A DNA stretch of 64,000 nucleotides from Promethearchaeota archaeon (GTDB lineage Archaea > Asgardarchaeota > Heimdallarchaeia > Hodarchaeales > Hodarchaeaceae): NCBI GenBank assembly GCA_048938105.1, contig JBHLMN010000005.1, forward strand, positions 209,564 through 273,563, read 5' to 3'. Positions within the stretch are counted from its first letter, which is position 1; each line of letters opens with the position of its first letter. This document shows positions 1 through 64,000 of this stretch, one piece after another. Position numbers and translations under genes: made by a program. Below the pieces are notes generated by a model that worked only from the letters and a program-made list of their open reading frames with translations, was not told the origin of the DNA and searched no databases.

Positions 1-294
1 ATAGCAAATTTCTTCCACCTTTGCCATGATAGAATTCTCTCCCAGTTTTGGTATACACTCTTCTTCCATATAAATGTAACACCAGTCACCAATTGCAAGT
101 AACCTAGAGTTTACTTCCCAATATTCTTTTTTGATATAATTATATGTCCAAAATACTCGTTCTTCTTCAGGTTCCTTACTCATTGTTGAATTATTAAGAG
201 TAATTGCTAAATTGACCTTATTAGTAACGATGGGGAGGGAGATAATAGTGGAGATCATACATAAAACGATAATATGTGATTTAGTCATATACAT
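1..294 (-). CDS. Secreted metallopeptidase-like protein, 5' part (runs off window); paralog of 52709..54355
   Basis: Manual translation MYMTKSHIIVLCMISTIISLPIV...RVFWTYNYIKKEYWEVNSRLLAIGDWCYIYMEEECIPKLGE aligns with RIFWIWDF...ILAIGKYCYIFMENSCISNLGE of 52709; hydrophobic N-terminus. Confidence 0.75.
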   Translation of the reverse strand, partial: MYMTKSHIIVLCMISTIISLPIVTNKVNLAITLNNSTMSKEPEEERVFWTYNYIKKEYWEVNSRLLAIGDWCYIYMEEECIPKLGENSIMAKVEEICY

Positions 295-669
295 GATATT
301 TCACATAATCCATGAGACACAAATTGAATAAAAAAACATTAATAACATCTAATAGAAAAACTGTAGACTTTTTTAATCCTATAGATTGGTGCAAAATGTT
401 TAATCACTATTCAGAAGGAAAAAAGTGTTCTAATTTAGAGAACAGGCTGTTTCATTCTATAGGACACATTTCTAGGCTTATTGTGATTTATCCTCTAGTA
501 GATAGATAATAAGTATTTTTACAAAAATAATTTTCACATGCACCAAATATGGAAAATGAATCGCATAAGGTTAAATAAACGTGAAGTTGGCTACTTTAAA
601 TCTAAAAATATACTCCTAATTTTGTGTCGAAATATGTGGGAATACATTGAATCTTTGGAAGCTATTACG

Positions 670-978
670 TTATAATGGTAAATAGTGACGTATAGAAGCC
701 ACCAATAATTCAAAATCATCGAATTCAGCACTTCTGAAAGGCTTTAACAATAGTTTTTCCTTATATAGTTGTTCAAATTGTCTTTCTAGATATTGAGAGA
801 TAGCTTGAGTAATAAAATTCTTCTCTGTGACAATTAATACACAGGATACTTCGCGTCCTCTTGCTGTTATTATGTTTTTATCACCGAAAGATATCTGGTT
901 TCGTTTATGATACCAATTATCTGTAGTAATATTTCTTGATATAGAACAGACACATCCAGTATGTCGAAAAAGGCCAGA
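670..978 (-). pseudogene. Start-less 3' gene fragment, longin-like domain, truncated at the repeat site 961-985
   Basis: Open frame ...NQISFGDKNIITARGREVSCVLIVTEKNFITQAISQYLERQFEQLYKEKLL...EFDDFELLV...* with no upstream start codon; upstream stop lies inside the repeat site. Confidence 0.5.
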
Positions 979-985
979 TTACTCG
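961..985 (+). repeat. Intergenic cassette-boundary site (degenerate copy)
   Basis: ATGTCGAAAAA-GGCCAGA-TTACTCG. Confidence 0.6.
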
Positions 986-1070
986 CTAGAATTCAGAACA
1001 GAATCTTTCTCGGTGGTATTCTCTTTTTTCACCTCTCTTCTCATAAACTTCAGAATCATACTTTACTCTC

Positions 1071-1937
1071 TCATATAACCAGTAGAATAGCCCCAAATAC
1101 CATGAATACCATACCAGGTATTCGTTCTTTGATCTCCTCCTTTAAAATTAACTTGGCTAGGAAGGCGGTTACAAAAACTGATAATAATGATGCAGGTTCA
1201 GCAACTGTTACTTCTAATCCTACTATAGCAATTAATAGCATTACATATGCCCATCCATTTGATAGACCAGCTAGAATAATTGTTTTGAGGTTATTTCTAA
1301 AAGCAAGAATGCCATCATAATACCTTCTGGTAAAGATTGCTATTACAAAGAACATTAATCCAGCAAAGAAAAGGATTGAGAAAGCATAAACTCTTGAATC
1401 TATCGTTCTAATGGCATAAGTATCCACTGTTCTTCCAAGAGCTAAAAAGAATGAACCACTTATCATCAATAACGATGCCCTTGATGTTTTTATCTTTTGG
1501 ATTTTTTCGGTAATTTTTCCAGGATATAAGCAGAAAACTCCAATGAACATCGTGATCCCCCCTAATACTCGAAATACTCCTACATTCTCTCCTAGAAGAA
1601 ATAAACCTAACACTAATAACCATAATAGTGATGAATTATAGAGAGGAGCAATTAACGAAGCGTCCTCCTCTGACAAGGCTTTCACATAGGCAAAAAAACC
1701 AAAGGTGTAAATGATAGAACTGATAAATGCGAACTTTAAATCCTCTAATCCTGTAAGAAGTACTTCTATAGGGATGAACACAAAAATTGGTAATAAGAAT
1801 AATGCTCCTGTTAAAAAGAAGATAGCACTGATTATTAACGAATCATATTCTTCAAGTTGTTTTAGAAAAATTCTTTCAGCACCTAACAAAAAGATCCGAA
1901 GTGATAGGGCAATAAATGAAATTATTACAATATCCAA
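1071..1937 (-). CDS. EamA/DMT family transporter
   Basis: 288 aa, about 10 TM helices, two EamA-like halves (ALSEEDASLIAPL; LILKEEI). Confidence 0.9.
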   Translation of the reverse strand: MDIVIISFIALSLRIFLLGAERIFLKQLEEYDSLIISAIFFLTGALFLLPIFVFIPIEVLLTGLEDLKFAFISSIIYTFGFFAYVKALSEEDASLIAPLYNSSLLWLLVLGLFLLGENVGVFRVLGGITMFIGVFCLYPGKITEKIQKIKTSRASLLMISGSFFLALGRTVDTYAIRTIDSRVYAFSILFFAGLMFFVIAIFTRRYYDGILAFRNNLKTIILAGLSNGWAYVMLLIAIVGLEVTVAEPASLLSVFVTAFLAKLILKEEIKERIPGMVFMVFGAILLVI

Positions 1938-2006
1938 ATCAAAATCTTCCTAAAAATCATCAATAAGTCACTAAAAGTTGACATATTAGGATTAGGAAAA
2001 AAAAAT

Positions 2007-2025
2007 CGGTTGCATAAGCAACTAT
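2007..2025. promoter_or_regulatory. Palindromic operator GTTGC-ATAA-GCAAC upstream of the EamA gene
   Basis: cggttgcataagcaactat; near-identical copy at 2992-3010. Confidence 0.65.
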
Positions 2026-2188
2026 GTTAAAAAGCAGTAATAAATGTCAACCAAAGCTTCTTAAAGGGGAATAATTTCTGATTAAGTTATAAAAAATTGT
2101 CCATTTGAAAATTACTTACTATATGGCCATGCCTGTGATAAAATAATGATGTTACGTGGCTAAATCGGCAATCAAAGATGCTAGGAAT

Positions 2189-2878
2189 TCAATTCTCGGC
2201 TGAACTTTTCTTTAATAAAAGATATGGCATTAAGGATGTGAATAACTTGTTTTCTGCTTTTCGTAAAGTCTTTTCAACAGCATATCTAGAAACCTTAAAT
2301 TCGTCCGCAAGATCTTGAGTTCTAATTCTCCGTGGAATTTCATAATAACCTTTTTCAAAAGCTCCAATAAGAATCAATAGTTGATGTACAGTCAAATCGC
2401 TGGTTAATTCTGCTATAGAAATCATTTGGGAGGGAAATATTCCTTCAGATTCTAATTCCTTTATGGAAATAATCTTTGTTTTGGGATATGTTTGCAATAC
2501 TTGTACCACTGAGGATAAAATGGAGTTATCTAAGCATACGATTTGATAATGGCTCCATCCTCCCGAATATCTTATTGGATAAATCGATATACCTCCCTGT
2601 TGTTGAATCTGTGAATTAATTGTTTTATCACAAAGACATTTCATACTAATATACGAAATTGTTGTCGGATTACTATCAATCGTCGTAATTTTCCAATCAT
2701 GAGTATTTGGATAAAGATTGTTGGCTATTTCCATATTTTTTTCGTTAATCTCACCTGGAATCATTAGTATATCGAATTTTGAATTGCAGTATCCATAAAT
2801 CTCTTTCATTAAGAAGGATTTTGAAAAATTAAGATGAGGAGAATCGTGTTGAATTTTAATCCGGAGTTCTATTACCAT
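2189..2878 (-). CDS. Bat-like HTH_10 transcriptional regulator
   Basis: C-terminal LTVHQLLILIGAFEKGYYEIPRRIRTQDLADEFKVSRYAVEKTLRKAENKL is the HTH_10 pattern. Confidence 0.9.
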   Translation of the reverse strand: MVIELRIKIQHDSPHLNFSKSFLMKEIYGYCNSKFDILMIPGEINEKNMEIANNLYPNTHDWKITTIDSNPTTISYISMKCLCDKTINSQIQQQGGISIYPIRYSGGWSHYQIVCLDNSILSSVVQVLQTYPKTKIISIKELESEGIFPSQMISIAELTSDLTVHQLLILIGAFEKGYYEIPRRIRTQDLADEFKVSRYAVEKTLRKAENKLFTSLMPYLLLKKSSAEN

Positions 2879-2991
2879 AAATCAATCCCTATCTAGAAAT
2901 TAATTTTCGATTCAAAAATCATGTCAAAGCGGCAAATCTACTAATTCTAATTCCTTAATCAATAATTATTTTTCAAGACTTGAAAAAAAAG

Positions 2992-3010
2992 CGGTTGCTT
3001 ATGCAACCAT
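2992..3010. promoter_or_regulatory. Palindromic operator GGTTGC-TTAT-GCAACC between the regulator and the methyltransferase
   Basis: cggttgcttatgcaaccat; twin of 2007-2025, both preceded by an A-run. Confidence 0.65.
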
Positions 3011-3386
3011 AATATAAGATTACTTAAAAGATTACATTCAAAAAAAGGTGAAACGTTAATTCATTCTGAGGTGCTGCTGGTTTTTTTAAGGTGAACATAA
3101 TAAGAATTTGAGCTCTCTCTCCTCTCTTTAAGACTGGTTAGATATGAAAAAGGTATAAAAGTGGATTACTGATAATGAAACAGTAAAACAGGACACATAT
3201 ACTATGAACCTTCGCTTTATTAACAAAGATAGGACGGACAGAATGAGAGAAATCTTCAGAATGAATTCTATAATAGGTAATTCCAGAATCAAACTCTAGC
3301 AAATAACACACAAAATTATCATCACTTTCTCTTTTCTCTTACTTCTACGGAAATTTTTATAATGTCACGGAATTCTTGGATTATTT

Positions 3387-4817
3387 ATGTTAAAATTGTC
3401 CATTTTAACCCAACAAGAACAAGATTCAATTCATACCGCTGCGTTAAAGGTATTAAAAACCGTTGGTTGTGAGATTCAAGACAAGAAATGGCTGAGTCTT
3501 TTAGCGAAAAATGGAGTAAAAGTCGATTATACAACTTCGAGGGTTTTTATAACTGATGAAGACATTGTTAACTCCTCACTTGAATCTTGTGGTCACTCGA
3601 TTAAATATGCAGCTAGAGATCCCCAAAAAGATTGGATTATAGGCCAAGGAGTGGCTAAAACCCATACACCAGAAGGTATAACTCATGTCATAGAATTGGA
3701 ATCAAGATGTCACCGAGAAGCCCAATTATCTGATCTAGCAGATATTACAAAAATTTGTGACTTTCTTTCCAATGTCGATGGTATAATTGATCCTGTTGTT
3801 CCTTATGATGTTCCTCCTGCTATACAAAGTGTCATAATAACAAAGACACTGATAGAAAATACAACAAAACCAATTGATCCAGCAGGGATCGCTTTGAAGA
3901 AAGGATTTCCTTTTGTTATGCAGATGCTTACTACTCTCCTTGGAGATCGAGATATATCAGAATACAGCTTAGGTGTTGGTGTTACCGCTACAAGTCCATT
4001 ATTATTTCCATTTGACCAATTAGATACCTATTGGCAAGGAATTGAGCTAGGATCATCCTGTGATGTAGGTTCGATGCCACAGGCAGGATCGACTGCTCCT
4101 GCCTCTCTAGCAGGAACATTAACGTTGTTTGTCGCTGAAATATTAATGGGACTCATTATGGGACAGATAAAAAAGCCTGGATTATCTCAATTTGTATTTG
4201 TACGACCGTGCCTTTCGAATCCACGTTTTGGGATATTTAATTCAGGTCCGCCCGAGGTTGGATTGCTCCAGGCGGCAGCCACTCAATTCTGTAAGGAAAA
4301 ATACGGCCTTCTTGTTAATGCAGGTTGGGGTGTAAGTGATTCCCATTGTATTAGTCCCCAAGTAGCCTATGAAAAATGCTATATTTGGATGATGTCATTA
4401 GCTGCTGGTGCAGATATGATTTCGGGTGTTGGAGGCCTCGGTAGTGGGTTAATATCTTCTCCTGCACAAGTTGTTATTGATGATGAGATTATTGCTCACC
4501 TTAGACGAGGTGTTCAAGGAATTACCGTGGATGATTTCCATTTAGGCGTAGAGATGATTGAAGACACTGGTATCGGGAACACATTTCTTTTTCATCCAAA
4601 AACAAGCCAGATTATTAGGGAAGAATGGCTATTATCTGAACTACCAAGTCGGAATTCTTTTAGTACTTGGCAAAATGCAGGTGCTCTAGATCTAATTAGT
4701 AGAGCAGAAAAGAAGGCAAAAGAAATTCTTGCGAATCATGAGGTAGAAGCATTGGATCCCAGTCTAGAAGAAGATCTTAACTGTATCCTTAAAGAAGCCA
4801 AAAGAACGTTACTATAG
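3387..4817 (+). CDS. Trimethylamine methyltransferase (MttB) superfamily protein, non-pyrrolysine
   Basis: 476 aa; SIHTAALKVLKTVG, SPL, AGSTAPASLAGTL, IDDEI motifs; no in-frame amber codon. Confidence 0.9.
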   Translation: MLKLSILTQQEQDSIHTAALKVLKTVGCEIQDKKWLSLLAKNGVKVDYTTSRVFITDEDIVNSSLESCGHSIKYAARDPQKDWIIGQGVAKTHTPEGITHVIELESRCHREAQLSDLADITKICDFLSNVDGIIDPVVPYDVPPAIQSVIITKTLIENTTKPIDPAGIALKKGFPFVMQMLTTLLGDRDISEYSLGVGVTATSPLLFPFDQLDTYWQGIELGSSCDVGSMPQAGSTAPASLAGTLTLFVAEILMGLIMGQIKKPGLSQFVFVRPCLSNPRFGIFNSGPPEVGLLQAAATQFCKEKYGLLVNAGWGVSDSHCISPQVAYEKCYIWMMSLAAGADMISGVGGLGSGLISSPAQVVIDDEIIAHLRRGVQGITVDDFHLGVEMIEDTGIGNTFLFHPKTSQIIREEWLLSELPSRNSFSTWQNAGALDLISRAEKKAKEILANHEVEALDPSLEEDLNCILKEAKRTLL

Positions 4818-5466
4818 GAAAAGATACTGGACTCTAGAAATAAATTTTAAACCTTACATTAAGAAAATACTTGAAAAACCTAACTTTTCCTTAATCATTA
4901 CTCTTTTAATAAAAAAACCATTTCTTAAACATGATTTGATTGGATGGACTACATAAACCAACTCTAGATGAACACCACTTAATTCATCAAAAAGTGTCTG
5001 AATTCTTCTTATCATGATTAATTGACTTGAATCTTTAAGTATGCAAAAATTAATACTGTTGAAATTTTAGTACTAAATTGAAATCAAGAATAGGAACATC
5101 AGGAATTATAAAACTCTATCTATCCTAGAATTATAGTTGATGTACTTATCTTCTAGCGAATACCATATGGTTAGCCTTATAAAGGAAGAAAGATTACATT
5201 GTAACTGAAAATATAATGATTAAAAATTCGAATAAACCTCAGAATGAAGGAGATATCACAGATATTATAGAAGTACTAGAATTTCTAAATTATGACGGTA
5301 CAATAAGCTTTCATGATATAGATTCCACTGTAGCAGTTCATTAACATACAATATCATTTTTATAGTTAGGAAGGAGCATTTTTGCAGTTATTATCCCTAC
5401 TGATTATGATTTTCAAATATAAATCTCTGGAAAATCCAATCTAGGCTTTCATAGCAGCTATACTCA

Positions 5467-5491
5467 ATGTCAGAAAAAGCTGGATTATATT
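5467..5491 (+). repeat. Intergenic cassette-boundary site (degenerate copy)
   Basis: ATGTCAGAAAA-AGCTGGA-TTATATT. Confidence 0.65.
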
Positions 5492-5628
5492 GTAATGGTA
5501 AATGGTGATACCAAAAGTATTAGGTAAATCTTCTTAAAATTACTCCAGAGGAAATTTAAGAAGCTCTTTGGATTGGTTGTTCTCCTGATGTGAGAATTAT
5601 CACATCATAAAGAGTTTAAATGCTGGAA

Positions 5629-7047
5629 TTAACCAGGGGGGATTAAAATTCTGACCTTTGATCCTTCATTCTTTGTAGCATCAATAAAAATATTCCCACC
5701 ATGTTGATCAACAATACCTTTAGTTATTGTTAATCCTAAACCAAGGCCCCCTGCGCTATAACTTGTTACTCTAGAAATGAATGGGCTATAAACTTTGGAA
5801 ATAATTTCAGAAGGTATTCCCTCTCCATGATCCTGAACAGTAATGTTTAATCCTTTTGTTTGCCATTTTATGATTAGAACTACTGGCATGTCCCCAGGAC
5901 TATGTTTACAAGCATTCTCTAAGAGATTAAAAATAGCTTGGGAAAGGCGATCGAAATCAAAAACTAGTGGAAAAGTGGATTTTAAGCTTGGATCAATACA
6001 AATATCTGGAACAATACGTGAAGAGTAGTTCCAAGTCTTTAGATCATCCAATAATGCAGTCTTAAATTCTTTAAAGGTCACTGGTCGCTTATTTACACTA
6101 AAGATTCCTTTTTCAATCTCAGAAAGAGTATATACATCAGTAATCAGTTTTTCCAAACGATGTACATTTCTGGTAAGAGTATTAAGTATCTTTTTTCCAT
6201 AATCATCATTTTCTTTAGCTTTGTTTAATAAATAAGTACACCCTCTAATTACTGTTAGAGGGGTTCGGAGCTCGTGCGTCGTTACTTCAATAAAGCGATT
6301 TCGGAGTTTCTCTAGCAACATCTTCTCTGTTATATCGGAAAATACGGCAAGAACTCCCCAATGATTTCCGTGTGGGGTCTTCAATGATCCTAATGAGAGT
6401 ATTACTTCCTTTAGAGTCGAATCTGCACAACGTACCCTGATATGGTGAGCAAATGACCCCATGTCTACATTTTCACTGATTTGAGTTTTTATGTCTTCTA
6501 AATCATCAGAGTAAATGAGGTCCAAAATATTATTTACTTTAATTTCATTTTTAAGTTCATAACCTAGCATTTTAGCAAGAAATTGATTTAGATAAAGAAT
6601 ATTTCCATTAGATTCTGCTATTATTACACCAGAGTTAATTGATTTTAAAAATTCACGATTTTGATTAGTAACATTTTCTAATACACTATGTAATTCAACA
6701 AATTCGCTAATATCTTGAATTATTCCATAGATATACTTATTTTCGAAAATACCAACTGTGAATTGAACAGGTATAGTTTTACCATGATGAGATACCTCTA
6801 GCCTTATTGACTTTGGTTTGCTTTCATCTGAAATGGTCGAAGCGAGTAATTCTCCTTCCTGAACAAATATACTGCCTATTTTTCTGCCACGAATCTCATC
6901 AAAATCAGACACTTGGTGGAGTTCATTAAATATATCATTAGCCCAAACTAATACTCTTGTGTCCAAATCCTGAACATAAATCGCATCTTTAGATTCTTTA
7001 AGTATTCTCTTGAAAATCTTATATTCTGTTAGAGATACTTGATTCAC
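5629..7047 (-). CDS. PAS-domain sensor histidine kinase
   Basis: Two PAS-like regions, H-box THELRTPLT, N-box NLLENACKH, G boxes DHGEGI and GLGLGL. Confidence 0.95.
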   Translation of the reverse strand: MNQVSLTEYKIFKRILKESKDAIYVQDLDTRVLVWANDIFNELHQVSDFDEIRGRKIGSIFVQEGELLASTISDESKPKSIRLEVSHHGKTIPVQFTVGIFENKYIYGIIQDISEFVELHSVLENVTNQNREFLKSINSGVIIAESNGNILYLNQFLAKMLGYELKNEIKVNNILDLIYSDDLEDIKTQISENVDMGSFAHHIRVRCADSTLKEVILSLGSLKTPHGNHWGVLAVFSDITEKMLLEKLRNRFIEVTTHELRTPLTVIRGCTYLLNKAKENDDYGKKILNTLTRNVHRLEKLITDVYTLSEIEKGIFSVNKRPVTFKEFKTALLDDLKTWNYSSRIVPDICIDPSLKSTFPLVFDFDRLSQAIFNLLENACKHSPGDMPVVLIIKWQTKGLNITVQDHGEGIPSEIISKVYSPFISRVTSYSAGGLGLGLTITKGIVDQHGGNIFIDATKNEGSKVRILIPPG

Positions 7048-7260
7048 AATAGGCTCATCCTAACATTAACAGCTTGAAGTGAGTTTGCACTAATCATAAG
7101 AATCAGTAAATTTATAATTTAACTTCTTTTTTGACAAAATAATTCGTCAATAAAGACTAATACAACTAATAATATAAAAAAATATTATTTTATAATTGGA
7201 GATCCAACGATCATTTATACCGTTAATTTAAGATCTAAAATAATGGGTGTTTGTTAATTC

Positions 7261-7830
7261 GTGGCAATAATTGCAAAAATCTGCTTATGTGGCGATGGGG
7301 AGGTAGGAAAAACGTCGTTACGTAATAGATATTTAGGCCGAGGCTTTCAGAGTGATTACTTGCCAACTCTTGGTTCAGATTTTGTATCAAGAAAGGTTAT
7401 GATAAAAAGTAGTTCAGAATCTAAAGAGATTCGTTTTCAAATCTGGGATCTAGCCGGTCAACCAGCATTTAATCAAATTAGGCCCCTTTATTTTAAGCAA
7501 GCTGTAGGTTCCCTACTTATATTTGATATTACTAGACCAAAAACATTATACAATTTAGAAAGATGGGTGGATGAACTCAACCAGAATTCTGGTTGTACAA
7601 AAATGGCAATAATTGTACTTGGCAATAAATCGGATTTAAAGGATGGAAGTACAAATCAGGTTACAAGAGAAGAGGCAAAAAAGTTCATTAAAAACCAGTT
7701 AACAAATCAATCTTATAATTGCATTGATAATACAATACCTTTTTTCGAAACTTCAGCAAAAACAGGTGAAAATGTTAATCAAGCATTCGAAGAACTAGGA
7801 TTAAAAATATATTCAAATTTTTATTATTGA
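7261..7830 (+). CDS. Rab-like small GTPase (Ras superfamily)
   Basis: G1 GDGEVGKT, G2 YLPTLG, G3 WDLAGQ, G4 NKSD, G5 ETSAK; no C-terminal prenylation cysteines. Confidence 0.95.
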   Translation: MAIIAKICLCGDGEVGKTSLRNRYLGRGFQSDYLPTLGSDFVSRKVMIKSSSESKEIRFQIWDLAGQPAFNQIRPLYFKQAVGSLLIFDITRPKTLYNLERWVDELNQNSGCTKMAIIVLGNKSDLKDGSTNQVTREEAKKFIKNQLTNQSYNCIDNTIPFFETSAKTGENVNQAFEELGLKIYSNFYY

Positions 7831-7832
7831 CA

Positions 7833-7904
7833 ATGATAAAGATTTGCTGAATAATAGAACTACTGAACAAAATTTCCTTATGTGGAGAAGGAGGTGTGAG
7901 AACA
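7833..7904 (+). pseudogene. Decayed fragment of a second small-GTPase N-terminus
   Basis: KISLCGEGGVRT (7869-7904) vs KICLCGDGEVGKT of the upstream gene; in-frame stop upstream. Confidence 0.5.
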
Positions 7905-8315
7905 ATTTTCCCTATGATGTATATTTCTCTTACCTTATTTTTGGACTATCTTAACAAAAACGTATTTAAATCTGAATTCTAAATTAAATGATCGGTTCTA
8001 CAGAGGAATTTTCAATTTTGTTGTGAGAAGACAATAGCACGTTTCCCCAAAGGGTCTGAACTTTGGAAACACTAAGTTTTTTCCTTTGATAATATGATTC
8101 TTTATACTTTGCTATATCCTTCAGTTGATTGGGAAGTAATTGATGCCTATAAAACGCAATGATTATCGGATTAGTGGTGTCATGCAACTTCTAGCATCAC
8201 TATTCCAAGGTCATCATATCAAGGGAACCAGAGAAATAATTTCTAAATCTGATCATCTTAAGTAATGAAGAAATAGCATCGCACAATCTGCCCTATATTG
8301 TTGCTAGACATCCCA

Positions 8316-8340
8316 AGTTCACAAAAGGCTGGATTAACAC
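8316..8340 (+). repeat. Intergenic cassette-boundary site
   Basis: AGTTCACAAAA-GGCTGGA-TTAACAC. Confidence 0.9.
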
Positions 8341-8369
8341 AAACAATTGGTAAAGAAAACAATAATAAA

Positions 8370-8945
8370 TTAGATTTTTTTGATTGCTTTTATGAAGAAC
8401 CATTTTTCATGATTTTCTGTAATCTCAATGTGAAAATTGGTTTCAACGAGTGTTTTTTTTATTTCTGCTAAACTACGATTCTTTCCTCTTGAACCATAGC
8501 CTGTTTTAATTTTTTTACCATTAGGTAGGATGATTTCTAGTTTTATAAGAAATAAATCTTTGTCATTAGATATTTTTGCATCCCAAATCCAAAATTCTCC
8601 GTTATTCTTTAAAACACGATACACCTCTTCACATATTTTTCCAAAGGTCTCCATAGACATATACATTCCACTGAAAAATGTTGTAGCATTGTCAAAATGA
8701 CCATCAGAATAAGAAAGATCAGTTGCATCAGCCAGAATCCAGTTTGCAGTTGGAGCATTAGGTTTTGCCTCATCAATTTCGTGCTGATTCTTGTCTATAG
8801 CAGTAATTCTTTCATTTCCTATTTGGGCAATAATTCCTTCCCCACCTCCTCCGATATCAATCACTGAACCATCTGGAATTGAATCAATAGTAATTTTGTG
8901 AGATGGTGTGAGAAAATACTTAATATATGGTATATATCTGCTCAT
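8370..8945 (-). CDS. Class I SAM-dependent methyltransferase
   Basis: VIDIGGGGEG motif I, ADATDL, RVLKNNG. Confidence 0.9.
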   Translation of the reverse strand: MSRYIPYIKYFLTPSHKITIDSIPDGSVIDIGGGGEGIIAQIGNERITAIDKNQHEIDEAKPNAPTANWILADATDLSYSDGHFDNATTFFSGMYMSMETFGKICEEVYRVLKNNGEFWIWDAKISNDKDLFLIKLEIILPNGKKIKTGYGSRGKNRSLAEIKKTLVETNFHIEITENHEKWFFIKAIKKI

Positions 8946-9339
8946 TATTTCTCACACTGGGTATTTTACAAACATACAAAGTTGTGTATGAAATTTACAG
9001 AAGTATCTTTTATAGTTACTCTTTCCTGCAAATTTCGTTCAACATGGAATCATGGATTGGTTAATGGATGATTGGAATAGTAATTAGTAGTATTGGGTAT
9101 TCTTGGGGTGTAACTACAAGAAAGCTGACTAGGCAATAGCTTTACGACTAATTTATCAGTTGATATCAAAAATTAAATCGGATATTCCAATATGACGGGA
9201 GGATATATAAGTAAGAAAGTTTTTCAAGACATTCCAATCTAAAAGGCCAAATTATGTAAGAATCTTTGAATGGATACCAAAAATAAATAGCAAAAATGCA
9301 TAAATAAATAGCAAAAGTAGAGAGAAGTAGGAAACTTCA

Positions 9340-10209
9340 ATGGTATTATTTGATATAATTTGGACAGAACTACTGAGAGATCTGTTTCCATGGGCAGTTG
9401 ACGCTTTCAAACTGATTACAGAACTTGGATCGAGCGCTATTTATCTAGCAATAATTTTAATCATTTTTTGGGGGATCGATAAAAGATTAGGTATGGTAAC
9501 CACTTTTGTTTATATCGGTTCTTCTATATTAAATTATTGGGTCAAAGCCATTTTAAAATATCCTCGACCAGCTCCCAGTCAGTGGTTAACTAGTGCAGCG
9601 AACTATAGCCTACCTAGTGGACATGCCCAAAGTGCAACCACGTTCTATGGCTGGCTTACTCTAAAAATTAACAGATGGTGGATGTTTATTATTGGAACAA
9701 CTTTGATCATCCTTGTTGGGATTTCACGTATTTATTTAGGAGTACATTGGCTAGGAGATGTGTTACTTGGCTGGGGAATTGGAATAGTGATTATCATATT
9801 GGTTTGGCGCTTTGAAAATCCTATTAGTGATTATCTCTCCAAGTATAATACCTATCATCTATACATAGGCCTTGTGATTTTAGGAGGAATCGCTATGGTT
9901 CTTACTGAATTAATGCTCCCTGTCCCCACTGATAATTTTGGTGGCAGTGTAGGAATTGTTATTGGCATAGGAATTGGTTTAGCCCTTGAAAAGAAATTTG
10001 TAAACTTCACAGTTAAAACTCCAGAAAAAGAGACATGGAAAATCTTTTTACGTATAAGTATAGGCTTAATCTTAGTCCTAGTTGTCTATTATGGTACATC
10101 TTTATTCTTAAGTTCTGAAGATGTTTTAACGGCAGCTCTTCTCTATTGTCTTATCGCCTTAGTTGGGGCTTTTGTCTGGCCTTTGATCTTCTCCAAGATA
10201 GACCTTTAG
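9340..10209 (+). CDS. PAP2 family membrane phosphatase
   Basis: KAILKYPRP, PSGHAQ, SRIYLGVHWLGD motifs. Confidence 0.95.
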   Translation: MVLFDIIWTELLRDLFPWAVDAFKLITELGSSAIYLAIILIIFWGIDKRLGMVTTFVYIGSSILNYWVKAILKYPRPAPSQWLTSAANYSLPSGHAQSATTFYGWLTLKINRWWMFIIGTTLIILVGISRIYLGVHWLGDVLLGWGIGIVIIILVWRFENPISDYLSKYNTYHLYIGLVILGGIAMVLTELMLPVPTDNFGGSVGIVIGIGIGLALEKKFVNFTVKTPEKETWKIFLRISIGLILVLVVYYGTSLFLSSEDVLTAALLYCLIALVGAFVWPLIFSKIDL

Positions 10210-10241
10210 ATAAAATTACATAATTATTACCTAATTTGCTA

Positions 10242-10266
10242 ATGTCGGAAAAGGCGTGATTAAGAT
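10242..10266 (+). repeat. Intergenic cassette-boundary site (degenerate copy)
   Basis: ATGTCGGAAAA-GGCGTGA-TTAAGAT. Confidence 0.65.
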
Positions 10267-10303
10267 TATCAATAAATCAAACGTATCATTGAATCACAGG
10301 TGA

Positions 10304-10633
10304 TTAATCAATTTCGTATTTTGAAGCTATTTTCACGATAAGAAATATAACAAACGCTATTATAATGAATGTGACCAATTCTCCGAGGAAATGGCCGATT
10401 AGAAAGTCAGCATTACCAATTGAATAAGTTATTTGATTCCAAGGGATATCTGTTGCACCAGGAAAGAGCTCAAAAATGGGCATGATGAGATCATTAACTA
10501 GTGCTTGAACGAGAGCGCCTAAATAGATGCCCATAATAAAAGCAACAGCTAATCCCAAAACTTTATAATTCTTGAGAAACTCTTTAAACTCTTGCAAAAG
10601 ATTTTTTGGTTTTTCTTCAGTCTCAGTTGTCAT
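10304..10633 (-). CDS. mscL: Large-conductance mechanosensitive channel
   Basis: EFKEFLKNYKVLGLAVAFIMG...LVNDLIMP...GHFLGELVTFIIIAFVIFLIVK. Confidence 0.9.
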   Translation of the reverse strand: MTTETEEKPKNLLQEFKEFLKNYKVLGLAVAFIMGIYLGALVQALVNDLIMPIFELFPGATDIPWNQITYSIGNADFLIGHFLGELVTFIIIAFVIFLIVKIASKYEID

Positions 10634-10923
10634 TTTTACACCTCAAAGAGAAAAAAACTAATCTATTACTCCCCTGCTATTATTAAAAAACTTTACTACT
10701 CTTTGGAATTGGACAATTTTATAACTTTTTGAGAAGCAGACATAAGAATTTATGACATTTATAGCAAGAACTCCTTATTTAAAAAGAGCACACACAGGTT
10801 TTTTATTGCGATTCGTCTCCAGAGATAAATTAAACTCATTCCCAACCTATAATCGATTAATACTAAAGGACCTAACCATTAAACTAGTAAGAACTGAAAA
10901 ACAGATACATTCCAAGTTATAGA

Positions 10924-13704
10924 CTATTGCCATGAACTAATTCGATCCGCTTTTTCTACAAACCTTGCAGATAAGCTCTTCGTACGAGCTTGTAGAAGAA
11001 TTTGGCGGCCTTCCAGGGTTCGTGTATAAATAATCTCCATATTCCCGACATATTTAGCCCAATTTTTGCTAAATTCTTGGGCATATTCCTTATTTGTTGC
11101 TAAGATAGTGGGAAGGCCTAAATAATCCTGTCGCCTGAAAATTCTAGCCCAGATGGACTTTCGTTTCAAGAGATAACGGGGATTCTCAATCGGACTTAGG
11201 AGTTCCTCAAGCGCATCAAGAAAAACCGACTCCTCTCTTTTGGTACAATTTTGAATGTAACATCTAACTGCCCCCAAGTATGTCTCATCTTTTTCGGTTT
11301 TAATGATGATTTCTTTAAAGGATGTTTTGATTTTCCCAGTCTTGCACAGGGATAATAATAATGCAGTCGCAACCTGCTTCATACTACCTTTCAAAGGACC
11401 ATGTTTTAAAAAAAGCCATGTAGCTTTGAAAAAATAAGGTAAAAAGATCAAAAAACCGATAAAAAAGCCTAATAGAAGGAGGAGTAAAAGAAAATCTAAC
11501 TCTCCATAGAATCGTACATTACTCAATCCCCGAAGGTAGAGTGCAAGAAAGAATAAAGAGGTCATCATTCCCTGCCAAACAATAGCAGCTATAGTATTTG
11601 TAAAAACATAAAAACGGGGTAGACTCGCGGGGTGTGTTCTGACCCCATGCACAAGCTTATAGCCTTTATTTGATTGTAAAGCTTTTTCCCAGTCTTCTAC
11701 CATCTTGCTTCGATTAATAGCCATAGTCTTGGTCAATTGGTTATAATTTTTTAATTCCGTGGAGGTTATTGGAGGTTTTTTAATATTCAGACGTTCAAGT
11801 CCATTTGTAATGATAGGTTTATCAAAAGCAACCCCAAGAAAACCCTTGAATCGTCGTTTTAACATGTGAAAATCACCTCCAATGGCATTTTGATCAGGAA
11901 GGAAACTAAGTCTAGCTTTCAACGAAGGTAAATCTAAACACACTAGATGCCAAATATTAGCAGTCTTCATTGGCTTGGTAGGATCAATTCTAATGGCTCT
12001 ACCACGCATTTGATTACTAAGCATGTAAGAACCAACAAAAGAAGCTAGTACAAGAGAGTTGATTGAAGGTGCATCCCACCCCTCTCCCAGGAGCGAAGTA
12101 GTTCCCACTAAGACATTCAACCCGCCTTCTGTGAATAATCGGGTGATCACTTCAACACGTTTCTTTTTATCTGCAGCCTTAAACCTTATTCGAAGATAAT
12201 TGGGATCATGCTTCAATTCTGTAATTGTTATTCGATCCAAAGGGATTTTCTCATCCTCAATGATTTGGTTAAATAAAAATTGACTTATTTGGGGAATGAT
12301 TATAATTGATCCAGTCAACACTCCCAATTTTGGTTCATTCATTCCTCTTAAATCTGATTTTAGGAAATGTCGTATTTCTTCAAAGATAGGAATTACCCCT
12401 ATCTTGTTAATCACTACCTCATCCTGGGGATTCTTGGGTAAATATTCTTTTCGAATATAATCTGTTAAAATGACTTGTCGTAACGAATCCCTGAGATGGG
12501 TTGATTCTAAATCCACGATTTCAACTATAGACCTCAATTTCGATAGACTTTGTTTCAAAATGCGTTCTATCTCTTCAGCACCCTCTAAGTCTACTTTTCT
12601 TCGTTCAATCGCCCCCAAAGTTTTCAATTGATCGTGAATTTTAATTAAGAATGGGGGAAGATCATCTAAGGACGAATAGGAATTAAATATCAGACCTGTG
12701 AATAAAATCTCCAACCACGCAAACGAGATTTTAGGTAAATCTTTTGGATCTGAATTTATAATTTGCAAAGTTTTCCTCGGAAGTACCACCCCAAGACAAT
12801 TAAGATATACAAGCATACTGGAAAAAAAGGCTGGTTCTTCTAGGATAGATTCTATATGAATAGTTGGGTCTTCAATCCATGGGTGGGTGAGTAAAAAATC
12901 CTTAAGTGAATCATAGTGCTTAATACCTTCAATAAGATCCCAAACTCTGTTTCTAAAGCGCAATATTTCTGTTGATTCATCATCAGTTGGCGTGGAAAAT
13001 AAAACATAATCTTGATGATAACAGAGATTCCTTTCTTTCACAAGCTCAGGAACACTGACTTCTGTGTCAACTGGACCGCATAATTGCGTATAACGTTCCC
13101 ATTCTGTAGGTAGAACATCATACGGAGGTGTTGCAGTCAGCGCAACAATGGTGCTAGGGGCTAACTCCTGAATTATTTTCCATAGGTTCATCCACCAGCT
13201 TCGTCGTAAATGATGGGCTTCATCGACGACTATAGTTCCGACGTTTTGATTTTTTAAGAGATTTATTACATTAATTTTCTGGGTTGATCGCTTTTGAGAA
13301 TTTTTCTCCTCTATTTCCTCCTCTGGTTCTTCAATATCTTCATCAAGGCCACACATGGCGCTATAGAGACCTTGATATGTGGAGACGGTTAAAAATTTGG
13401 GTTCTTTAATTATATCAGATATCCAAGACGGTCTCTGTTGATTGGGAATAAAATTGGTAACAAATCGGTCGACCCATTGATTTTTAATTGCGATAGTAGG
13501 TGCAAAAATAATAGTAGGTCTGTTGAGCCTTAAAATGACTTCTAAACCTAATATTGTCTTACCTGATCCTGGGGCTGCCACAATATGTAGCCGAGAATCA
13601 TCTAAATATTCTTTCAACTCCTCTAAAATGCGCTTCTGATAAGGTCGCCAAGGATACAGAAATCTTAGATTTGGAGGAAATCGCTCCATAAGCCCTACAT
13701 TCAT
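10924..13704 (-). CDS. SF2 DEAD/DEAH (ResIII-like) helicase with C-terminal TM segments
   Basis: APGSGKT, DEAHH, LTATPP, LGEGWDAP, QMRGRAIR; two hydrophobic helices near the C-terminus. Confidence 0.9.
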   Translation of the reverse strand: MNVGLMERFPPNLRFLYPWRPYQKRILEELKEYLDDSRLHIVAAPGSGKTILGLEVILRLNRPTIIFAPTIAIKNQWVDRFVTNFIPNQQRPSWISDIIKEPKFLTVSTYQGLYSAMCGLDEDIEEPEEEIEEKNSQKRSTQKINVINLLKNQNVGTIVVDEAHHLRRSWWMNLWKIIQELAPSTIVALTATPPYDVLPTEWERYTQLCGPVDTEVSVPELVKERNLCYHQDYVLFSTPTDDESTEILRFRNRVWDLIEGIKHYDSLKDFLLTHPWIEDPTIHIESILEEPAFFSSMLVYLNCLGVVLPRKTLQIINSDPKDLPKISFAWLEILFTGLIFNSYSSLDDLPPFLIKIHDQLKTLGAIERRKVDLEGAEEIERILKQSLSKLRSIVEIVDLESTHLRDSLRQVILTDYIRKEYLPKNPQDEVVINKIGVIPIFEEIRHFLKSDLRGMNEPKLGVLTGSIIIIPQISQFLFNQIIEDEKIPLDRITITELKHDPNYLRIRFKAADKKKRVEVITRLFTEGGLNVLVGTTSLLGEGWDAPSINSLVLASFVGSYMLSNQMRGRAIRIDPTKPMKTANIWHLVCLDLPSLKARLSFLPDQNAIGGDFHMLKRRFKGFLGVAFDKPIITNGLERLNIKKPPITSTELKNYNQLTKTMAINRSKMVEDWEKALQSNKGYKLVHGVRTHPASLPRFYVFTNTIAAIVWQGMMTSLFFLALYLRGLSNVRFYGELDFLLLLLLLGFFIGFLIFLPYFFKATWLFLKHGPLKGSMKQVATALLLSLCKTGKIKTSFKEIIIKTEKDETYLGAVRCYIQNCTKREESVFLDALEELLSPIENPRYLLKRKSIWARIFRRQDYLGLPTILATNKEYAQEFSKNWAKYVGNMEIIYTRTLEGRQILLQARTKSLSARFVEKADRISSWQ

Positions 13705-14095
13705 AGTAATTACTTTTATACCTCCTCCTCTTTATATATTTAAGTATATAAGAAAAATCTACTAACGATTTAAAGTTCCTTTACTTAGTACTATACTGGA
13801 TATTTTTACTTAACTAATTTAATGTCAAAAAGGAACCCGTCCCTTCATGGTGGTTATTATTATAGAATAAACATCAAAATTTCGATATGGTGATCAGAAG
13901 TTATTCGCTGCCTATCCCTTCCTTGACAAGACAGAGATTTGGGTACACTTCCGATCAAAATAGGAAAAATACAATAAAATCGAAAAATAGGGATTCTTCC
14001 CCAAGCAGGATTGGCTGCTAAAATCTTAATTTAAAAATAACTTTTAGATTCCTATATATACATGATCTAATTTAATACATATTTGAAGAGAGAAT

Positions 14096-14821
14096 TCATT
14101 CTTTAATCTCAGCTCCACAGTGAGAACAGAACTTTTGTGCCCCTTGTACAATCGCTCCACATTTTGAACACACAATTGTATCCGTACGAGGGAGAATAGA
14201 ACTACCATTAGTTACAGTCGGAGGAACCGCTTTGTGAGAGGAAACAAATTGTGTTTTAGGGGAGATTCCAATTGTATAAATGGACTCGGTTTGTTTTCGG
14301 TAACGGAAGTATAGAAATCCAATTATGCCAGCTCCTCCGAGGACAACAATAATCACCACTAAAGCATACCAAGGGAAAACTGGATTATCAATAGGTTTTT
14401 TTGTGAAAGTAACGTTATCAGATATTTCAATCCTAATATTGTCCCGTTCGGTTTTAGAGTCAATTGTATATTTTGTTTTAGTCGTTTGGGAGAGCGTTTT
14501 TGAGTCCTCTGGCTGCATATCACCAAAGAAAAAGTCTACTGTCTTAGTCAATTCCTCAATTCCTTGGTAGGTCTCATAAAGTTCAATGTAAATCTTGATG
14601 TCTTCGTAATAATAGGAAGATTCAATGCAGCGGCATTCAACAGTTAAGGTTATATCCCAACGTTCACCATAATGACCCTCTCCTTTAGCATTGCACGTTA
14701 TATCAAAGTAGTATTTATATCCTTGAAAAGGTGAGCCTAAAACACTAACAGAAGAAAAGATAGTTATTATTATGAATAAAACTAACTGAAAACTATTTTT
14801 TCTCATTTTAACCCTCTTCAA
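14096..14821 (-). CDS. Membrane-anchored protein with C-terminal zinc ribbon
   Basis: Signal peptide, one TM, CSKCG...FCSHCG. Confidence 0.8.
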   Translation of the reverse strand: MKRVKMRKNSFQLVLFIIITIFSSVSVLGSPFQGYKYYFDITCNAKGEGHYGERWDITLTVECRCIESSYYYEDIKIYIELYETYQGIEELTKTVDFFFGDMQPEDSKTLSQTTKTKYTIDSKTERDNIRIEISDNVTFTKKPIDNPVFPWYALVVIIVVLGGAGIIGFLYFRYRKQTESIYTIGISPKTQFVSSHKAVPPTVTNGSSILPRTDTIVCSKCGAIVQGAQKFCSHCGAEIKE

Positions 14822-15127
14822 AACACAAATTGAATGAATTCTATAAATAACAACTGCTTAAAATCATGTACTATATATTTTAAGCTGTGTTAAGCCAATC
14901 CCCGTTCTCTCTAACTTTTTAGAAAGACATTAGCTCTGCTGTTTATAGGAATGAAATTAGTTCCAGAAGACACTGTTATTCTGCTGCTTCTGATACTTAT
15001 TCCCACTTTTATATATTTGGATAAGAACATATTCGCTATTCGTCGTTTATTCAATGAATAAAAGTATCTTACTTGATGTAATAGTCTTAATTTCCTTTAG
15101 GAAGAGAAAAGAATAATAACGATGTTC

Positions 15128-18100
15128 TCACATCTCTTCCTTCTTTTTTTGAAAATTGTGCTTAACCATAAGAAAAATCATTTCTCCCTGCAAAGAATCA
15201 TTATCAATGGATATATTAGAATTTAACCATGATCCATCCCATAATTCAATCGAAACATTTTCTCCAGCAGAAACCACCCCATTAATCGTTATACTATAAA
15301 CTGGTTCATCTTGAGGTATACCAACTGCTTGATGTTCCCATTGTAAATGAAAATCATCAACCAAAAAAACATTCTCTTCTGAACCATACAATATCTCTAC
15401 TGCATTATTTACATCTAATGAAGAAGATAATGATGTTGCAGTCGAATTGCCATAATAAAGATAAATTACTTGATTAGATGTAGATAAATCACCATCCAGC
15501 TCCACCCAGAACCGAGCATGTTTCCCAATAGTGCCATTAAGGAATCCTTTTGATCCCCATGCATACAGTTTCACAAAATCAAAGTCTGATCCTGCAATAT
15601 GCCACTCTGTATTATAAATTATAAGTTCCTGATCATATCCACCACGAGGAATAAGGCCATAATGCCACCCTTTTCCAGACACATAATCAAAAATCGTTTC
15701 TTCTAAGGTCCATATTTTACCATTCCAAGAATACTGAGCAAAATCTCTAGTTGGAGCTCCAATATATGCTGTAATATTAGTAGAATCATGAACAACAAAA
15801 TCAATAGTAGGACTATTTCTATAAAATCCCTGATTCACTTCCTCTACAGCCGACCAAGATGAAGAAGTCTCATTCCAATAACGAAACATAACCTTCTCTT
15901 GTCTTCCATCTATTATCCCCCACATAATATACGGATTTGAATTACTATCTACATGCACTGTTTCAGAAGCACATGGATCTGTTTCAGAATCATACACCCA
16001 GCATGAATACTGCTCAGTATTATTAATCATCGTTCCCATATCGTAATCAGAAGCATTAAACAGATGTCCTGATGTTACATTTAAATAAGCATAAAAAATA
16101 CTTTCATATTGAACAGATCGTGTGATATTATACCGTTTCCATACAAGATGAAGAATCTCTGGATTATTAGGATCTAATTCACCCTGTTCTTGGTAAGGTC
16201 TTTCTGCATTTGCACCACCGTTTAGGTTCAAATCAATAATTGTTTGGCTATTACTCCACGTATATCCTCCATCGGTGGAATTGCAATAAGCTATCACCAA
16301 TCCTACACCTCCATAAATTTCACGATAATGTAAATGGACCACATCATTAGTAGAATCGTAAAAAAGATGTGCATATGTTTGATCAGGACTCCCATCGTCT
16401 GATGTTCCCCATACGCCTGTCATATTCCCCTCATTCACATGAGTCCAACTTTGAATAGATTCAGGTGTTTGAGAAACATAGTGTTGAAAGTAGTCATTGT
16501 GGGAACCAGCAAACACATGAATATACCCATCATTAGTTACATAAACAGCAGGAGACCCATGACCATCAGTATAACCAAGAACATTTTCACTAATATAAAC
16601 CACATCTCCCCATGTGTCATTTTCATGGTCATAATAAGTAATATGTATATTCATATAATGTTGATTACTTGATTGATCCAAGTCTCCCTGAAATACAAGA
16701 TATGTTCGATTATTATAATAGTAAGCTGCTGGATAATTATAAGGATAATGTCCATGAAAAACAGAACTGTTAGTAAAATAGCGATAAGAACTATCTTCCT
16801 CATACGTCCTTTCAAGCCAATAATTAGGCAATGTCTTACCCTGATCATCAGTAAAACGAATATCATCAAAATCCACTTGACACTTTCCATCAGTAAAAAC
16901 GCGAATTCCATGATCTAAAGATGACTGAAAATAATCTCCATAGTAGACATCAAGAGGAATAACATAATTTTGACCTGTTGAAACATCACGAGGTATAAAT
17001 AACAATTTTCGATAATCCCACCCCTTTAACCATGATACTTTCTCAATATAAGTCACATTCACAAACGCATGATGAGAATTCACATGTTCATACGCCTCCA
17101 ATTGATTGTCAGTAGCAAGAGAATAAGATAGATACCGATCTAACGAAAATTGCACTCCAAAATAATTACCTGACGACCAATCGGCTAAATTGACCTGATC
17201 TTGAAGCATATCGGTAATATCTGTTGTAATCCATTCCCCCGCATTCTTATTGAATGTATGATGAGCTATATTAGTATCTACAACCTCTGGAATTACTGAA
17301 TCCCTCTCAAGAGGCCCAACATTACTCTCATTGATTCTTCGGATAGTAGCATCATATTCAATAAACTCTTGAATTTCCCAAACAGTCACTGTGGCATATT
17401 GTATTGTTGAATATTGTGGAATAGCAAGACTCCAACGAAAATTTGAATACGCTCGCCCACGTTTGTCATCGTAACACAATCTTCCAATAGTTTCTTCCGT
17501 ATGATGAGTCCATCCAGACTTGTATTGCCAATAATCATCATCCATCCCAGCTGCAATTGGAACGACAAGATTCCTAGATAACTCCTCCTGATAACTAATA
17601 TTTACATACGCATGATGAGAATCTGGATGTGAATAATCTTCAAAACTATTACTAGCAGTTATTTCTGAAACCATTATAAACCGAACTCCAAAATAATATT
17701 CTGACTGCCACCCAGCAAGATTTACCTGATCTTGCATCATTGCAGTAATATCAACAACCCTCCACTCATTTCCAGTTTTGTCCCATTCATAATCAACAGA
17801 ATTTTGAGAAGTCACTACAGGCATTACGGTATCTGCCTCTAAAGAACCAACATTGGTTTCGTCAATACGCTCTACTATCGTATTACCAGTTGTACCATCC
17901 ACAATTTCCCATAGTGTTAAAGTAGCTGATAATATAGTAACTCCCTGATTTAGATTAATCTGAAACCGCATCTGCCCAAAATTCGTTGCTATAGCTGAAA
18001 GATCCCCTACTCGTACTTCATCTGACGTAGTATAATGTGTATAAGCTCCCGCTTCCTCCTGATTTCCAAAATCCATAAATGTAGAGGGATCATTTTGATT

Positions 18101-19390
18101 ATTCCATTCTGTCAAAATCCAATCCGATGTCCGATCTGTACCAATAACTCTCATCTCATCTAAAGTACCATGCATGTCATTCTTTGGCCCACCCGTTACC
18201 CCAGCTAATCGAAGCTCTTCAGCCGTATTTTTCATGGCAATATAACTTCCACTCATCCGCCTAAAACTGGAATTATCTTGACCATTTAGAAATACACTAA
18301 GACCTTCCTCTGTTGAATCACCGTTGTATACCCAATGAATTAAGTACCAATTTCCCACTTCCAAAGAATCAGAGCTATAAACACGTATATATGAAGAAGG
18401 AGAATCATGACCATAACATACAAGATATAATCTGCCATTAGACGAAAGGGTAGTGAAATATTCACGATTTGAAAAAGTTTTAGAAAAAATAATCTGCTCA
18501 CGGTTTATCTCACTTGGTTTATACCATACACTTAAGGTAAAAGGAAAATCCTTTATTCCATTTCCAAATGAAAAGTCATCATGATCAGGAAGTTCAATGA
18601 ACTTATCACTTCCATCGACATACTTTCCTCCTGCGATGTGTCCATCCGCATTCAGGGCACCATAATTCGTTCCATTATGATGATTTGTTGTGGAATCATC
18701 AAAATTGTATTCATTTAAATGCCATACCGCATGGTACTCATTATCCCAAACATTTTCCAAATCTTGTTGACTAGAAATAGTATTATTCCCATAATACATC
18801 AAAATTGTAGTATCACTACTTGTGGATAAAGATGGTATCCGAACCCATGCAGTTAATTCTCCATTTGTACCATTATAGAATTCAATTTCATGATCTAACT
18901 GCGTTGTACCCTGATAAAACGCAATGTCATCTCCATCATCCTGTGCATAATCAGCTAAATCGGAATCAATAGTATTTATAAGAATAGTAAAATTTGTGTG
19001 ACTGCCAGAACCACTAATATCATCAGAATCAAGTGTTATTTTTTTTCGATAATTCCACGTGTTAAAATATAATCCTCCTGATATAAAGTTCCACATATCA
19101 TCATCCGAATCATCCATTATCTCGGAAGATATTGTATGTTCTCCCACAAAAAACGGATTTTTCTCCGTAATATTTTGAAATCCCCCATCTGACGATTCAG
19201 TATCACTATGATCGCCTGAACTTGAACTAGAATTCTCTGTACTGTCCGAAATAAATACTTTTGTATCTTTTACATCTTCCATTGAACTAAGACTGTATAA
19301 TATTAGCATACATACCAAAAAAACAGAAATTAAAACCAGCTTTTTTCTCCTATTACTCATTATCAACTCACTTTTTCTTCTCATTTTCAA
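15128..19390 (-). CDS. Large secreted protein: DUF2341 + LamG + BNR-like propeller domains
   Basis: WNYRKKIT/DGDDIAF/WVRIP/MYYGN DUF2341 motifs, GTLDEMRV LamG end, GHGSPA and STDGGYTWS Asp-box; C-terminus looks truncated. Confidence 0.8.
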   Translation of the reverse strand: MKMRRKSELIMSNRRKKLVLISVFLVCMLILYSLSSMEDVKDTKVFISDSTENSSSSSGDHSDTESSDGGFQNITEKNPFFVGEHTISSEIMDDSDDDMWNFISGGLYFNTWNYRKKITLDSDDISGSGSHTNFTILINTIDSDLADYAQDDGDDIAFYQGTTQLDHEIEFYNGTNGELTAWVRIPSLSTSSDTTILMYYGNNTISSQQDLENVWDNEYHAVWHLNEYNFDDSTTNHHNGTNYGALNADGHIAGGKYVDGSDKFIELPDHDDFSFGNGIKDFPFTLSVWYKPSEINREQIIFSKTFSNREYFTTLSSNGRLYLVCYGHDSPSSYIRVYSSDSLEVGNWYLIHWVYNGDSTEEGLSVFLNGQDNSSFRRMSGSYIAMKNTAEELRLAGVTGGPKNDMHGTLDEMRVIGTDRTSDWILTEWNNQNDPSTFMDFGNQEEAGAYTHYTTSDEVRVGDLSAIATNFGQMRFQINLNQGVTILSATLTLWEIVDGTTGNTIVERIDETNVGSLEADTVMPVVTSQNSVDYEWDKTGNEWRVVDITAMMQDQVNLAGWQSEYYFGVRFIMVSEITASNSFEDYSHPDSHHAYVNISYQEELSRNLVVPIAAGMDDDYWQYKSGWTHHTEETIGRLCYDDKRGRAYSNFRWSLAIPQYSTIQYATVTVWEIQEFIEYDATIRRINESNVGPLERDSVIPEVVDTNIAHHTFNKNAGEWITTDITDMLQDQVNLADWSSGNYFGVQFSLDRYLSYSLATDNQLEAYEHVNSHHAFVNVTYIEKVSWLKGWDYRKLLFIPRDVSTGQNYVIPLDVYYGDYFQSSLDHGIRVFTDGKCQVDFDDIRFTDDQGKTLPNYWLERTYEEDSSYRYFTNSSVFHGHYPYNYPAAYYYNNRTYLVFQGDLDQSSNQHYMNIHITYYDHENDTWGDVVYISENVLGYTDGHGSPAVYVTNDGYIHVFAGSHNDYFQHYVSQTPESIQSWTHVNEGNMTGVWGTSDDGSPDQTYAHLFYDSTNDVVHLHYREIYGGVGLVIAYCNSTDGGYTWSNSQTIIDLNLNGGANAERPYQEQGELDPNNPEILHLVWKRYNITRSVQYESIFYAYLNVTSGHLFNASDYDMGTMINNTEQYSCWVYDSETDPCASETVHVDSNSNPYIMWGIIDGRQEKVMFRYWNETSSSWSAVEEVNQGFYRNSPTIDFVVHDSTNITAYIGAPTRDFAQYSWNGKIWTLEETIFDYVSGKGWHYGLIPRGGYDQELIIYNTEWHIAGSDFDFVKLYAWGSKGFLNGTIGKHARFWVELDGDLSTSNQVIYLYYGNSTATSLSSSLDVNNAVEILYGSEENVFLVDDFHLQWEHQAVGIPQDEPVYSITINGVVSAGENVSIELWDGSWLNSNISIDNDSLQGEMIFLMVKHNFQKKKEEM

Positions 19391-19410
19391 TTAAAGGTTT
19401 TTCTTTGACA

Positions 19411-19435
19411 ACTTCGTAAAAGGTTGGATTAATAC
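19411..19435 (+). repeat. Intergenic cassette-boundary site
   Basis: ACTTCGTAAAA-GGTTGGA-TTAATAC. Confidence 0.9.
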
Positions 19436-19746
19436 CATTCTCTTTTCTAGTAATTCAGGATTCTTATTCCTATTTAGAATAAAACGACCTTTCCTTTTTT
19501 TTATATACGAATTCATTTATAATCATGCTAAAATATCTAATTCTTTTCTGTCAAGTCTAATTCACTTTATTACTTATTTCGTGAGTTTTTTCTTTATAAG
19601 AAACTCATGTAATATACGTACCACATGCACTATTTAAAGCTTACGAAATACCCGTAACACCCGAAACTTGTATAAAAGTGAATGTTCCATCGATAATGAT
19701 TGAAAATGTAAAACATTGCTTTGGTGTTCATAGTTCGAAAAAGCTC

Positions 19747-20020
19747 CATAGTTTTAATACATTTACATTTGTTTTCTCTGAAATTTCAGATTGTTTGGCA
19801 AACCATTCCCCGACAAAAGCGGGTTTGAAGGTCCCTTTGATATAATCTAGGTCATATGTTGAACTTCTTCATAGAGTTGTACTTTGATGCAGGATTGGAA
19901 GTACCGTTCAGCTACTTCATAGATGAGTTTCGACATAGTTTTAATATATTTACATTCGCTTTCTCTGAAGTTTCAGACTGTTTGGCAAACCATTCCCCGA
20001 CAAAAGCGAGTTTGAAGGTC
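19747..20020 (+). repeat. 87-bp direct repeat pair (19747-19833 and 19934-20020)
   Basis: catagttttaata...ggcaaaccattccccgacaaaagcg.gtttgaaggtc twice, 6 substitutions by manual alignment. Confidence 0.9.
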
Positions 20021-20165
20021 ACCCTGAAGTAATTCTATCTTGGTTAAATGAATTTTAATTCTTAAGTTGAAATTTCTCAATCAAGAACCTACATTGTAAA
20101 AGCTATCTAAGTCGAATATCAAACTACTATATTCTTAGAAAAATTAGAATAAAAGGTGAAAAAAC

Positions 20166-20330
20166 ATGTCATTTAGGAATGTTTCACGAAAAAAAATAGC
20201 ACTTGCACTCCTGTTTCTAATAGTTTTAGGGATGGGTATCTGGGGGGGTGTCACTAACTTTTTTGACAGAGCTGCTACAATCGAACTGCTAAAAGAAAGA
20301 CTTGGGTTGCTTGGTATCAACATAATATAA
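20166..20330 (+). pseudogene. 54-aa membrane-protein ORF/remnant; paralog of 30389-30892
   Basis: MSFRNVSRKKIALALLFLIVLGMGIWGGVTNFFDRAATIELLKERLGLLGINII*; GGTGA SD. Confidence 0.6.
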
Positions 20331-20519
20331 CAAGTCTGTTCTTTGAAGAAAAAAGCCTAATATTAGTCGTTGCTTCTGGCGGAGGGAGTGAATTGTATTC
20401 CCGTCACATTGTTGGAATGATGGAAGACATTACAATCTTTACTATTGCATTGAGAAACATATTTATCAAGAGGCCTTAGTACTTTGAACCAAAATAACTT
20501 ATATTGAGGTAAAATTATT

Positions 20520-22571
20520 ATGGAACCGCAAAAAACCATACTTTTACTCAATGCAAGTAACCTTAAGACTGCGTTGATGTATCCTTACGCGTTCGTTCAA
20601 GTTTCAGAGATTGCAGACAGATTTGGCATTCATACTGTCCGTAACGATATGTATGGGATTTCAGAAGACCAATGGGAGGCCAATCTACAGAAGTTGCTTA
20701 AAAAAAAACTCTTCGATATGATATTAATTACATTGAGAAACACAGACACCTGTGATTCAAATGATTATCGTAAGCGGTCTAAGAATACTAATTACCACCA
20801 ACAGAATGTTTTTCAACCACCTGAACCACTAAATTATTATCCAATCGACGCTACAAAACTTCTAATTCAAATTCTTCGGAAACTAACTAATATTCCTATT
20901 GTCATTGGAGGATATGCTTTTTCAAAATTATGTTTGGTTATGCCAGAAAGGATAATGAAATACCTCCAACCCGATTATGGTGTCATTGGAGGGCCTGACG
21001 CCTTTTTTAAACATTTTGAAGACATATTAGATAGACAAGATTTAGATCAGATTGCCAATCTAGTCTATTATCATTCAGGGGCTCTCCAAACAGGGCCACG
21101 CCAGTTTTTTCCCCCAGCACCCCGTCGTGAGTATACGGATGAAATCATTGCAGACCGACTGGTTTTCTATTCTAGGTTTCCAGGGGACAATGGAGAACTT
21201 AGCTCTGTTCCCATAGAAGCGGTTCGGGGTTGCGCAATGAAATGTTCATTTTGCTCAGAACCTTTAGTTGAGGGGAGAAAGGTACAACACAGAGATTTAG
21301 ACGTAATCGAAGATGAAATCAACTTTCTTAGGAAGTATCGGTTGAATCAACTGTTTTTTATATGTTCTGAAATTAACACTGACAGTAATGAATATCTGAT
21401 GAACCTCGCAGATCGCATAATTGAAATTAACGAAGAGAGGGAGGAATACGAGAAAATATCATGGTACGTCCTACATCTTATGACTCTCTCTACTGATGAA
21501 TTGAAACACATCAGAAAAGCGGGTTTTCTCGAAGGTTCAAATGATGTTGTTTCTCTGGATGATAACAATCTTGCAGCAACTAAGGCTCCTCTAAGGACTA
21601 ATCAAATCATCAGATTTTTTACTCAAGCAAAAAAACTGGTCAGGGAAGAGTTTAGACAAAATGGGAGAAAATTTTACTCCTTAGAGGAACGTATATTCAG
21701 ATATCCCCAGTCTTTGAACCCTGATGACTTTATGAATGCTTGGAATATCTTTCTCGGAAACATAGAAGTTACCCCCAAAACTATCCGAACCACATTAAAA
21801 AGGGCAGATGAAGCCAAACTTAACCAATTCTTTGATTCTTGTTATGTTAATAAGGCAACAAGATTATACGATTATATACATCCAACTGATGAAATATTAA
21901 AATACACATGGTCATCAGTCAACGGAATAGTCAAAAAATCATATAATGAACTGTATCCTTCTTTTGTATATCCTCCAGCACTTTTACGTCATTTTGGTAG
22001 TGATGAGGTTTTAGAAGAGTTTTTTGAATTGGTAGGAGATACTTACCTCTCGCTCAGACATCTCTTCAAGAAGGATTGGAATTGGTTTTTAGCTAATAAT
22101 CTAGATTCAAAAACTTTCTTATTCTGGTGGAATTCATCAATTGAATCTCAATTTGATTTCAATAACTTTACACAGATACCAGAGGTTCTGGATTTTCTCT
22201 CTTTTCTACGTAATAATCCTTCGGCAAATAATATCAACCTATTCTTCAATCCAACACCAGGTAGAAGGCCCCTAATGAATTTTGCAGCCAATATAGCTGT
22301 ACAATTTGTGTTATTTTCTCAAGAAAAAGATCTTACTCCAATCATGCAGTATCTTGGCTTGCCTCCAAATCTTGAAGCCACTCTGAATCTTTCCCCCTAC
22401 AAAGTTGCGGTGAAGTTCTTTGAACGTTATTCAAATAAAGATGAATTGTATTTAATCATAAATGAAAGTTCATTTAACAAAGCTCTCTCTAGGTTCTTTG
22501 TTGATTACTTGATTTATCTCAATAATATTCCTTTCAAAGCTGAATATCAGATATTTTTTGTCCCTAGTTAA
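20520..22571 (+). CDS. B12-binding-type radical SAM protein
   Basis: RGCAMKCSFC (CxxxCxxC); N-terminal LRNTD/IVIGG region. Confidence 0.85.
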   Translation: MEPQKTILLLNASNLKTALMYPYAFVQVSEIADRFGIHTVRNDMYGISEDQWEANLQKLLKKKLFDMILITLRNTDTCDSNDYRKRSKNTNYHQQNVFQPPEPLNYYPIDATKLLIQILRKLTNIPIVIGGYAFSKLCLVMPERIMKYLQPDYGVIGGPDAFFKHFEDILDRQDLDQIANLVYYHSGALQTGPRQFFPPAPRREYTDEIIADRLVFYSRFPGDNGELSSVPIEAVRGCAMKCSFCSEPLVEGRKVQHRDLDVIEDEINFLRKYRLNQLFFICSEINTDSNEYLMNLADRIIEINEEREEYEKISWYVLHLMTLSTDELKHIRKAGFLEGSNDVVSLDDNNLAATKAPLRTNQIIRFFTQAKKLVREEFRQNGRKFYSLEERIFRYPQSLNPDDFMNAWNIFLGNIEVTPKTIRTTLKRADEAKLNQFFDSCYVNKATRLYDYIHPTDEILKYTWSSVNGIVKKSYNELYPSFVYPPALLRHFGSDEVLEEFFELVGDTYLSLRHLFKKDWNWFLANNLDSKTFLFWWNSSIESQFDFNNFTQIPEVLDFLSFLRNNPSANNINLFFNPTPGRRPLMNFAANIAVQFVLFSQEKDLTPIMQYLGLPPNLEATLNLSPYKVAVKFFERYSNKDELYLIINESSFNKALSRFFVDYLIYLNNIPFKAEYQIFFVPS

Positions 22572-22641
22572 TTCAATTTAGAAGTCCTTTGGCTTAAAAT
22601 GATAAATCCGAAAACTCATTCTTTGGCGTTAAGGTGAGGAA

Positions 22642-22869
22642 TTGAATTTATTAAAAATAGTAGGGGGTCTTATAATCATATTAGGTGCTTGTATCACTTT
22701 AATAAGTCCCTTTATTTTGCTTGTTGGTCTCGGTATGTTAGAAAATACATCTGATACTTTTTTAGGATTTGAAATAACTCAATTCACTGGAATTGTGTTA
22801 GCAGGAGTGGTATTCATTGTTGGAGCTATCATAGTCCTCATTGGAAAAGGCCTCTGGGGACGAGAATAA
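22642..22869 (+). CDS. Small 2-TM membrane protein
   Basis: GGTGAGG SD before TTG; two hydrophobic helices. Confidence 0.65.
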   Translation: MNLLKIVGGLIIILGACITLISPFILLVGLGMLENTSDTFLGFEITQFTGIVLAGVVFIVGAIIVLIGKGLWGRE

Positions 22870-23035
22870 TCTCTATCTCTAAGAAACGTTTTCTAGAATA
22901 ATTCCATTAAGACCAGAGACTCAGGGGACAAAATCTTTGTTAATGTTATTTCAAGGCATATAAAATACAAATATGTACATAATATTGATTTTTAAAGTCC
23001 GTTTTGATTAGTAAAATACATCACTTATTAATTAA

Positions 23036-24250
23036 ATGAATAAAGAAGGGTTAATGGTGGAGAAAACTGAATCAAATTCTTTTGAGATTTTTCCTTACAG
23101 GTGGATTGTGTTAGTACTTTTTATGTTTGTTGGGATTCTTACCCAAATTATCTGGATAACCTTCGCACCAATAATGAATGAAGTAACTAGTTATTATAAT
23201 GTAACTAGTGACGCTATTTTGTTACTAGCTGCTAGCTTTATGATTCTCTATATTCCAGTGAATTTCCCTGCTTGTTGGTTAATAGATAAATACGGTTTAA
23301 AATGGGGAACTGGGATAGGTGTCATACTCACAGGTATTTTTGGCTTTCTAAGAGCATTTACAGGGACTAATTTTCTCTTTCTTTTATTTTGCCAGATAAT
23401 GGTAGCTATTGGTCAACCTTTCGTTTTGAATTCATTTACAAAAGTTGCTGTCAACTGGTTCCCCGAGGAAGAGAAGGCTACTGCGACTGGTTTAGGAACT
23501 ATGGCATTATTTATCGGGATAATAATTACGATGATTGCTACTTACCCCCTTTATGCGTTAAATGGTATAGAATTTGTATTACTCGTCTATGGATTGTTGG
23601 CCTTGATTTCAATGATACTATATCTGTTATTTGTGAAAGATAAACCCTCACAACCACCCAATCCATATTTTCGGGAAAAAACGTTCCAAACTAAAGGAAT
23701 GAAGAATTTATTCAAAAATAGAGATTTCAACTTACTCATCTTTCTATTTTTTGCTGGTTTAGGAATATTCAACGCTTTATTGAGTGCTATTGATGATATT
23801 TTCATTAGGTTCTCTCCTGATACTGGGATAATTGGGGGATTGATCATATTGGGTGGAATTTTTGGTGCAGTTATCCTTTCTTCTCTATCAGATAAATTCG
23901 GTAAGCGTAAAATCTTTTTGAATGTTGCTTTGATTGTAAGTACACCTTTAGTACTTCTCCTAGGGTTTACTGGTTCTGAGGATTTTATATTAACAGTAAT
24001 ATTAGCTTTTATCTTTGGTTTCATATTAGTACCGGCATTACCCGTTGGATTAACGTATGCAGCTGAAATAACCCATCCTGTACCAGAAGAAAGCTCCAAT
24101 GGTGTGTTAATGATGTTTGGTCAGTTAGGAGGGATAATATTCCTAATTATACCAGAAATGATTCTATTTGCAGCTGTCTTTGGAATAGCAGCCATTTTGA
24201 GCCTTTTAATGAAAGATTCAGATGCCTATCAGGTGAAAAATGACCAATAA
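23036..24250 (+). CDS. MFS transporter (FLVCR/SLC49-like)
   Basis: YRWIVL, WITFAP, GQPF, WFPEEEKATA, AEITHPVPEESSNG. Confidence 0.9.
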   Translation: MNKEGLMVEKTESNSFEIFPYRWIVLVLFMFVGILTQIIWITFAPIMNEVTSYYNVTSDAILLLAASFMILYIPVNFPACWLIDKYGLKWGTGIGVILTGIFGFLRAFTGTNFLFLLFCQIMVAIGQPFVLNSFTKVAVNWFPEEEKATATGLGTMALFIGIIITMIATYPLYALNGIEFVLLVYGLLALISMILYLLFVKDKPSQPPNPYFREKTFQTKGMKNLFKNRDFNLLIFLFFAGLGIFNALLSAIDDIFIRFSPDTGIIGGLIILGGIFGAVILSSLSDKFGKRKIFLNVALIVSTPLVLLLGFTGSEDFILTVILAFIFGFILVPALPVGLTYAAEITHPVPEESSNGVLMMFGQLGGIIFLIIPEMILFAAVFGIAAILSLLMKDSDAYQVKNDQ

Positions 24251-24545
24251 CTTGTTTTAACCTAATCCATTTCTGAATACTCGGATATGTGTTTGATAGC
24301 CAAATCCCTATAATAATGGTTAAAATGAGAATAAAATGATTTAAATGGCGATTATTGAAGAAACAAAACAACTGGAAAAGATAATTTCTAATACTAGTTA
24401 TTTAATCGTTTTCTTATAAAAAAATATATAATTAAGAATATATCTCATCTCAAATAACCTTTTAGAATCAATATACTCAACCAATCCTAGATGAGATTAA
24501 AAAAGAAATACATTAACAAGCATTCATCTTTTCTCCGTTAAATTA

Positions 24546-25772
24546 GTGATAACTTATGGGGCTGCCTTCGTGAGTTCTAAAAGAGTCAAATCTCGCTCTA
24601 ATGAAATCTTAACCTTAGCTTATACTTTTAAAACTTATACAAAACGATTTAAGCGATCCTTCTACATGATTCTTGACCGAAAGAATCCTATACAGCTAAA
24701 ACAATTCCCAGATGAATTTCTCAATGCATTTAATAATGTAAAAACCCCTGGAGTTGCGTTAAAACATTATTATAAGTTAATTTTACTGTTATTCTTAGCT
24801 AGAAATGACTTCACCGATTTAAGTAAAAATGAAATCGATGTAATTTTCACGGAGGTTGGAGTTGAATTATCAATAGATGTGTGGAAGAAATTAACAGGGC
24901 ACCTAAGCAATAATTCTGACAATCTTATATACAAAATGAGGTTGGGGAAAGACACCAGATTATTATTTTCCTCTAATAAAGATTTAATTAAGATAATGGA
25001 GAGATTAATTTCAAATTCTCAATCTAGTGAACCTCCTCACGACTATTCATTAGCAATATTTAGTAAAACGGCTCCTAAGGATAAGAATAACGTTGATTAT
25101 TGCTTAGATTTTTCTAACTATTTCAAAACAGGGATGCCTTCAGAGGATCAATGGTTAAGCATTGAGGATGAAATAACGACAGCAATTGAAAATATCTATG
25201 AAACTCATTTTGACACAACCCTTCTATTAAAAGAATGTAAGCCTCATACTTCTCTTGCTTTCATTCTAGGCCATTCGGTTAATTATTTTGAAAGTCTAAA
25301 GTTATTTATTTATCAGAACGGTCAATATTGGGAATACGAAAAGATAAATGAGAATATTTATGCCTCTAATCACTGGACTCTTTCTACTAAATACAGAAAA
25401 CCTGTAAATGAAGATGAAATAAACGTCATGATAAGTGTTAGTGACCCAATTATACGATATGTTGAAAAATACCTTCAAAAAGATAAAGAAAAGACAAAAT
25501 TCACAATTCACTTTTCAATCAAACCAGAACCACAAGTAAACAGTATTACTGATCAAAATGATGCGTTGAAGAAAATTGATGCTATTTACACATACCTTAC
25601 ACGGCTTAAAGCAAAAATCCCTTATATAAAGATTCACCTATTCTTATGGGCTCCTGTAGCTTTCATAGTATTACTTGGAATGAGACTTGCCTCGGTAGCC
25701 CGGGTTCAATTATATGAGTTTGACCAAAAAGCAGGAAATTTTGTGCCTAGCATTTTACTAGATCGATATTAA
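24546..25772 (+). CDS. SAVED-domain protein (probable start 24666)
   Basis: C-terminal PHTSLAFILG, IHLFLWAPVAFIVLLGMRL, VQLYEFD, FVPSILL match the SAVED pattern. Confidence 0.8.
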   Translation: MITYGAAFVSSKRVKSRSNEILTLAYTFKTYTKRFKRSFYMILDRKNPIQLKQFPDEFLNAFNNVKTPGVALKHYYKLILLLFLARNDFTDLSKNEIDVIFTEVGVELSIDVWKKLTGHLSNNSDNLIYKMRLGKDTRLLFSSNKDLIKIMERLISNSQSSEPPHDYSLAIFSKTAPKDKNNVDYCLDFSNYFKTGMPSEDQWLSIEDEITTAIENIYETHFDTTLLLKECKPHTSLAFILGHSVNYFESLKLFIYQNGQYWEYEKINENIYASNHWTLSTKYRKPVNEDEINVMISVSDPIIRYVEKYLQKDKEKTKFTIHFSIKPEPQVNSITDQNDALKKIDAIYTYLTRLKAKIPYIKIHLFLWAPVAFIVLLGMRLASVARVQLYEFDQKAGNFVPSILLDRY

Positions 25773-26033
25773 CCTTTATTTTTCAACAAATGCCATTAAA
25801 ACACCGTTTGAATTCCTAAAGATGGTTAAATCTAATTTCTTGTATTTTTCGCACAATGTCGCACTTTCATGAACTTGAAAGAATTAGCTTATTTTCTCTT
25901 GAAAAGTAATTTAATAAGTTTATTTTCCATTTAAGTTACTAATTTAATTTATTTTATAGTCTTAAAGTTGCACTTATTTGCACTGCTTGTTTAAAACCAT
26001 AAAATTTAAATACAATTCCGAAAAAGAATATCC

Positions 26034-26055
26034 TTGACCATAAATCAATGGTCAA
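26034..26055. promoter_or_regulatory. Perfect inverted repeat TTGACCAT-N6-ATGGTCAA upstream of two micro-ORFs
   Basis: Seen directly. Confidence 0.5.
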
Positions 26056-26083
26056 TATAAGTTTGACTACAAAGGTGAAAAGC

Positions 26084-26146
26084 ATGACAGAAAAAGAGAA
26101 GAAACCAAAAACTAAAAAACCCCGAGCTAAGAAAACAAAGAAATAA
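26084..26146 (+). CDS. 20-aa Lys-rich micro-protein
   Basis: AAGGTGA SD; MTEKEKKPKTKKPRAKKTKK*. Confidence 0.45.
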   Translation: MTEKEKKPKTKKPRAKKTKK

Positions 26147-26192
26147 CTTGATAAAATCTTAGTAAAACAACTAATAGAAAAAGGTGAAAGAT

Positions 26193-26315
26193 ATGAAGAA
26201 AGCTCCAAAGAGGAAAGTTCCTCAGAAGAAACCAATCTATGAAGAAGAGGAAGAAGAGGAAGAAGAGGACTGGGAAGACGAAGACGACGAAGATTGGGAT
26301 GATGAGGATAATTAA
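26193..26315 (+). CDS. 40-aa basic-then-acidic micro-protein with Trp-containing acidic tail
   Basis: AAGGTGA SD; MKKAPKRKVPQKKPIYEEEEEEEEEDWEDEDDEDWDDEDN*. Confidence 0.6.
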   Translation: MKKAPKRKVPQKKPIYEEEEEEEEEDWEDEDDEDWDDEDN

Positions 26316-26344
26316 CCTTTTACATTAAAATAGAATATAATACT

Positions 26345-26378
26345 AGGTGATTTTCCCTCTAATAAAGGGAAATCACCT
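26345..26378. terminator. Hairpin downstream of the micro-ORFs
   Basis: AGGTGATTTTCCCT...AGGGAAATCACCT, 13-bp stem with a 1-nt bulge. Confidence 0.5.
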
Positions 26379-26557
26379 TTAATTCTCAAATAAAAGTTTT
26401 TTCAAGTCCCTCAATTATTTTTATAATATCATACTCTTTTTCTGGTAAGATCGAAGACATTATCTCTCCTAATATCTCATCAAGACAATTAGAATTTATA
26501 TTCACATTCAATCGCTATTGATAGTCCTATTTTCTATCGTTATTAATTCATTTTGAA

Positions 26558-26764
26558 TTAGATTGGTGGTTTTGAATCTTTTCGAGACTCAGTTGCGGGT
26601 TTTCCCTCAATACCCCAATGAGCTTTAGGGATTTCGTGAATAATGACTTCAACGGCATGAGAGGGAATTCCAATTTTTACGAAGACATTCGTAATACCTT
26701 CAATTATTTCCTTAATTCTCTCTTCAGAGAATCCTTTCCAAATATGGACATGGATAATAGGCAC
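26558..26764 (-). CDS. 4-oxalocrotonate tautomerase family protein
   Basis: N-terminal Pro, PIIHV...VEVIIHEIPKAHWGIEG. Confidence 0.9.
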   Translation of the reverse strand: MPIIHVHIWKGFSEERIKEIIEGITNVFVKIGIPSHAVEVIIHEIPKAHWGIEGKPATESRKDSKPPI

Positions 26765-26916
26765 ATTACATCACCTCATCAAATTTGTTATTCGTTATTG
26801 ATCTAAGATTCTTTTGTTTTTGCTTTATCTTTTTTGATTTCAATAATATTTAAGACTTTAGACCTTATCAGGAACAAAGAGACAAACAATGATTGAAAAA
26901 TTATTTTTATTTGCCA

Positions 26917-26941
26917 ACTTCGCAAAAGGCTGGATTAACAC
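26917..26941 (+). repeat. Intergenic cassette-boundary site
   Basis: ACTTCGCAAAA-GGCTGGA-TTAACAC. Confidence 0.9.
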
Positions 26942-27415
26942 TTTAAAAATCTTATAACACTAAATTTTGTTGGTTACATCTAATACTGTTCCCTTCATTA
27001 TGGACAAATATTCCTAACGGAATATCAATCAATAGATGTCAACCCCCAAATTTAATATGTAAAATGCCAGTACTCCAATCCAACTTATATACGAAAAGAC
27101 GGATAACCATTCAATGAAGGGAATAATTGCATCAACAAATAAGATCCCTAGAAAAAATCCCAGAGAATGAGTTTGATAGTTATTTTAGCACATTAAAAAT
27201 CCCCTATTAACAATTCTTTTTTATAGACAAAGAATCTCTCTCTACAGTTAATTCTAGGCACAAAGAAATCAAGGAACTATTATTCAAATCGCATGAAAAA
27301 CATAAAACAATGGTAGATATAATTAGAAATTCGACTCATCTGGCCATTTTTGGAGCATTTCCGATGGATTGAGAAAATAATGTAAGAATCCCCCAAATAT
27401 ACACAACAACATCAA

Positions 27416-28366
27416 TCAGATTGCCCAATTATCTGTTGCATTTTTATAATTAGGATCATCCCAATTATTTGTGGCAGGAAAATTGACATAAGAAGGAAAA
27501 GGCGGCCAATCCGATTTGGGATTGAAATCAGTTCGTATGATCTTTCCTTTGTTCCAAAAAGAATGAAACTCATCTGAATAATAACCTGTAACAAACATTG
27601 ATTCTCGCTCTAATGAAGGATAATAACTCTCTTTTTCACGGTCATCTTGATTAAACGCAACAAAACATAATGGCTTGATGAGCTGCCCCTCAATCTCTCC
27701 TGTTTGATAGGTTTGACGAGTATGCATAAGAGAAATCCCATAATCATCTACAATTGGTAATAATTCTTCAATTATGTCAGGAAACACATGAAAACTCATA
27801 AGAACTATAATAATCCTTCCTCTTAATTCACCAATTGTTGGCCAAGTGCTTCCAGACACACCGTATTGTTCTAGATATTCTTCCTTGGTATAAAGCTTTT
27901 CCCGCCTTCTGGGCTGTTTTCTCAATTCAAGTGCGTTGGCTATTTGCTCATTAAATCGAATAAGGCCGTATCTTGTGTGAGGACGATTATTTCTACCTTG
28001 GAGATCCCTTTTTATATCCAAAAAAATAGTGATAGGTACATGATTTGGTTTGCTTTTTGACCAGTTATATATTACTTCTAACCAATCTTGAAAATTATTA
28101 TTCCGTGGATTGCCAGGAGCTTTATGATTTACTTCATGTCCAGGGGTCCAATGTCCGACCTTAAAGTTACCTTTACCACGAAAAAGTTTCAGAAGAGTTA
28201 AAAATCTCTTTATTCTCTCAAATAGCGTCCAACTATCATGAATGTCTAGCTCAAAGCCTCGGATTCCATAATCAAGCTGACGTATTAATGACCACCGATA
28301 GGAATTATGGGTTGTCATAAAAATGCTTTTATTATAAGGTTGATTATCAGATATTCCATCAGTCAT
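27416..28366 (-). CDS. PI-PLC X-domain-like phosphodiesterase
   Basis: THNSY, QLDYGIRGFELDIH, HVPITIFLDIK, WPTIGELRGRII. Confidence 0.85.
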   Translation of the reverse strand: MTDGISDNQPYNKSIFMTTHNSYRWSLIRQLDYGIRGFELDIHDSWTLFERIKRFLTLLKLFRGKGNFKVGHWTPGHEVNHKAPGNPRNNNFQDWLEVIYNWSKSKPNHVPITIFLDIKRDLQGRNNRPHTRYGLIRFNEQIANALELRKQPRRREKLYTKEEYLEQYGVSGSTWPTIGELRGRIIIVLMSFHVFPDIIEELLPIVDDYGISLMHTRQTYQTGEIEGQLIKPLCFVAFNQDDREKESYYPSLERESMFVTGYYSDEFHSFWNKGKIIRTDFNPKSDWPPFPSYVNFPATNNWDDPNYKNATDNWAI

Positions 28367-28469
28367 TAGTTTTCACCTTTAAATCTTAGGAATGGATGAA
28401 AGATAGATATAATACATTACATAGCACTTTATAATATCTTCGCTTATCTTATGAATAGACTTCTCCTTC

Positions 28470-28859
28470 TTAGCTGCCAACATAAGCAACAACATCAATT
28501 TGGATTAATATCCGATCATCTAAAAAATCAGTAATGAAAGTTGTTCGTACGGGAAAATCAGTTTTAAATTGGTTCCTGTAGATGCTAACCATCTTTCTGA
28601 AATCTTCTTTGTTCTTTATTAGAACTGTCGTTTTGATAACATCATCGAGAGATGCATCCGCATGAGCAAGAGACTTTTTTAATTCTTTGAATGTATATTC
28701 TGTCTGGGATTCAATATCTGTAAGTAATTTCCCTTCTTCATCTACTATTGCACCATGATAACTCGTATAAATGAAATTCCCTGCCTTAACATATGTACAA
28801 TGGGTGAATCCAGTTTCTGGGTGTAAATTAACAAATTTTACTTCTCCTTTATCCGTCAT
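28470..28859 (-). CDS. RidA/YjgF family protein
   Basis: VKAGNFIYTS, DDVIKTTV, FPVRT, IQIDVVA. Confidence 0.9.
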   Translation of the reverse strand: MTDKGEVKFVNLHPETGFTHCTYVKAGNFIYTSYHGAIVDEEGKLLTDIESQTEYTFKELKKSLAHADASLDDVIKTTVLIKNKEDFRKMVSIYRNQFKTDFPVRTTFITDFLDDRILIQIDVVAYVGS

Positions 28860-28945
28860 TTTTTGAATATCTCCTTCGTTTTTGATAGTATAACTATAAT
28901 GTTGGTCATCACCTTGATAGAGCAGGTTTTATTAAACTAACGAAT

Positions 28946-30076
28946 TTATTTCATGATTACATCATTAAGTTCTTGAAGAAAGGAATCAAGAAATTGCTGC
29001 ATCTCTGGTCTGGGTTGTGACTGAGTGATAGATGTCCCCAGTGGTTGAAATTGATATTTTTGTATTGATGTTTCTATAATAAGAAAGGGATAATATTCTG
29101 GCGTATGACCTAGCATATCCCATCGAATATTGGTGATTTGATACTTAGAAATAGTTTTAAAACGGTTGAATTTCCAGAACTCTCTTCCGACGTATATTTT
29201 ATCATTCTTTACGATTATCACAAATCGAGAGAGAAGAATTACACAAACCAAGGTTGTAAATATAATCCCAACTGTACTGACTCCTAAACCTAATGTAAAG
29301 GAAAAATTATGCTGAAAAGCTGAAATTAACTCTGTAATAAAGAAGAAAAAGAAGGCAATGACAATTATAGGACTAACTATTCTTGGAACATAACTTTTGT
29401 TTATAGGAGAACTAACAACGATTTTCGTTTGACTTGAAGATTTCTTAGTTTCAAACGAGAACAACATGGGCCATTCTCGTTTTTGTCGTATTGTTTGGTA
29501 GAGGCCAAAGAAAAATGAGCCTACTAAGGCAAAAAATCCACAAATCACGGTAATTAACCACGGGATAACCAGAATTCCCGCATCAAATCCAAGAACACGT
29601 TGATTTCTACAATACAATCTTAAATAGGTAGGACCTTGAGTTGGTTCAACAATCACTTGGGTAACTAACGTATAGTTTCCTGATTCTTCAACTTGGAATC
29701 CCTCTCCCAAAGCGGGATAATAGAAAGCAGGAGAATCAGGGTCCATTTCATATTCTAGCTCCTCCCCCACGAGAAGGGCAGAGAATATTACTTCTTCTCC
29801 TCGTAGAATTGAAATGTTAATAGTTTCATCCCCAGACCAAGTTATAACTTCAAAATCATAATACCAGTCTTTCTTGAGGTTCATTGGATAAGTCTTTGTG
29901 CCTTTAGTGGGTAGAGAATAGTTTATCTCAGTTGTTTGAACAGAAACAAACATGAGAACAAGCCCTCCGAAAAATAACACGAGGTAGATTGTGATTAATG
30001 TTAACCTTAACCTCAAATGAACTATTTGTCTCCTTTCAATACTATACAACAAAGATATTGCTCTGAATTCTATCAT
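28946..30076 (-). CDS. Hypothetical membrane protein
   Basis: About 4 TM segments with an extracellular beta-rich domain; start uncertain. Confidence 0.7.
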   Translation of the reverse strand: MIEFRAISLLYSIERRQIVHLRLRLTLITIYLVLFFGGLVLMFVSVQTTEINYSLPTKGTKTYPMNLKKDWYYDFEVITWSGDETINISILRGEEVIFSALLVGEELEYEMDPDSPAFYYPALGEGFQVEESGNYTLVTQVIVEPTQGPTYLRLYCRNQRVLGFDAGILVIPWLITVICGFFALVGSFFFGLYQTIRQKREWPMLFSFETKKSSSQTKIVVSSPINKSYVPRIVSPIIVIAFFFFFITELISAFQHNFSFTLGLGVSTVGIIFTTLVCVILLSRFVIIVKNDKIYVGREFWKFNRFKTISKYQITNIRWDMLGHTPEYYPFLIIETSIQKYQFQPLGTSITQSQPRPEMQQFLDSFLQELNDVIMK

Positions 30077-30388
30077 ATCGAATGATTTTCTATATTCCAG
30101 TAGATTTCATCCAAGTGATTACAGCATTAAAGTAAAAAAAACATATAAAAATTTTCCTCCCTCTTCAAATTAAGTAGTCTACCTAGAAATAAAATCTGAA
30201 AAATAAATTTTGGTGTAAAGCTTAAATAACACTTTATAATAGTGAAATATTTGGATATTTTAACTAAACAAGAAAATATTTCAAAGAGCACCCTAATCCT
30301 AATGGAAGTAGTCCAATGGGATGAAATAATAAGTCGAATATGACATCTACCATATCCTTGTAAAATTCTTAATATAGAGTGAAAAAAC

Positions 30389-30892
30389 ATGTTATTTAGT
30401 AATATTTCACAAAAAAATAGCTCTTGCGATCCTGTTTCTACTAGTTCTGGCGTTGGGACTCTGGGGTGGTGTAATAAATTTCTTTGATAGAGCGGTTACA
30501 ATCGATCTACTCAAAGATAGAATCAGATTCCTTGGAATTGGACTGGTTATCGCAGGCATCACAGAACTCATTTCTCTCAAAGACTGATGGATTATACTCA
30601 CCGATTGGCCCTCTAGAACCATTTTATTCAGTTTAAATGCTATCCTCCAAAGACGTTGAGTATCTATGAAGAGTTTCCTGTCATAGTTTGAGGTAAAGAT
30701 AGATACCAATCGAACTGAGATAATAATAGAGCAACGCTCATGATAGGAGGAATACATACTAAGGATGCGAATGTGGGAAATGCAGTCTTAGAACCAGGTG
30801 TTAATCTGAAACATGTGATATTACTCTTCCTCTTCGGGGTAACATTTACAATCGCGGGACTTTTCTTTCTTTTTTCACTCTTGACAGGATGA
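30389..30892 (+). pseudogene. Frameshifted/stop-interrupted membrane-protein remnant; paralog of 20166
   Basis: MLFSNISQ [A7 tract frameshift] IALAILFLLVLALGLWGGVINFFDRAVTIDLLKDRIRFLGIG... followed by stops. Confidence 0.6.
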
Positions 30893-31035
30893 TAAAAATT
30901 AGCAGATTGAACAAGATCGAACCCCATTTTTCTCTTAACAGGTGAGTTAATGTTTTTTTAGAGATTCTAGTGGGAAATATATCTCATTAGTTAATCTCTT
31001 TTTCCAGTTAACGAGTAAATTGGATTGGGTTTCGC

Positions 31036-31893
31036 TTGTCAATAACGCTTCATTCATTAAGACATTCCTTTTCTAGCATATGGAATACAATGATTGCTAT
31101 AGATGATCAGTTTTTATCAGTTGCAATTGTAGCTGCGAAGGCAGGAGGAGAGATACTACTTAATATGTATGGAAAGGTAGAAAAAGCTTATAAATTGGAT
31201 CAAAGCATCGTTACTCAAGCTGATCTTCACTCTGATAATAGGATAAGAAAAATATTGACAAAAGAGTTTCCTAAGCATTCAATTTTGAGTGAAGAAAGTG
31301 GGAAAAGCTTCGAAACCGAAAAAGGGGGTTTTCCTTCAAAGTACTTATGGGCAATTGACCCATTGGATGGAACTATGAATTATACTGCTCAAAATCCTTT
31401 CTTTGGAGTTTCAATAGGCCTTTTGGTTGATCAAAAACCTTTTCTTGGTGTAATCTATTTTCCTATACAGGATGAACTTTTCTATGCTAAAGTAGGTGCT
31501 GGAGCTTTTCTAAATGAAAAAAGAATACACGTTGAATCAAATGCATCCTTTGAAAATGCATTTTTATCATATGGCAACGCAAGAGATATTAAAAATCGTC
31601 AGATCATAGCAAAAATCTTCCCTAAACTCAAAATAAAGAATGATACAGTAAGACAGGTGGGTTCACCCGCGTTAGCGTTATGCTTTGTCGCAGCAGGACG
31701 TTTTAATGCATTCTTCATGCCAGGTGTAAAATTGTGGGATGTAACAGCTGGGATCGTAATTGTACAAGAGGCAAACGGTAGGGTCACAGACTTTTTAAAC
31801 AAGCCATTTTCACTCAATTCAACGAGTATCATTGCAGCTAGTTCAACACTTCATTCAGAAATTCTACCATTTCTGACAAACACTTTTTCCTGA
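31036..31893 (+). CDS. suhB: Inositol monophosphatase family (probable start 31090)
   Basis: ILSEE, WAIDPLDGTMNY, WDVTAGIVIVQEANG. Confidence 0.9.
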   Translation: MSITLHSLRHSFSSIWNTMIAIDDQFLSVAIVAAKAGGEILLNMYGKVEKAYKLDQSIVTQADLHSDNRIRKILTKEFPKHSILSEESGKSFETEKGGFPSKYLWAIDPLDGTMNYTAQNPFFGVSIGLLVDQKPFLGVIYFPIQDELFYAKVGAGAFLNEKRIHVESNASFENAFLSYGNARDIKNRQIIAKIFPKLKIKNDTVRQVGSPALALCFVAAGRFNAFFMPGVKLWDVTAGIVIVQEANGRVTDFLNKPFSLNSTSIIAASSTLHSEILPFLTNTFS

Positions 31894-31970
31894 ATATATG
31901 TATTCACATGTAATTTGTGTATATGTAGGGAGTCTTTCCCCTTTCCTCATTTTTTGTAGGTGCGCTTTAT

Positions 31971-31994
31971 ATCTCTCAAAAGGTGGATTGATAA
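31971..31994 (+). repeat. Intergenic cassette-boundary site (degenerate, 6-bp spacer)
   Basis: ATCTCTCAAAA-GGTGGA-TTGATAA. Confidence 0.5.
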
Positions 31995-32101
31995 GTTTGT
32001 TTAAACATGGGAAAAAGAAATGCTAACAATGTACTTCTGAGAAAGTTTTCACTCAGAAAATTAATAAATATTCACACGAGAGGAAATGGATAAAATTATA
32101 G

Positions 32102-32578
32102 GTGGATTGGTTGATAGAAAACAAGGAAGGTAGTTCAGAAAGAAAACTACCTAATATATTAAATTCATTGAGGATTTATGCTATTACAACATATCTACTA
32201 TATCTAACATACACTATCATTCTATTTGTTTGTTTCGATATGCTGTTTAACAATCCTCTGACCGATCGTATGTGGATCATTCGCAACTTCTATACTCAAT
32301 TAATAAGTAACCTACCACTGATTCTTCTAGTAATTAGTCTCACAGCCTTTATCGGCTGGATACTTCCTTTTCGCAGGAAATTTATGACTCGCTTTTATGA
32401 AGAGGAGATGAAAACAATATGGCCAGGCTATTCCTATTATAACGCGGGCCAGAGTGTTGATATAGGGCTCTTTGTGATTTTTATACTCTTTCTACCAGTA
32501 TATATCATTGCAAGAAGCCTTCTTTTCAAAGCTACAGCCAATCAAAAAGCTGCTAGAAAAGTAAACCATGCTAAATAA
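32102..32578 (+). CDS. Hypothetical 3-TM membrane protein
   Basis: ORF track; hydrophobic segments. Confidence 0.6.
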   Translation: MDWLIENKEGSSERKLPNILNSLRIYAITTYLLYLTYTIILFVCFDMLFNNPLTDRMWIIRNFYTQLISNLPLILLVISLTAFIGWILPFRRKFMTRFYEEEMKTIWPGYSYYNAGQSVDIGLFVIFILFLPVYIIARSLLFKATANQKAARKVNHAK

Positions 32579-32889
32579 TTATTTTCTTAAGATCAAACTA
32601 AAGGCTAATTATTTTCAAAAAAATGATGGGAAGATACATTGAATATCAGGAGGTAGTCAGATTGATCTTATGTGGAATATAGAGCTCTTTGTCAACCAGA
32701 TATAAAAGATCGGGTATACAACCTCAGATGATTTTCCGACTTCTAGCGAAGCATATCAAGTTACTAAGAATAACTAGAATAAATTATTTAAACTTGCAGA
32801 TAAACTTATGTAGTATCAAATAAACGAAAAAATCTGTTGATTGGAGGGAAAAAACTCTAATTCCCATTGATGAGAGACTCCAAGGTATT

Positions 32890-32950
32890 GGTACTATATC
32901 GAACAATTTATAAGTACTATATAGTACTAACTTAGTACCATATAGAACTA
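32890..32950. promoter_or_regulatory. Three tandem operator palindromes (GTACTATATAGTAC-like), likely MarR sites
   Basis: gtactatatcgaac 32891, perfect AGTACTATATAGTACT 32913-32928, gtaccatatagaac 32935; overlaps a TTTATAA TATA-like box. Confidence 0.75.
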
Positions 32951-32977
32951 AAAAGATATGAAATCTGGGATCAAGAG

Positions 32978-33439
32978 ATGAATAAAAACGAAATAATACA
33001 ATTTACTTCTCAACTGATGAATATCGCTGAAGTAGCCTACTTTACAACTGTTTATGAAGGAGTTCCTTATACAAGAGCGTTAGAAAATCTAAGAAATGAA
33101 AAGAAATTTCCAAAGTCATCTAAAATGTTCGCAGGACATCGAAATGACCTAATGGTCTATTTTTCCACAAATACTTCTTCTACAAAAATCAAACACATAA
33201 AGCAAAACCCTCATGTGGCAATATACTATTGTAATCCAACGGAATATCACGGAGTAATGCTAGGGGGATTAATAAAAATAATTACGGATCAAAATATAAA
33301 AGAGGGACTTTGGGAAGATGGGTGGGAAAGATATTATCCTGAAGGGGTTGATGATGAAGACTACACGGTTTTACATTTGGTACCTAAACATATACGGGGT
33401 TGGAACCAGAACCAACCTTTTGAACTTGATTTAGAGTGA
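32978..33439 (+). CDS. Pyridoxamine 5'-phosphate oxidase-like FMN-binding protein
   Basis: PYTRAL, YFSTNTSSTKIKHIKQNPHV, YYPEGVDDEDY. Confidence 0.9.
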   Translation: MNKNEIIQFTSQLMNIAEVAYFTTVYEGVPYTRALENLRNEKKFPKSSKMFAGHRNDLMVYFSTNTSSTKIKHIKQNPHVAIYYCNPTEYHGVMLGGLIKIITDQNIKEGLWEDGWERYYPEGVDDEDYTVLHLVPKHIRGWNQNQPFELDLE

Positions 33440-33471
33440 AATCACTTGATGGCTTAAAGAGAGGATAAAGA

Positions 33472-34215
33472 ATGAATGAAGCATTAAATACAATTCAAAA
33501 ATTACGATCAATTCGTAATTTCTCAGAAAAGGAAATAATAGATACGGATTTAAATATCATTCTTGATGCAGCAGTAAGAGCTGCTACCGCAGGAATGCAG
33601 CAGAGCTACTCAATAGTCGTGGTGAAGGATAAAGAGATTTTAAAAGAGTTTTTTTACAATGCAAACAAAGCATTGGTTTTCTGTGTTGACCATAATCGCC
33701 TTGTAGATACTGCAAAACACATAAATCAAGTTTATTTGGTCGATCGCCTAGAAGCATTTGTCACAGGAAGTACAGATACAATTCTTGCGGCACAAACAGC
33801 AGCAATTGCTGCAAAGTCACTTGGGATTGATTCCCTATTTACAAATTCAATTCATAGGACCAATTTTCGGATTTATGAAATGTTAAACCTTCCTGAACGA
33901 TATTGTTTCCCTTTAATCGCTCTTTGCCTTGGTTACCCCTCCAAAAAACCAAAGCACAAGAAAGGTCGACTTAGGAATTTCGGCATAATCCATTACAATA
34001 AATATCAGAAATTATCAACAGAAGAACTAAATAAAATCATTGAAGAATATGATAATGAGGAGAACTATTTAACCTTTGTTAAGTGGAAAGAACTGGGATT
34101 TAAACACTATCTAGAATGGTATTTTACCGAATACTTCACACCTGTAGATACTCCAGAAACAAAAGCAATAACAGAGAGTTTTTACAGCACTCTGAAGAAA
34201 GTTTGCTATCTATAA
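33472..34215 (+). CDS. Nitroreductase (NfsA-like)
   Basis: RSIRNF, AAQTAAIAAKSLG, LCLGYP. Confidence 0.9.
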   Translation: MNEALNTIQKLRSIRNFSEKEIIDTDLNIILDAAVRAATAGMQQSYSIVVVKDKEILKEFFYNANKALVFCVDHNRLVDTAKHINQVYLVDRLEAFVTGSTDTILAAQTAAIAAKSLGIDSLFTNSIHRTNFRIYEMLNLPERYCFPLIALCLGYPSKKPKHKKGRLRNFGIIHYNKYQKLSTEELNKIIEEYDNEENYLTFVKWKELGFKHYLEWYFTEYFTPVDTPETKAITESFYSTLKKVCYL

Positions 34216-34234
34216 TATTTTCCTTGGGATATTT

Positions 34235-34693
34235 ATGAGCTCGATGAAAGAACAAAGAGCAGGCGGATTCCTGATAGCTAAGATACATCAGTTGGCTGGA
34301 CGAATATTCGCTAAGAAATTAAAACAATATCAACTTACTGAAATCAATCCTGCGCAAGGACGAATTTTGTTTCCTCTTTGGCAAAAAGACGGGATTTCTA
34401 TCCGTGAATTGAGTAAAGAAACGTTATTGGGAAAATCAACTTTAACAACAATGTTAAAGCGACTAGAAGACGAAGGTCATATACAACGAATTCCCTCTGA
34501 GAAGGATCGTCGGAAGACACTAATAAAACTTACAGAAAAAAACCAAAAACTTCAGGAAAAATATGTTCAAGTGTCCAGTGAAATGAACGATCTGTTTTAT
34601 CAGGGACTATCTGAACAGGAAAAGGATGAATTCGATAGATATTTGGAAAGAATTCTCGAAAATCTGACAATTTACAGTACTCAAAACAAGTAA
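34235..34693 (+). CDS. MarR family regulator
   Basis: LTTMLKRLEDEGHIQR, DRRKTLIKLTEK. Confidence 0.95.
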   Translation: MSSMKEQRAGGFLIAKIHQLAGRIFAKKLKQYQLTEINPAQGRILFPLWQKDGISIRELSKETLLGKSTLTTMLKRLEDEGHIQRIPSEKDRRKTLIKLTEKNQKLQEKYVQVSSEMNDLFYQGLSEQEKDEFDRYLERILENLTIYSTQNK

Positions 34694-34837
34694 CATAAAT
34701 AGTCGCAATAAAATGAATCAAGGTAGGAATAGAACAATACCCCTTTTCTCTGAAAGTAACTTCCGAAAAGAATGCTTTCAAATAAGAGAAAATAAAGATG
34801 AATCCCTCCCAAAGAATAAAATTCTGCCTTCCTCCTA

Positions 34838-36343
34838 TTAATCAAATATTCCATGTATTTTCATTTTTAGTATTTGATCCAAGTTGAGGTTTTGAAAGCC
34901 TTTGTCTCTTAGACGTTGAATGTAAGAAGGAGTCACATTATGTATTGCTAATTTTATTAGATTATCAATGGAAATATCTTGAAAACCCATTTCACGAAGC
35001 TGTCGAATTGTATCTAGATTTATCCCGTGAATTTTCATCGTTTTCACTTTAGAAAACTCAATGTCAGAATATCCCGAATCTATAAGCTTAGTAATATAGT
35101 TAGGGGTCACACCATGAATTTTTGCGTCCTGAATTTCTTCTAATGATAACGAATCATAACCTATGTCTCTGAAGCTAGTGATATAACTGATGCTCACATT
35201 ATGAATGGCTAAATTTATGATAAGGTTAATGGGAACGTCATATCCGAGAGCTTGTAAACTAGATATAAACTCTGGAGTGACTCCATGGATTCGACACTTA
35301 ATTACCTTATTTACCGATAAATTATGGTATCCAAGAGATTTTAACCCTATAATGTATTCAGAATCGATATCATGAATACGGAGTTTTACAAGTTGTCCTG
35401 GGAGAATACCAGGGAATAATTCTCTCATTGTATCAATAAATTCAAGAGAAACATTGTGAATTCCAAATTGCCGAATCTGATTTGGAGTAAGATCAGTGAA
35501 ATTCCGACCAATCAATCCTTCAACGAATTCTGGATTAATACTGTGAATGGAAAATTTAACTAATTGATTGATAGAGAGATCCATATTTAAATCTTGGAAT
35601 TGCTTAATAAAACCAATAGACACATTGTGAATCTGTAATTTTACTAACTGATTAACTGACAAGTTTTCATAACCGTGTTCCTTCAGTTGATCGATAAATT
35701 CTGGAGTAACATCATGGATTCGTAATTTAACCAATTGATCGACTTCTAAGTTCTCAAATTCATTCCCTTTCTCGGCTAATTTTTGAATGAATTGGGGAGT
35801 TACTCCATGTATTCGCATCTTGATCAATTGGTTCACGGCTAAATTTGAATAACCAAGCTCCTGTAGTTCAAGGATGAAGTCAACTACAACATCATGTATT
35901 TTCATCTTTATTAGGTGTTCAGGTGGTAAATCAGCATACTGTATATCACTTAAGCTCTGAATGTATTCAGCTTCAATTCCATGGATAAGAAATTTAGCTA
36001 AATGATCATCTGAAAGCTTTTCATACCCAAGTTCTGATAAAGAATCCAAATATTCTGAGCTAACGTACTTCAAGGCTAACTTCTTGAGCTCCTTGTATGA
36101 AATAGAGCCATTAAATGTTTGTAACTCCTCTAAAAACCCAGAGGAAACATTTGGTAGAATTCGAGCAATGATCTTATCCAATTCACTAGAAGGAATAATT
36201 CCAGGAATATACAAGCTTGTATCGCTATAGAAAAGTTTTCTCGACTTTTCTTTGTCAATTTCTCTAAGTAATTCTTCCCCTTTTTGAGGAGACAATTCTC
36301 CTGTCGCAATTCGATTAAGAATATCAATTCGTTTTTCACTCAA
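34838..36343 (-). CDS. Tandem-repeat protein (~29-aa His-containing repeats) with SHOCT-like N-terminus
   Basis: About 13 units like NQLVKMRIHGVTPEFIxxLxELGYxNLS. Confidence 0.8.
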   Translation of the reverse strand: MSEKRIDILNRIATGELSPQKGEELLREIDKEKSRKLFYSDTSLYIPGIIPSSELDKIIARILPNVSSGFLEELQTFNGSISYKELKKLALKYVSSEYLDSLSELGYEKLSDDHLAKFLIHGIEAEYIQSLSDIQYADLPPEHLIKMKIHDVVVDFILELQELGYSNLAVNQLIKMRIHGVTPQFIQKLAEKGNEFENLEVDQLVKLRIHDVTPEFIDQLKEHGYENLSVNQLVKLQIHNVSIGFIKQFQDLNMDLSINQLVKFSIHSINPEFVEGLIGRNFTDLTPNQIRQFGIHNVSLEFIDTMRELFPGILPGQLVKLRIHDIDSEYIIGLKSLGYHNLSVNKVIKCRIHGVTPEFISSLQALGYDVPINLIINLAIHNVSISYITSFRDIGYDSLSLEEIQDAKIHGVTPNYITKLIDSGYSDIEFSKVKTMKIHGINLDTIRQLREMGFQDISIDNLIKLAIHNVTPSYIQRLRDKGFQNLNLDQILKMKIHGIFD

Positions 36344-36864
36344 TCCAATAACCTCGTTGTTTTTTCCGAATAGTGTCTTATCAAAGAAGTACGACTGCCT
36401 TCAGTTACGATTATCAAGTCTTTCATGTATCAGAGGTTGCAGATACTTGAAATATTGAGTAATCGAAAAGAACACTAAACTGAGTGAATTGAAAGGGATT
36501 TTTTTATAAAATCTTTTGTTCTGTCAATTTTTTGTAAATAAGTTCTTCAACTTTTTACCTAAACTATGGGATTACTGATGTGTGAGAATATTAAAATTAA
36601 TTTGTGAGGATTAGAAGAAGATATTATTTCTAAAATGAGAAATTAAGTTCAGAGTTTTATTTTTGAATTGAAAAGGTCTTTTGACCTTGTTTTGATTACG
36701 AGAAAGCTGATAAGAATATAGAATCCTAGGGTTACTCCAAGTATAACAATGTCTTTCATCCGACTTCAAAATTTGGTATCATCCATTAGAAATTGTATAA
36801 ATATAATGTATAAATTAAATCTCTTGATAAAATTGAAACAAGTGTAACTAAAACCATAAGTTGA

Positions 36865-38034
36865 TTGAAAATGTATTTCAGCGATAAAGAATCAATTTTT
36901 AGTTTTAAAAACTGGAAACATGCTTATCTTTTCCTAGTAATATTGACAGGTATTAATTGTAGCCTCTATTGGATAATTACAACTTTCTTATTACCTCAAA
37001 CTACTGAGATCGTTTTATTTTCGGACCCAAGCATTTCTGTTATAGTACTACTACCTATTTGTGCAGGTGCGATCTTGATTCTAATGCGTTTTTTATTTAA
37101 GAGCAGTATTTATTTTAATTTGACTGCAGCAATAGTAATTCTTGTTGTTATAGTAATAATCTCTGCAAGTATCCTCTATATCTTTGAAAATACTGTACAA
37201 ATGACTTTTTTTGCAATCATTTTTGGTATACCCAGTGGTTGTTGCCTAATATTCTATATATTACAATCCGTGAGACAACCATTAGACGAAATAATAAATA
37301 TTACGTTAAAACTTTCAGAAGGAGATCTAAACATCGAAGTACCCTCAATCCAGAATTTTGGGAAAGAATATGTAGAGATGAAAGAAGCTTATGAAGAAAT
37401 GATAAAATATCTTGTGAATATCGTTACAACCATTAAAAAAAGTAGTGAGGACTTAGCTAGCAATTCTGAAGAATTAGCTGCAACTTCAGAGGAAGTGAAC
37501 GCTTTAAGTGAAGAGATTGCAGCCACTATTCAGCAAATTAGTCGTGGAGCGTCAAATCAATCTGAGTTGTCAATGAAAAGTGTCGATAACATCAATAAAA
37601 TGACTGAAGTAATAGATCGATCATTAAATGATGTTGAAAACGCCCTTCAAGTGATTGAAGACATTGCTAGTCAAACGAATATCTTAGCATTAAATGCAGC
37701 TATTGAGGCTGCACGTGCAGGAGAATATGGTCGGGGATTTGCGGTTGTTGCTGATAATGTCCGTCGATTAGCGGAGGAAACTAAAAATAACGCAGGAAAT
37801 ATCTCGAATTTAACTGATCAGATGGTAACTAACATAAGCGGAACCGTCACTTCTTTACATGAAACATTACAGGAATTTTCCACGCAATCAGAAGAATTCA
37901 GCGCATCTAGTGAAGAAGTATCTTCAGCAACAGAGGAACAAACGGCGTCAATGAATCAGATGACCTCTTCTGCCCAGAACTTGTCAAAACTCGCAGAAAA
38001 ACTTACTGACCAAATAACGATGTTCAAACTGTAA
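36865..38034 (+). CDS. Methyl-accepting chemotaxis protein (4 TM + HAMP)
   Basis: [38 protein letters not shown]. Confidence 0.95.
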
Positions 38035-38135
38035 AATATTCCTTTTTCTCGAATGCGGTGTGGCTAATTCCGCCCTCCGCCCCTTCTTGAATTAATTGAA
38101 GGATTATAAAAGAGTGGGGTTGGTAATCCTATATA

Positions 38136-38288
38136 GGGAAAAAAGCCTGGATTTCAAAAACATATCTTAAAGGCGAATTACCAGTATTTAGGGCATGCAT
38201 TACAAATTATAGAACTGAAGAAGAGGATATACTAGCTCTAATTAATATTCTTGAAGAAATAAGGTTAGAAATAAGAAAAAATAATTAA
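38136..38288 (+). pseudogene. C-terminal remnant of a group II PLP-dependent decarboxylase
   Basis: GKKAWISKTYLKGELPVFRACITNYRTEEEDILALINILEEIR...*; ends 10 bp before a boundary site. Confidence 0.6.
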
Positions 38289-38297
38289 AAGATCCGG

Positions 38298-38322
38298 ACT
38301 TAGTCAAAGGTTGGATTAAAAC
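38298..38322 (+). repeat. Intergenic cassette-boundary site
   Basis: ACTTAGTCAAA-GGTTGGA-TTAAAAC. Confidence 0.85.
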
Positions 38323-38475
38323 TAGTAATTGATAAAGAACACAATATGAAATTAAAATGTCAGCAAGTCAGCCTTCTATAATTAAGAATTTAGTGTTGAT
38401 CTACTTCTGAACTCCATTAGTCTGTGTAGATTCTGGATATCTCAGTTTGAACTGTTTTCGTACTATCTTTTTCTA

Positions 38476-38500
38476 ATGTAGCTAAAGGCTAGACTAGCCT
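38476..38500 (+). repeat. Intergenic cassette-boundary site (degenerate copy)
   Basis: ATGTAGCTAAA-GGCTAGA-CTAGCCT. Confidence 0.45.
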
Positions 38501-38727
38501 ATTTATATACTGATTTACTACGCTAAACACGTATGATCCTTTATTTTTTACTATTAGTAATACTTTCTCAGTCATTTATCGCTTAATATGTATGAAATTA
38601 AGTGCCTGTACAATTGTTCTTAAAAATGAAAAAATAAATTCTTGTATAGTCGATTTTTTCTGAATAACTTATCATTTATATGATCTTTATTTGATCCTTA
38701 ATAATTCTCAAGAAGAGTATTAACAAT

Positions 38728-39912
38728 ATGATTGAAGAATTAACAGAAACTAAACCTCAGATTAACCTAGAAAATAATACTTTGATCAAAAGGTTTAAGA
38801 AACAACGAATTCAAACTTTTGATCTTGCAAGGGGTTTCGCTATTTTTTTCATGATCATACAGCATGTTGTACTCATATATGGAAATCTAGAGGTCAATAG
38901 TAGCATCATTGGGTTAGTATTACTTTCGTTAGGTACAATACCAGCAGCTCCGGTGTTCCTGTTTTTAATGGGAGTATGTTATAAGTATTCAGAAAAGGAT
39001 GATAACGAACTATTTCAGTATGGATTCAAACGAGGGTTGAAGTTAATTTTTTCGGGGTATTGTTTGAATTTATGTCGTTTTTCAATACCCTTACTCATTG
39101 GATTAGATAAATTAGAATTAAATTTGTATGAAATAAATGAAAGTATTCACCTAACTCCGTTTTCATCCTTTTTCATTGTAGACATTTTACAATGCGCAGG
39201 ATTATCTCTGATTATGATGGCAGTCATTGTACAGTTTTTTAAGAAAGAATTAGATTATATTTTAATTTCAGTTGGTGTTTTACTAATTTCCCCTTTTTTG
39301 TGGGGTAGAATGACTACAATTGTCCTTTTCAATTTTTGTTTGAATTTATTGTGGGGAACCGGTTCAGATGTTTTTTTTCCTATATTTCCATGGCTTGTCT
39401 ATCCTTTAGTGGGAATGGCCTTGGGACAACGGCTCCGATCAGGCATGGAGATTGAATATTTAATTAGCATCTCAAGAAATATTGGCATTGGTCTTTTTAT
39501 TACAAGTATAATCATTGCCTTACGAAACATGGGAAGAGGAATTTTCGTTATAGGTACTATTATCAACCTAATTGACCCTCTATTTAGATTTAACGGTTCC
39601 GAGCATCATGGCCCTATAGCTATCCTCCTAATCATTGGTTTTCTACTAGTTTGGATGTGGATTTGTCATTTATTAGTGAAAAAAATACCCCAAAATCCTT
39701 TATATAGTATTTTGTTTTATTCGAGTGAAAATGTGACTGCAATATACATTATCCAATGGATGATTGTTGGTTGGGGTATTTTCTTATTCGGTTTTCAGAC
39801 ACAAGATCTATTTATCACTCTATTCTTGATTTGTTTTATTATAGTCCTTACTCATTTGTTTGTATACTTCTATGCAAAACTTAAAGCTTTCATACTAATT
39901 TCCTGTCAATAA
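38728..39912 (+). CDS. DUF1624 / heparan-alpha-glucosaminide N-acetyltransferase-like membrane protein
   Basis: RIQTFDLARGFAIFFMIIQH, AAPVFLFLMG, VDILQCAG, FPIFPW. Confidence 0.85.
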   Translation: MIEELTETKPQINLENNTLIKRFKKQRIQTFDLARGFAIFFMIIQHVVLIYGNLEVNSSIIGLVLLSLGTIPAAPVFLFLMGVCYKYSEKDDNELFQYGFKRGLKLIFSGYCLNLCRFSIPLLIGLDKLELNLYEINESIHLTPFSSFFIVDILQCAGLSLIMMAVIVQFFKKELDYILISVGVLLISPFLWGRMTTIVLFNFCLNLLWGTGSDVFFPIFPWLVYPLVGMALGQRLRSGMEIEYLISISRNIGIGLFITSIIIALRNMGRGIFVIGTIINLIDPLFRFNGSEHHGPIAILLIIGFLLVWMWICHLLVKKIPQNPLYSILFYSSENVTAIYIIQWMIVGWGIFLFGFQTQDLFITLFLICFIIVLTHLFVYFYAKLKAFILISCQ

Positions 39913-39926
39913 CTTTGTTTAAAATG

Positions 39927-40035
39927 GTGTCGTCAAAGGCTGCAGTACTTCGCATCACCTCCTCGATAATACCCCTTGTCCGTTACATAGCGTCCACCCT
40001 CTCCCATAGTTGCGAAGTACTGGCTGGATTAACAC
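39927..40035 (+). repeat. Cassette-boundary site split by a MITE insertion
   Basis: GTGTCGTCAAA-GGCTG [insert] GCTG-GATTAACAC; removing the insert and one GCTG restores GTGTCGTCAAA-GGCTGGA-TTAACAC. Confidence 0.9.
39943..40022. mobile_element. 80-bp MITE with 12-bp terminal inverted repeats and 4-bp target-site duplication
   Basis: CAGTACTTCGCA (39943-39954) / TGCGAAGTACTG (40011-40022); GCTG duplicated at 39939-39942 and 40023-40026; GC-richer than flanks. Confidence 0.9.
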
Positions 40036-40177
40036 ATTTATGAATTCTTTAACCAGAATCTTGATCAAGTGGAAATCGCAATATTAATGAAAATCAGTAT
40101 GAACTTGGATAGAAACTACGGTTTATAGAAGAATCGTAACTAAACACACTTCAATGGATTCAGAAAAATGAGGAAAG

Positions 40178-40882
40178 GTGAAACGAATGAACAATCAAAA
40201 TCGTATATCAACTTGGTATAATATGAGTGCGATAAGAGTAGCTGCCTCAACATTGGGCATTCTTGTTGGACTTGCTGGCATAGAACATGGATTCTTTGAA
40301 ATGCTTCAAGGCAATGTTACCCCCAGTAGTATATGGATAGATGCAATTGGTCCTGAACAGAGGATTTGGGAGAACGCCACCGAAACGGCCATAACAATTG
40401 TACCAAACTTCTTTTGGACTGGTGTCCTAGCAATGGTTTTCGGTCTTTTAGTCACAATTTGGGCTATTTTGTTCATTGATAGGAAATATGGTGCCAGGAT
40501 ACTATTACTTCTCGCAATCATATTATGGTTAGTCGGTGGTGGTTATGCGCCAGTCTTTTTTACAATCTTTGCTACAATTACAGCAACCAGAATAAATAAA
40601 CCATTAACGTGGTGGAATAGACGGCTCTCTCTTGGGGTACGGGATTTCCTTGTCAAATTATGGCCTTGGTCTGTCCTTATGCTTGTGATAACATTCTGGG
40701 CAGGCGTGGAAATCGCAATCTTTGGGTATCCTCTGCTGTGGTTTGTTAACACTGATCTTGCGTATGGTATTCAATGGATTTTTGGCATTTTATCTCTCGG
40801 ATTGATGTTTATAGTCATCCTTTCCGCCGTTGCATCCGAAATCAGGAACAGATCCCATTCACTGGATATTACAACAAGTTAA
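40178..40882 (+). CDS. Hypothetical multi-pass membrane protein
   Basis: About 5 TM; AGIEHGFFEMLQG motif. Confidence 0.8.
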   Translation: MKRMNNQNRISTWYNMSAIRVAASTLGILVGLAGIEHGFFEMLQGNVTPSSIWIDAIGPEQRIWENATETAITIVPNFFWTGVLAMVFGLLVTIWAILFIDRKYGARILLLLAIILWLVGGGYAPVFFTIFATITATRINKPLTWWNRRLSLGVRDFLVKLWPWSVLMLVITFWAGVEIAIFGYPLLWFVNTDLAYGIQWIFGILSLGLMFIVILSAVASEIRNRSHSLDITTS

Positions 40883-40914
40883 TAATGTAAAACATCTATC
40901 TAGAATTCACATAA

Positions 40915-40939
40915 ACGGCGTCAAAGGCTGGATTAATAC
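40915..40939 (+). repeat. Intergenic cassette-boundary site
   Basis: ACGGCGTCAAA-GGCTGGA-TTAATAC. Confidence 0.9.
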
Positions 40940-41249
40940 CAAAAACCTCTGATTTCCAACTTCTCAAAAACTGGAATAATGGAAATAAATACCCCGAGAA
41001 GTCTCGTAAAAGGTGCACTATCAACTACATTATTGTCCAAGCTAGCAAATAATCTCCTCTTCCTGTAGATAGGGCTTTACGCGAGTTTTATTTGCACTAA
41101 TCTAAATCTATTTTAAACTGCTATCAACAACATAAAAAGAATATTTAACTCGTTATTAGAAATATAAGCCAATGTGTGTTTTTTTCACATTAATTGTTCT
41201 TCTTATGAATCTAGCTTGATAAGGAATAATTTTCATAGGTGTTACAATT

Positions 41250-42815
41250 ATGAGAAAGATTAATCTCCTATCAGGAACTATCATAACAATTTTATTTCTG
41301 CTTTTTGGATCAAGGATTGGTTTAACAACTGCTTCTGATTATCCCTGGATAATTTTTTCAACATACATTGGTGGTAATGGTGCAGATGGTACTGGTAGCA
41401 TAGCTTTTGATTCTGATGGCAATATTGTGATTACTACTTTTGTAGATTCAACAAATTTTCCTGTTAATAATGCATATCAACCTATTTCTGCTGGTGGAGT
41501 TGATATTGTTGTTTTCAAGTTGAGTTCAGATGGACAAGAATTAATCTTTTCTACTTATTTTGGAGGTTCGAATGATGATTATTCCTATAGTATTGCTCTT
41601 GATTCAAATGATAACATAATCATCACTGGATCTACCTCCTCTACCGATTTCCCAATAACTCAAAATGCTTTTCAACCCAAGAAAAGTTCAAACACTTATG
41701 ATGTTTTCATAGTACAACTCAGTGCTGATGGACAATCACTTCTCTATTCTTCCTTTATTGGAGGGGGGAATGATAAGTTCATTGCCACTGAGCTACTCTT
41801 GGATTCATCAGAAAATCGTATTATTGCAGGTAGCACCTCATCATCTGATTTTCCTATCAATAAGGCTTATCAAGAAGTGAAAGGGACATTCTCAGATGCT
41901 TTTATCACCAAGTTAAGCGCTGATGGACAAACATTACTCTATTCAACCTATTTTGGGGGTAATGGTTCTGAACAAATCAGACATCTAGCTCTGGATTCTT
42001 CTAATAATATTATATTCTGTGGATTCACTTCTTCTACTGATTTTCCAACTTTAAACGCCATCCAAGCAACCAAAAGCTTAGATGAATACGACACCTTTAT
42101 TGCAAAACTAAGCAGCGATGGGCAAACACTACTTTTTTCCACATTATTTGGAGGTTGTCGAGAATATGCTTTGAATAATCTTATTTTGGATAAATACAAT
42201 AATATACTAGTTGTTGGAGAGACATCGTCGATTGACTTTCCTATTACGGATGCTTACCAGCAGGAATACGGAGGAGGATCGAGTGATGCGTTTCTCTCAA
42301 AATTGACTGAAGATGGACAAGAATTGATATTCTCGACTTATATTGGAGGAAGGGGAAGTGATAACGCCTTTTCAGTTGTGGTGGATGACAACGAAAATAT
42401 TGTACTTTCAGGAAGTACATCTTCTTCGGATTTCCCTCTCGTTAACCATTACCAAGAGAATGATCACGGTTGGGACGTTTTCATAACAAAATTCAATTCA
42501 GACGGGAGTCAAATGTTTTTTTCAACTTATCTAGCTGGAAATGGAGCTGACTTTTGTGAGGAAATTGCTATCAATAATACAGACGATACCCTCATTGTCT
42601 CGGGTCATACATCCTCTTGGAATTTTCCTACAAAAAATGCTTATCAAAGTAGTTATGCTGGGGGAGAATTTGACAGTTTCATTTGTAAATTAGCCATGAA
42701 TGTTTCTACTATTACATCAGAAGATGATGGAGGTTCAGTACCAAGCTTCCAGATAATAGCTGTGATAGTATCAGTGACAATATTAGTAGTGAGACGAAAA
42801 AAGGGATTTATGTAA
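41250..42815 (+). CDS. SBBP beta-propeller repeat surface protein with CTERM-like anchor
   Basis: Repeats STYxGG..D...ALDS..IITGSTSSxDFP; ends VPSF-TM-RRKK. Confidence 0.9.
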   Translation: MRKINLLSGTIITILFLLFGSRIGLTTASDYPWIIFSTYIGGNGADGTGSIAFDSDGNIVITTFVDSTNFPVNNAYQPISAGGVDIVVFKLSSDGQELIFSTYFGGSNDDYSYSIALDSNDNIIITGSTSSTDFPITQNAFQPKKSSNTYDVFIVQLSADGQSLLYSSFIGGGNDKFIATELLLDSSENRIIAGSTSSSDFPINKAYQEVKGTFSDAFITKLSADGQTLLYSTYFGGNGSEQIRHLALDSSNNIIFCGFTSSTDFPTLNAIQATKSLDEYDTFIAKLSSDGQTLLFSTLFGGCREYALNNLILDKYNNILVVGETSSIDFPITDAYQQEYGGGSSDAFLSKLTEDGQELIFSTYIGGRGSDNAFSVVVDDNENIVLSGSTSSSDFPLVNHYQENDHGWDVFITKFNSDGSQMFFSTYLAGNGADFCEEIAINNTDDTLIVSGHTSSWNFPTKNAYQSSYAGGEFDSFICKLAMNVSTITSEDDGGSVPSFQIIAVIVSVTILVVRRKKGFM

Positions 42816-42828
42816 TCATTTGTAACAT

Positions 42829-42853
42829 TGGTCATCAAAGGCTGGATTAATAC
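42829..42853 (+). repeat. Intergenic cassette-boundary site
   Basis: TGGTCATCAAA-GGCTGGA-TTAATAC. Confidence 0.9.
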
Positions 42854-42898
42854 TAATATTTTTTACTTAAAAAAGAGAACTTAAGAAGACTGATTTTG

Positions 42899-44038
42899 TT
42901 ATATCAGAAGATTTTCCCACCAATAGATAAATCCATTGATATAATCACTAGCCACGACATCCATGTCTCCATCATTATCCATATCTCCAGTTTTACACAT
43001 AGTTCCTGCGTAACTCTCGTGTATGATGTGTCGTACAAAATTGTGCTTCTCTTTATGTTGCCACCAGTACAACTCTTTTGACTCAAACGACATTCCAATA
43101 ATATCTACAAGTCCATTATTATTTAGGTCTGAGCAGTGCACATATCCAGGATCAAGAGTTTGATTATCGATATTATTTTTTGAAAAATTACCACTACCAT
43201 TATTTTCGAACCAATTAACTTCATTATTATCAGATGCACACGTAATTATATCCACATCGGTATCATTATCAAAATCACAGGCATAAATTCCGTGACCTCC
43301 CAAATAACCTGATTCAATATTATGCTGTAAAAAATTGACGGTACCTTGATTTTCTAACCAAAATACATAACCTTTAACAGATATTAATGCTATATCAACA
43401 TCTTTATCATTATCGAGGTCTGCAGAACACAAATATCTAACCATATTCGGATTATCAGTTAATGTGTGTCTAGTAAAACTAAAATTGCCATAATTGATCC
43501 ATAAGGTAGTAATACTCGTTCTTCGTGAGCCAACTATGTCAATAAGATTATCATTGTTTACATCGACAGGAATGATAAAATAACAATCAAGTAAGGAGTG
43601 ATTAAGTGGAAATCGTTTAAAATAGTTACTACCAAGGTTTTCATAATAAAAAATGCCTTCTACTCCAGACGAGGCAATGATATCAAGATCACCATCATTA
43701 TCCAGATCAGTTCCGTGAGCGCAAGCACCTTCTCTAAAATCATCATCGATAACATGTTCTTGAAAACTGTTATTCCCTCTATTCTCATACCAAACAACTT
43801 TGTTCCCATGAAAGATTGTTGCTAAAATATCGTAATCGGAATCCTGGTCTAAATCTATTGCTGATACATAGAGAGGACCCTCTAATCCACTTTGTATGAT
43901 ATGTTCTTCAAACTCGAGAATAATTTCGGATTCATTCATTTGAGTCATTAGAAAGAGAGCCACAACAAAAAAAGTCAATAATAAAGATAATAACACAATG
44001 AGGAAAAAAAATACATTTCTTTTCATTGTTTTTACCAT
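42899..44038 (-). CDS. FG-GAP/VCBS repeat protein
   Basis: Seven DxDxDGDxDI..W.EN.G repeats after an N-terminal TM. Confidence 0.9.
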   Translation of the reverse strand: MVKTMKRNVFFFLIVLLSLLLTFFVVALFLMTQMNESEIILEFEEHIIQSGLEGPLYVSAIDLDQDSDYDILATIFHGNKVVWYENRGNNSFQEHVIDDDFREGACAHGTDLDNDGDLDIIASSGVEGIFYYENLGSNYFKRFPLNHSLLDCYFIIPVDVNNDNLIDIVGSRRTSITTLWINYGNFSFTRHTLTDNPNMVRYLCSADLDNDKDVDIALISVKGYVFWLENQGTVNFLQHNIESGYLGGHGIYACDFDNDTDVDIITCASDNNEVNWFENNGSGNFSKNNIDNQTLDPGYVHCSDLNNNGLVDIIGMSFESKELYWWQHKEKHNFVRHIIHESYAGTMCKTGDMDNDGDMDVVASDYINGFIYWWENLLI

Positions 44039-44551
44039 GTTCTAGTAATTATTTTCGAATACATAACAAGTGAGACTGATCTTAAAGTACAGCAAGAGGC
44101 CAACAATAGAAGTTAAAAAAAGATATAGAATACTGCAATTAAGACTCAGGTAGAAGCCATATCTACAAGGAAAAGGATTTCTAGGAATTGGGAGAAGGCT
44201 AATTGAAAGCGTCTAAAGTTGAAATTCTTTAAATTGCTTTTTAAAATCTGATAAATGAAGATCCTTCTTATAAATCCATAGTTCTGGCGTTATTACAATC
44301 GCAAATAGGTTAAATCTAGGAAAAATAGTCGTGGATGAGATAGTAGTTGATTTTGCTGAAGGAATAGTAGTCATTTCTATCGAAGAAATCTGATTGATAG
44401 TTTAATGGAAGGGAGATTGGCGATTAGCCATATATGTTATTTTCTAGACCAAAGAACACTAGACCGAATGAATTGAAAGGTGTTTTTTTAGAATATTTTG
44501 TTTTGCCAAATTCTCATTGAGAGAGAATGGTTACTAACACATAAACAATGA

Positions 44552-45223
44552 TTGATTTTACGCGATATATCCTTAAGGATGATTTCAGGAAATAAATTTC
44601 TGGAGATAAAAACAGAAAAGCTTTCAGGAATAAAAATGATAACAATTCCTACTCTCATGACAACCCGTTTGATTATTAGGCCTTTAAATGAGAAAGATAT
44701 AGATTTTCTTTTCAATCATTATAATCAAGAAGAAATTTTACGCTATACATTAATCTCCTTTAATTCTATTGATGAGGTTAAAACATTTTTAGATCAATAC
44801 GCAAAAAGAGATATGAGGAAATTCAAAGAGGGAATTGAATTAAGATCAACCCACCAACTTATTGGAACAGTGACTTTCTTGAATTGGAGTAAGAATGATC
44901 GTTGTGCTGAGGTTGGTTATGACCTATCAAAAGAATACTGGGGAAAAGGTCTCATGCTTGAAGCACTCGAAGTTTTCATCAAATTTGGTTTTGAAGTTAT
45001 GAATCTAAATCGAATTGAAGCCACTTCGAATGTTAGAAATGAAAGATCAAGAAAAGTACTGACTCGATTAGGTTTTGTGCAAGAAGGGATCCTACGCCAA
45101 AAATATCGTTTCAGGGGAAAATTTTCTGATGAAATGATCTTTTCCATATTGAGAGAAGAATGGAAGACGAGAGGTAATCAAGGAATTCAGGATTTTCAAT
45201 TTCACAAAGAAAAAAAGGATTAA
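44552..45223 (+). CDS. RimJ/RimL-type GNAT acetyltransferase (probable start 44636)
   Basis: TTRLIIRP, AEVGYDL, YWGKGLM, NERSRKVLTRLGF.EG. Confidence 0.9.
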   Translation: MILRDISLRMISGNKFLEIKTEKLSGIKMITIPTLMTTRLIIRPLNEKDIDFLFNHYNQEEILRYTLISFNSIDEVKTFLDQYAKRDMRKFKEGIELRSTHQLIGTVTFLNWSKNDRCAEVGYDLSKEYWGKGLMLEALEVFIKFGFEVMNLNRIEATSNVRNERSRKVLTRLGFVQEGILRQKYRFRGKFSDEMIFSILREEWKTRGNQGIQDFQFHKEKKD

Positions 45224-45332
45224 AAAGAAAATTTTACGAATTCATCACAATCTGTCATCAACAAGCCTTCTTGAAATCTAAGCTATAATACAAAGATTCA
45301 AGTGGCTTCAGGTTGAGTCAAAATAGAGGCTT

Positions 45333-45998
45333 TTGAAGGAGTTTCATGTGCAGGAAAAATTACAAAACGAAATTAAGCTCACGTATGATAATGTGGCAAA
45401 TGAGTATGGAGAATACGCAGAACACGCATTAGCTAAGAAATCTCTGGATAGGAAAATACTCGAACTTTTTGCAGAGAGAGTTGGAAGTTCTGAAACAGTC
45501 TATGATATTGGGTGTGGTCCTGGCACCGTGACTCGCTATTTGAAAGGTCTTGGGGTAAGTATCGTTGGAATCGATATTTCTACGAAAATGGTTGAGATAG
45601 CCCGAAAACTGAATCCTAAGATTCACTTTGAGCAAGGAGATGTTTTCAACCTTAAACTTGGGGAGAACACTCTTGGAGGTATTATTGCTTTTTACTTGAT
45701 AATTAACTTTCCACGAGCGGACATTCCAAAGGTTTCCGAAGAGATGTTTCGAGTTCTTCGTCAAGGCGGAACCTTATTGTTAACCTTTCATGTTGGAGAG
45801 AAAACCATACCTGTTGAGGAATATCTAGGGAAAAAAGTAACAATGAATTTTACACTATTTCAACCAGAAGAAATCAAGGCTATTCTCCAGAGATGTGGGT
45901 TTCAGATCGGTGAAATTGTCGTCAGAACACCATACACGGATGTGGAAAGGGATTTACCCAAAGCATACATTTTTGCACGGAAACCAAGTTGGGAATAG
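45333..45998 (+). CDS. Class I SAM-dependent methyltransferase
   Basis: VYDIGCGPG, GIDIS, RVLRQGG. Confidence 0.9.
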   Translation: MKEFHVQEKLQNEIKLTYDNVANEYGEYAEHALAKKSLDRKILELFAERVGSSETVYDIGCGPGTVTRYLKGLGVSIVGIDISTKMVEIARKLNPKIHFEQGDVFNLKLGENTLGGIIAFYLIINFPRADIPKVSEEMFRVLRQGGTLLLTFHVGEKTIPVEEYLGKKVTMNFTLFQPEEIKAILQRCGFQIGEIVVRTPYTDVERDLPKAYIFARKPSWE

Positions 45999-46128
45999 GA
46001 GGAAGAGACGTCACAATTCCCATAAGTATGAAGAAAGCTAGTATTTCTAAATTAGTAACGCATGATCAAGATTTTAAGAAGAATAAAGGATAGAATGGAA
46101 GAAGAATAAATATAGAAGGGGCCTAGAC

Positions 46129-46962
46129 ATGCAATTTAAGTATGAAATGAAACCCTCACTTGGAGATATCAGTCCTTCTTATTACTTTGTCTTTCGTAAG
46201 AATGATTTGCTGGTTTTCTTTGAGAAAAGTGGAGCTAATATCCCATTTATATCGGATATTACTGAAATTAATCTAGACATCAACCGAAAACAATATTTTG
46301 GATTACTAGATAACTATCCTTGTTATTTTGGAGAGGTTTCAACTGACATAGAACCACCTAAAGGCATGGTGTTTCTTGGATTACGTAGTTTATATGAAAT
46401 ATTAGAAGAAGAGCTCCTCTGGATAGCTGGTCGTGCGTTTCAACTTCTAAACTGGGATAGAACCACTCAATATTGTGGTTCTTGCGGAGTTCGAACAGAA
46501 GTCAATTCTGAAGAAAATGCAAAAATCTGTCCTAGCTGTGGTCTTCTTAATTTTCCTAGAATTAGTCCAGCTATAATAGTGGGGGTCATAAACCAAAAAA
46601 CAAACCAAATTCTTCTAGCCAATGGTACACGTTTCCCCTCTAACTTTTATAGTGTTCTTGCAGGATTCGTGGAACCAGGGGAGAACCTCGAGGAGTGCGT
46701 AAGGAGGGAAGTCAAAGAAGAAGTTGGCTTAGAGGTAGAAAACATCACTTATTTTGGAAGTCAGTCGTGGCCGTTTCCTGATTCTCTTATGATCGGTTTC
46801 TTAGCAGATTATACTAGAGGGGAAATCTCTGTTGATGAAGCTGAAATTAATGACGCAAATTGGTTTACAAAAGACAATCTCCCTCCTATTCCAAGTAAAA
46901 TCAGTATTGCACGAAAAATCATTGATTGGTTCGTATTAAATCCTCTCTTGGACGTGGATTGA
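46129..46962 (+). CDS. nudC: NADH pyrophosphatase
   Basis: Zn ribbon CGSCG..CPSCG, Nudix box GFVEPGENLEECVRREVKEEVG, SQSWPFP. Confidence 0.95.
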   Translation: MQFKYEMKPSLGDISPSYYFVFRKNDLLVFFEKSGANIPFISDITEINLDINRKQYFGLLDNYPCYFGEVSTDIEPPKGMVFLGLRSLYEILEEELLWIAGRAFQLLNWDRTTQYCGSCGVRTEVNSEENAKICPSCGLLNFPRISPAIIVGVINQKTNQILLANGTRFPSNFYSVLAGFVEPGENLEECVRREVKEEVGLEVENITYFGSQSWPFPDSLMIGFLADYTRGEISVDEAEINDANWFTKDNLPPIPSKISIARKIIDWFVLNPLLDVD

Positions 46963-47152
46963 TAATCGTAGACAGCCCTATGGCTACCAATGCAGGTCCG
47001 AAGCTTCCTAGAAAAATAAATGGTATCAGAGCATCGTGACTGTCAAATACAAGCCGCTGAATAGGTGTCCAAAGTGCCCACGAGAATGCATAGGTTAGGA
47101 CAAAGTAAGCTATCAATTGATGACGTTTGATGAACTCAATCAGATTGTTCAT
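46919..47152 (-). pseudogene. Truncated N-terminus of a CPBP (CAAX protease/Abi) membrane protein
   Basis: FIKRHQLIAYFVLTYAFSW...GSFGPALVAI; catalytic part absent; runs into the nudC end. Confidence 0.65.
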
Positions 47153-47217
47153 TATTTTCCAACCTGGATTTCGTTGTAAAACCTAATAATTCTATTATTG
47201 GAAAAAAAGAGAAGGTA

Positions 47218-47964
47218 TCATAACTGAACTACAATTGTTTCAGCTAAAATGTCCATACCTCTCTGTTTTCGGGTCTTTTTTGGGTCTTGTTTTTCCAAGA
47301 TCATGCCAAGAACAACATCTAAAAGTAAAAGGTGGAAGATTTTGCTTAGATTTCGGATTACAGCTTGAGTCCAAGTGATCCGAATTCCTGATTGGTCAAC
47401 AACCATTAATCCCAGCCATTTTTTACCTATCGTCCGGGAAAAAACACGCTCTAATACAATCTCATAGCCAATTAAAACTACAAGACATGAACTGATAAGG
47501 AACAGATACAGAATCAACACAATAATCCCTTGAGTCAGTGTAAGACCTTCTCCAATTACCCATTCTGACCAACCCTCCTCCCTGGTCCAAAACCAGTCAG
47601 GTGAATCCCCTGAGCTATTAAACCATCGTAAAACGGCTTCATCTGGAAATAAAATTAAGAAGATTAAGAAAAAACTTATTATTGCTATTACAATAAATGC
47701 AACCTGAATCATGACGTCTATTATTAAAGCAAGGGTACGGATCTTCCAACTAGCACGTTGAGTCCCCCAATCATGGCCCTGACTCAAATTCTTAGCTACA
47801 TCACGTGGGGATCCAAAAGCAGCGTAAGGATCAGTTTCATTAGAATCCTTCATAGCTAACTGAGCATCTATTCGGAATTCTTCCAAAATTCCTTCCTTTT
47901 TGTCTTTGGGATAAGGTAATAATCTATCTAATTGTTCTATGTAGTGATCTACAGTATTTTTCAT
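47218..47964 (-). CDS. RDD family membrane protein with HAAS-like N-terminus
   Basis: YIEQL..FGSPRDVA; RASWKIRTLALIID; TIGKKWLGLMVV; QRGMDILAETIVV. Confidence 0.85.
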   Translation of the reverse strand: MKNTVDHYIEQLDRLLPYPKDKKEGILEEFRIDAQLAMKDSNETDPYAAFGSPRDVAKNLSQGHDWGTQRASWKIRTLALIIDVMIQVAFIVIAIISFFLIFLILFPDEAVLRWFNSSGDSPDWFWTREEGWSEWVIGEGLTLTQGIIVLILYLFLISSCLVVLIGYEIVLERVFSRTIGKKWLGLMVVDQSGIRITWTQAVIRNLSKIFHLLLLDVVLGMILEKQDPKKTRKQRGMDILAETIVVQL

Positions 47965-47973
47965 TATTTTTCA

Positions 47974-48348
47974 CTATAATGCATCAATATGTCGTTGAAT
48001 GATATTACTAAATTCTTCAAGAGATTTGCTGAGAGAATTCAGGAGTTGTTCTCCTTTCGGAGTTAAAGAGTAAACGGTTCTTAGTTGCGGTTTTCGGTCG
48101 AGAGATGGCTGTTTCGTTGGTTTCGGTTCTTTTTTGCCTTCGATTAGCTCTTCATCCTGAAGATTCTTAAGGATAGGATAAATACTAGTCACAGTAATAG
48201 ATATTTGGCCGTTAGTGTTTACATTGATTTCTTTGGTCAGACTATAGGCATAATTTGGTTTTTTTGCGAGTGTTAATAGAATAAATGGTTTAGCAAAGCC
48301 TTTTTTGAACTCTATTTCCCATTTTTGGAGGATTTCTGATTGAACCAT
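47974..48348 (-). CDS. PadR family regulator
   Basis: SIYPILKNLQDEELI, RTVYSLTPKG. Confidence 0.9.
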   Translation of the reverse strand: MVQSEILQKWEIEFKKGFAKPFILLTLAKKPNYAYSLTKEINVNTNGQISITVTSIYPILKNLQDEELIEGKKEPKPTKQPSLDRKPQLRTVYSLTPKGEQLLNSLSKSLEEFSNIIQRHIDAL

Positions 48349-48367
48349 TTAATTCAACCCAAATTTC

Positions 48368-48394
48368 AACTATATATTCACTCTATATATAGTT
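48368..48394. promoter_or_regulatory. Inverted repeat AACTATATAT-N7-ATATATAGTT upstream of padR
   Basis: Seen directly, 20 bp from the start codon. Confidence 0.6.
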
Positions 48395-48597
48395 AACTAT
48401 TATGGCACTCTAAATAGTGTACTCTTTGATTATTTGATATTTGATAAGATCGGACTACCTCCCAGAATACAGGAGCTTTTAACAGTAATTGGAAAAAAAT
48501 CTTCAAAATTTGGATAAAAATACTTTACTTCTCCCCTACTCATTAGGAAGGAACTAAAGCCTCACCCAAGGGAAAGAATTCTAAACTAATATCTTAA

Positions 48598-48622
48598 ATA
48601 CCGTCAAAGGATGGATTAACAC
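48598..48622 (+). repeat. Intergenic cassette-boundary site
   Basis: ATACCGTCAAA-GGATGGA-TTAACAC. Confidence 0.9.
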
Positions 48623-48654
48623 CACATTTATAGAAAACCAGTTTCTTCTTTACA

Positions 48655-49779
48655 CTAATGCTTTTTATTCTGATTTTCTTTAATTTGAGTAAGAATCTTT
48701 TTCCACTGAACTAAGTGATGAATAGGTTCAAACTCAACACATTGTTCTGTATGATTTATATTTTCCCACCCAAGATCAGCTGCCTCTTTAAGCCACCTTA
48801 TTGCGGCGTCAATATTCCCCAATGTTGAGTGCGCGCGAGCAGCAAGATAGTAAAACCATACTGGTACCTTTCCCTTGCTAAATGCTTCCTCAAACAGCTT
48901 GATACTTCCTATGAAGTCCTTCTTCCAGAAGAGTCTCATTCCCAGCTCAGCAAGATGTTCCGCTTCATCAAACATACAGGAATACATGATATAGTCTGTT
49001 TTTTTGGCAAATCCCACCTTTTGCGCCACTCCAAGTGACCCATAGTTATGATCTTCACAATGCCATTCGACAGTATGAAAACCAGCTTTGAAACTGAATT
49101 CAACCGCTGCAGCTGCTGTGATCGAAGCAAACCCCTGTCTTCGATATTTTTTGCTGGTAAAGATACCAATCTCACATCGATCCCCAGAAGCACAGACTGC
49201 ATTACTCCATGTAATGATTCTGTCTTTATATAACATACAAGCGCCAAAACCACGCTTAATCATTGATTCTAGACCAACTCCTACCCACGCGTTCACATCG
49301 TCCTCTAATTCATATTTTTCTAACTCTAAAGTTTGATTTATTTGTTTTATTTCATATTTCTCGGGTATTTTTGCCTTCCAATCGAATTGTTGATCTCTTC
49401 TAGTAATAGTGTAATAGTTACGTCTAATTTCGAATGGTTTTCTGGTAGGAAATAGTGTAACAAATTTTGGTTTCCAATCTTCTGTTGTATAAAAGAAAAA
49501 ATTCTCGCACCCTTCGTAAAAGGGAAAATATTTAATGTCTATAAACTTTAAGATTAAATCACGTAAATCATTATTGAAAACTTCATTATTTGGATCACCT
49601 GCAAGAAAATAATCCTCAGTTGAAAGCATTAGTGCACTTTTGGGAGAAATGAGATCATCAACCCATATTCTGCCATCTGAATCACCTTCTATCAATGAAT
49701 ATATTATTCCCTGATAGCTAAATGGGGTGAAAATCTTTTTAATTTTCTTAAAATCTGGTTTTGGTAATTCTTCTATCAT
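48655..49779 (-). CDS. GNAT acetyltransferase with C-terminal TPR-like domain
   Basis: EIGIFTSKKYRRQGFA, NYGSLGVAQKVGF; YYLAARAHSTLGNIDAAIRWL. Confidence 0.85.
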   Translation of the reverse strand: MIEELPKPDFKKIKKIFTPFSYQGIIYSLIEGDSDGRIWVDDLISPKSALMLSTEDYFLAGDPNNEVFNNDLRDLILKFIDIKYFPFYEGCENFFFYTTEDWKPKFVTLFPTRKPFEIRRNYYTITRRDQQFDWKAKIPEKYEIKQINQTLELEKYELEDDVNAWVGVGLESMIKRGFGACMLYKDRIITWSNAVCASGDRCEIGIFTSKKYRRQGFASITAAAAVEFSFKAGFHTVEWHCEDHNYGSLGVAQKVGFAKKTDYIMYSCMFDEAEHLAELGMRLFWKKDFIGSIKLFEEAFSKGKVPVWFYYLAARAHSTLGNIDAAIRWLKEAADLGWENINHTEQCVEFEPIHHLVQWKKILTQIKENQNKKH

Positions 49780-49933
49780 AATAATTACCCTACAATTTAT
49801 AGAGGAATTTTGAAAACCTGATATTAAAAAGAAGAGAAAAAAGCCTCATAATAAATGTATGGGTGAGCCTTTAACTTGGTGGGCATATGGTACAACCAGG
49901 GAAATCGTTGCTTAAACGATAGTTGAAGCGGAA

Positions 49934-50173
49934 ATGAAAGATACACTTGCAATCCTGATGTCTCAGAAGTCAATTTATCGTCTTCATATCAATAGCACAG
50001 ACCACGGATTTGATAACTGGTGGACCATAGATGATCTCTTTTTTGGAAACATTGATCCATCATCCATACTCGAAATAAGTAGCAAAATCCCCCAAAAAAC
50101 CGAAATTCCAATAGTAGTGTTATTGGTTGCTATAATCCTTCTTGGGATGAAAAGACCAACTAGTAAAATCTGA
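49934..50173 (+). pseudogene. Probable 3' remnant of a surface protein (TM + basic tail)
   Basis: WTIDDLFFG...IPIVVLLVAIILLGMKR; ends 38 bp before a boundary site. Confidence 0.4.
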
Positions 50174-50210
50174 TCATTTACACAGTAAATACCTAGAACG
50201 TAATTGTCTG

Positions 50211-50303
50211 ACTTTGTAAAAGTATGGATTAGCTAATTTATTTGTGTGCATTCTTGTTAAAATACATTCGAAACTTAATCGTCTTAAAAGGCTGGAAAGG
50301 GGG
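50211..50303 (+). repeat. Two adjacent cassette-boundary sites (50211-50235, 50279-50303)
   Basis: ACTTTGTAAAA-GTATGGA-TTAGCTA and TCGTCTTAAAA-GGCTGGA-AAGGGGG. Confidence 0.65.
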
Positions 50304-50353
50304 AATTTTTTAGCAAGGTGACGTTTAACAAGTACCTAAGAGTTTATAAATAA

Positions 50354-50704
50354 GTGACGCATTCTTATCCATTGGACTCATGTGTGAACAGGATGGTAAG
50401 CCAAAACAAATTGATTCTAAAGAATGTGATAATGGACAAACTTCTAAAACATATATCAAAAATTAAAGAGTTTGGGGTTGAAAAAATTGGAGTGTTTGGT
50501 TCATTGCTTACAGGAGAAACAACTGGGGATATAGATATACTTATTTCATTTAAAAAAGATGAAGAATCATTTGAAAAGCTGGTGGACTTATATTATTTTC
50601 TCGAAGACTTACTAAACGCGCAAATCGATCTCGTTACCACAAATGCTCTTAGTCCTTACATTGCTCCCTATATTCTTCGGGAAGTGGAATATATTGAAGC
50701 ATGA
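50354..50704 (+). CDS. Minimal nucleotidyltransferase (MNT) antitoxin; true start probably downstream
   Basis: GVFGS...DIDIL, LEDLL..IDLVT..ALSPYI. Confidence 0.85.
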   Translation: MTHSYPLDSCVNRMVSQNKLILKNVIMDKLLKHISKIKEFGVEKIGVFGSLLTGETTGDIDILISFKKDEESFEKLVDLYYFLEDLLNAQIDLVTTNALSPYIAPYILREVEYIEA

Positions 50705-51026
50705 GATTGAATATCTAAGGCATATTAGAGACGAGTGCGAATTTATTTTAACCAAATCAGAAGGATTAACACGAGAACTATTTGACCAAGATGAAACACT
50801 TAAGAGAGCTTTTGTGAGGAGTATAGAGATAATAGGAGAGGCAACCAAAAATATTTCAAATGAATTTCGCCTTAAATACTCAGATATCGATTGGAAAAGG
50901 ATTGCTGGGATGCGTGATGTGTTAATTCACAGTTATTTTGGAGTGGATTACGCAATTGTCTGGGATGTCGTAAAAAACCATATTCCTTCTCTTCATAGTC
51001 GCATTAAAAAGATTCTAGATGAATAA
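50694..51026 (+). CDS. HEPN (DUF86) RNase toxin
   Basis: YLRHI, IEIIGEA, W..IAGMRDVLIHSYFGVD (RX4HXY); TTG start overlaps the MNT end. Confidence 0.9.
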   Translation: MKHEIEYLRHIRDECEFILTKSEGLTRELFDQDETLKRAFVRSIEIIGEATKNISNEFRLKYSDIDWKRIAGMRDVLIHSYFGVDYAIVWDVVKNHIPSLHSRIKKILDE

Positions 51027-51087
51027 CATCAATTCACCGAAATCATCAATCACTCAGGTAAATTACTATTAGGATTTTTTACAGCTT

Positions 51088-51112
51088 GTATCGCAAAAGG
51101 CTGGATTATCCC
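51088..51112 (+). repeat. Intergenic cassette-boundary site
   Basis: GTATCGCAAAA-GGCTGGA-TTATCCC. Confidence 0.9.
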
Positions 51113-51583
51113 CAAGAATTCCGAATAAAATCTTTCTAACAGGTATGCTCTAAGAACGATAAAACTTAGTTCTAGCTGGGAATTTTTACTCTAATAATCT
51201 TCTACTACCTTTATTTGATAAGGTCAAAATCTGACTAAATACGAGGCCACTATAAATTAATTTATTTTCAGTTATATTACAATCATATATTGATTATGAA
51301 TTTTTAAAACTTTGATTTATTTCTTTTTTCTTCTGTTGTTTTTAAAATCAACCTTGCTAATTCTAGTATAATGAAATTCATTTTAATCATCTTAATGGCA
51401 ATATTTTTAAATCGATTGCTTATTTTGATAGTATTGGAAGAATTACTATTATTAAACTGCCATTGGCTTAAATTGTATCAATGTTTCATTTAGAGACATG
51501 GTTAGAAGTATTGAGCTATAGTTATAACACTATCAATGGTAGATTATCCACACAAAAAATAGTACCGAAATATAGGTGTTAAT

Positions 51584-52462
51584 ATGATAGAATTAAAAAC
51601 TATTACATCTCGCGTGGTAGCTCATACATCCTCTCCTAACTCTCCCTCTAGTATTAAGCGATCTGGTAATTTTGGGGGAATTGCCCTGAATAATTTCTCA
51701 ATTGCGATTGATGCCACAAGTTCCATTGAATTTGGAAAAGAATTCAGAAAAAAATTAGAAGCTAGATTTGATCTCCCCATTAATTATTTATTTCTAACAC
51801 ATACTCATACCGATCATAGGAATGGTCTAAAGGCCTTTAACGATATCCCACTAATAGCAAGTGAGAATTGTATTAAAAATATGCCAAAAGCCCAAAAATT
51901 AAGTGATTTTTCAATTAAATCATTTAAAGAATACTCTAGCGTTAAAGACGATAATTTTGAAGTTGAATTTCACTATACTGGAGGTCATACTATTGGATCA
52001 AGTATTGCTTATTTTCCTGCGGAAAAGATTCTATTCTCCGGAGACTTGGTATTTCATGGTGGATTTAATTTCAATATACCCTTTCTCACCTTTTACCAAA
52101 ACAAGGTTTTTGATAACAAATCCAAAAAGACTGGAAATCCAGAGGAATATATTGCAGCTTTTGAAAGGTTTTTGAAAATGGATATCGAAGTTATTGTGAG
52201 TGGTCATGGATCTGTCATTTTTAACCCTAATGATGTAATCAATGAGCAATTAAACTTCTTTCTCTCACTTAAATCAGCTACTCTTGAAGTTGTTGCTAAA
52301 AATGAAAGTATGGATAATATTAATCTACAAAGTCTCGACTTGGTTAAACAAGCTTACGATAAATGTGAGAAACAAGGAAAAAATGCAACAAAATATAGAA
52401 AATGGTTAGAAAATTATCTCAGTAAGCTAAAGCAGGCTTTCTATACATACTATAGAGGTTAA
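51584..52462 (+). CDS. MBL-fold metallo-hydrolase
   Basis: THTHTDH, GGHT, FSGD, SGHG. Confidence 0.9.
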   Translation: MIELKTITSRVVAHTSSPNSPSSIKRSGNFGGIALNNFSIAIDATSSIEFGKEFRKKLEARFDLPINYLFLTHTHTDHRNGLKAFNDIPLIASENCIKNMPKAQKLSDFSIKSFKEYSSVKDDNFEVEFHYTGGHTIGSSIAYFPAEKILFSGDLVFHGGFNFNIPFLTFYQNKVFDNKSKKTGNPEEYIAAFERFLKMDIEVIVSGHGSVIFNPNDVINEQLNFFLSLKSATLEVVAKNESMDNINLQSLDLVKQAYDKCEKQGKNATKYRKWLENYLSKLKQAFYTYYRG

Positions 52463-52611
52463 TAACCTTATTATCAACTCTTTCAATAATAGTCTTTCTG
52501 GGGAAAAAACAAGTGGCATTATTAACCCGTAAATAAACCCTTCTTTAATTTGTCTCCCCTTTGTACTGTTTTATGTTCATTTCCTTATGTATCGATTTCA
52601 ATTTCAAAAGA

Positions 52612-52630
52612 TTAGAACAACTTGTTCTAA
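52612..52630. promoter_or_regulatory. Perfect inverted repeat TTAGAACAA-C-TTGTTCTAA
   Basis: Seen directly, about 80 bp upstream of the peptidase. Confidence 0.45.
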
Positions 52631-52708
52631 AAAATAGAATAAAAAAACACTTTTTCCTCCCCAAACCTAACATAGATTTTCAAATTTATCCATTTAGTGG
52701 TAATCTAA

Positions 52709-54355
52709 ATGATTGAATCTTCTAAAATCAGAATTAGTTTCCTAGGTTTACTTCTTCTTTTAGGGGTACTAATAACAGTTGGGAGTCTTAGCAGAGGTGA
52801 GCCTATGTTAAATATACAAAGCATAACAAGATTAGATCCATCTGGTTTTCAGGAACCAATAGAGGCTAATTTACAAATGAATTCTGAAAAGAATACCTTT
52901 TTCAAGCAAGAGAATCATGAGTTGCAAAATTATTCGAATCATTCTTCTCAGATTATGCGGAATTCAATTCAGAACCAAGAAATACAAGAAGTGGGATTTC
53001 AACGAATCTTCTGGATTTGGGATTTCATCACTTTAACACACTATGAAATAGATGCAACCATACTTGCGATCGGAAAATATTGCTATATCTTCATGGAAAA
53101 TAGTTGTATATCAAACCTAGGAGAATCAGTTGCGATCGCACAATCAGAGACTATACGTAATGAATTTGACAATACAACTTATCCTCGAGTCACAGACTTA
53201 GCTGGACATCCCAATGGAACATTAGGGGATATCGATGGTGATCCTAGAATTATTATTTTACTCTGTCATGAGCCTATATGTTACTATTCCCAAAGAAACG
53301 ATCAACAATTGGATTATTCGAATGAATGCGAAATGTTCTATATCTACGCTGGATTGTATAGATGGGGATCTGACCGTCTATTTGGAGCAATTGCTCATGA
53401 ATTTCACCATCTCATCTGGTTTAACAATGAGATGGATGAACCTCAATTCATCTTAGAGGCATTAGCAGAATATGCCATGTATCATAGCGGGTACCTAGGT
53501 TCTTCTAACAACCTAAGCCCCCGAGTCCCTGATTTTCTTTCACATCCTGAAGATTCTCTTCTATATTTTAATTATGATAGTAAAGAAGGATTAACTAGAG
53601 CTATTGATTACGGAGGTGGATATCTGTTCGCTTTCTATATCGCTGAACACTACGGGGTGGAGATGCTCCGAAACCTGATAACAGAACCTGCTGATGGCCC
53701 TCTAGGAATTGAAAAGGTTCTGCAAGCAGCTGGATATAATATCACATTCAATGATATCTATCTGAATTGGATCACAGCCGTAACAATTGATGAGCTAGGA
53801 TTTAATAACAACCTCTACGGCTTTGAGAATCTAGATGCCCGAATCTCCAAATATGATCTTGTTCAGGAGCTTCCCATTGTTAATGAAACCATTTTTCTTC
53901 GCTACTATGGTTTCCACATCCATAAACTGGAATCCCCTCCTAATAATTTTACAATACAAATTAAAAAGGCTTCAGATCAAACAATAGGTGTTTCCACTGT
54001 TTTTTATGACGCTTTTAGCTGGAATATTCACCAAAATATTCATGGTAAAGGGGATACACAGGTCACAGAGCACCTTCTAGGGAATTCAATTGATGTAGCA
54101 TATATAATAACCACTTATATGTTGAACCAGACACCTATTGTAACCCGTCCCAATTATGGACTTGGACCTTTGACAAATATCGAAATCTCCATAATTCAGA
54201 CAGCTACCCCACCTAATACTATTATTACTAATACTTCTAGTATACCCCTAACAACTAAAGAAACTACAATAGGAATTTCCTTCGGTTCTAATGTCGTAAT
54301 AGTCGTCATTGTCTTAAGTACTTATTTTGTACTTCTTCGAAAGAACAGGAAATAA
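52709..54355 (+). CDS. Secreted zinc metallopeptidase with C-terminal anchor
   Basis: Signal peptide, DIDGDPRI, AHEFHH..EALAE, Thr-rich linker, TM and RKNRK. Confidence 0.85.
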   Translation: MIESSKIRISFLGLLLLLGVLITVGSLSRGEPMLNIQSITRLDPSGFQEPIEANLQMNSEKNTFFKQENHELQNYSNHSSQIMRNSIQNQEIQEVGFQRIFWIWDFITLTHYEIDATILAIGKYCYIFMENSCISNLGESVAIAQSETIRNEFDNTTYPRVTDLAGHPNGTLGDIDGDPRIIILLCHEPICYYSQRNDQQLDYSNECEMFYIYAGLYRWGSDRLFGAIAHEFHHLIWFNNEMDEPQFILEALAEYAMYHSGYLGSSNNLSPRVPDFLSHPEDSLLYFNYDSKEGLTRAIDYGGGYLFAFYIAEHYGVEMLRNLITEPADGPLGIEKVLQAAGYNITFNDIYLNWITAVTIDELGFNNNLYGFENLDARISKYDLVQELPIVNETIFLRYYGFHIHKLESPPNNFTIQIKKASDQTIGVSTVFYDAFSWNIHQNIHGKGDTQVTEHLLGNSIDVAYIITTYMLNQTPIVTRPNYGLGPLTNIEISIIQTATPPNTIITNTSSIPLTTKETTIGISFGSNVVIVVIVLSTYFVLLRKNRK

Positions 54356-54430
54356 AAAAATCTAGTCAATTTTTCCGTTTATTGTTTAAAAAATAATGTC
54401 TTGTCAGTATATTGGATAGGATTAGCATTT

Positions 54431-54455
54431 GTGTTGCAAAAGGCTGGATTAGACT
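54431..54455 (+). repeat. Intergenic cassette-boundary site
   Basis: GTGTTGCAAAA-GGCTGGA-TTAGACT. Confidence 0.9.
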
Positions 54456-54498
54456 ATAAAATTACATAATTAGGAATATATATATTTGAAAGCAAGAC

Positions 54499-54996
54499 AT
54501 GATTCTCAAAGGAAAAGCGTGGTCTCACTGGAAGGAAAATCAAATGATGGAAGATTTATTTGATGTTCTTAGTTCTGATGATAGAACTTTGGTTTCAGAA
54601 TTATTTGAATTCGCTATTGACAATAATTTAAAATGTAACAGATCTAAAACGAAAGATATTATCTATGTGTTCTCACATCCTAAAACAAAGGAAAGAATTA
54701 TGAAATTTTCTCATAGTAAAAAACAAGGATTTATGGTTTCTCTCAGGTTCAATTTATCTGAATCCTATTCGACTTTTTTCAGCGAAGCAATTCGTAAAAC
54801 AATTGAAGAATATAATTATCGTTATACTGGCTGTTATCCGAGATGTAATAAATGCGATGGTACTAAAGGATATATCTATACATATCCTGATGGAAGACAA
54901 TTTTTTCGATGCTATCAAGAACTTATAAACCTTCCAAATGTTTCTTTTAGAGAATTAGACGAACTGAAAGCTCTAATAATGACTCAAATTACTTAA
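54499..54996 (+). CDS. Hypothetical protein with Cys cluster
   Basis: GCYPRCNKC...FRC. Confidence 0.7.
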   Translation: MILKGKAWSHWKENQMMEDLFDVLSSDDRTLVSELFEFAIDNNLKCNRSKTKDIIYVFSHPKTKERIMKFSHSKKQGFMVSLRFNLSESYSTFFSEAIRKTIEEYNYRYTGCYPRCNKCDGTKGYIYTYPDGRQFFRCYQELINLPNVSFRELDELKALIMTQIT

Positions 54997-55066
54997 TCAT
55001 AGGTACTCAAACATATGTTTGTAATGGTATTTCATTTGAACTATGACAAAGAAATAGTATTCATTA

Positions 55067-55091
55067 TTGTCATAAAAGACTGGAAAGTGGA
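55067..55091 (+). repeat. Intergenic cassette-boundary site (variant)
   Basis: TTGTCATAAAA-GACTGGA-AAGTGGA. Confidence 0.55.
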
Positions 55092-55134
55092 AATTTTCAG
55101 TGAGTCAATGATGTACTTGAGGAGGTAGAATCCA

Positions 55135-55761
55135 TCGAAAATCGAACCGTTTGAAAAATATACAGACCAATATGAAGATTGGTTTGAGACACATAAATTT
55201 GTTTATAAATCAGAGCTGAGGGCTATAAAAAATCAATTGCCTAAGAGGGAAGAAGGGATTGAAATCGGTGTGGGAAGCGGTAGATTCGCTGCGCCTTTGG
55301 GTATTAAATTTGGAATTGATCCATCTAAAAAAATGAGACAAATAGCCCAAAGTAGGGGTATTGAAGTGATTAACGGTGTTGCAGAGAATTTACCTTTTAG
55401 GGATAATACTTTTACCTTTACACTGATGGTAACGACAATTTGCTTTTTAAATGATATAAAAACCGCTTTTCAAGAAGCACGCAGGGTGTTAAAGCCAAGA
55501 GGATGCTTAATAATAGGATTTATCGACAAAACTAGCACTATTGGAGAACTATATCAAAAACATAAACAGGAGAATGTGTTCTATAATGTAGCAACGTTTT
55601 ATTCAGTTGAGGATGTTGTTCTTCTCCTGAAACAAATTGGTTTTAAGAACTTTCAGTACATTCAAACAATTTTTAATAATTTAAGCGAAATAAAAGATAT
55701 TGAACCTATTAAAAAGGGGTACGGGGAAGGTTCATTTGTTGTAGTTAAAACATTCAAATAA
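55135..55761 (+). CDS. Class I SAM-dependent methyltransferase; frame extends upstream of 55237 without an ATG
   Basis: SKIEPFEKYTDQYEDWFE...EIGVGSGRF; GGAGG at 55121. Confidence 0.8.
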   Translation, partial: SKIEPFEKYTDQYEDWFETHKFVYKSELRAIKNQLPKREEGIEIGVGSGRFAAPLGIKFGIDPSKKMRQIAQSRGIEVINGVAENLPFRDNTFTFTLMVTTICFLNDIKTAFQEARRVLKPRGCLIIGFIDKTSTIGELYQKHKQENVFYNVATFYSVEDVVLLLKQIGFKNFQYIQTIFNNLSEIKDIEPIKKGYGEGSFVVVKTFK

Positions 55762-55979
55762 TGAATCCGAGAGCTATTTTTTCATTAAATGTTTTATAGG
55801 ATTAGGAGACTTGAATGAACAGCTAAATACTTGATTAATAGTTTTCTTACCTCATATGCTTTGAAAAATATAGTTTTCAGGGACAAAACCAATAATAGTT
55901 GAAGTAGGATTACATGAACTCTCATTAGGATCTATTTAAAAAATAAGGCAAACATAACTTCATTCACCAAAAAGACTAA

Positions 55980-56900
55980 ATGGGACACAACTGTTCTTTA
56001 GTTCAAGAACTAGTTGGATATGTAAAGATGGTCATTAAAAAAGTCAGTTTTAAAGAAGCAGTTTCCTTATTGGACTCTAAAACATGTTCTGAAGGAGCAC
56101 ACATGGACATAGAATTTGAATGTCTCGCTTACGAAAGGTGTTCGGGAAAAAAAACGTATGGACCAGGACCATACCGATTATTACGAGTCACAGATGACCA
56201 AAATTCAAATGTCAGAACACTATATGTCTGGGGTGACCATAGATATGCACATAATATAAATCTGGCTGCTTCTCTTAAGAAAGGCGATAGATTATTAGTA
56301 ATAAATCCTTCAAAACCCCGAAATAGTAGCTATTCAAGAGATGAACGGGGAAATAATGCTTTTTGGGTTGAACAATGGGATGAAGGATCTGCAGAGGAGG
56401 GATCACGATTAGTTAAAATAACTGAATCAAGAGAGATATGCTGTGTTTGCAGGCGGCCCATAAAATCAGAAGAGGAAATTATTTATTGTCCTACGTGTCA
56501 GAATCCTTTTCATCTACCTCATTTTGCTGAAACCCTTAAATTGACTGGAAAATGCCCGATTTGTGCAACAAAAAGCTCTTTCAATGAAATTATGAAGAAC
56601 ATTGCAGAGATCTTCGATTTTCCAAAAAATAAAGCTATTGAGACGTTCACTTTAGCACGAAGAACTGATACTTTTCACCTAAAAGATAATCGAAAGTCAT
56701 CAAATTATGAAGTTTTTCCTTTAACCTCAACCAATAGGGACAAATTGAAAAAAGCCTGTTCTTATATTCAAACACGAACAGGAGCAAAGGTCAAAATTCT
56801 ATCTAAATTAGGAAGACCATTCATTAAAATCTCCTACCAAGACGGAATTACACTAGACTTGCTAGAAAAAATTATCAGACAATATGAACAGACCCAATAA
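55980..56900 (+). CDS. Protein with RING-like zinc finger
   Basis: CCVC-x12-CPTC-x4-H-x2-H-x10-CPIC. Confidence 0.75.
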   Translation: MGHNCSLVQELVGYVKMVIKKVSFKEAVSLLDSKTCSEGAHMDIEFECLAYERCSGKKTYGPGPYRLLRVTDDQNSNVRTLYVWGDHRYAHNINLAASLKKGDRLLVINPSKPRNSSYSRDERGNNAFWVEQWDEGSAEEGSRLVKITESREICCVCRRPIKSEEEIIYCPTCQNPFHLPHFAETLKLTGKCPICATKSSFNEIMKNIAEIFDFPKNKAIETFTLARRTDTFHLKDNRKSSNYEVFPLTSTNRDKLKKACSYIQTRTGAKVKILSKLGRPFIKISYQDGITLDLLEKIIRQYEQTQ

Positions 56901-57105
56901 TATAATGGAAGCATTCAATATACTGTGGCTAACCAAAAGGCCCAATATGTGATAATTCTGTCATTAAATCAATTAATTTCGTATATCATGTACTTTGAAG
57001 AAATCTAGTCCGAAAAGGAGATTGATAAGGTAGTTAAGTTCTTGAAATAATTTTGATTATGAGGATTCTATGAAATGCTTTAACCCATATGTGAACTACG
57101 ATTAA

Positions 57106-57197
57106 ATGTTGTCTATGGCTGGTTTAGATTAGAAAACTATATACCACGGCATACGCTGTGAAACTAATCAAGATTAATTCAAAGGCTAGATTGGTTT
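57106..57197 (+). repeat. Two degenerate cassette-boundary sites (57106-57130, 57173-57197)
   Basis: ATGTTGTCTAT-GGCTGGT-TTAGATT; ATTAATTCAAA-GGCTAGA-TTGGTTT. Confidence 0.55.
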
Positions 57198-57250
57198 TTA
57201 AAAAGACAAGATTTCAATATCAAATAAACCGATACAGAGTGGAAGTATAA

Positions 57251-57742
57251 ATGAATACAGAAAAGATTTGTACAGCATTAGAAGAGCAGTATGGAGCGGC
57301 ATTTAATACCCTCGAAAAAATAATTAACATTTGTCCAAATGAAATCTGGATAAATTCTCCTAATAAACCTCCAATTTATGGAGTGGTTAATCACATCCTT
57401 TACTTTGTTGATTTATATTTTAGTAAATCAAAAGAGGAACGGGAAAGCTACAAACCCAAATTTCCTGATGAACAAGACGATATGCATATGTTAAGAACTC
57501 TAGAAAAAAATGATTTGCTAGAATACACAAAGGAGATGAGGAGTAAAGCAAAAAAGTTATTCGCTAGTATGACATTAAAGCAGTTACAAGGTGAATCAGT
57601 TTTTGAGTGGCATGGATCATCTCTTCTAAGCTCTCTTTTGTATAATCTTAGACATGTAATGTTACATATAGGTGCTTTACAGGTTAGATTACGTCATTAT
57701 GGTATTGACGAAAAATTTTGGGTTAGTAATGCTGATTTATAG
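57251..57742 (+). CDS. DinB superfamily protein
   Basis: CPNEIW, HILYFVDLY, YNLRHVMLHIGAL. Confidence 0.85.
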   Translation: MNTEKICTALEEQYGAAFNTLEKIINICPNEIWINSPNKPPIYGVVNHILYFVDLYFSKSKEERESYKPKFPDEQDDMHMLRTLEKNDLLEYTKEMRSKAKKLFASMTLKQLQGESVFEWHGSSLLSSLLYNLRHVMLHIGALQVRLRHYGIDEKFWVSNADL

Positions 57743-57830
57743 AATAATTATTTCAGAAGAAGTAGTAGATCATCAGAAATATGGAAAGGAAATTATATCG
57801 CTTTAAAATTTCTAGTTAAATCCTGTCTAA

Positions 57831-57855
57831 ACTCCACAAAAGTCTGGATTAGCAC
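57831..57855 (+). repeat. Intergenic cassette-boundary site
   Basis: ACTCCACAAAA-GTCTGGA-TTAGCAC. Confidence 0.8.
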
Positions 57856-57937
57856 TACTGTTTGACATTATACAAAAGACACTATTAAAAATGAAAATCT
57901 GATCGAAGGGTTAATGAAAAACGTGTTTTATTATTCA

Positions 57938-58306
57938 TTATTCACTAGTTAATACTTCATCTCTATCGATTACCTCTAGTTTAAAGATGACGGGTCTGAT
58001 TCCATCAGTACAGCAGGTTATGTAGGAATTATCGGTTTTCATCCAGGTCCAAATTTTACCAGTCTTACCAATATAATTTTTAAAATTCCCTCCTTGCATG
58101 AGGGTTAGGAGGAATCTGTGGATATCATGCCAAGCAAAGCTACACGGAAAAGATTCAGGTTTGGCTGTTGGGCTTTCTGTTATAAATTCTTGACCATCTT
58201 CGAATTCTCCACATTTACCTGTTTTCATTTGAACATATTCTTTTGCTAGATCTTCATGAAATGTTCGTTTCAGTACTGTAATCTTACATTTTACCATTTT
58301 ACTCAC
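57938..58306 (-). CDS. TIGR04076 family protein
   Basis: KCKITVLKR, FEDGQEF, CSFAW.DI, CCTDGIRPVIFKLE. Confidence 0.85.
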   Translation of the reverse strand: MSKMVKCKITVLKRTFHEDLAKEYVQMKTGKCGEFEDGQEFITESPTAKPESFPCSFAWHDIHRFLLTLMQGGNFKNYIGKTGKIWTWMKTDNSYITCCTDGIRPVIFKLEVIDRDEVLTSE

Positions 58307-58598
58307 TATAAAAAGAAATTTTATGAAAATAGGAAACTCCTATCAAATTATTCTCGAAAATAATTAAGTAGGTCTCATCATTTAAACTTAAGGAAAGAGG
58401 TAATTATCCCATTTTGTCGAATACAATGCAAAACCTTACTTAAAAATTGTATTTTTTTCTCTACTGAATATATCAAGGAGCGAAGAAGTGTCCGAATATA
58501 CTCATAATTCCATTACCTATACTAAAGTAGCTCTTTTTAACAAAGAGAAGAGACAATAGAGGATGGAATGATAGTTAATATTCTAATATAGAGATGCA

Positions 58599-59612
58599 TT
58601 GCAAATACTTTATATTATTCCTTTTTTTTCTACTGTTTTTATGTCAACACAAATTTTACTGACTGGTGCTTTTGGTAATATAGGTGAGAGTACATTATTA
58701 GCTCTTCTTGACAAGAAATATGATGTTAAATGTTTCGATATTGAGAATGAAACAACAAGAAAACAAAGTTCAATATTATCCCAGAGTGGCCAATTTGAAA
58801 CCATTTGGGGGGATATCACAGATAAAGAGTCCATAAGACCAGCGATCCAAGGGGTCGATTGTATTCTACATCTTGCAGCGATTCTTCCTCCTGCCAGTGA
58901 AAAAAACCCAGAAGTTACGGAGAAAGTTAATGTTGGGGGCACACGAAATATTATTGAATTGGCTAGCGAACTAGAACCTAAACCCAAATTCGTTTATGCG
59001 AGCTCAGTTTCAGTTCATGGACCACGGCCCGCTTCAGTATCCCCCCCAGTTACCGCTACTGCCCCTAAAAAGCCAACCGATAAATATACCCATACTAAAG
59101 TTGCATGTGAGGAGTTAATATTACAGAGTGAGCTTCCTTGGACTATTCTTCGTTTTGCTGCAGTTCCTCCGCTTAAATTAGGTGGAGACCTTGATCCTAT
59201 GCTGTTTGAAACTCCTGCTGATCAGAGAATTGAATTTGCTCATACCAGAGATGTTGGCCAAGCTGTTGCCAATTCAGTTGAAGCTGACACCGAAAAAAAG
59301 ATTCTACTGATAGGGGGCGGAAAGGAATGCCAGATGTTGCAATATGACTTTCTCAATGGTCTTTTCCAAGTGATGGGAATAGGAAAACTACCTCGTGAAG
59401 CTTTTAAAGTTCCTGAAAAGGATGATGACTGGTATTATACGGATTGGATGGACACAGAAGAGTCCCAAGCACTTCTTAACTATCAAAAACATTCATACGA
59501 GGATTACCTAAATGATATGAAAAAGACTCTTGGATTCCGACGGTACTTCATGAAGCTTATGGGCCCGCTTATTAGAAGTCGGTTATTAAAACAATCACCC
59601 TATTACAAATAA
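58599..59612 (+). CDS. NAD-dependent epimerase/dehydratase, extended SDR (probable start 58641)
   Basis: TGAFGNIG, HLAA, YTHTK. Confidence 0.9.
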   Translation: MQILYIIPFFSTVFMSTQILLTGAFGNIGESTLLALLDKKYDVKCFDIENETTRKQSSILSQSGQFETIWGDITDKESIRPAIQGVDCILHLAAILPPASEKNPEVTEKVNVGGTRNIIELASELEPKPKFVYASSVSVHGPRPASVSPPVTATAPKKPTDKYTHTKVACEELILQSELPWTILRFAAVPPLKLGGDLDPMLFETPADQRIEFAHTRDVGQAVANSVEADTEKKILLIGGGKECQMLQYDFLNGLFQVMGIGKLPREAFKVPEKDDDWYYTDWMDTEESQALLNYQKHSYEDYLNDMKKTLGFRRYFMKLMGPLIRSRLLKQSPYYK

Positions 59613-59723
59613 TCCTAATTATCAACATTAAAAAGGCATATACCTCGATTTGCACCGCGTACTATCGAGATTGGTATTAATTTGTTTAGCTAAAAAATGA
59701 TGGTTATTTGTTATTATATTTCA

Positions 59724-59748
59724 ATGTCGTCTATGGCTGATTTAGAAT
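59724..59748 (+). repeat. Intergenic cassette-boundary site (variant)
   Basis: ATGTCGTCTAT-GGCTGAT-TTAGAAT. Confidence 0.6.
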
Positions 59749-59815
59749 ACAAAAGTATATACCCATTCCAGAGATATTGTTTTCATCAGCTTTTTCTAAA
59801 CATTCTTCCTCTTTT

Positions 59816-60850
59816 TCACTCTATACTAATTACGACTCGACCAGAAGAATGTCCTGTTTCATAATGTCGATGAGCTTCGATAATTTGGCTTAATGGATAA
59901 ATAGTATCAATTACTGGTTTAATTTTACCAGCTTCAATCCAACTCCTAATAAGTTCCATAGCTGAAGGACTTTCATCTGCAGTTCCAGTTTTGAATCTCT
60001 TATTTCGCGTTATAATATGAAAAATATTTCTTAGACTATTAGCTGGATTATTTGAGATGTAGATTCCATCCGAAGTTAGAATACTCTTGCAATTAGAAAG
60101 ATTCATGACTGCGACTATGTCTAGTATAATGTCATATTTAGTCCCATTTTTCGTATAATCTTCCTTTGAATAATCAATTACATGATCCGCTCCAATACTT
60201 TTTACTAATTCAATATTATTTGGTCCACAGACACTAGTAACCTCGGCACCATAGACATTCTTAGCCATTTGCACAGCAAAAGTACCTATTCCTGACGACC
60301 CTCCAATAATGAGGACTTTTTGACCTTTTTTTGGTGTCGCTAAATCTCTAAATGCTTTTAATGCGGGGGTAGAACCACCTGGCACCGCAGCAGCTTCAAG
60401 AAAATTCAGATTTGCTGGTTTTTTTGCCAAATGAGTTTCTGGAATAGCAACATACTCAGCAGTTGTTCCAGCATTTTCTGAAAATCCATAAACATGGTCA
60501 CCGACTTTCCATTTTATAACATCTTTTCCTAATGAAACAATTTCACCAGAAAATCCTGATCCAGGGATTTTTTGTTTAGGTTTGCGGATACCTCCATAAT
60601 ATAATCGGAGAAAGAATCCCATTACTTTCTTTAGACCAAAAGATACTGCTTTAGGAGCTTTTCCCCCACGATGAACGACATCTCCTGTATTAATTGAGGT
60701 ACCATAATTTCTTATTAGAACTTCATCATCTTTTGGTTGAGGAACGCTTATTTCTTTTATCTCAAGAACCTCAGGAGACCCATATTTTGTAATCCAAGCT
60801 GCTTTCATATGCTTATTCCCTTTATTAATGTTAACCATTATTATCACCAT
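59816..60850 (-). CDS. MDR family NAD(P)-dependent oxidoreductase
   Basis: YGSPEVL, GGSSGIGTFAVQMAK, GADHVIDY. Confidence 0.9.
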   Translation of the reverse strand: MVIIMVNINKGNKHMKAAWITKYGSPEVLEIKEISVPQPKDDEVLIRNYGTSINTGDVVHRGGKAPKAVSFGLKKVMGFFLRLYYGGIRKPKQKIPGSGFSGEIVSLGKDVIKWKVGDHVYGFSENAGTTAEYVAIPETHLAKKPANLNFLEAAAVPGGSTPALKAFRDLATPKKGQKVLIIGGSSGIGTFAVQMAKNVYGAEVTSVCGPNNIELVKSIGADHVIDYSKEDYTKNGTKYDIILDIVAVMNLSNCKSILTSDGIYISNNPANSLRNIFHIITRNKRFKTGTADESPSAMELIRSWIEAGKIKPVIDTIYPLSQIIEAHRHYETGHSSGRVVISIE

Positions 60851-60964
60851 ATATTCTAGTATTCTATTCCGTTAATCTCATACATAGAGAACAAATTGTA
60901 TCTTTTGCGAGAGAAGCTTATTACGACAGGAACGGTATATAATCATAGCTCAAGATTTAGATGA

Positions 60965-60989
60965 ACTTCGAAAAAGGCTGGATTAACAC
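60965..60989 (+). repeat. Intergenic cassette-boundary site
   Basis: ACTTCGAAAAA-GGCTGGA-TTAACAC. Confidence 0.9.
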
Positions 60990-61000
60990 TTAAAGCAAAT

Positions 61001-62221
61001 TCAATCCTGGTTTTGTCGTTGTAACATATTTCTTTCCACCCATGAAGAAAGCCATTTCTGAGCTAAGTGGTACTGGGATTTATCATTTTTGTGAACACAA
61101 GTGACCAAACCTGGTTCGGATCTACCAGGATGAATATGCATAGCATAAATACACGAATTACATGAGATACATTCCGGTGTCTGTCCGCCCCGACCTTCTA
61201 ACCAGCGATTCGGTAGATCTGGTTCACGGATTAGGGGGCGCGATAATGCAATGAAATCTACTTTACCTTGATTAACAATTTCCTCCAGTCGTTCTATGTC
61301 CCGGTTTCCACCGACTAAAATGACAGGAATGTCTAGATCGAGTTCTTCAGCGTATTTTAGAAAATAACTTTGCTTTTCAGGATTTTTGATACGTGTATGG
61401 GATTCAGGTGCTGGAACAGGCCGAAATCCAAGCTCCTTTTCACTTCTAAACAGACACTCCCACATACCACCACTTACTTCGATGGCATCGACACCTGTCT
61501 GTTCAATTGCTCGCGCAAGGTCAGGAAAAGTATCAATATTGATCCCACCTACAAGGTAATCTGTACAGTTCATTTTGACCAGGATAGGAAAATTAGCGAC
61601 GGATTGTCTAGCTTTGGAAACAATTTCACAGATGATTCTCACCCTATTCGATGTTGAACCTCCATACACATCGTTTCGACGGTTTGTATAAGGCGAAAGG
61701 AAGCGACTCAGCAATCCGCCATGCGCCGCGTGAAGTTGAACACCATCAAAACCAGCTTTTTTCATATCTACAATAGCTTCAACAAAGCAATCGACAATAT
61801 CACTAATCTCATCCAAAGTAAGCGGCCGTAGCTTCCTTCTTGAGTGAGGTGAGTTAATCACAGAAGGCCTAGCGGTCAGGTTCCCGTTTTCGAGCTGGGC
61901 TATTATTTTACATTCCTGTTTTGAGCTGTGGACTATTTGGGGCATTTGTTCAATACCATTGACCCGTAGGTCAGTGTAGTTAGATATCCACTTGTTGGAA
62001 CCATCATTCACTACTTTCTCCTGAAAAACAGGGAATCCCCCTGTAATAATTAGTCCTACCCCACCAAGAGCGAGTTCTTGGTAGAGATTGAGTACCTCAT
62101 CTGTCATCTTGCGTTTATTCAATATGGATGGATCCCAGGTAGCGGAACGAACGAAACGGTTAGGTAACATTAAAGAGCCAATTTTTCCCTCTGAGAATAC
62201 TCTATAATTATACCTTTTCAT
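61001..62221 (-). CDS. NADH:flavin oxidoreductase (Old Yellow Enzyme family)
   Basis: AGFDGVQLHAAHG, FLSPYTNRRNDVYGGS, CISCNSC. Confidence 0.95.
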   Translation of the reverse strand: MKRYNYRVFSEGKIGSLMLPNRFVRSATWDPSILNKRKMTDEVLNLYQELALGGVGLIITGGFPVFQEKVVNDGSNKWISNYTDLRVNGIEQMPQIVHSSKQECKIIAQLENGNLTARPSVINSPHSRRKLRPLTLDEISDIVDCFVEAIVDMKKAGFDGVQLHAAHGGLLSRFLSPYTNRRNDVYGGSTSNRVRIICEIVSKARQSVANFPILVKMNCTDYLVGGINIDTFPDLARAIEQTGVDAIEVSGGMWECLFRSEKELGFRPVPAPESHTRIKNPEKQSYFLKYAEELDLDIPVILVGGNRDIERLEEIVNQGKVDFIALSRPLIREPDLPNRWLEGRGGQTPECISCNSCIYAMHIHPGRSEPGLVTCVHKNDKSQYHLAQKWLSSWVERNMLQRQNQD

Positions 62222-62408
62222 TAAGAACCTCTAAAGAATCCGTTTTAATCCTTTCTTCCCGTGTGACCATTTTTACCAGTTTCTTTGAAGTCTATCAAGA
62301 TACTTCTTTTACATTTGAAATAAATCCATTGGCTTTTTATAATTCTCCTTCTAGGCATGAGTAGTAAAATGGTAGAGTTATAGTTTTTTGAAAACCAAAT
62401 TTGCTGGA

Positions 62409-62433
62409 AAGCCGCCAATAGCTGGATTTACGC
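62409..62433 (+). repeat. Intergenic cassette-boundary site (degenerate copy)
   Basis: AAGCCGCCAAT-AGCTGGA-TTTACGC. Confidence 0.45.
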
Positions 62434-62491
62434 CAAAAAAAATCTGAATGATGTCATTAAATCAAAATTTAGAAAAGATCATTAACTACAG

Positions 62492-63265
62492 TCAGATTAT
62501 TATATTTTTGTTTTCTACACGGGCATCAATTAAATTTTTGAGCGGATGTAATAGGGTAATGAACTGATATCCTTCTAAATATTTATTATCGGTCTGTAAA
62601 ATTAAATCAATTTCATCTGTTCCAAGATTCTGCTTCTGAAACTTCTTGCGTTCTGATTCTAAATACTGATCATTTATCTGTTCAATATGATGAAAAACTT
62701 CGGGTAGATATTTGCAAATTTGTAGATTGACGTCCTCACATGCAGAAAAAATGGTTAAGGATGTGTTTGTATTTTGGATATATTCGTGAAGATCATCTAG
62801 ACTTTTTTTAGATAGTTTACTCTTTTTACATTCTTCTATTCTTCGTAAACTACTCTTAACACCTTCCTCAGCAAATGAAATAATTGCTATAATCTCTTTC
62901 ATGCAAGCATTCAAATTGTGGAGGAAAGCGGAATATGCCTCTAATCGTTCATTTAAATCAGTTATTTTTTCAGTTTCATTGAAAGAGACGTGATAATCAG
63001 TTTCAAGGTGCTTGAGCTTAAAATATTTTGTGGGAATAGATCCTCTGGACTCTTTTGGACTCTCTCTTGATTCAATTATGATACCTTTGTCTCGAAGGAT
63101 TTGTAAATGGTATTGGATAGTTGTTTTTTTCATATTGAGTATTTCAACCATCTGTGGGAGGCTTAGTTCTTTATACATTCGTAGAATGTTAACTAAGATA
63201 GATCTTGTCTCATTCTTATATATCTCTAACAATTGATTTTGAGAGTACGGAGTACTTCGTTCCAT
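62492..63265 (-). CDS. ArsR-like winged-helix regulator
   Basis: NETRSILVNIL..TTIQYHLQILRDKGII. Confidence 0.8.
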   Translation of the reverse strand: MERSTPYSQNQLLEIYKNETRSILVNILRMYKELSLPQMVEILNMKKTTIQYHLQILRDKGIIIESRESPKESRGSIPTKYFKLKHLETDYHVSFNETEKITDLNERLEAYSAFLHNLNACMKEIIAIISFAEEGVKSSLRRIEECKKSKLSKKSLDDLHEYIQNTNTSLTIFSACEDVNLQICKYLPEVFHHIEQINDQYLESERKKFQKQNLGTDEIDLILQTDNKYLEGYQFITLLHPLKNLIDARVENKNIII

Positions 63266-63343
63266 CTTAAGTCCATTCCTACTTTTAAAATGCGTTCTTT
63301 ACCTAAATAATAATCTTTAAATGTCCAAAAATAATAATAATTC

Positions 63344-63355
63344 TTGAACGTTCAA
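63344..63355. promoter_or_regulatory. Perfect palindrome TTGAACGTTCAA in the divergent promoter
   Basis: Between the wHTH regulator and the S41 peptidase, next to a TATA-like run. Confidence 0.5.
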
Positions 63356-63416
63356 CTATATATAAATATTCCGTATAAATAAATATACTTGAAAACACAA
63401 TAAGAGATGAATAAAG

Positions 63417-64000
63417 ATGAATCAGGAGAAATATAGATCATCATATGATGATTTAACGCGAGAAAAAATCCTTGAGCAAATTTCTAAGATTCTTAGTGAA
63501 AAGTATGTCTTTCCTGAGGTTGCTCAAAAGATTATCGAGACACTTACTTTATCAAAGAATGATGGAGTATTCGATCAAATACACAATGCCTCTGAATTTG
63601 CAGGAGCATTACAACGTATTTTTCAAGAAATAAGTAAAGATAAACATTTTTGTATATGGTATGAACCAAATATAACTAAGTATATTACTATCAATGAAGA
63701 AAAACCTGAAGAAGAAAAGCTTACTCTTCAGCAAGAGAAAATTGCAAGGGAAAAGCAATCGAATTTCGGATTTTTGACGATTTCCATCTTAGAGGGAAAT
63801 ATTGGGTATCTAGATTTACGACATTTTTGTCATACTGACTATGCAGCGAAGACGGCCATCTCCTCTATGAATTTTCTTGCCAACACAGACGCAATCATAA
63901 TCGATCTACGAAAAAATGGTGGTGGTGAACCAGAGATGGTTCAATTATTGGCAAGTTACTTTTTAAACGGAAGAACACAATTAAATCAAATTGAACGACG
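63417..64000 (+). CDS. S41 family (IRBP-like) peptidase, 5' part
   Basis: Manual translation: YVFPEVAQKI, NIGYLDLRHF, IIDLRKNGGGEPEMVQLLASYF. Confidence 0.9.
   Translation, partial: MNQEKYRSSYDDLTREKILEQISKILSEKYVFPEVAQKIIETLTLSKNDGVFDQIHNASEFAGALQRIFQEISKDKHFCIWYEPNITKYITINEEKPEEEKLTLQQEKIAREKQSNFGFLTISILEGNIGYLDLRHFCHTDYAAKTAISSMNFLANTDAIIIDLRKNGGGEPEMVQLLASYFLNGRTQLNQIER

Follow-up and report, generated by a model that had tools for sequence, protein, structure and literature searches.

The window, by which we mean the whole 64-kb stretch of archaeal DNA analyzed here, is partitioned by a short oriented repeat into modules that range from 0.7 to 11 kb and carry accessory genes (Table 1). 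Pfam confirms the integron-type cargo listed in the initial annotation, namely GNATs, methyltransferases, DinB, RidA, an MNT/HepT pair and SAVED. The genes lie on both strands, as had been noted there; many of the modules, described as holding one to a few genes, hold more than one, and several hold 3–6. The array extends as far as the contig end, and contigs C43, C5 and C13 probably carry its continuation.

Table 1. Sites and associated features of the array, in window coordinates.
Feature	Position	Strand	Score (bits)
Cassette array: dif-like sites in one orientation, 1 to about 6 genes per module	961..62436	+	
Weak or decayed site, ATGTCGAAAAA-GGCCAG-ATTACTCGCT	961..988	+	9.9
Weak site	5467..5494	+	13.5
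Site	8316..8343	+	32.4
Weak site, spacer GGCGTG	10242..10269	+	14.5
Site, spacer GGTTGG	19411..19438	+	34.7
Site	26917..26944	+	39.1
Site	38298..38325	+	26.0
Weak site	38476..38503	+	11.3
Split site, left piece: arm GTGTCGTCAAA + GGCTG	39927..39942	+	15.8
80-bp insert with 12-bp terminal inverted repeats (CAGTACTTCGCA / TGCGAAGTACTG) and 4-bp duplication GCTG	39943..40026	+	
Split site, right piece: G + ATTAACACAT	40027..40038	+	
Site; left arm joined to right arm of 57831 in variant contig	40915..40942	+	37.1
Site	42829..42856	+	27.7
Site, spacer GGATGG	48598..48625	+	29.2
Weak site	50211..50238	+	16.2
Site	51088..51115	+	28.1
Site	54431..54458	+	23.7
Class-2 site, right arm TTTAGATTAG then AAAACTATATAC	57106..57133	+	16.6
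Site, spacer GTCTGG	57831..57858	+	28.5
Class-2 site	59724..59751	+	18.3
Site	60965..60992	+	34.8
Weak site	62409..62436	+	19.6

The repeat is best read as a 28-base site with an 11-6-11 layout. It consists of a strong arm (ATGTCGTAAAA), an overlap (GGCTGG) and a weaker arm of the ATTAACACCA type (TTTAGATTAC in other species). The consensus is ungapped, ACGTCGTAAAAGGCTGGATTAACACC, with an information peak at GGCTGGATT, and conservation has sharp edges on both sides of the 26–28 bp site. This replaces the gapped consensus and the 7-bp spacer proposed earlier; the overlap is best read as 6 bp. Two arms of about 11 bp, inverted around a center of 6–8 bp, define a core site of the Xer/dif type, and 11-6-11 geometry whose 6-bp center is conserved and asymmetric is the hallmark of tyrosine-recombinase sites. 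The strong left arm and the 6-bp center are clear in the array sites, whereas the right arm is a partial match to the inverted arm. The dif site of archaeal XerA has the same 11-6-11 layout, with cleavage at the spacer borders, and its arm in T. kodakarensis (TTTTGATATAA) shares 6 of 11 positions with ATGTCGTAAAA (PMC2958812, PMC3646895, PMC11840125). However, dif is single and nearly symmetrical, whereas the array sites are multi-copy, asymmetric and array-forming.

Sites were scored with a position matrix trained solely on 91 sites from other species, at a threshold of at least 8 bits. The scan of the window gave 20 matches on the + strand and one on the − strand, against a background of 0.4 matches per 64 kb per strand in the rest of the genome. 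The lone − strand match (10.7 bits) lies inside a long ORF, in line with the earlier remark that no reverse-strand copy is convincing. All 11 near-exact copies first listed, from 8316 through 60965, are present; they score 23.7–39.1 bits, apart from the left piece of the split copy at 39927 (15.8 bits). The uninterrupted form of this split copy is present in species G003 (L021:2970), and it is thus a real site broken by the 80-bp element. Among the 14 variants, nine pass (961, 5467, 10242, 38476, 50211, 57106, 57831, 59724 and 62409) and five do not: the scores of 9234 and 57173 are too low, the core of 31971 lacks 1 bp, and 50279 and 55067 have the left arm and spacer only. The strong copies in the window are all intergenic. 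Only 7 of 147 sites fall within an open frame of at least 100 amino acids, whereas 79% of positions drawn at random from this DNA do, which bears out the view that the sites lie between genes. Across the genus we collected 223 sites from at least 14 species. Neighboring sites have the same orientation in 151 cases and opposite orientations in 8 (111:5 when the source genome is left out).

The left arm also occurs in inverted pairs, ATGTCGYMAAA-N6-TTTKRCGACAT. We counted 14 such pairs at a spacing of 6 bp versus 1–7 at other spacings. Such perfect inverted 11-6-11 sites number 2–11 per genome in 19 of the 20 species of the genus, with 0–1 for reversed-pattern controls. One of them, with the spacer CAAGAC, was found in at least eight species, and the DNA surrounding its copies in G009 and G019 matches a single region of the source genome (contig C36). 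Such synteny is expected of a chromosomal dif, and on this comparison the CAAGAC site is a conserved candidate for the dif of the genus. The array site itself is ruled out as the chromosomal dif proper, a single copy at a conserved locus, by its 35 strong copies on five contigs of the 5.85-Mb source genome.

The position of exchange was read from site pairs that share one flank. In pairs sharing the left flank only (n=15), the mismatch in left arm, spacer and right arm was 0.08, 0.08 and 0.39; in pairs sharing the right flank only (n=15) it was 0.34, 0.12 and 0.08, and in unrelated pairs 0.32, 0.08 and 0.47. Each arm is inherited together with the flank on its own side, thus placing the exchange point inside GGCTGG. 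In 30 of 31 flank-sharing pairs the partner had changed within the conserved core, and the switch lies between site positions 10 and 17. That the modules are delimited by the sites is therefore borne out between species, where homology breaks inside the site.

A contig of the source metagenome carries a hybrid site whose left arm is that of 40915 and whose right arm is that of 57831 (40927 joined to 57844). The joint lies within GG/CTGGATTA and has 8 shared bases, far fewer than the k-mer of 31 assumed for the Logan assembly. Together with the segregation of the arms with their own flanks, this hybrid site places strand exchange within the central region. The depth of the hybrid contig is 9.8 as against 14–22 on the main path, and it may stem from a co-occurring strain instead of an excision event. 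Modules may excise and integrate as circles, as was first proposed; no circular junction was seen at any site, and no matched empty and occupied pair was found.

Cassettes of the window recur singly, and in other contexts, in other species. Window positions 40022–40936 are 95% identical to positions 2981–3895 of contig C47 in G003; a site bounds the cassette at either end, and the flanking DNA is unrelated. In many other instances, too, the same site-bounded module was found in differing contexts. The cassettes are also closer between species than core DNA (83–97% vs 74–84%). Their identity is 89–97% in G003, 83–90% in G011 and 88–95% in G009, whereas collinear core DNA is 84%, 74% and 74.5% identical, respectively. 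This higher identity and the reshuffled order support the mobility of the modules that was first proposed.

Neither the window nor any other array that we examined encodes a recombinase, in keeping with the suggestion that the enzyme lies outside the window. The genome has only three Phage_integrase matches, none on array contigs. One of them, on contig C14, scores 282.7 bits against the NCBIfam XerA model, above its cut-off of 220, and has a match to P. abyssi XerA (PDB ID: 4A8E) at 1.9e-59; judged by its sequence it is a bona fide XerA, as in the archaeal XerA/dif systems, and a single-copy orthologue is found in 18 of 20 other species. We infer that this host XerA is the likeliest enzyme to act on the array sites. 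A simple reaction of a XerA homodimer is not obvious, since the right arm of the array sites is identical to the inverted canonical arm at 6 of 10 positions and the canonical second arm is found in none of 194 array sites. Many active XerA sites in direct repeat should also destabilize an array, except if recombination is infrequent or regulated. G010 (87% complete) has XerA, and no array-type site was found in it. To our knowledge nearly all archaea have XerA, yet we found GGCTGG sites in this genus only, and this restriction counts against the XerA reading.

The same restriction would fit sites as described here that are served by a dedicated integrase, of the Xer-like C56 type or encoded by a plasmid, by a virus or by DNA missing from the assembly, with XerA uninvolved. 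The source genome does have a second intact tyrosine recombinase (C56:201303–202136), which falls below every curated Xer cut-off, and the conserved weak arms (ATTAACACC, TTTAGATTAC) are unlike a XerA-type arm, so that a second protein could bind there. However, orthologues of this C56 enzyme, taken at 40% identity or more, were found in only four other species (G012, G002, G008 and G017), with relatives of 33% identity in G005 and as a second match in G012. None were found in site-rich and fairly complete genomes, among them G009 and G011 (both 96% complete), G018 (94%) and G013 (91%). No site lies near the C56 gene, and the arrays hold no recombinase. We regard a dedicated integrase as unlikely, though it is the most serious alternative.

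The motif could instead serve mainly in protein binding or regulation, for instance as an operator or terminator or as a polar site of chromosome organization or replication, with the breakpoints arising from occasional homologous or illegitimate recombination between the repeats. It is strictly polar and intergenic, its palindromic relatives, whose spacers vary, might be operators, and an extension resembling BRE/TATA (AAAAGTATATAC-N4-GTATATAC) is found on class-2 sites. Against this, site polarity is independent of gene direction, the distances to 5' and 3' gene ends are variable, and the strong copies are limited to accessory islands instead of being spread genome-wide. The orientation does flip once, on contig C63, which fits such an element, but no Orc1/Cdc6 replication-initiator gene and no recombinase gene is present there. 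Efficient homologous recombination needs more than a conserved core of 13–17 bp, but nearly all flank-sharing pairs switch exactly there, and the asymmetric 6-bp center is typical of tyrosine-recombinase sites. Such an element is improbable as an explanation. That the repeats are fossil copies of a gene's final codons, accumulated through successive invasions by a homing-endonuclease element, is close to refuted: + strand frame 3 does read xVKGWINT with a stop soon after, and the variation looks synonymous (GGC/GGT/GGA, AAC/AAT), but there is no long upstream frame in this genome or at 147 sites of other species (in-frame run 0–34 codons), conservation stops at both site edges, Pfam finds no homing-endonuclease domain in any of 50 scanned ORFs of the window (11 of these without an assigned family, and 6 non-nested ORFs outside the scan), and a gene tail leaves the left arm in inverted 11-6-11 sites unexplained.

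We thus consider it probable that the repeats are asymmetric, dif-like core recombination sites, and that the arrays are recombined in trans by a tyrosine recombinase, with XerA the likeliest. In such a system the strong 11-bp arm would bind the recombinase and the asymmetric overlap would set the direction of the site, so that directly oriented sites divide the chromosome stretch into modules. The enzyme, encoded elsewhere and most likely the single-copy host XerA, would swap strands within the overlap; modules would then be lost, gained or exchanged among the arrays, strains and species that make up the genus. Cassettes presumably pass through a circular form, and the weak arm presumably plays a part.

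The closest parallels are the pdif modules of Acinetobacter, on which XerC/XerD act. There too, accessory modules, often with toxin-antitoxin pairs, lie between 28-bp Xer-type sites of 11-6-11 layout (PMC6449649, PMC11705084, PMC12907356), occur in varied contexts and hold no recombinase, the host Xer proteins being presumed to act in trans. In contrast, pdif sites are inverted (alternating C/D, D/C) and are found mainly on plasmids of one bacterial genus, whereas the array sites are in direct orientation, number about 20 in 64 kb of chromosome, have one strong arm and belong to an archaeon with a single XerA. IMEX elements (CTX phage, the gonococcal island; PMC5357621) likewise use the host dimer-resolution recombinase at asymmetric, partly degenerate dif-like sites, at which only one strand pair may be exchanged. 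They are, however, single elements at the chromosomal dif, whereas the arrays lie away from the candidate dif and have the overlap GGCTGG instead of CAAGAC.

Integrons and CALINs, including archaeal integrons (PMC9668308), share with the array the long runs of short co-oriented sites, the unrelated accessory cassettes, similar cargo types and cassettes common to several species; CALINs also lack an adjacent integrase. The array differs in having no IntI: on the integron-integrase model (cut-off 265) the two intact tyrosine recombinases reach 172.9 and 63.6 bits. It also has no attC hairpin and no inverted R''/R' pair, the sites being of the double-strand core type. Folding of 12 sites with 60 nt on each side was no better than that of shuffles (z −0.96 to +1.01), as anticipated in the initial annotation, and the matrix scan of both strands found no reverse-strand partner motif beside array sites. 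The sites are co-oriented, but in place of mostly promoterless single-ORF cassettes there are genes in both directions and many multi-gene modules with their own promoters. The core of the earlier proposal, an integron-like set of mobile modules at oriented core sites of the tyrosine-recombinase type, free of attC hairpins and served by an outside enzyme, is upheld by the linkage of arms to flanks, the hybrid site, the cassette identities, the folding result and the lack of a recombinase in the arrays examined. Our more specific proposal, that this Hodarchaeales genus runs chromosomal integron-like capture arrays with its housekeeping XerA, at one-armed dif-like GGCTGG sites and with no dedicated integrase, is tentative; on this reading about 190 kb of the source genome would be so organized, and cassettes would pass from species to species.

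Such arrays are undescribed in the literature searched, from which most subscription journals were excluded. Having neither integron integrase nor attC, they will be missed by integron-finding software. If the proposal is true, it adds to IntI/attC integrons and bacterial pdif modules a third, independently reached way of capturing cassettes, and the first case of direct-repeat Xer sites forming long chromosomal arrays. It would carry the idea of Xer modules from Acinetobacter plasmids to archaeal chromosomes, and XerA would gain a possible second role. Gene gain by Asgard archaea is central to models of eukaryote origin; here, short oriented sites would turn part of the chromosome into a reservoir from which modules for defense, detoxification, transport and signaling can be exchanged.

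The window covers the final 64 kb of contig C39 (273.6 kb) of the host genome (G000; 5.85 Mb, 65 contigs). The initial annotation had listed 11 near-exact copies and 14 variants of the repeat. The motif was found at all 11 positions, and nine of the variants passed the scoring matrix; those at 9234, 31971, 50279, 55067 and 57173 did not. Alignment of the 35 strong copies in the genome (20 bits or more) gave an ungapped core of ~26 bp, ACGTCGTAAAAGGCTGGATTAACACC, and conservation falls sharply at both edges. To guard against circularity, the matrix was rebuilt from 91 sites of other species only and scanned over both strands, as had been suggested for this repeat. At 8 bits or more, the + strand of the window has 20 matches and the − strand has one, which lies within a long ORF; the background elsewhere in the genome is 0.4 per 64 kb per strand. 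All but one of the strong copies are on five contigs: C39 (window only), C43, C5, C13 and C63 (first 75 kb). The weaker matches outside these array contigs are located in long ORFs and are chance matches.

The sites avoid coding sequence. An open frame of at least 100 aa contains 7 of 147 sites from this and other species, compared with 79% of random positions in the same DNA. Sites in the window abut the 3′ and 5′ ends of genes on the + strand as well as on the − strand, at distances from 10 bp to over 1 kb, and a fixed relation to transcription starts is therefore excluded. The 20 kb upstream of the window (L031) are free of sites, yet hardly conserved (almost unmatched in the rest of the genus), and variability must thus reach beyond the array. 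Coordinates of this and other features are collected in the table.

Pfam assigned the cargo of the window to transport and membrane functions (EamA, MFS and MscL transporters or channels, an RDD membrane protein), regulation and signalling (HTH_10, MarR, PadR and ArsR regulators, a PAS histidine kinase, a Ras-like GTPase, MCP), surface proteins (a 1420-aa LamG/BNR protein, SBBP and FG-GAP repeat proteins) and defence-type genes (a SAVED protein, an MNT/HepT pair). The enzymes are MttB, four methyltransferases, PAP2, a ResIII helicase, a radical-SAM protein, PI-PLC, RidA, inositol monophosphatase, PNPOx, nitroreductase, an acyltransferase, two GNATs, NUDIX, metallo-beta-lactamase, DinB, an epimerase, an alcohol dehydrogenase and an old-yellow-enzyme. 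An 80-bp element is inserted in the overlap of one site. It occurs once in G000, and parts of it, 53–68 nt long, are found again at 88–96% identity in many species of the genus. Across the whole window, no match to an Rfam family attains the gathering score, and a permissive E-value scan of 39880–40080, around this insert, gave nothing. A search for further copies of the half-site form seen at two positions in the window gave none elsewhere.

Positions of the features discussed in the text (window coordinates, or contig and position in the named genome)
Feature	Location	Description
Site-free upstream region (L031)	G000 C39:189564-209563	
Half-sites	window 50279-50305, 55067-55093	strong arm + GGCTGG/GACTGG, then AAAGKGGRAATTTT; each just upstream of a + strand gene
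80-bp element	window 39943-40026	perfect 12-bp terminal inverted repeats; 4-bp duplication (GCTG)
Class-2 sites	window 57106, 59724; 66 in other species (e.g. L042:3461)	conserved extension of ~35 bp, TTTAGATTAC-AAAAGTATATAC-N4-GTATATAC
Polarity flip	G000 C63:34566-50610	several TIR-domain genes, 1315-aa metallophosphatase-domain protein, MatE, glycosyltransferase
Mirror-type sites	G000 C63:18971, 21010, 24524, 27149, 42007; C37:107154	N11-GGCTGG-TTTGACGACAT
Inverted pair	G000 C14:250384	ATGTCGTAAAA-tcatca-TTTTGCGACAT
Inverted pair	G000 C63:92680	TCGTCGCAAAA-tggcac-TTTGACGACAT
Intergenic palindromes	G000 C14:250384, C63:92680, C14:86371, C11:34800, C2:22048, C28:1273, C47:22210, C4:240, C53:77808, C53:230098	ATGTCGYMAAA-N6-TTTKRCGACAT
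One-armed sites, syntenic with G009 candidate dif	G000 C36:44483-44510, 45301-45328	GCGAGTTAAAA-CAAGAC/CAAGGC-...
XerA in a 428-aa frame	G001:C5:210961-212088; G016:C16:37629-38753	two overlapping alignments to the 306-aa protein

The sites are widespread in the genus. Matches to TCGNNAAAGGCTGGATTA with at most one mismatch are present in 17 of 20 other species, where they are clustered and co-oriented per contig. Four other families of the class gave only two isolated one-mismatch matches, in one genome each and both in family f4; reversed-pattern controls gave at most one match per genome. Neighbouring sites are co-oriented in a ratio of 151:8 (111:5 without G000), with a median spacing of 1.9 kb. 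A polarity flip is observed in the array of C63, and the flip interval holds no recombinase or replication gene. Mirror-type sites have the strong arm on the opposite side of the overlap; those within the C63 array are inverted relative to its main sites, and there are none in the window.

Comparison of the window with the genus showed that single modules, that is, the DNA between neighbouring sites, recur on many different contigs. The module at 40022–40936 has a 95% identical copy in G003:C47, bounded by sites at positions 2970 and 3874; the DNA on either side of this copy matches quite different parts of G000. Array contigs of three other species match G000 in patches only (G003, 89–97% identity; G011, 83–90%; G009, 88–95%), and their counterparts are spread over C39, C63, C5 and C13, in some cases in inverted orientation. 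In core regions the three species are collinear with G000, at 84, 74 and 74.5% identity, respectively. Several cassettes thus show much higher similarity than their carrier genomes.

To locate the point of exchange, we compared 223 sites, taken from 780 kb of arrays in at least 14 species, and scored flank homology over 300 bp to the left and right of each site, with the site itself left out. Fifteen pairs share the left flank only, 15 the right flank only, and one shares both. The mismatch rate in left arm, overlap and right arm is 0.08, 0.08 and 0.39 for left-only pairs and 0.34, 0.12 and 0.08 for right-only pairs, as against 0.32, 0.08 and 0.47 for unrelated pairs; an ungapped version of the comparison gave the same picture. 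Each arm thus stays with the flank on its own side, and the switch of partner falls in the overlap, between positions 10 and 17.

This exchange point has direct support in a contig from the source metagenome (depth 9.8; main path 14–22), which joins 40927 to 57844. Its sequence runs from the left arm of site 40915 through the overlap into the right arm of site 57831, and at the joint the parents have only CTGGATTA (8 bases) in common. Logan contigs are presumably built from 31-mers (31 being given only as the index-word and bridging figure), and an assembly chimera on an 8-base repeat would therefore be ruled out. The contig may derive from a co-occurring strain rather than from a fresh deletion; in both cases it is a site-to-site recombinant. 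In a contig from a mangrove sample, site 51088 is joined to the cassette to the right of site 48598 with 20 unmatched bases at the joint, which makes it weak evidence of site-to-site joining. No matched pairs of empty and occupied sites were found among the 223 sites, and this assembly has no small circular contigs with one site. No circular junctions were seen in assembled contigs, a type of data that does not reach rare circles. A further source-sample contig (depth 7.4) joins 48463 back to 40748, and neither end is at a site.

The left 11 bp of the site (ATGTCGTAAAA type) also form inverted pairs elsewhere in the genome. Among spacings of 2–12, a spacing of 6 is preferred (14 pairs, versus 1–7 at the others). 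The pattern GTCGYMAAA-N6-TTTKRCGAC occurs 2–11 times per genome in 19 of 20 species and in one of two sister-family genomes, and almost nowhere else (controls, 0–1). The spacer differs in each of the ten G000 palindromes of this 11-6-11 type; those at C14:86371 and C28:1273 have the right arm and right flank in common and differ in spacer and left arm. Archaeal dif sites have an 11-6-11 layout, with XerA cleavage at the borders of the spacer (PMC2958812, PMC3646895). The dif of T. kodakarensis, a site to which XerA binds in ChIP-seq, is TTTTGATATAA-TGTACC-TTATATGACAA (PMC11840125). Given the inverted-pair spacing and this published layout, a 6-bp spacer fits better than the 7 bp proposed initially. 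The array site is best read as 11-6-11, with the strong arm, GGCTGG and a second arm ATTAACACCA, which agrees with the inverted strong arm in 6 of 10 bases. In a census of 194 sites with the strong arm and GGCTGG, the second arm was ATTARCAC in 65, TTTAGATT in 66, ATTGATAA in 10 and another form in 53; the canonical arm was found in none. The TTTAGATT form comes with a conserved extension, AAAAGTATATAC-N4-GTATATAC. The extension of these class-2 sites may be BRE/TATA-like or may hold binding sites for an accessory protein. A fully two-armed GGCTGG site was found once, in G017 (L084).

One inverted form, with the spacer CAAGAC, recurs in at least eight species. Its flanks match region C36 of G000 on both sides in G009 and on one side in G019; the copies of G017 and G013 have no match to G000. 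A true dif would be expected to show such a pattern, and we consider this form a candidate dif. No intact copy of it was found in G000, where the syntenic position in C36 is occupied by two one-armed sites and a further ~4.6 kb of DNA, a possible insertion at dif itself.

The initial annotation had placed the recombinase outside the window. In keeping with this, no recombinase, transposase or homing endonuclease is among the domains that Pfam assigned in the window, and all three Phage_integrase matches of the genome are off the array contigs. A genome search for Phage_integrase, resolvase and TnpB gave nothing on array contigs except one TnpB on C13. The serine recombinases of the genome adjoin TnpB genes, pairs that we read as IS607 elements. 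Clustering of 651 array ORFs from many species gave cargo families only, as are all the families most often repeated in the arrays of many species. The protein encoded at C14:173919-174839 scores above the cut-off of the NCBIfam XerA model and has a match to P. abyssi XerA; its orthologue is single-copy, at 70–91% identity, in 18 of 20 other species. The second intact tyrosine recombinase, the C56 integrase, passes no curated cut-off. Its orthologues are limited to about five species, and a number of fairly complete genomes rich in sites gave none. The longer XerA frames of G001 and G016 could be an insertion or a partial duplication; these are the two species without an array-type site at up to one mismatch. 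From comparison of the sites, XerA would be the simplest candidate enzyme for the arrays, because the strong arm is also present in the candidate dif. However, the second arm is unlike a XerA site, GGCTGG sites are specific to the genus, and XerA acting without regulation would be expected to cause deletions between direct repeats.

Other readings of the repeat were considered. A purely regulatory or architectural role leaves unexplained both the restriction of the sites to islands and the switching of 30 of the 31 flank-sharing pairs within a core of 13–17 bp. An attC-like structure was looked for at the sites and is absent. A coding or gene-tail reading (VKGWINT, + frame 3) was rejected, as the frame never extends upstream and no long frame holds the motif. 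In its workings the locus is comparable to an integron or CALIN array, but it fails the tests for IntI, attC and gene orientation. The likeness to the pdif modules of Acinetobacter lies in Xer-type sites served by a host enzyme in trans, which for the arrays would be XerA. In Acinetobacter, the pdif sites alternate in orientation, whereas the arrays here are direct; they are also long and chromosomal, and have one-armed sites.
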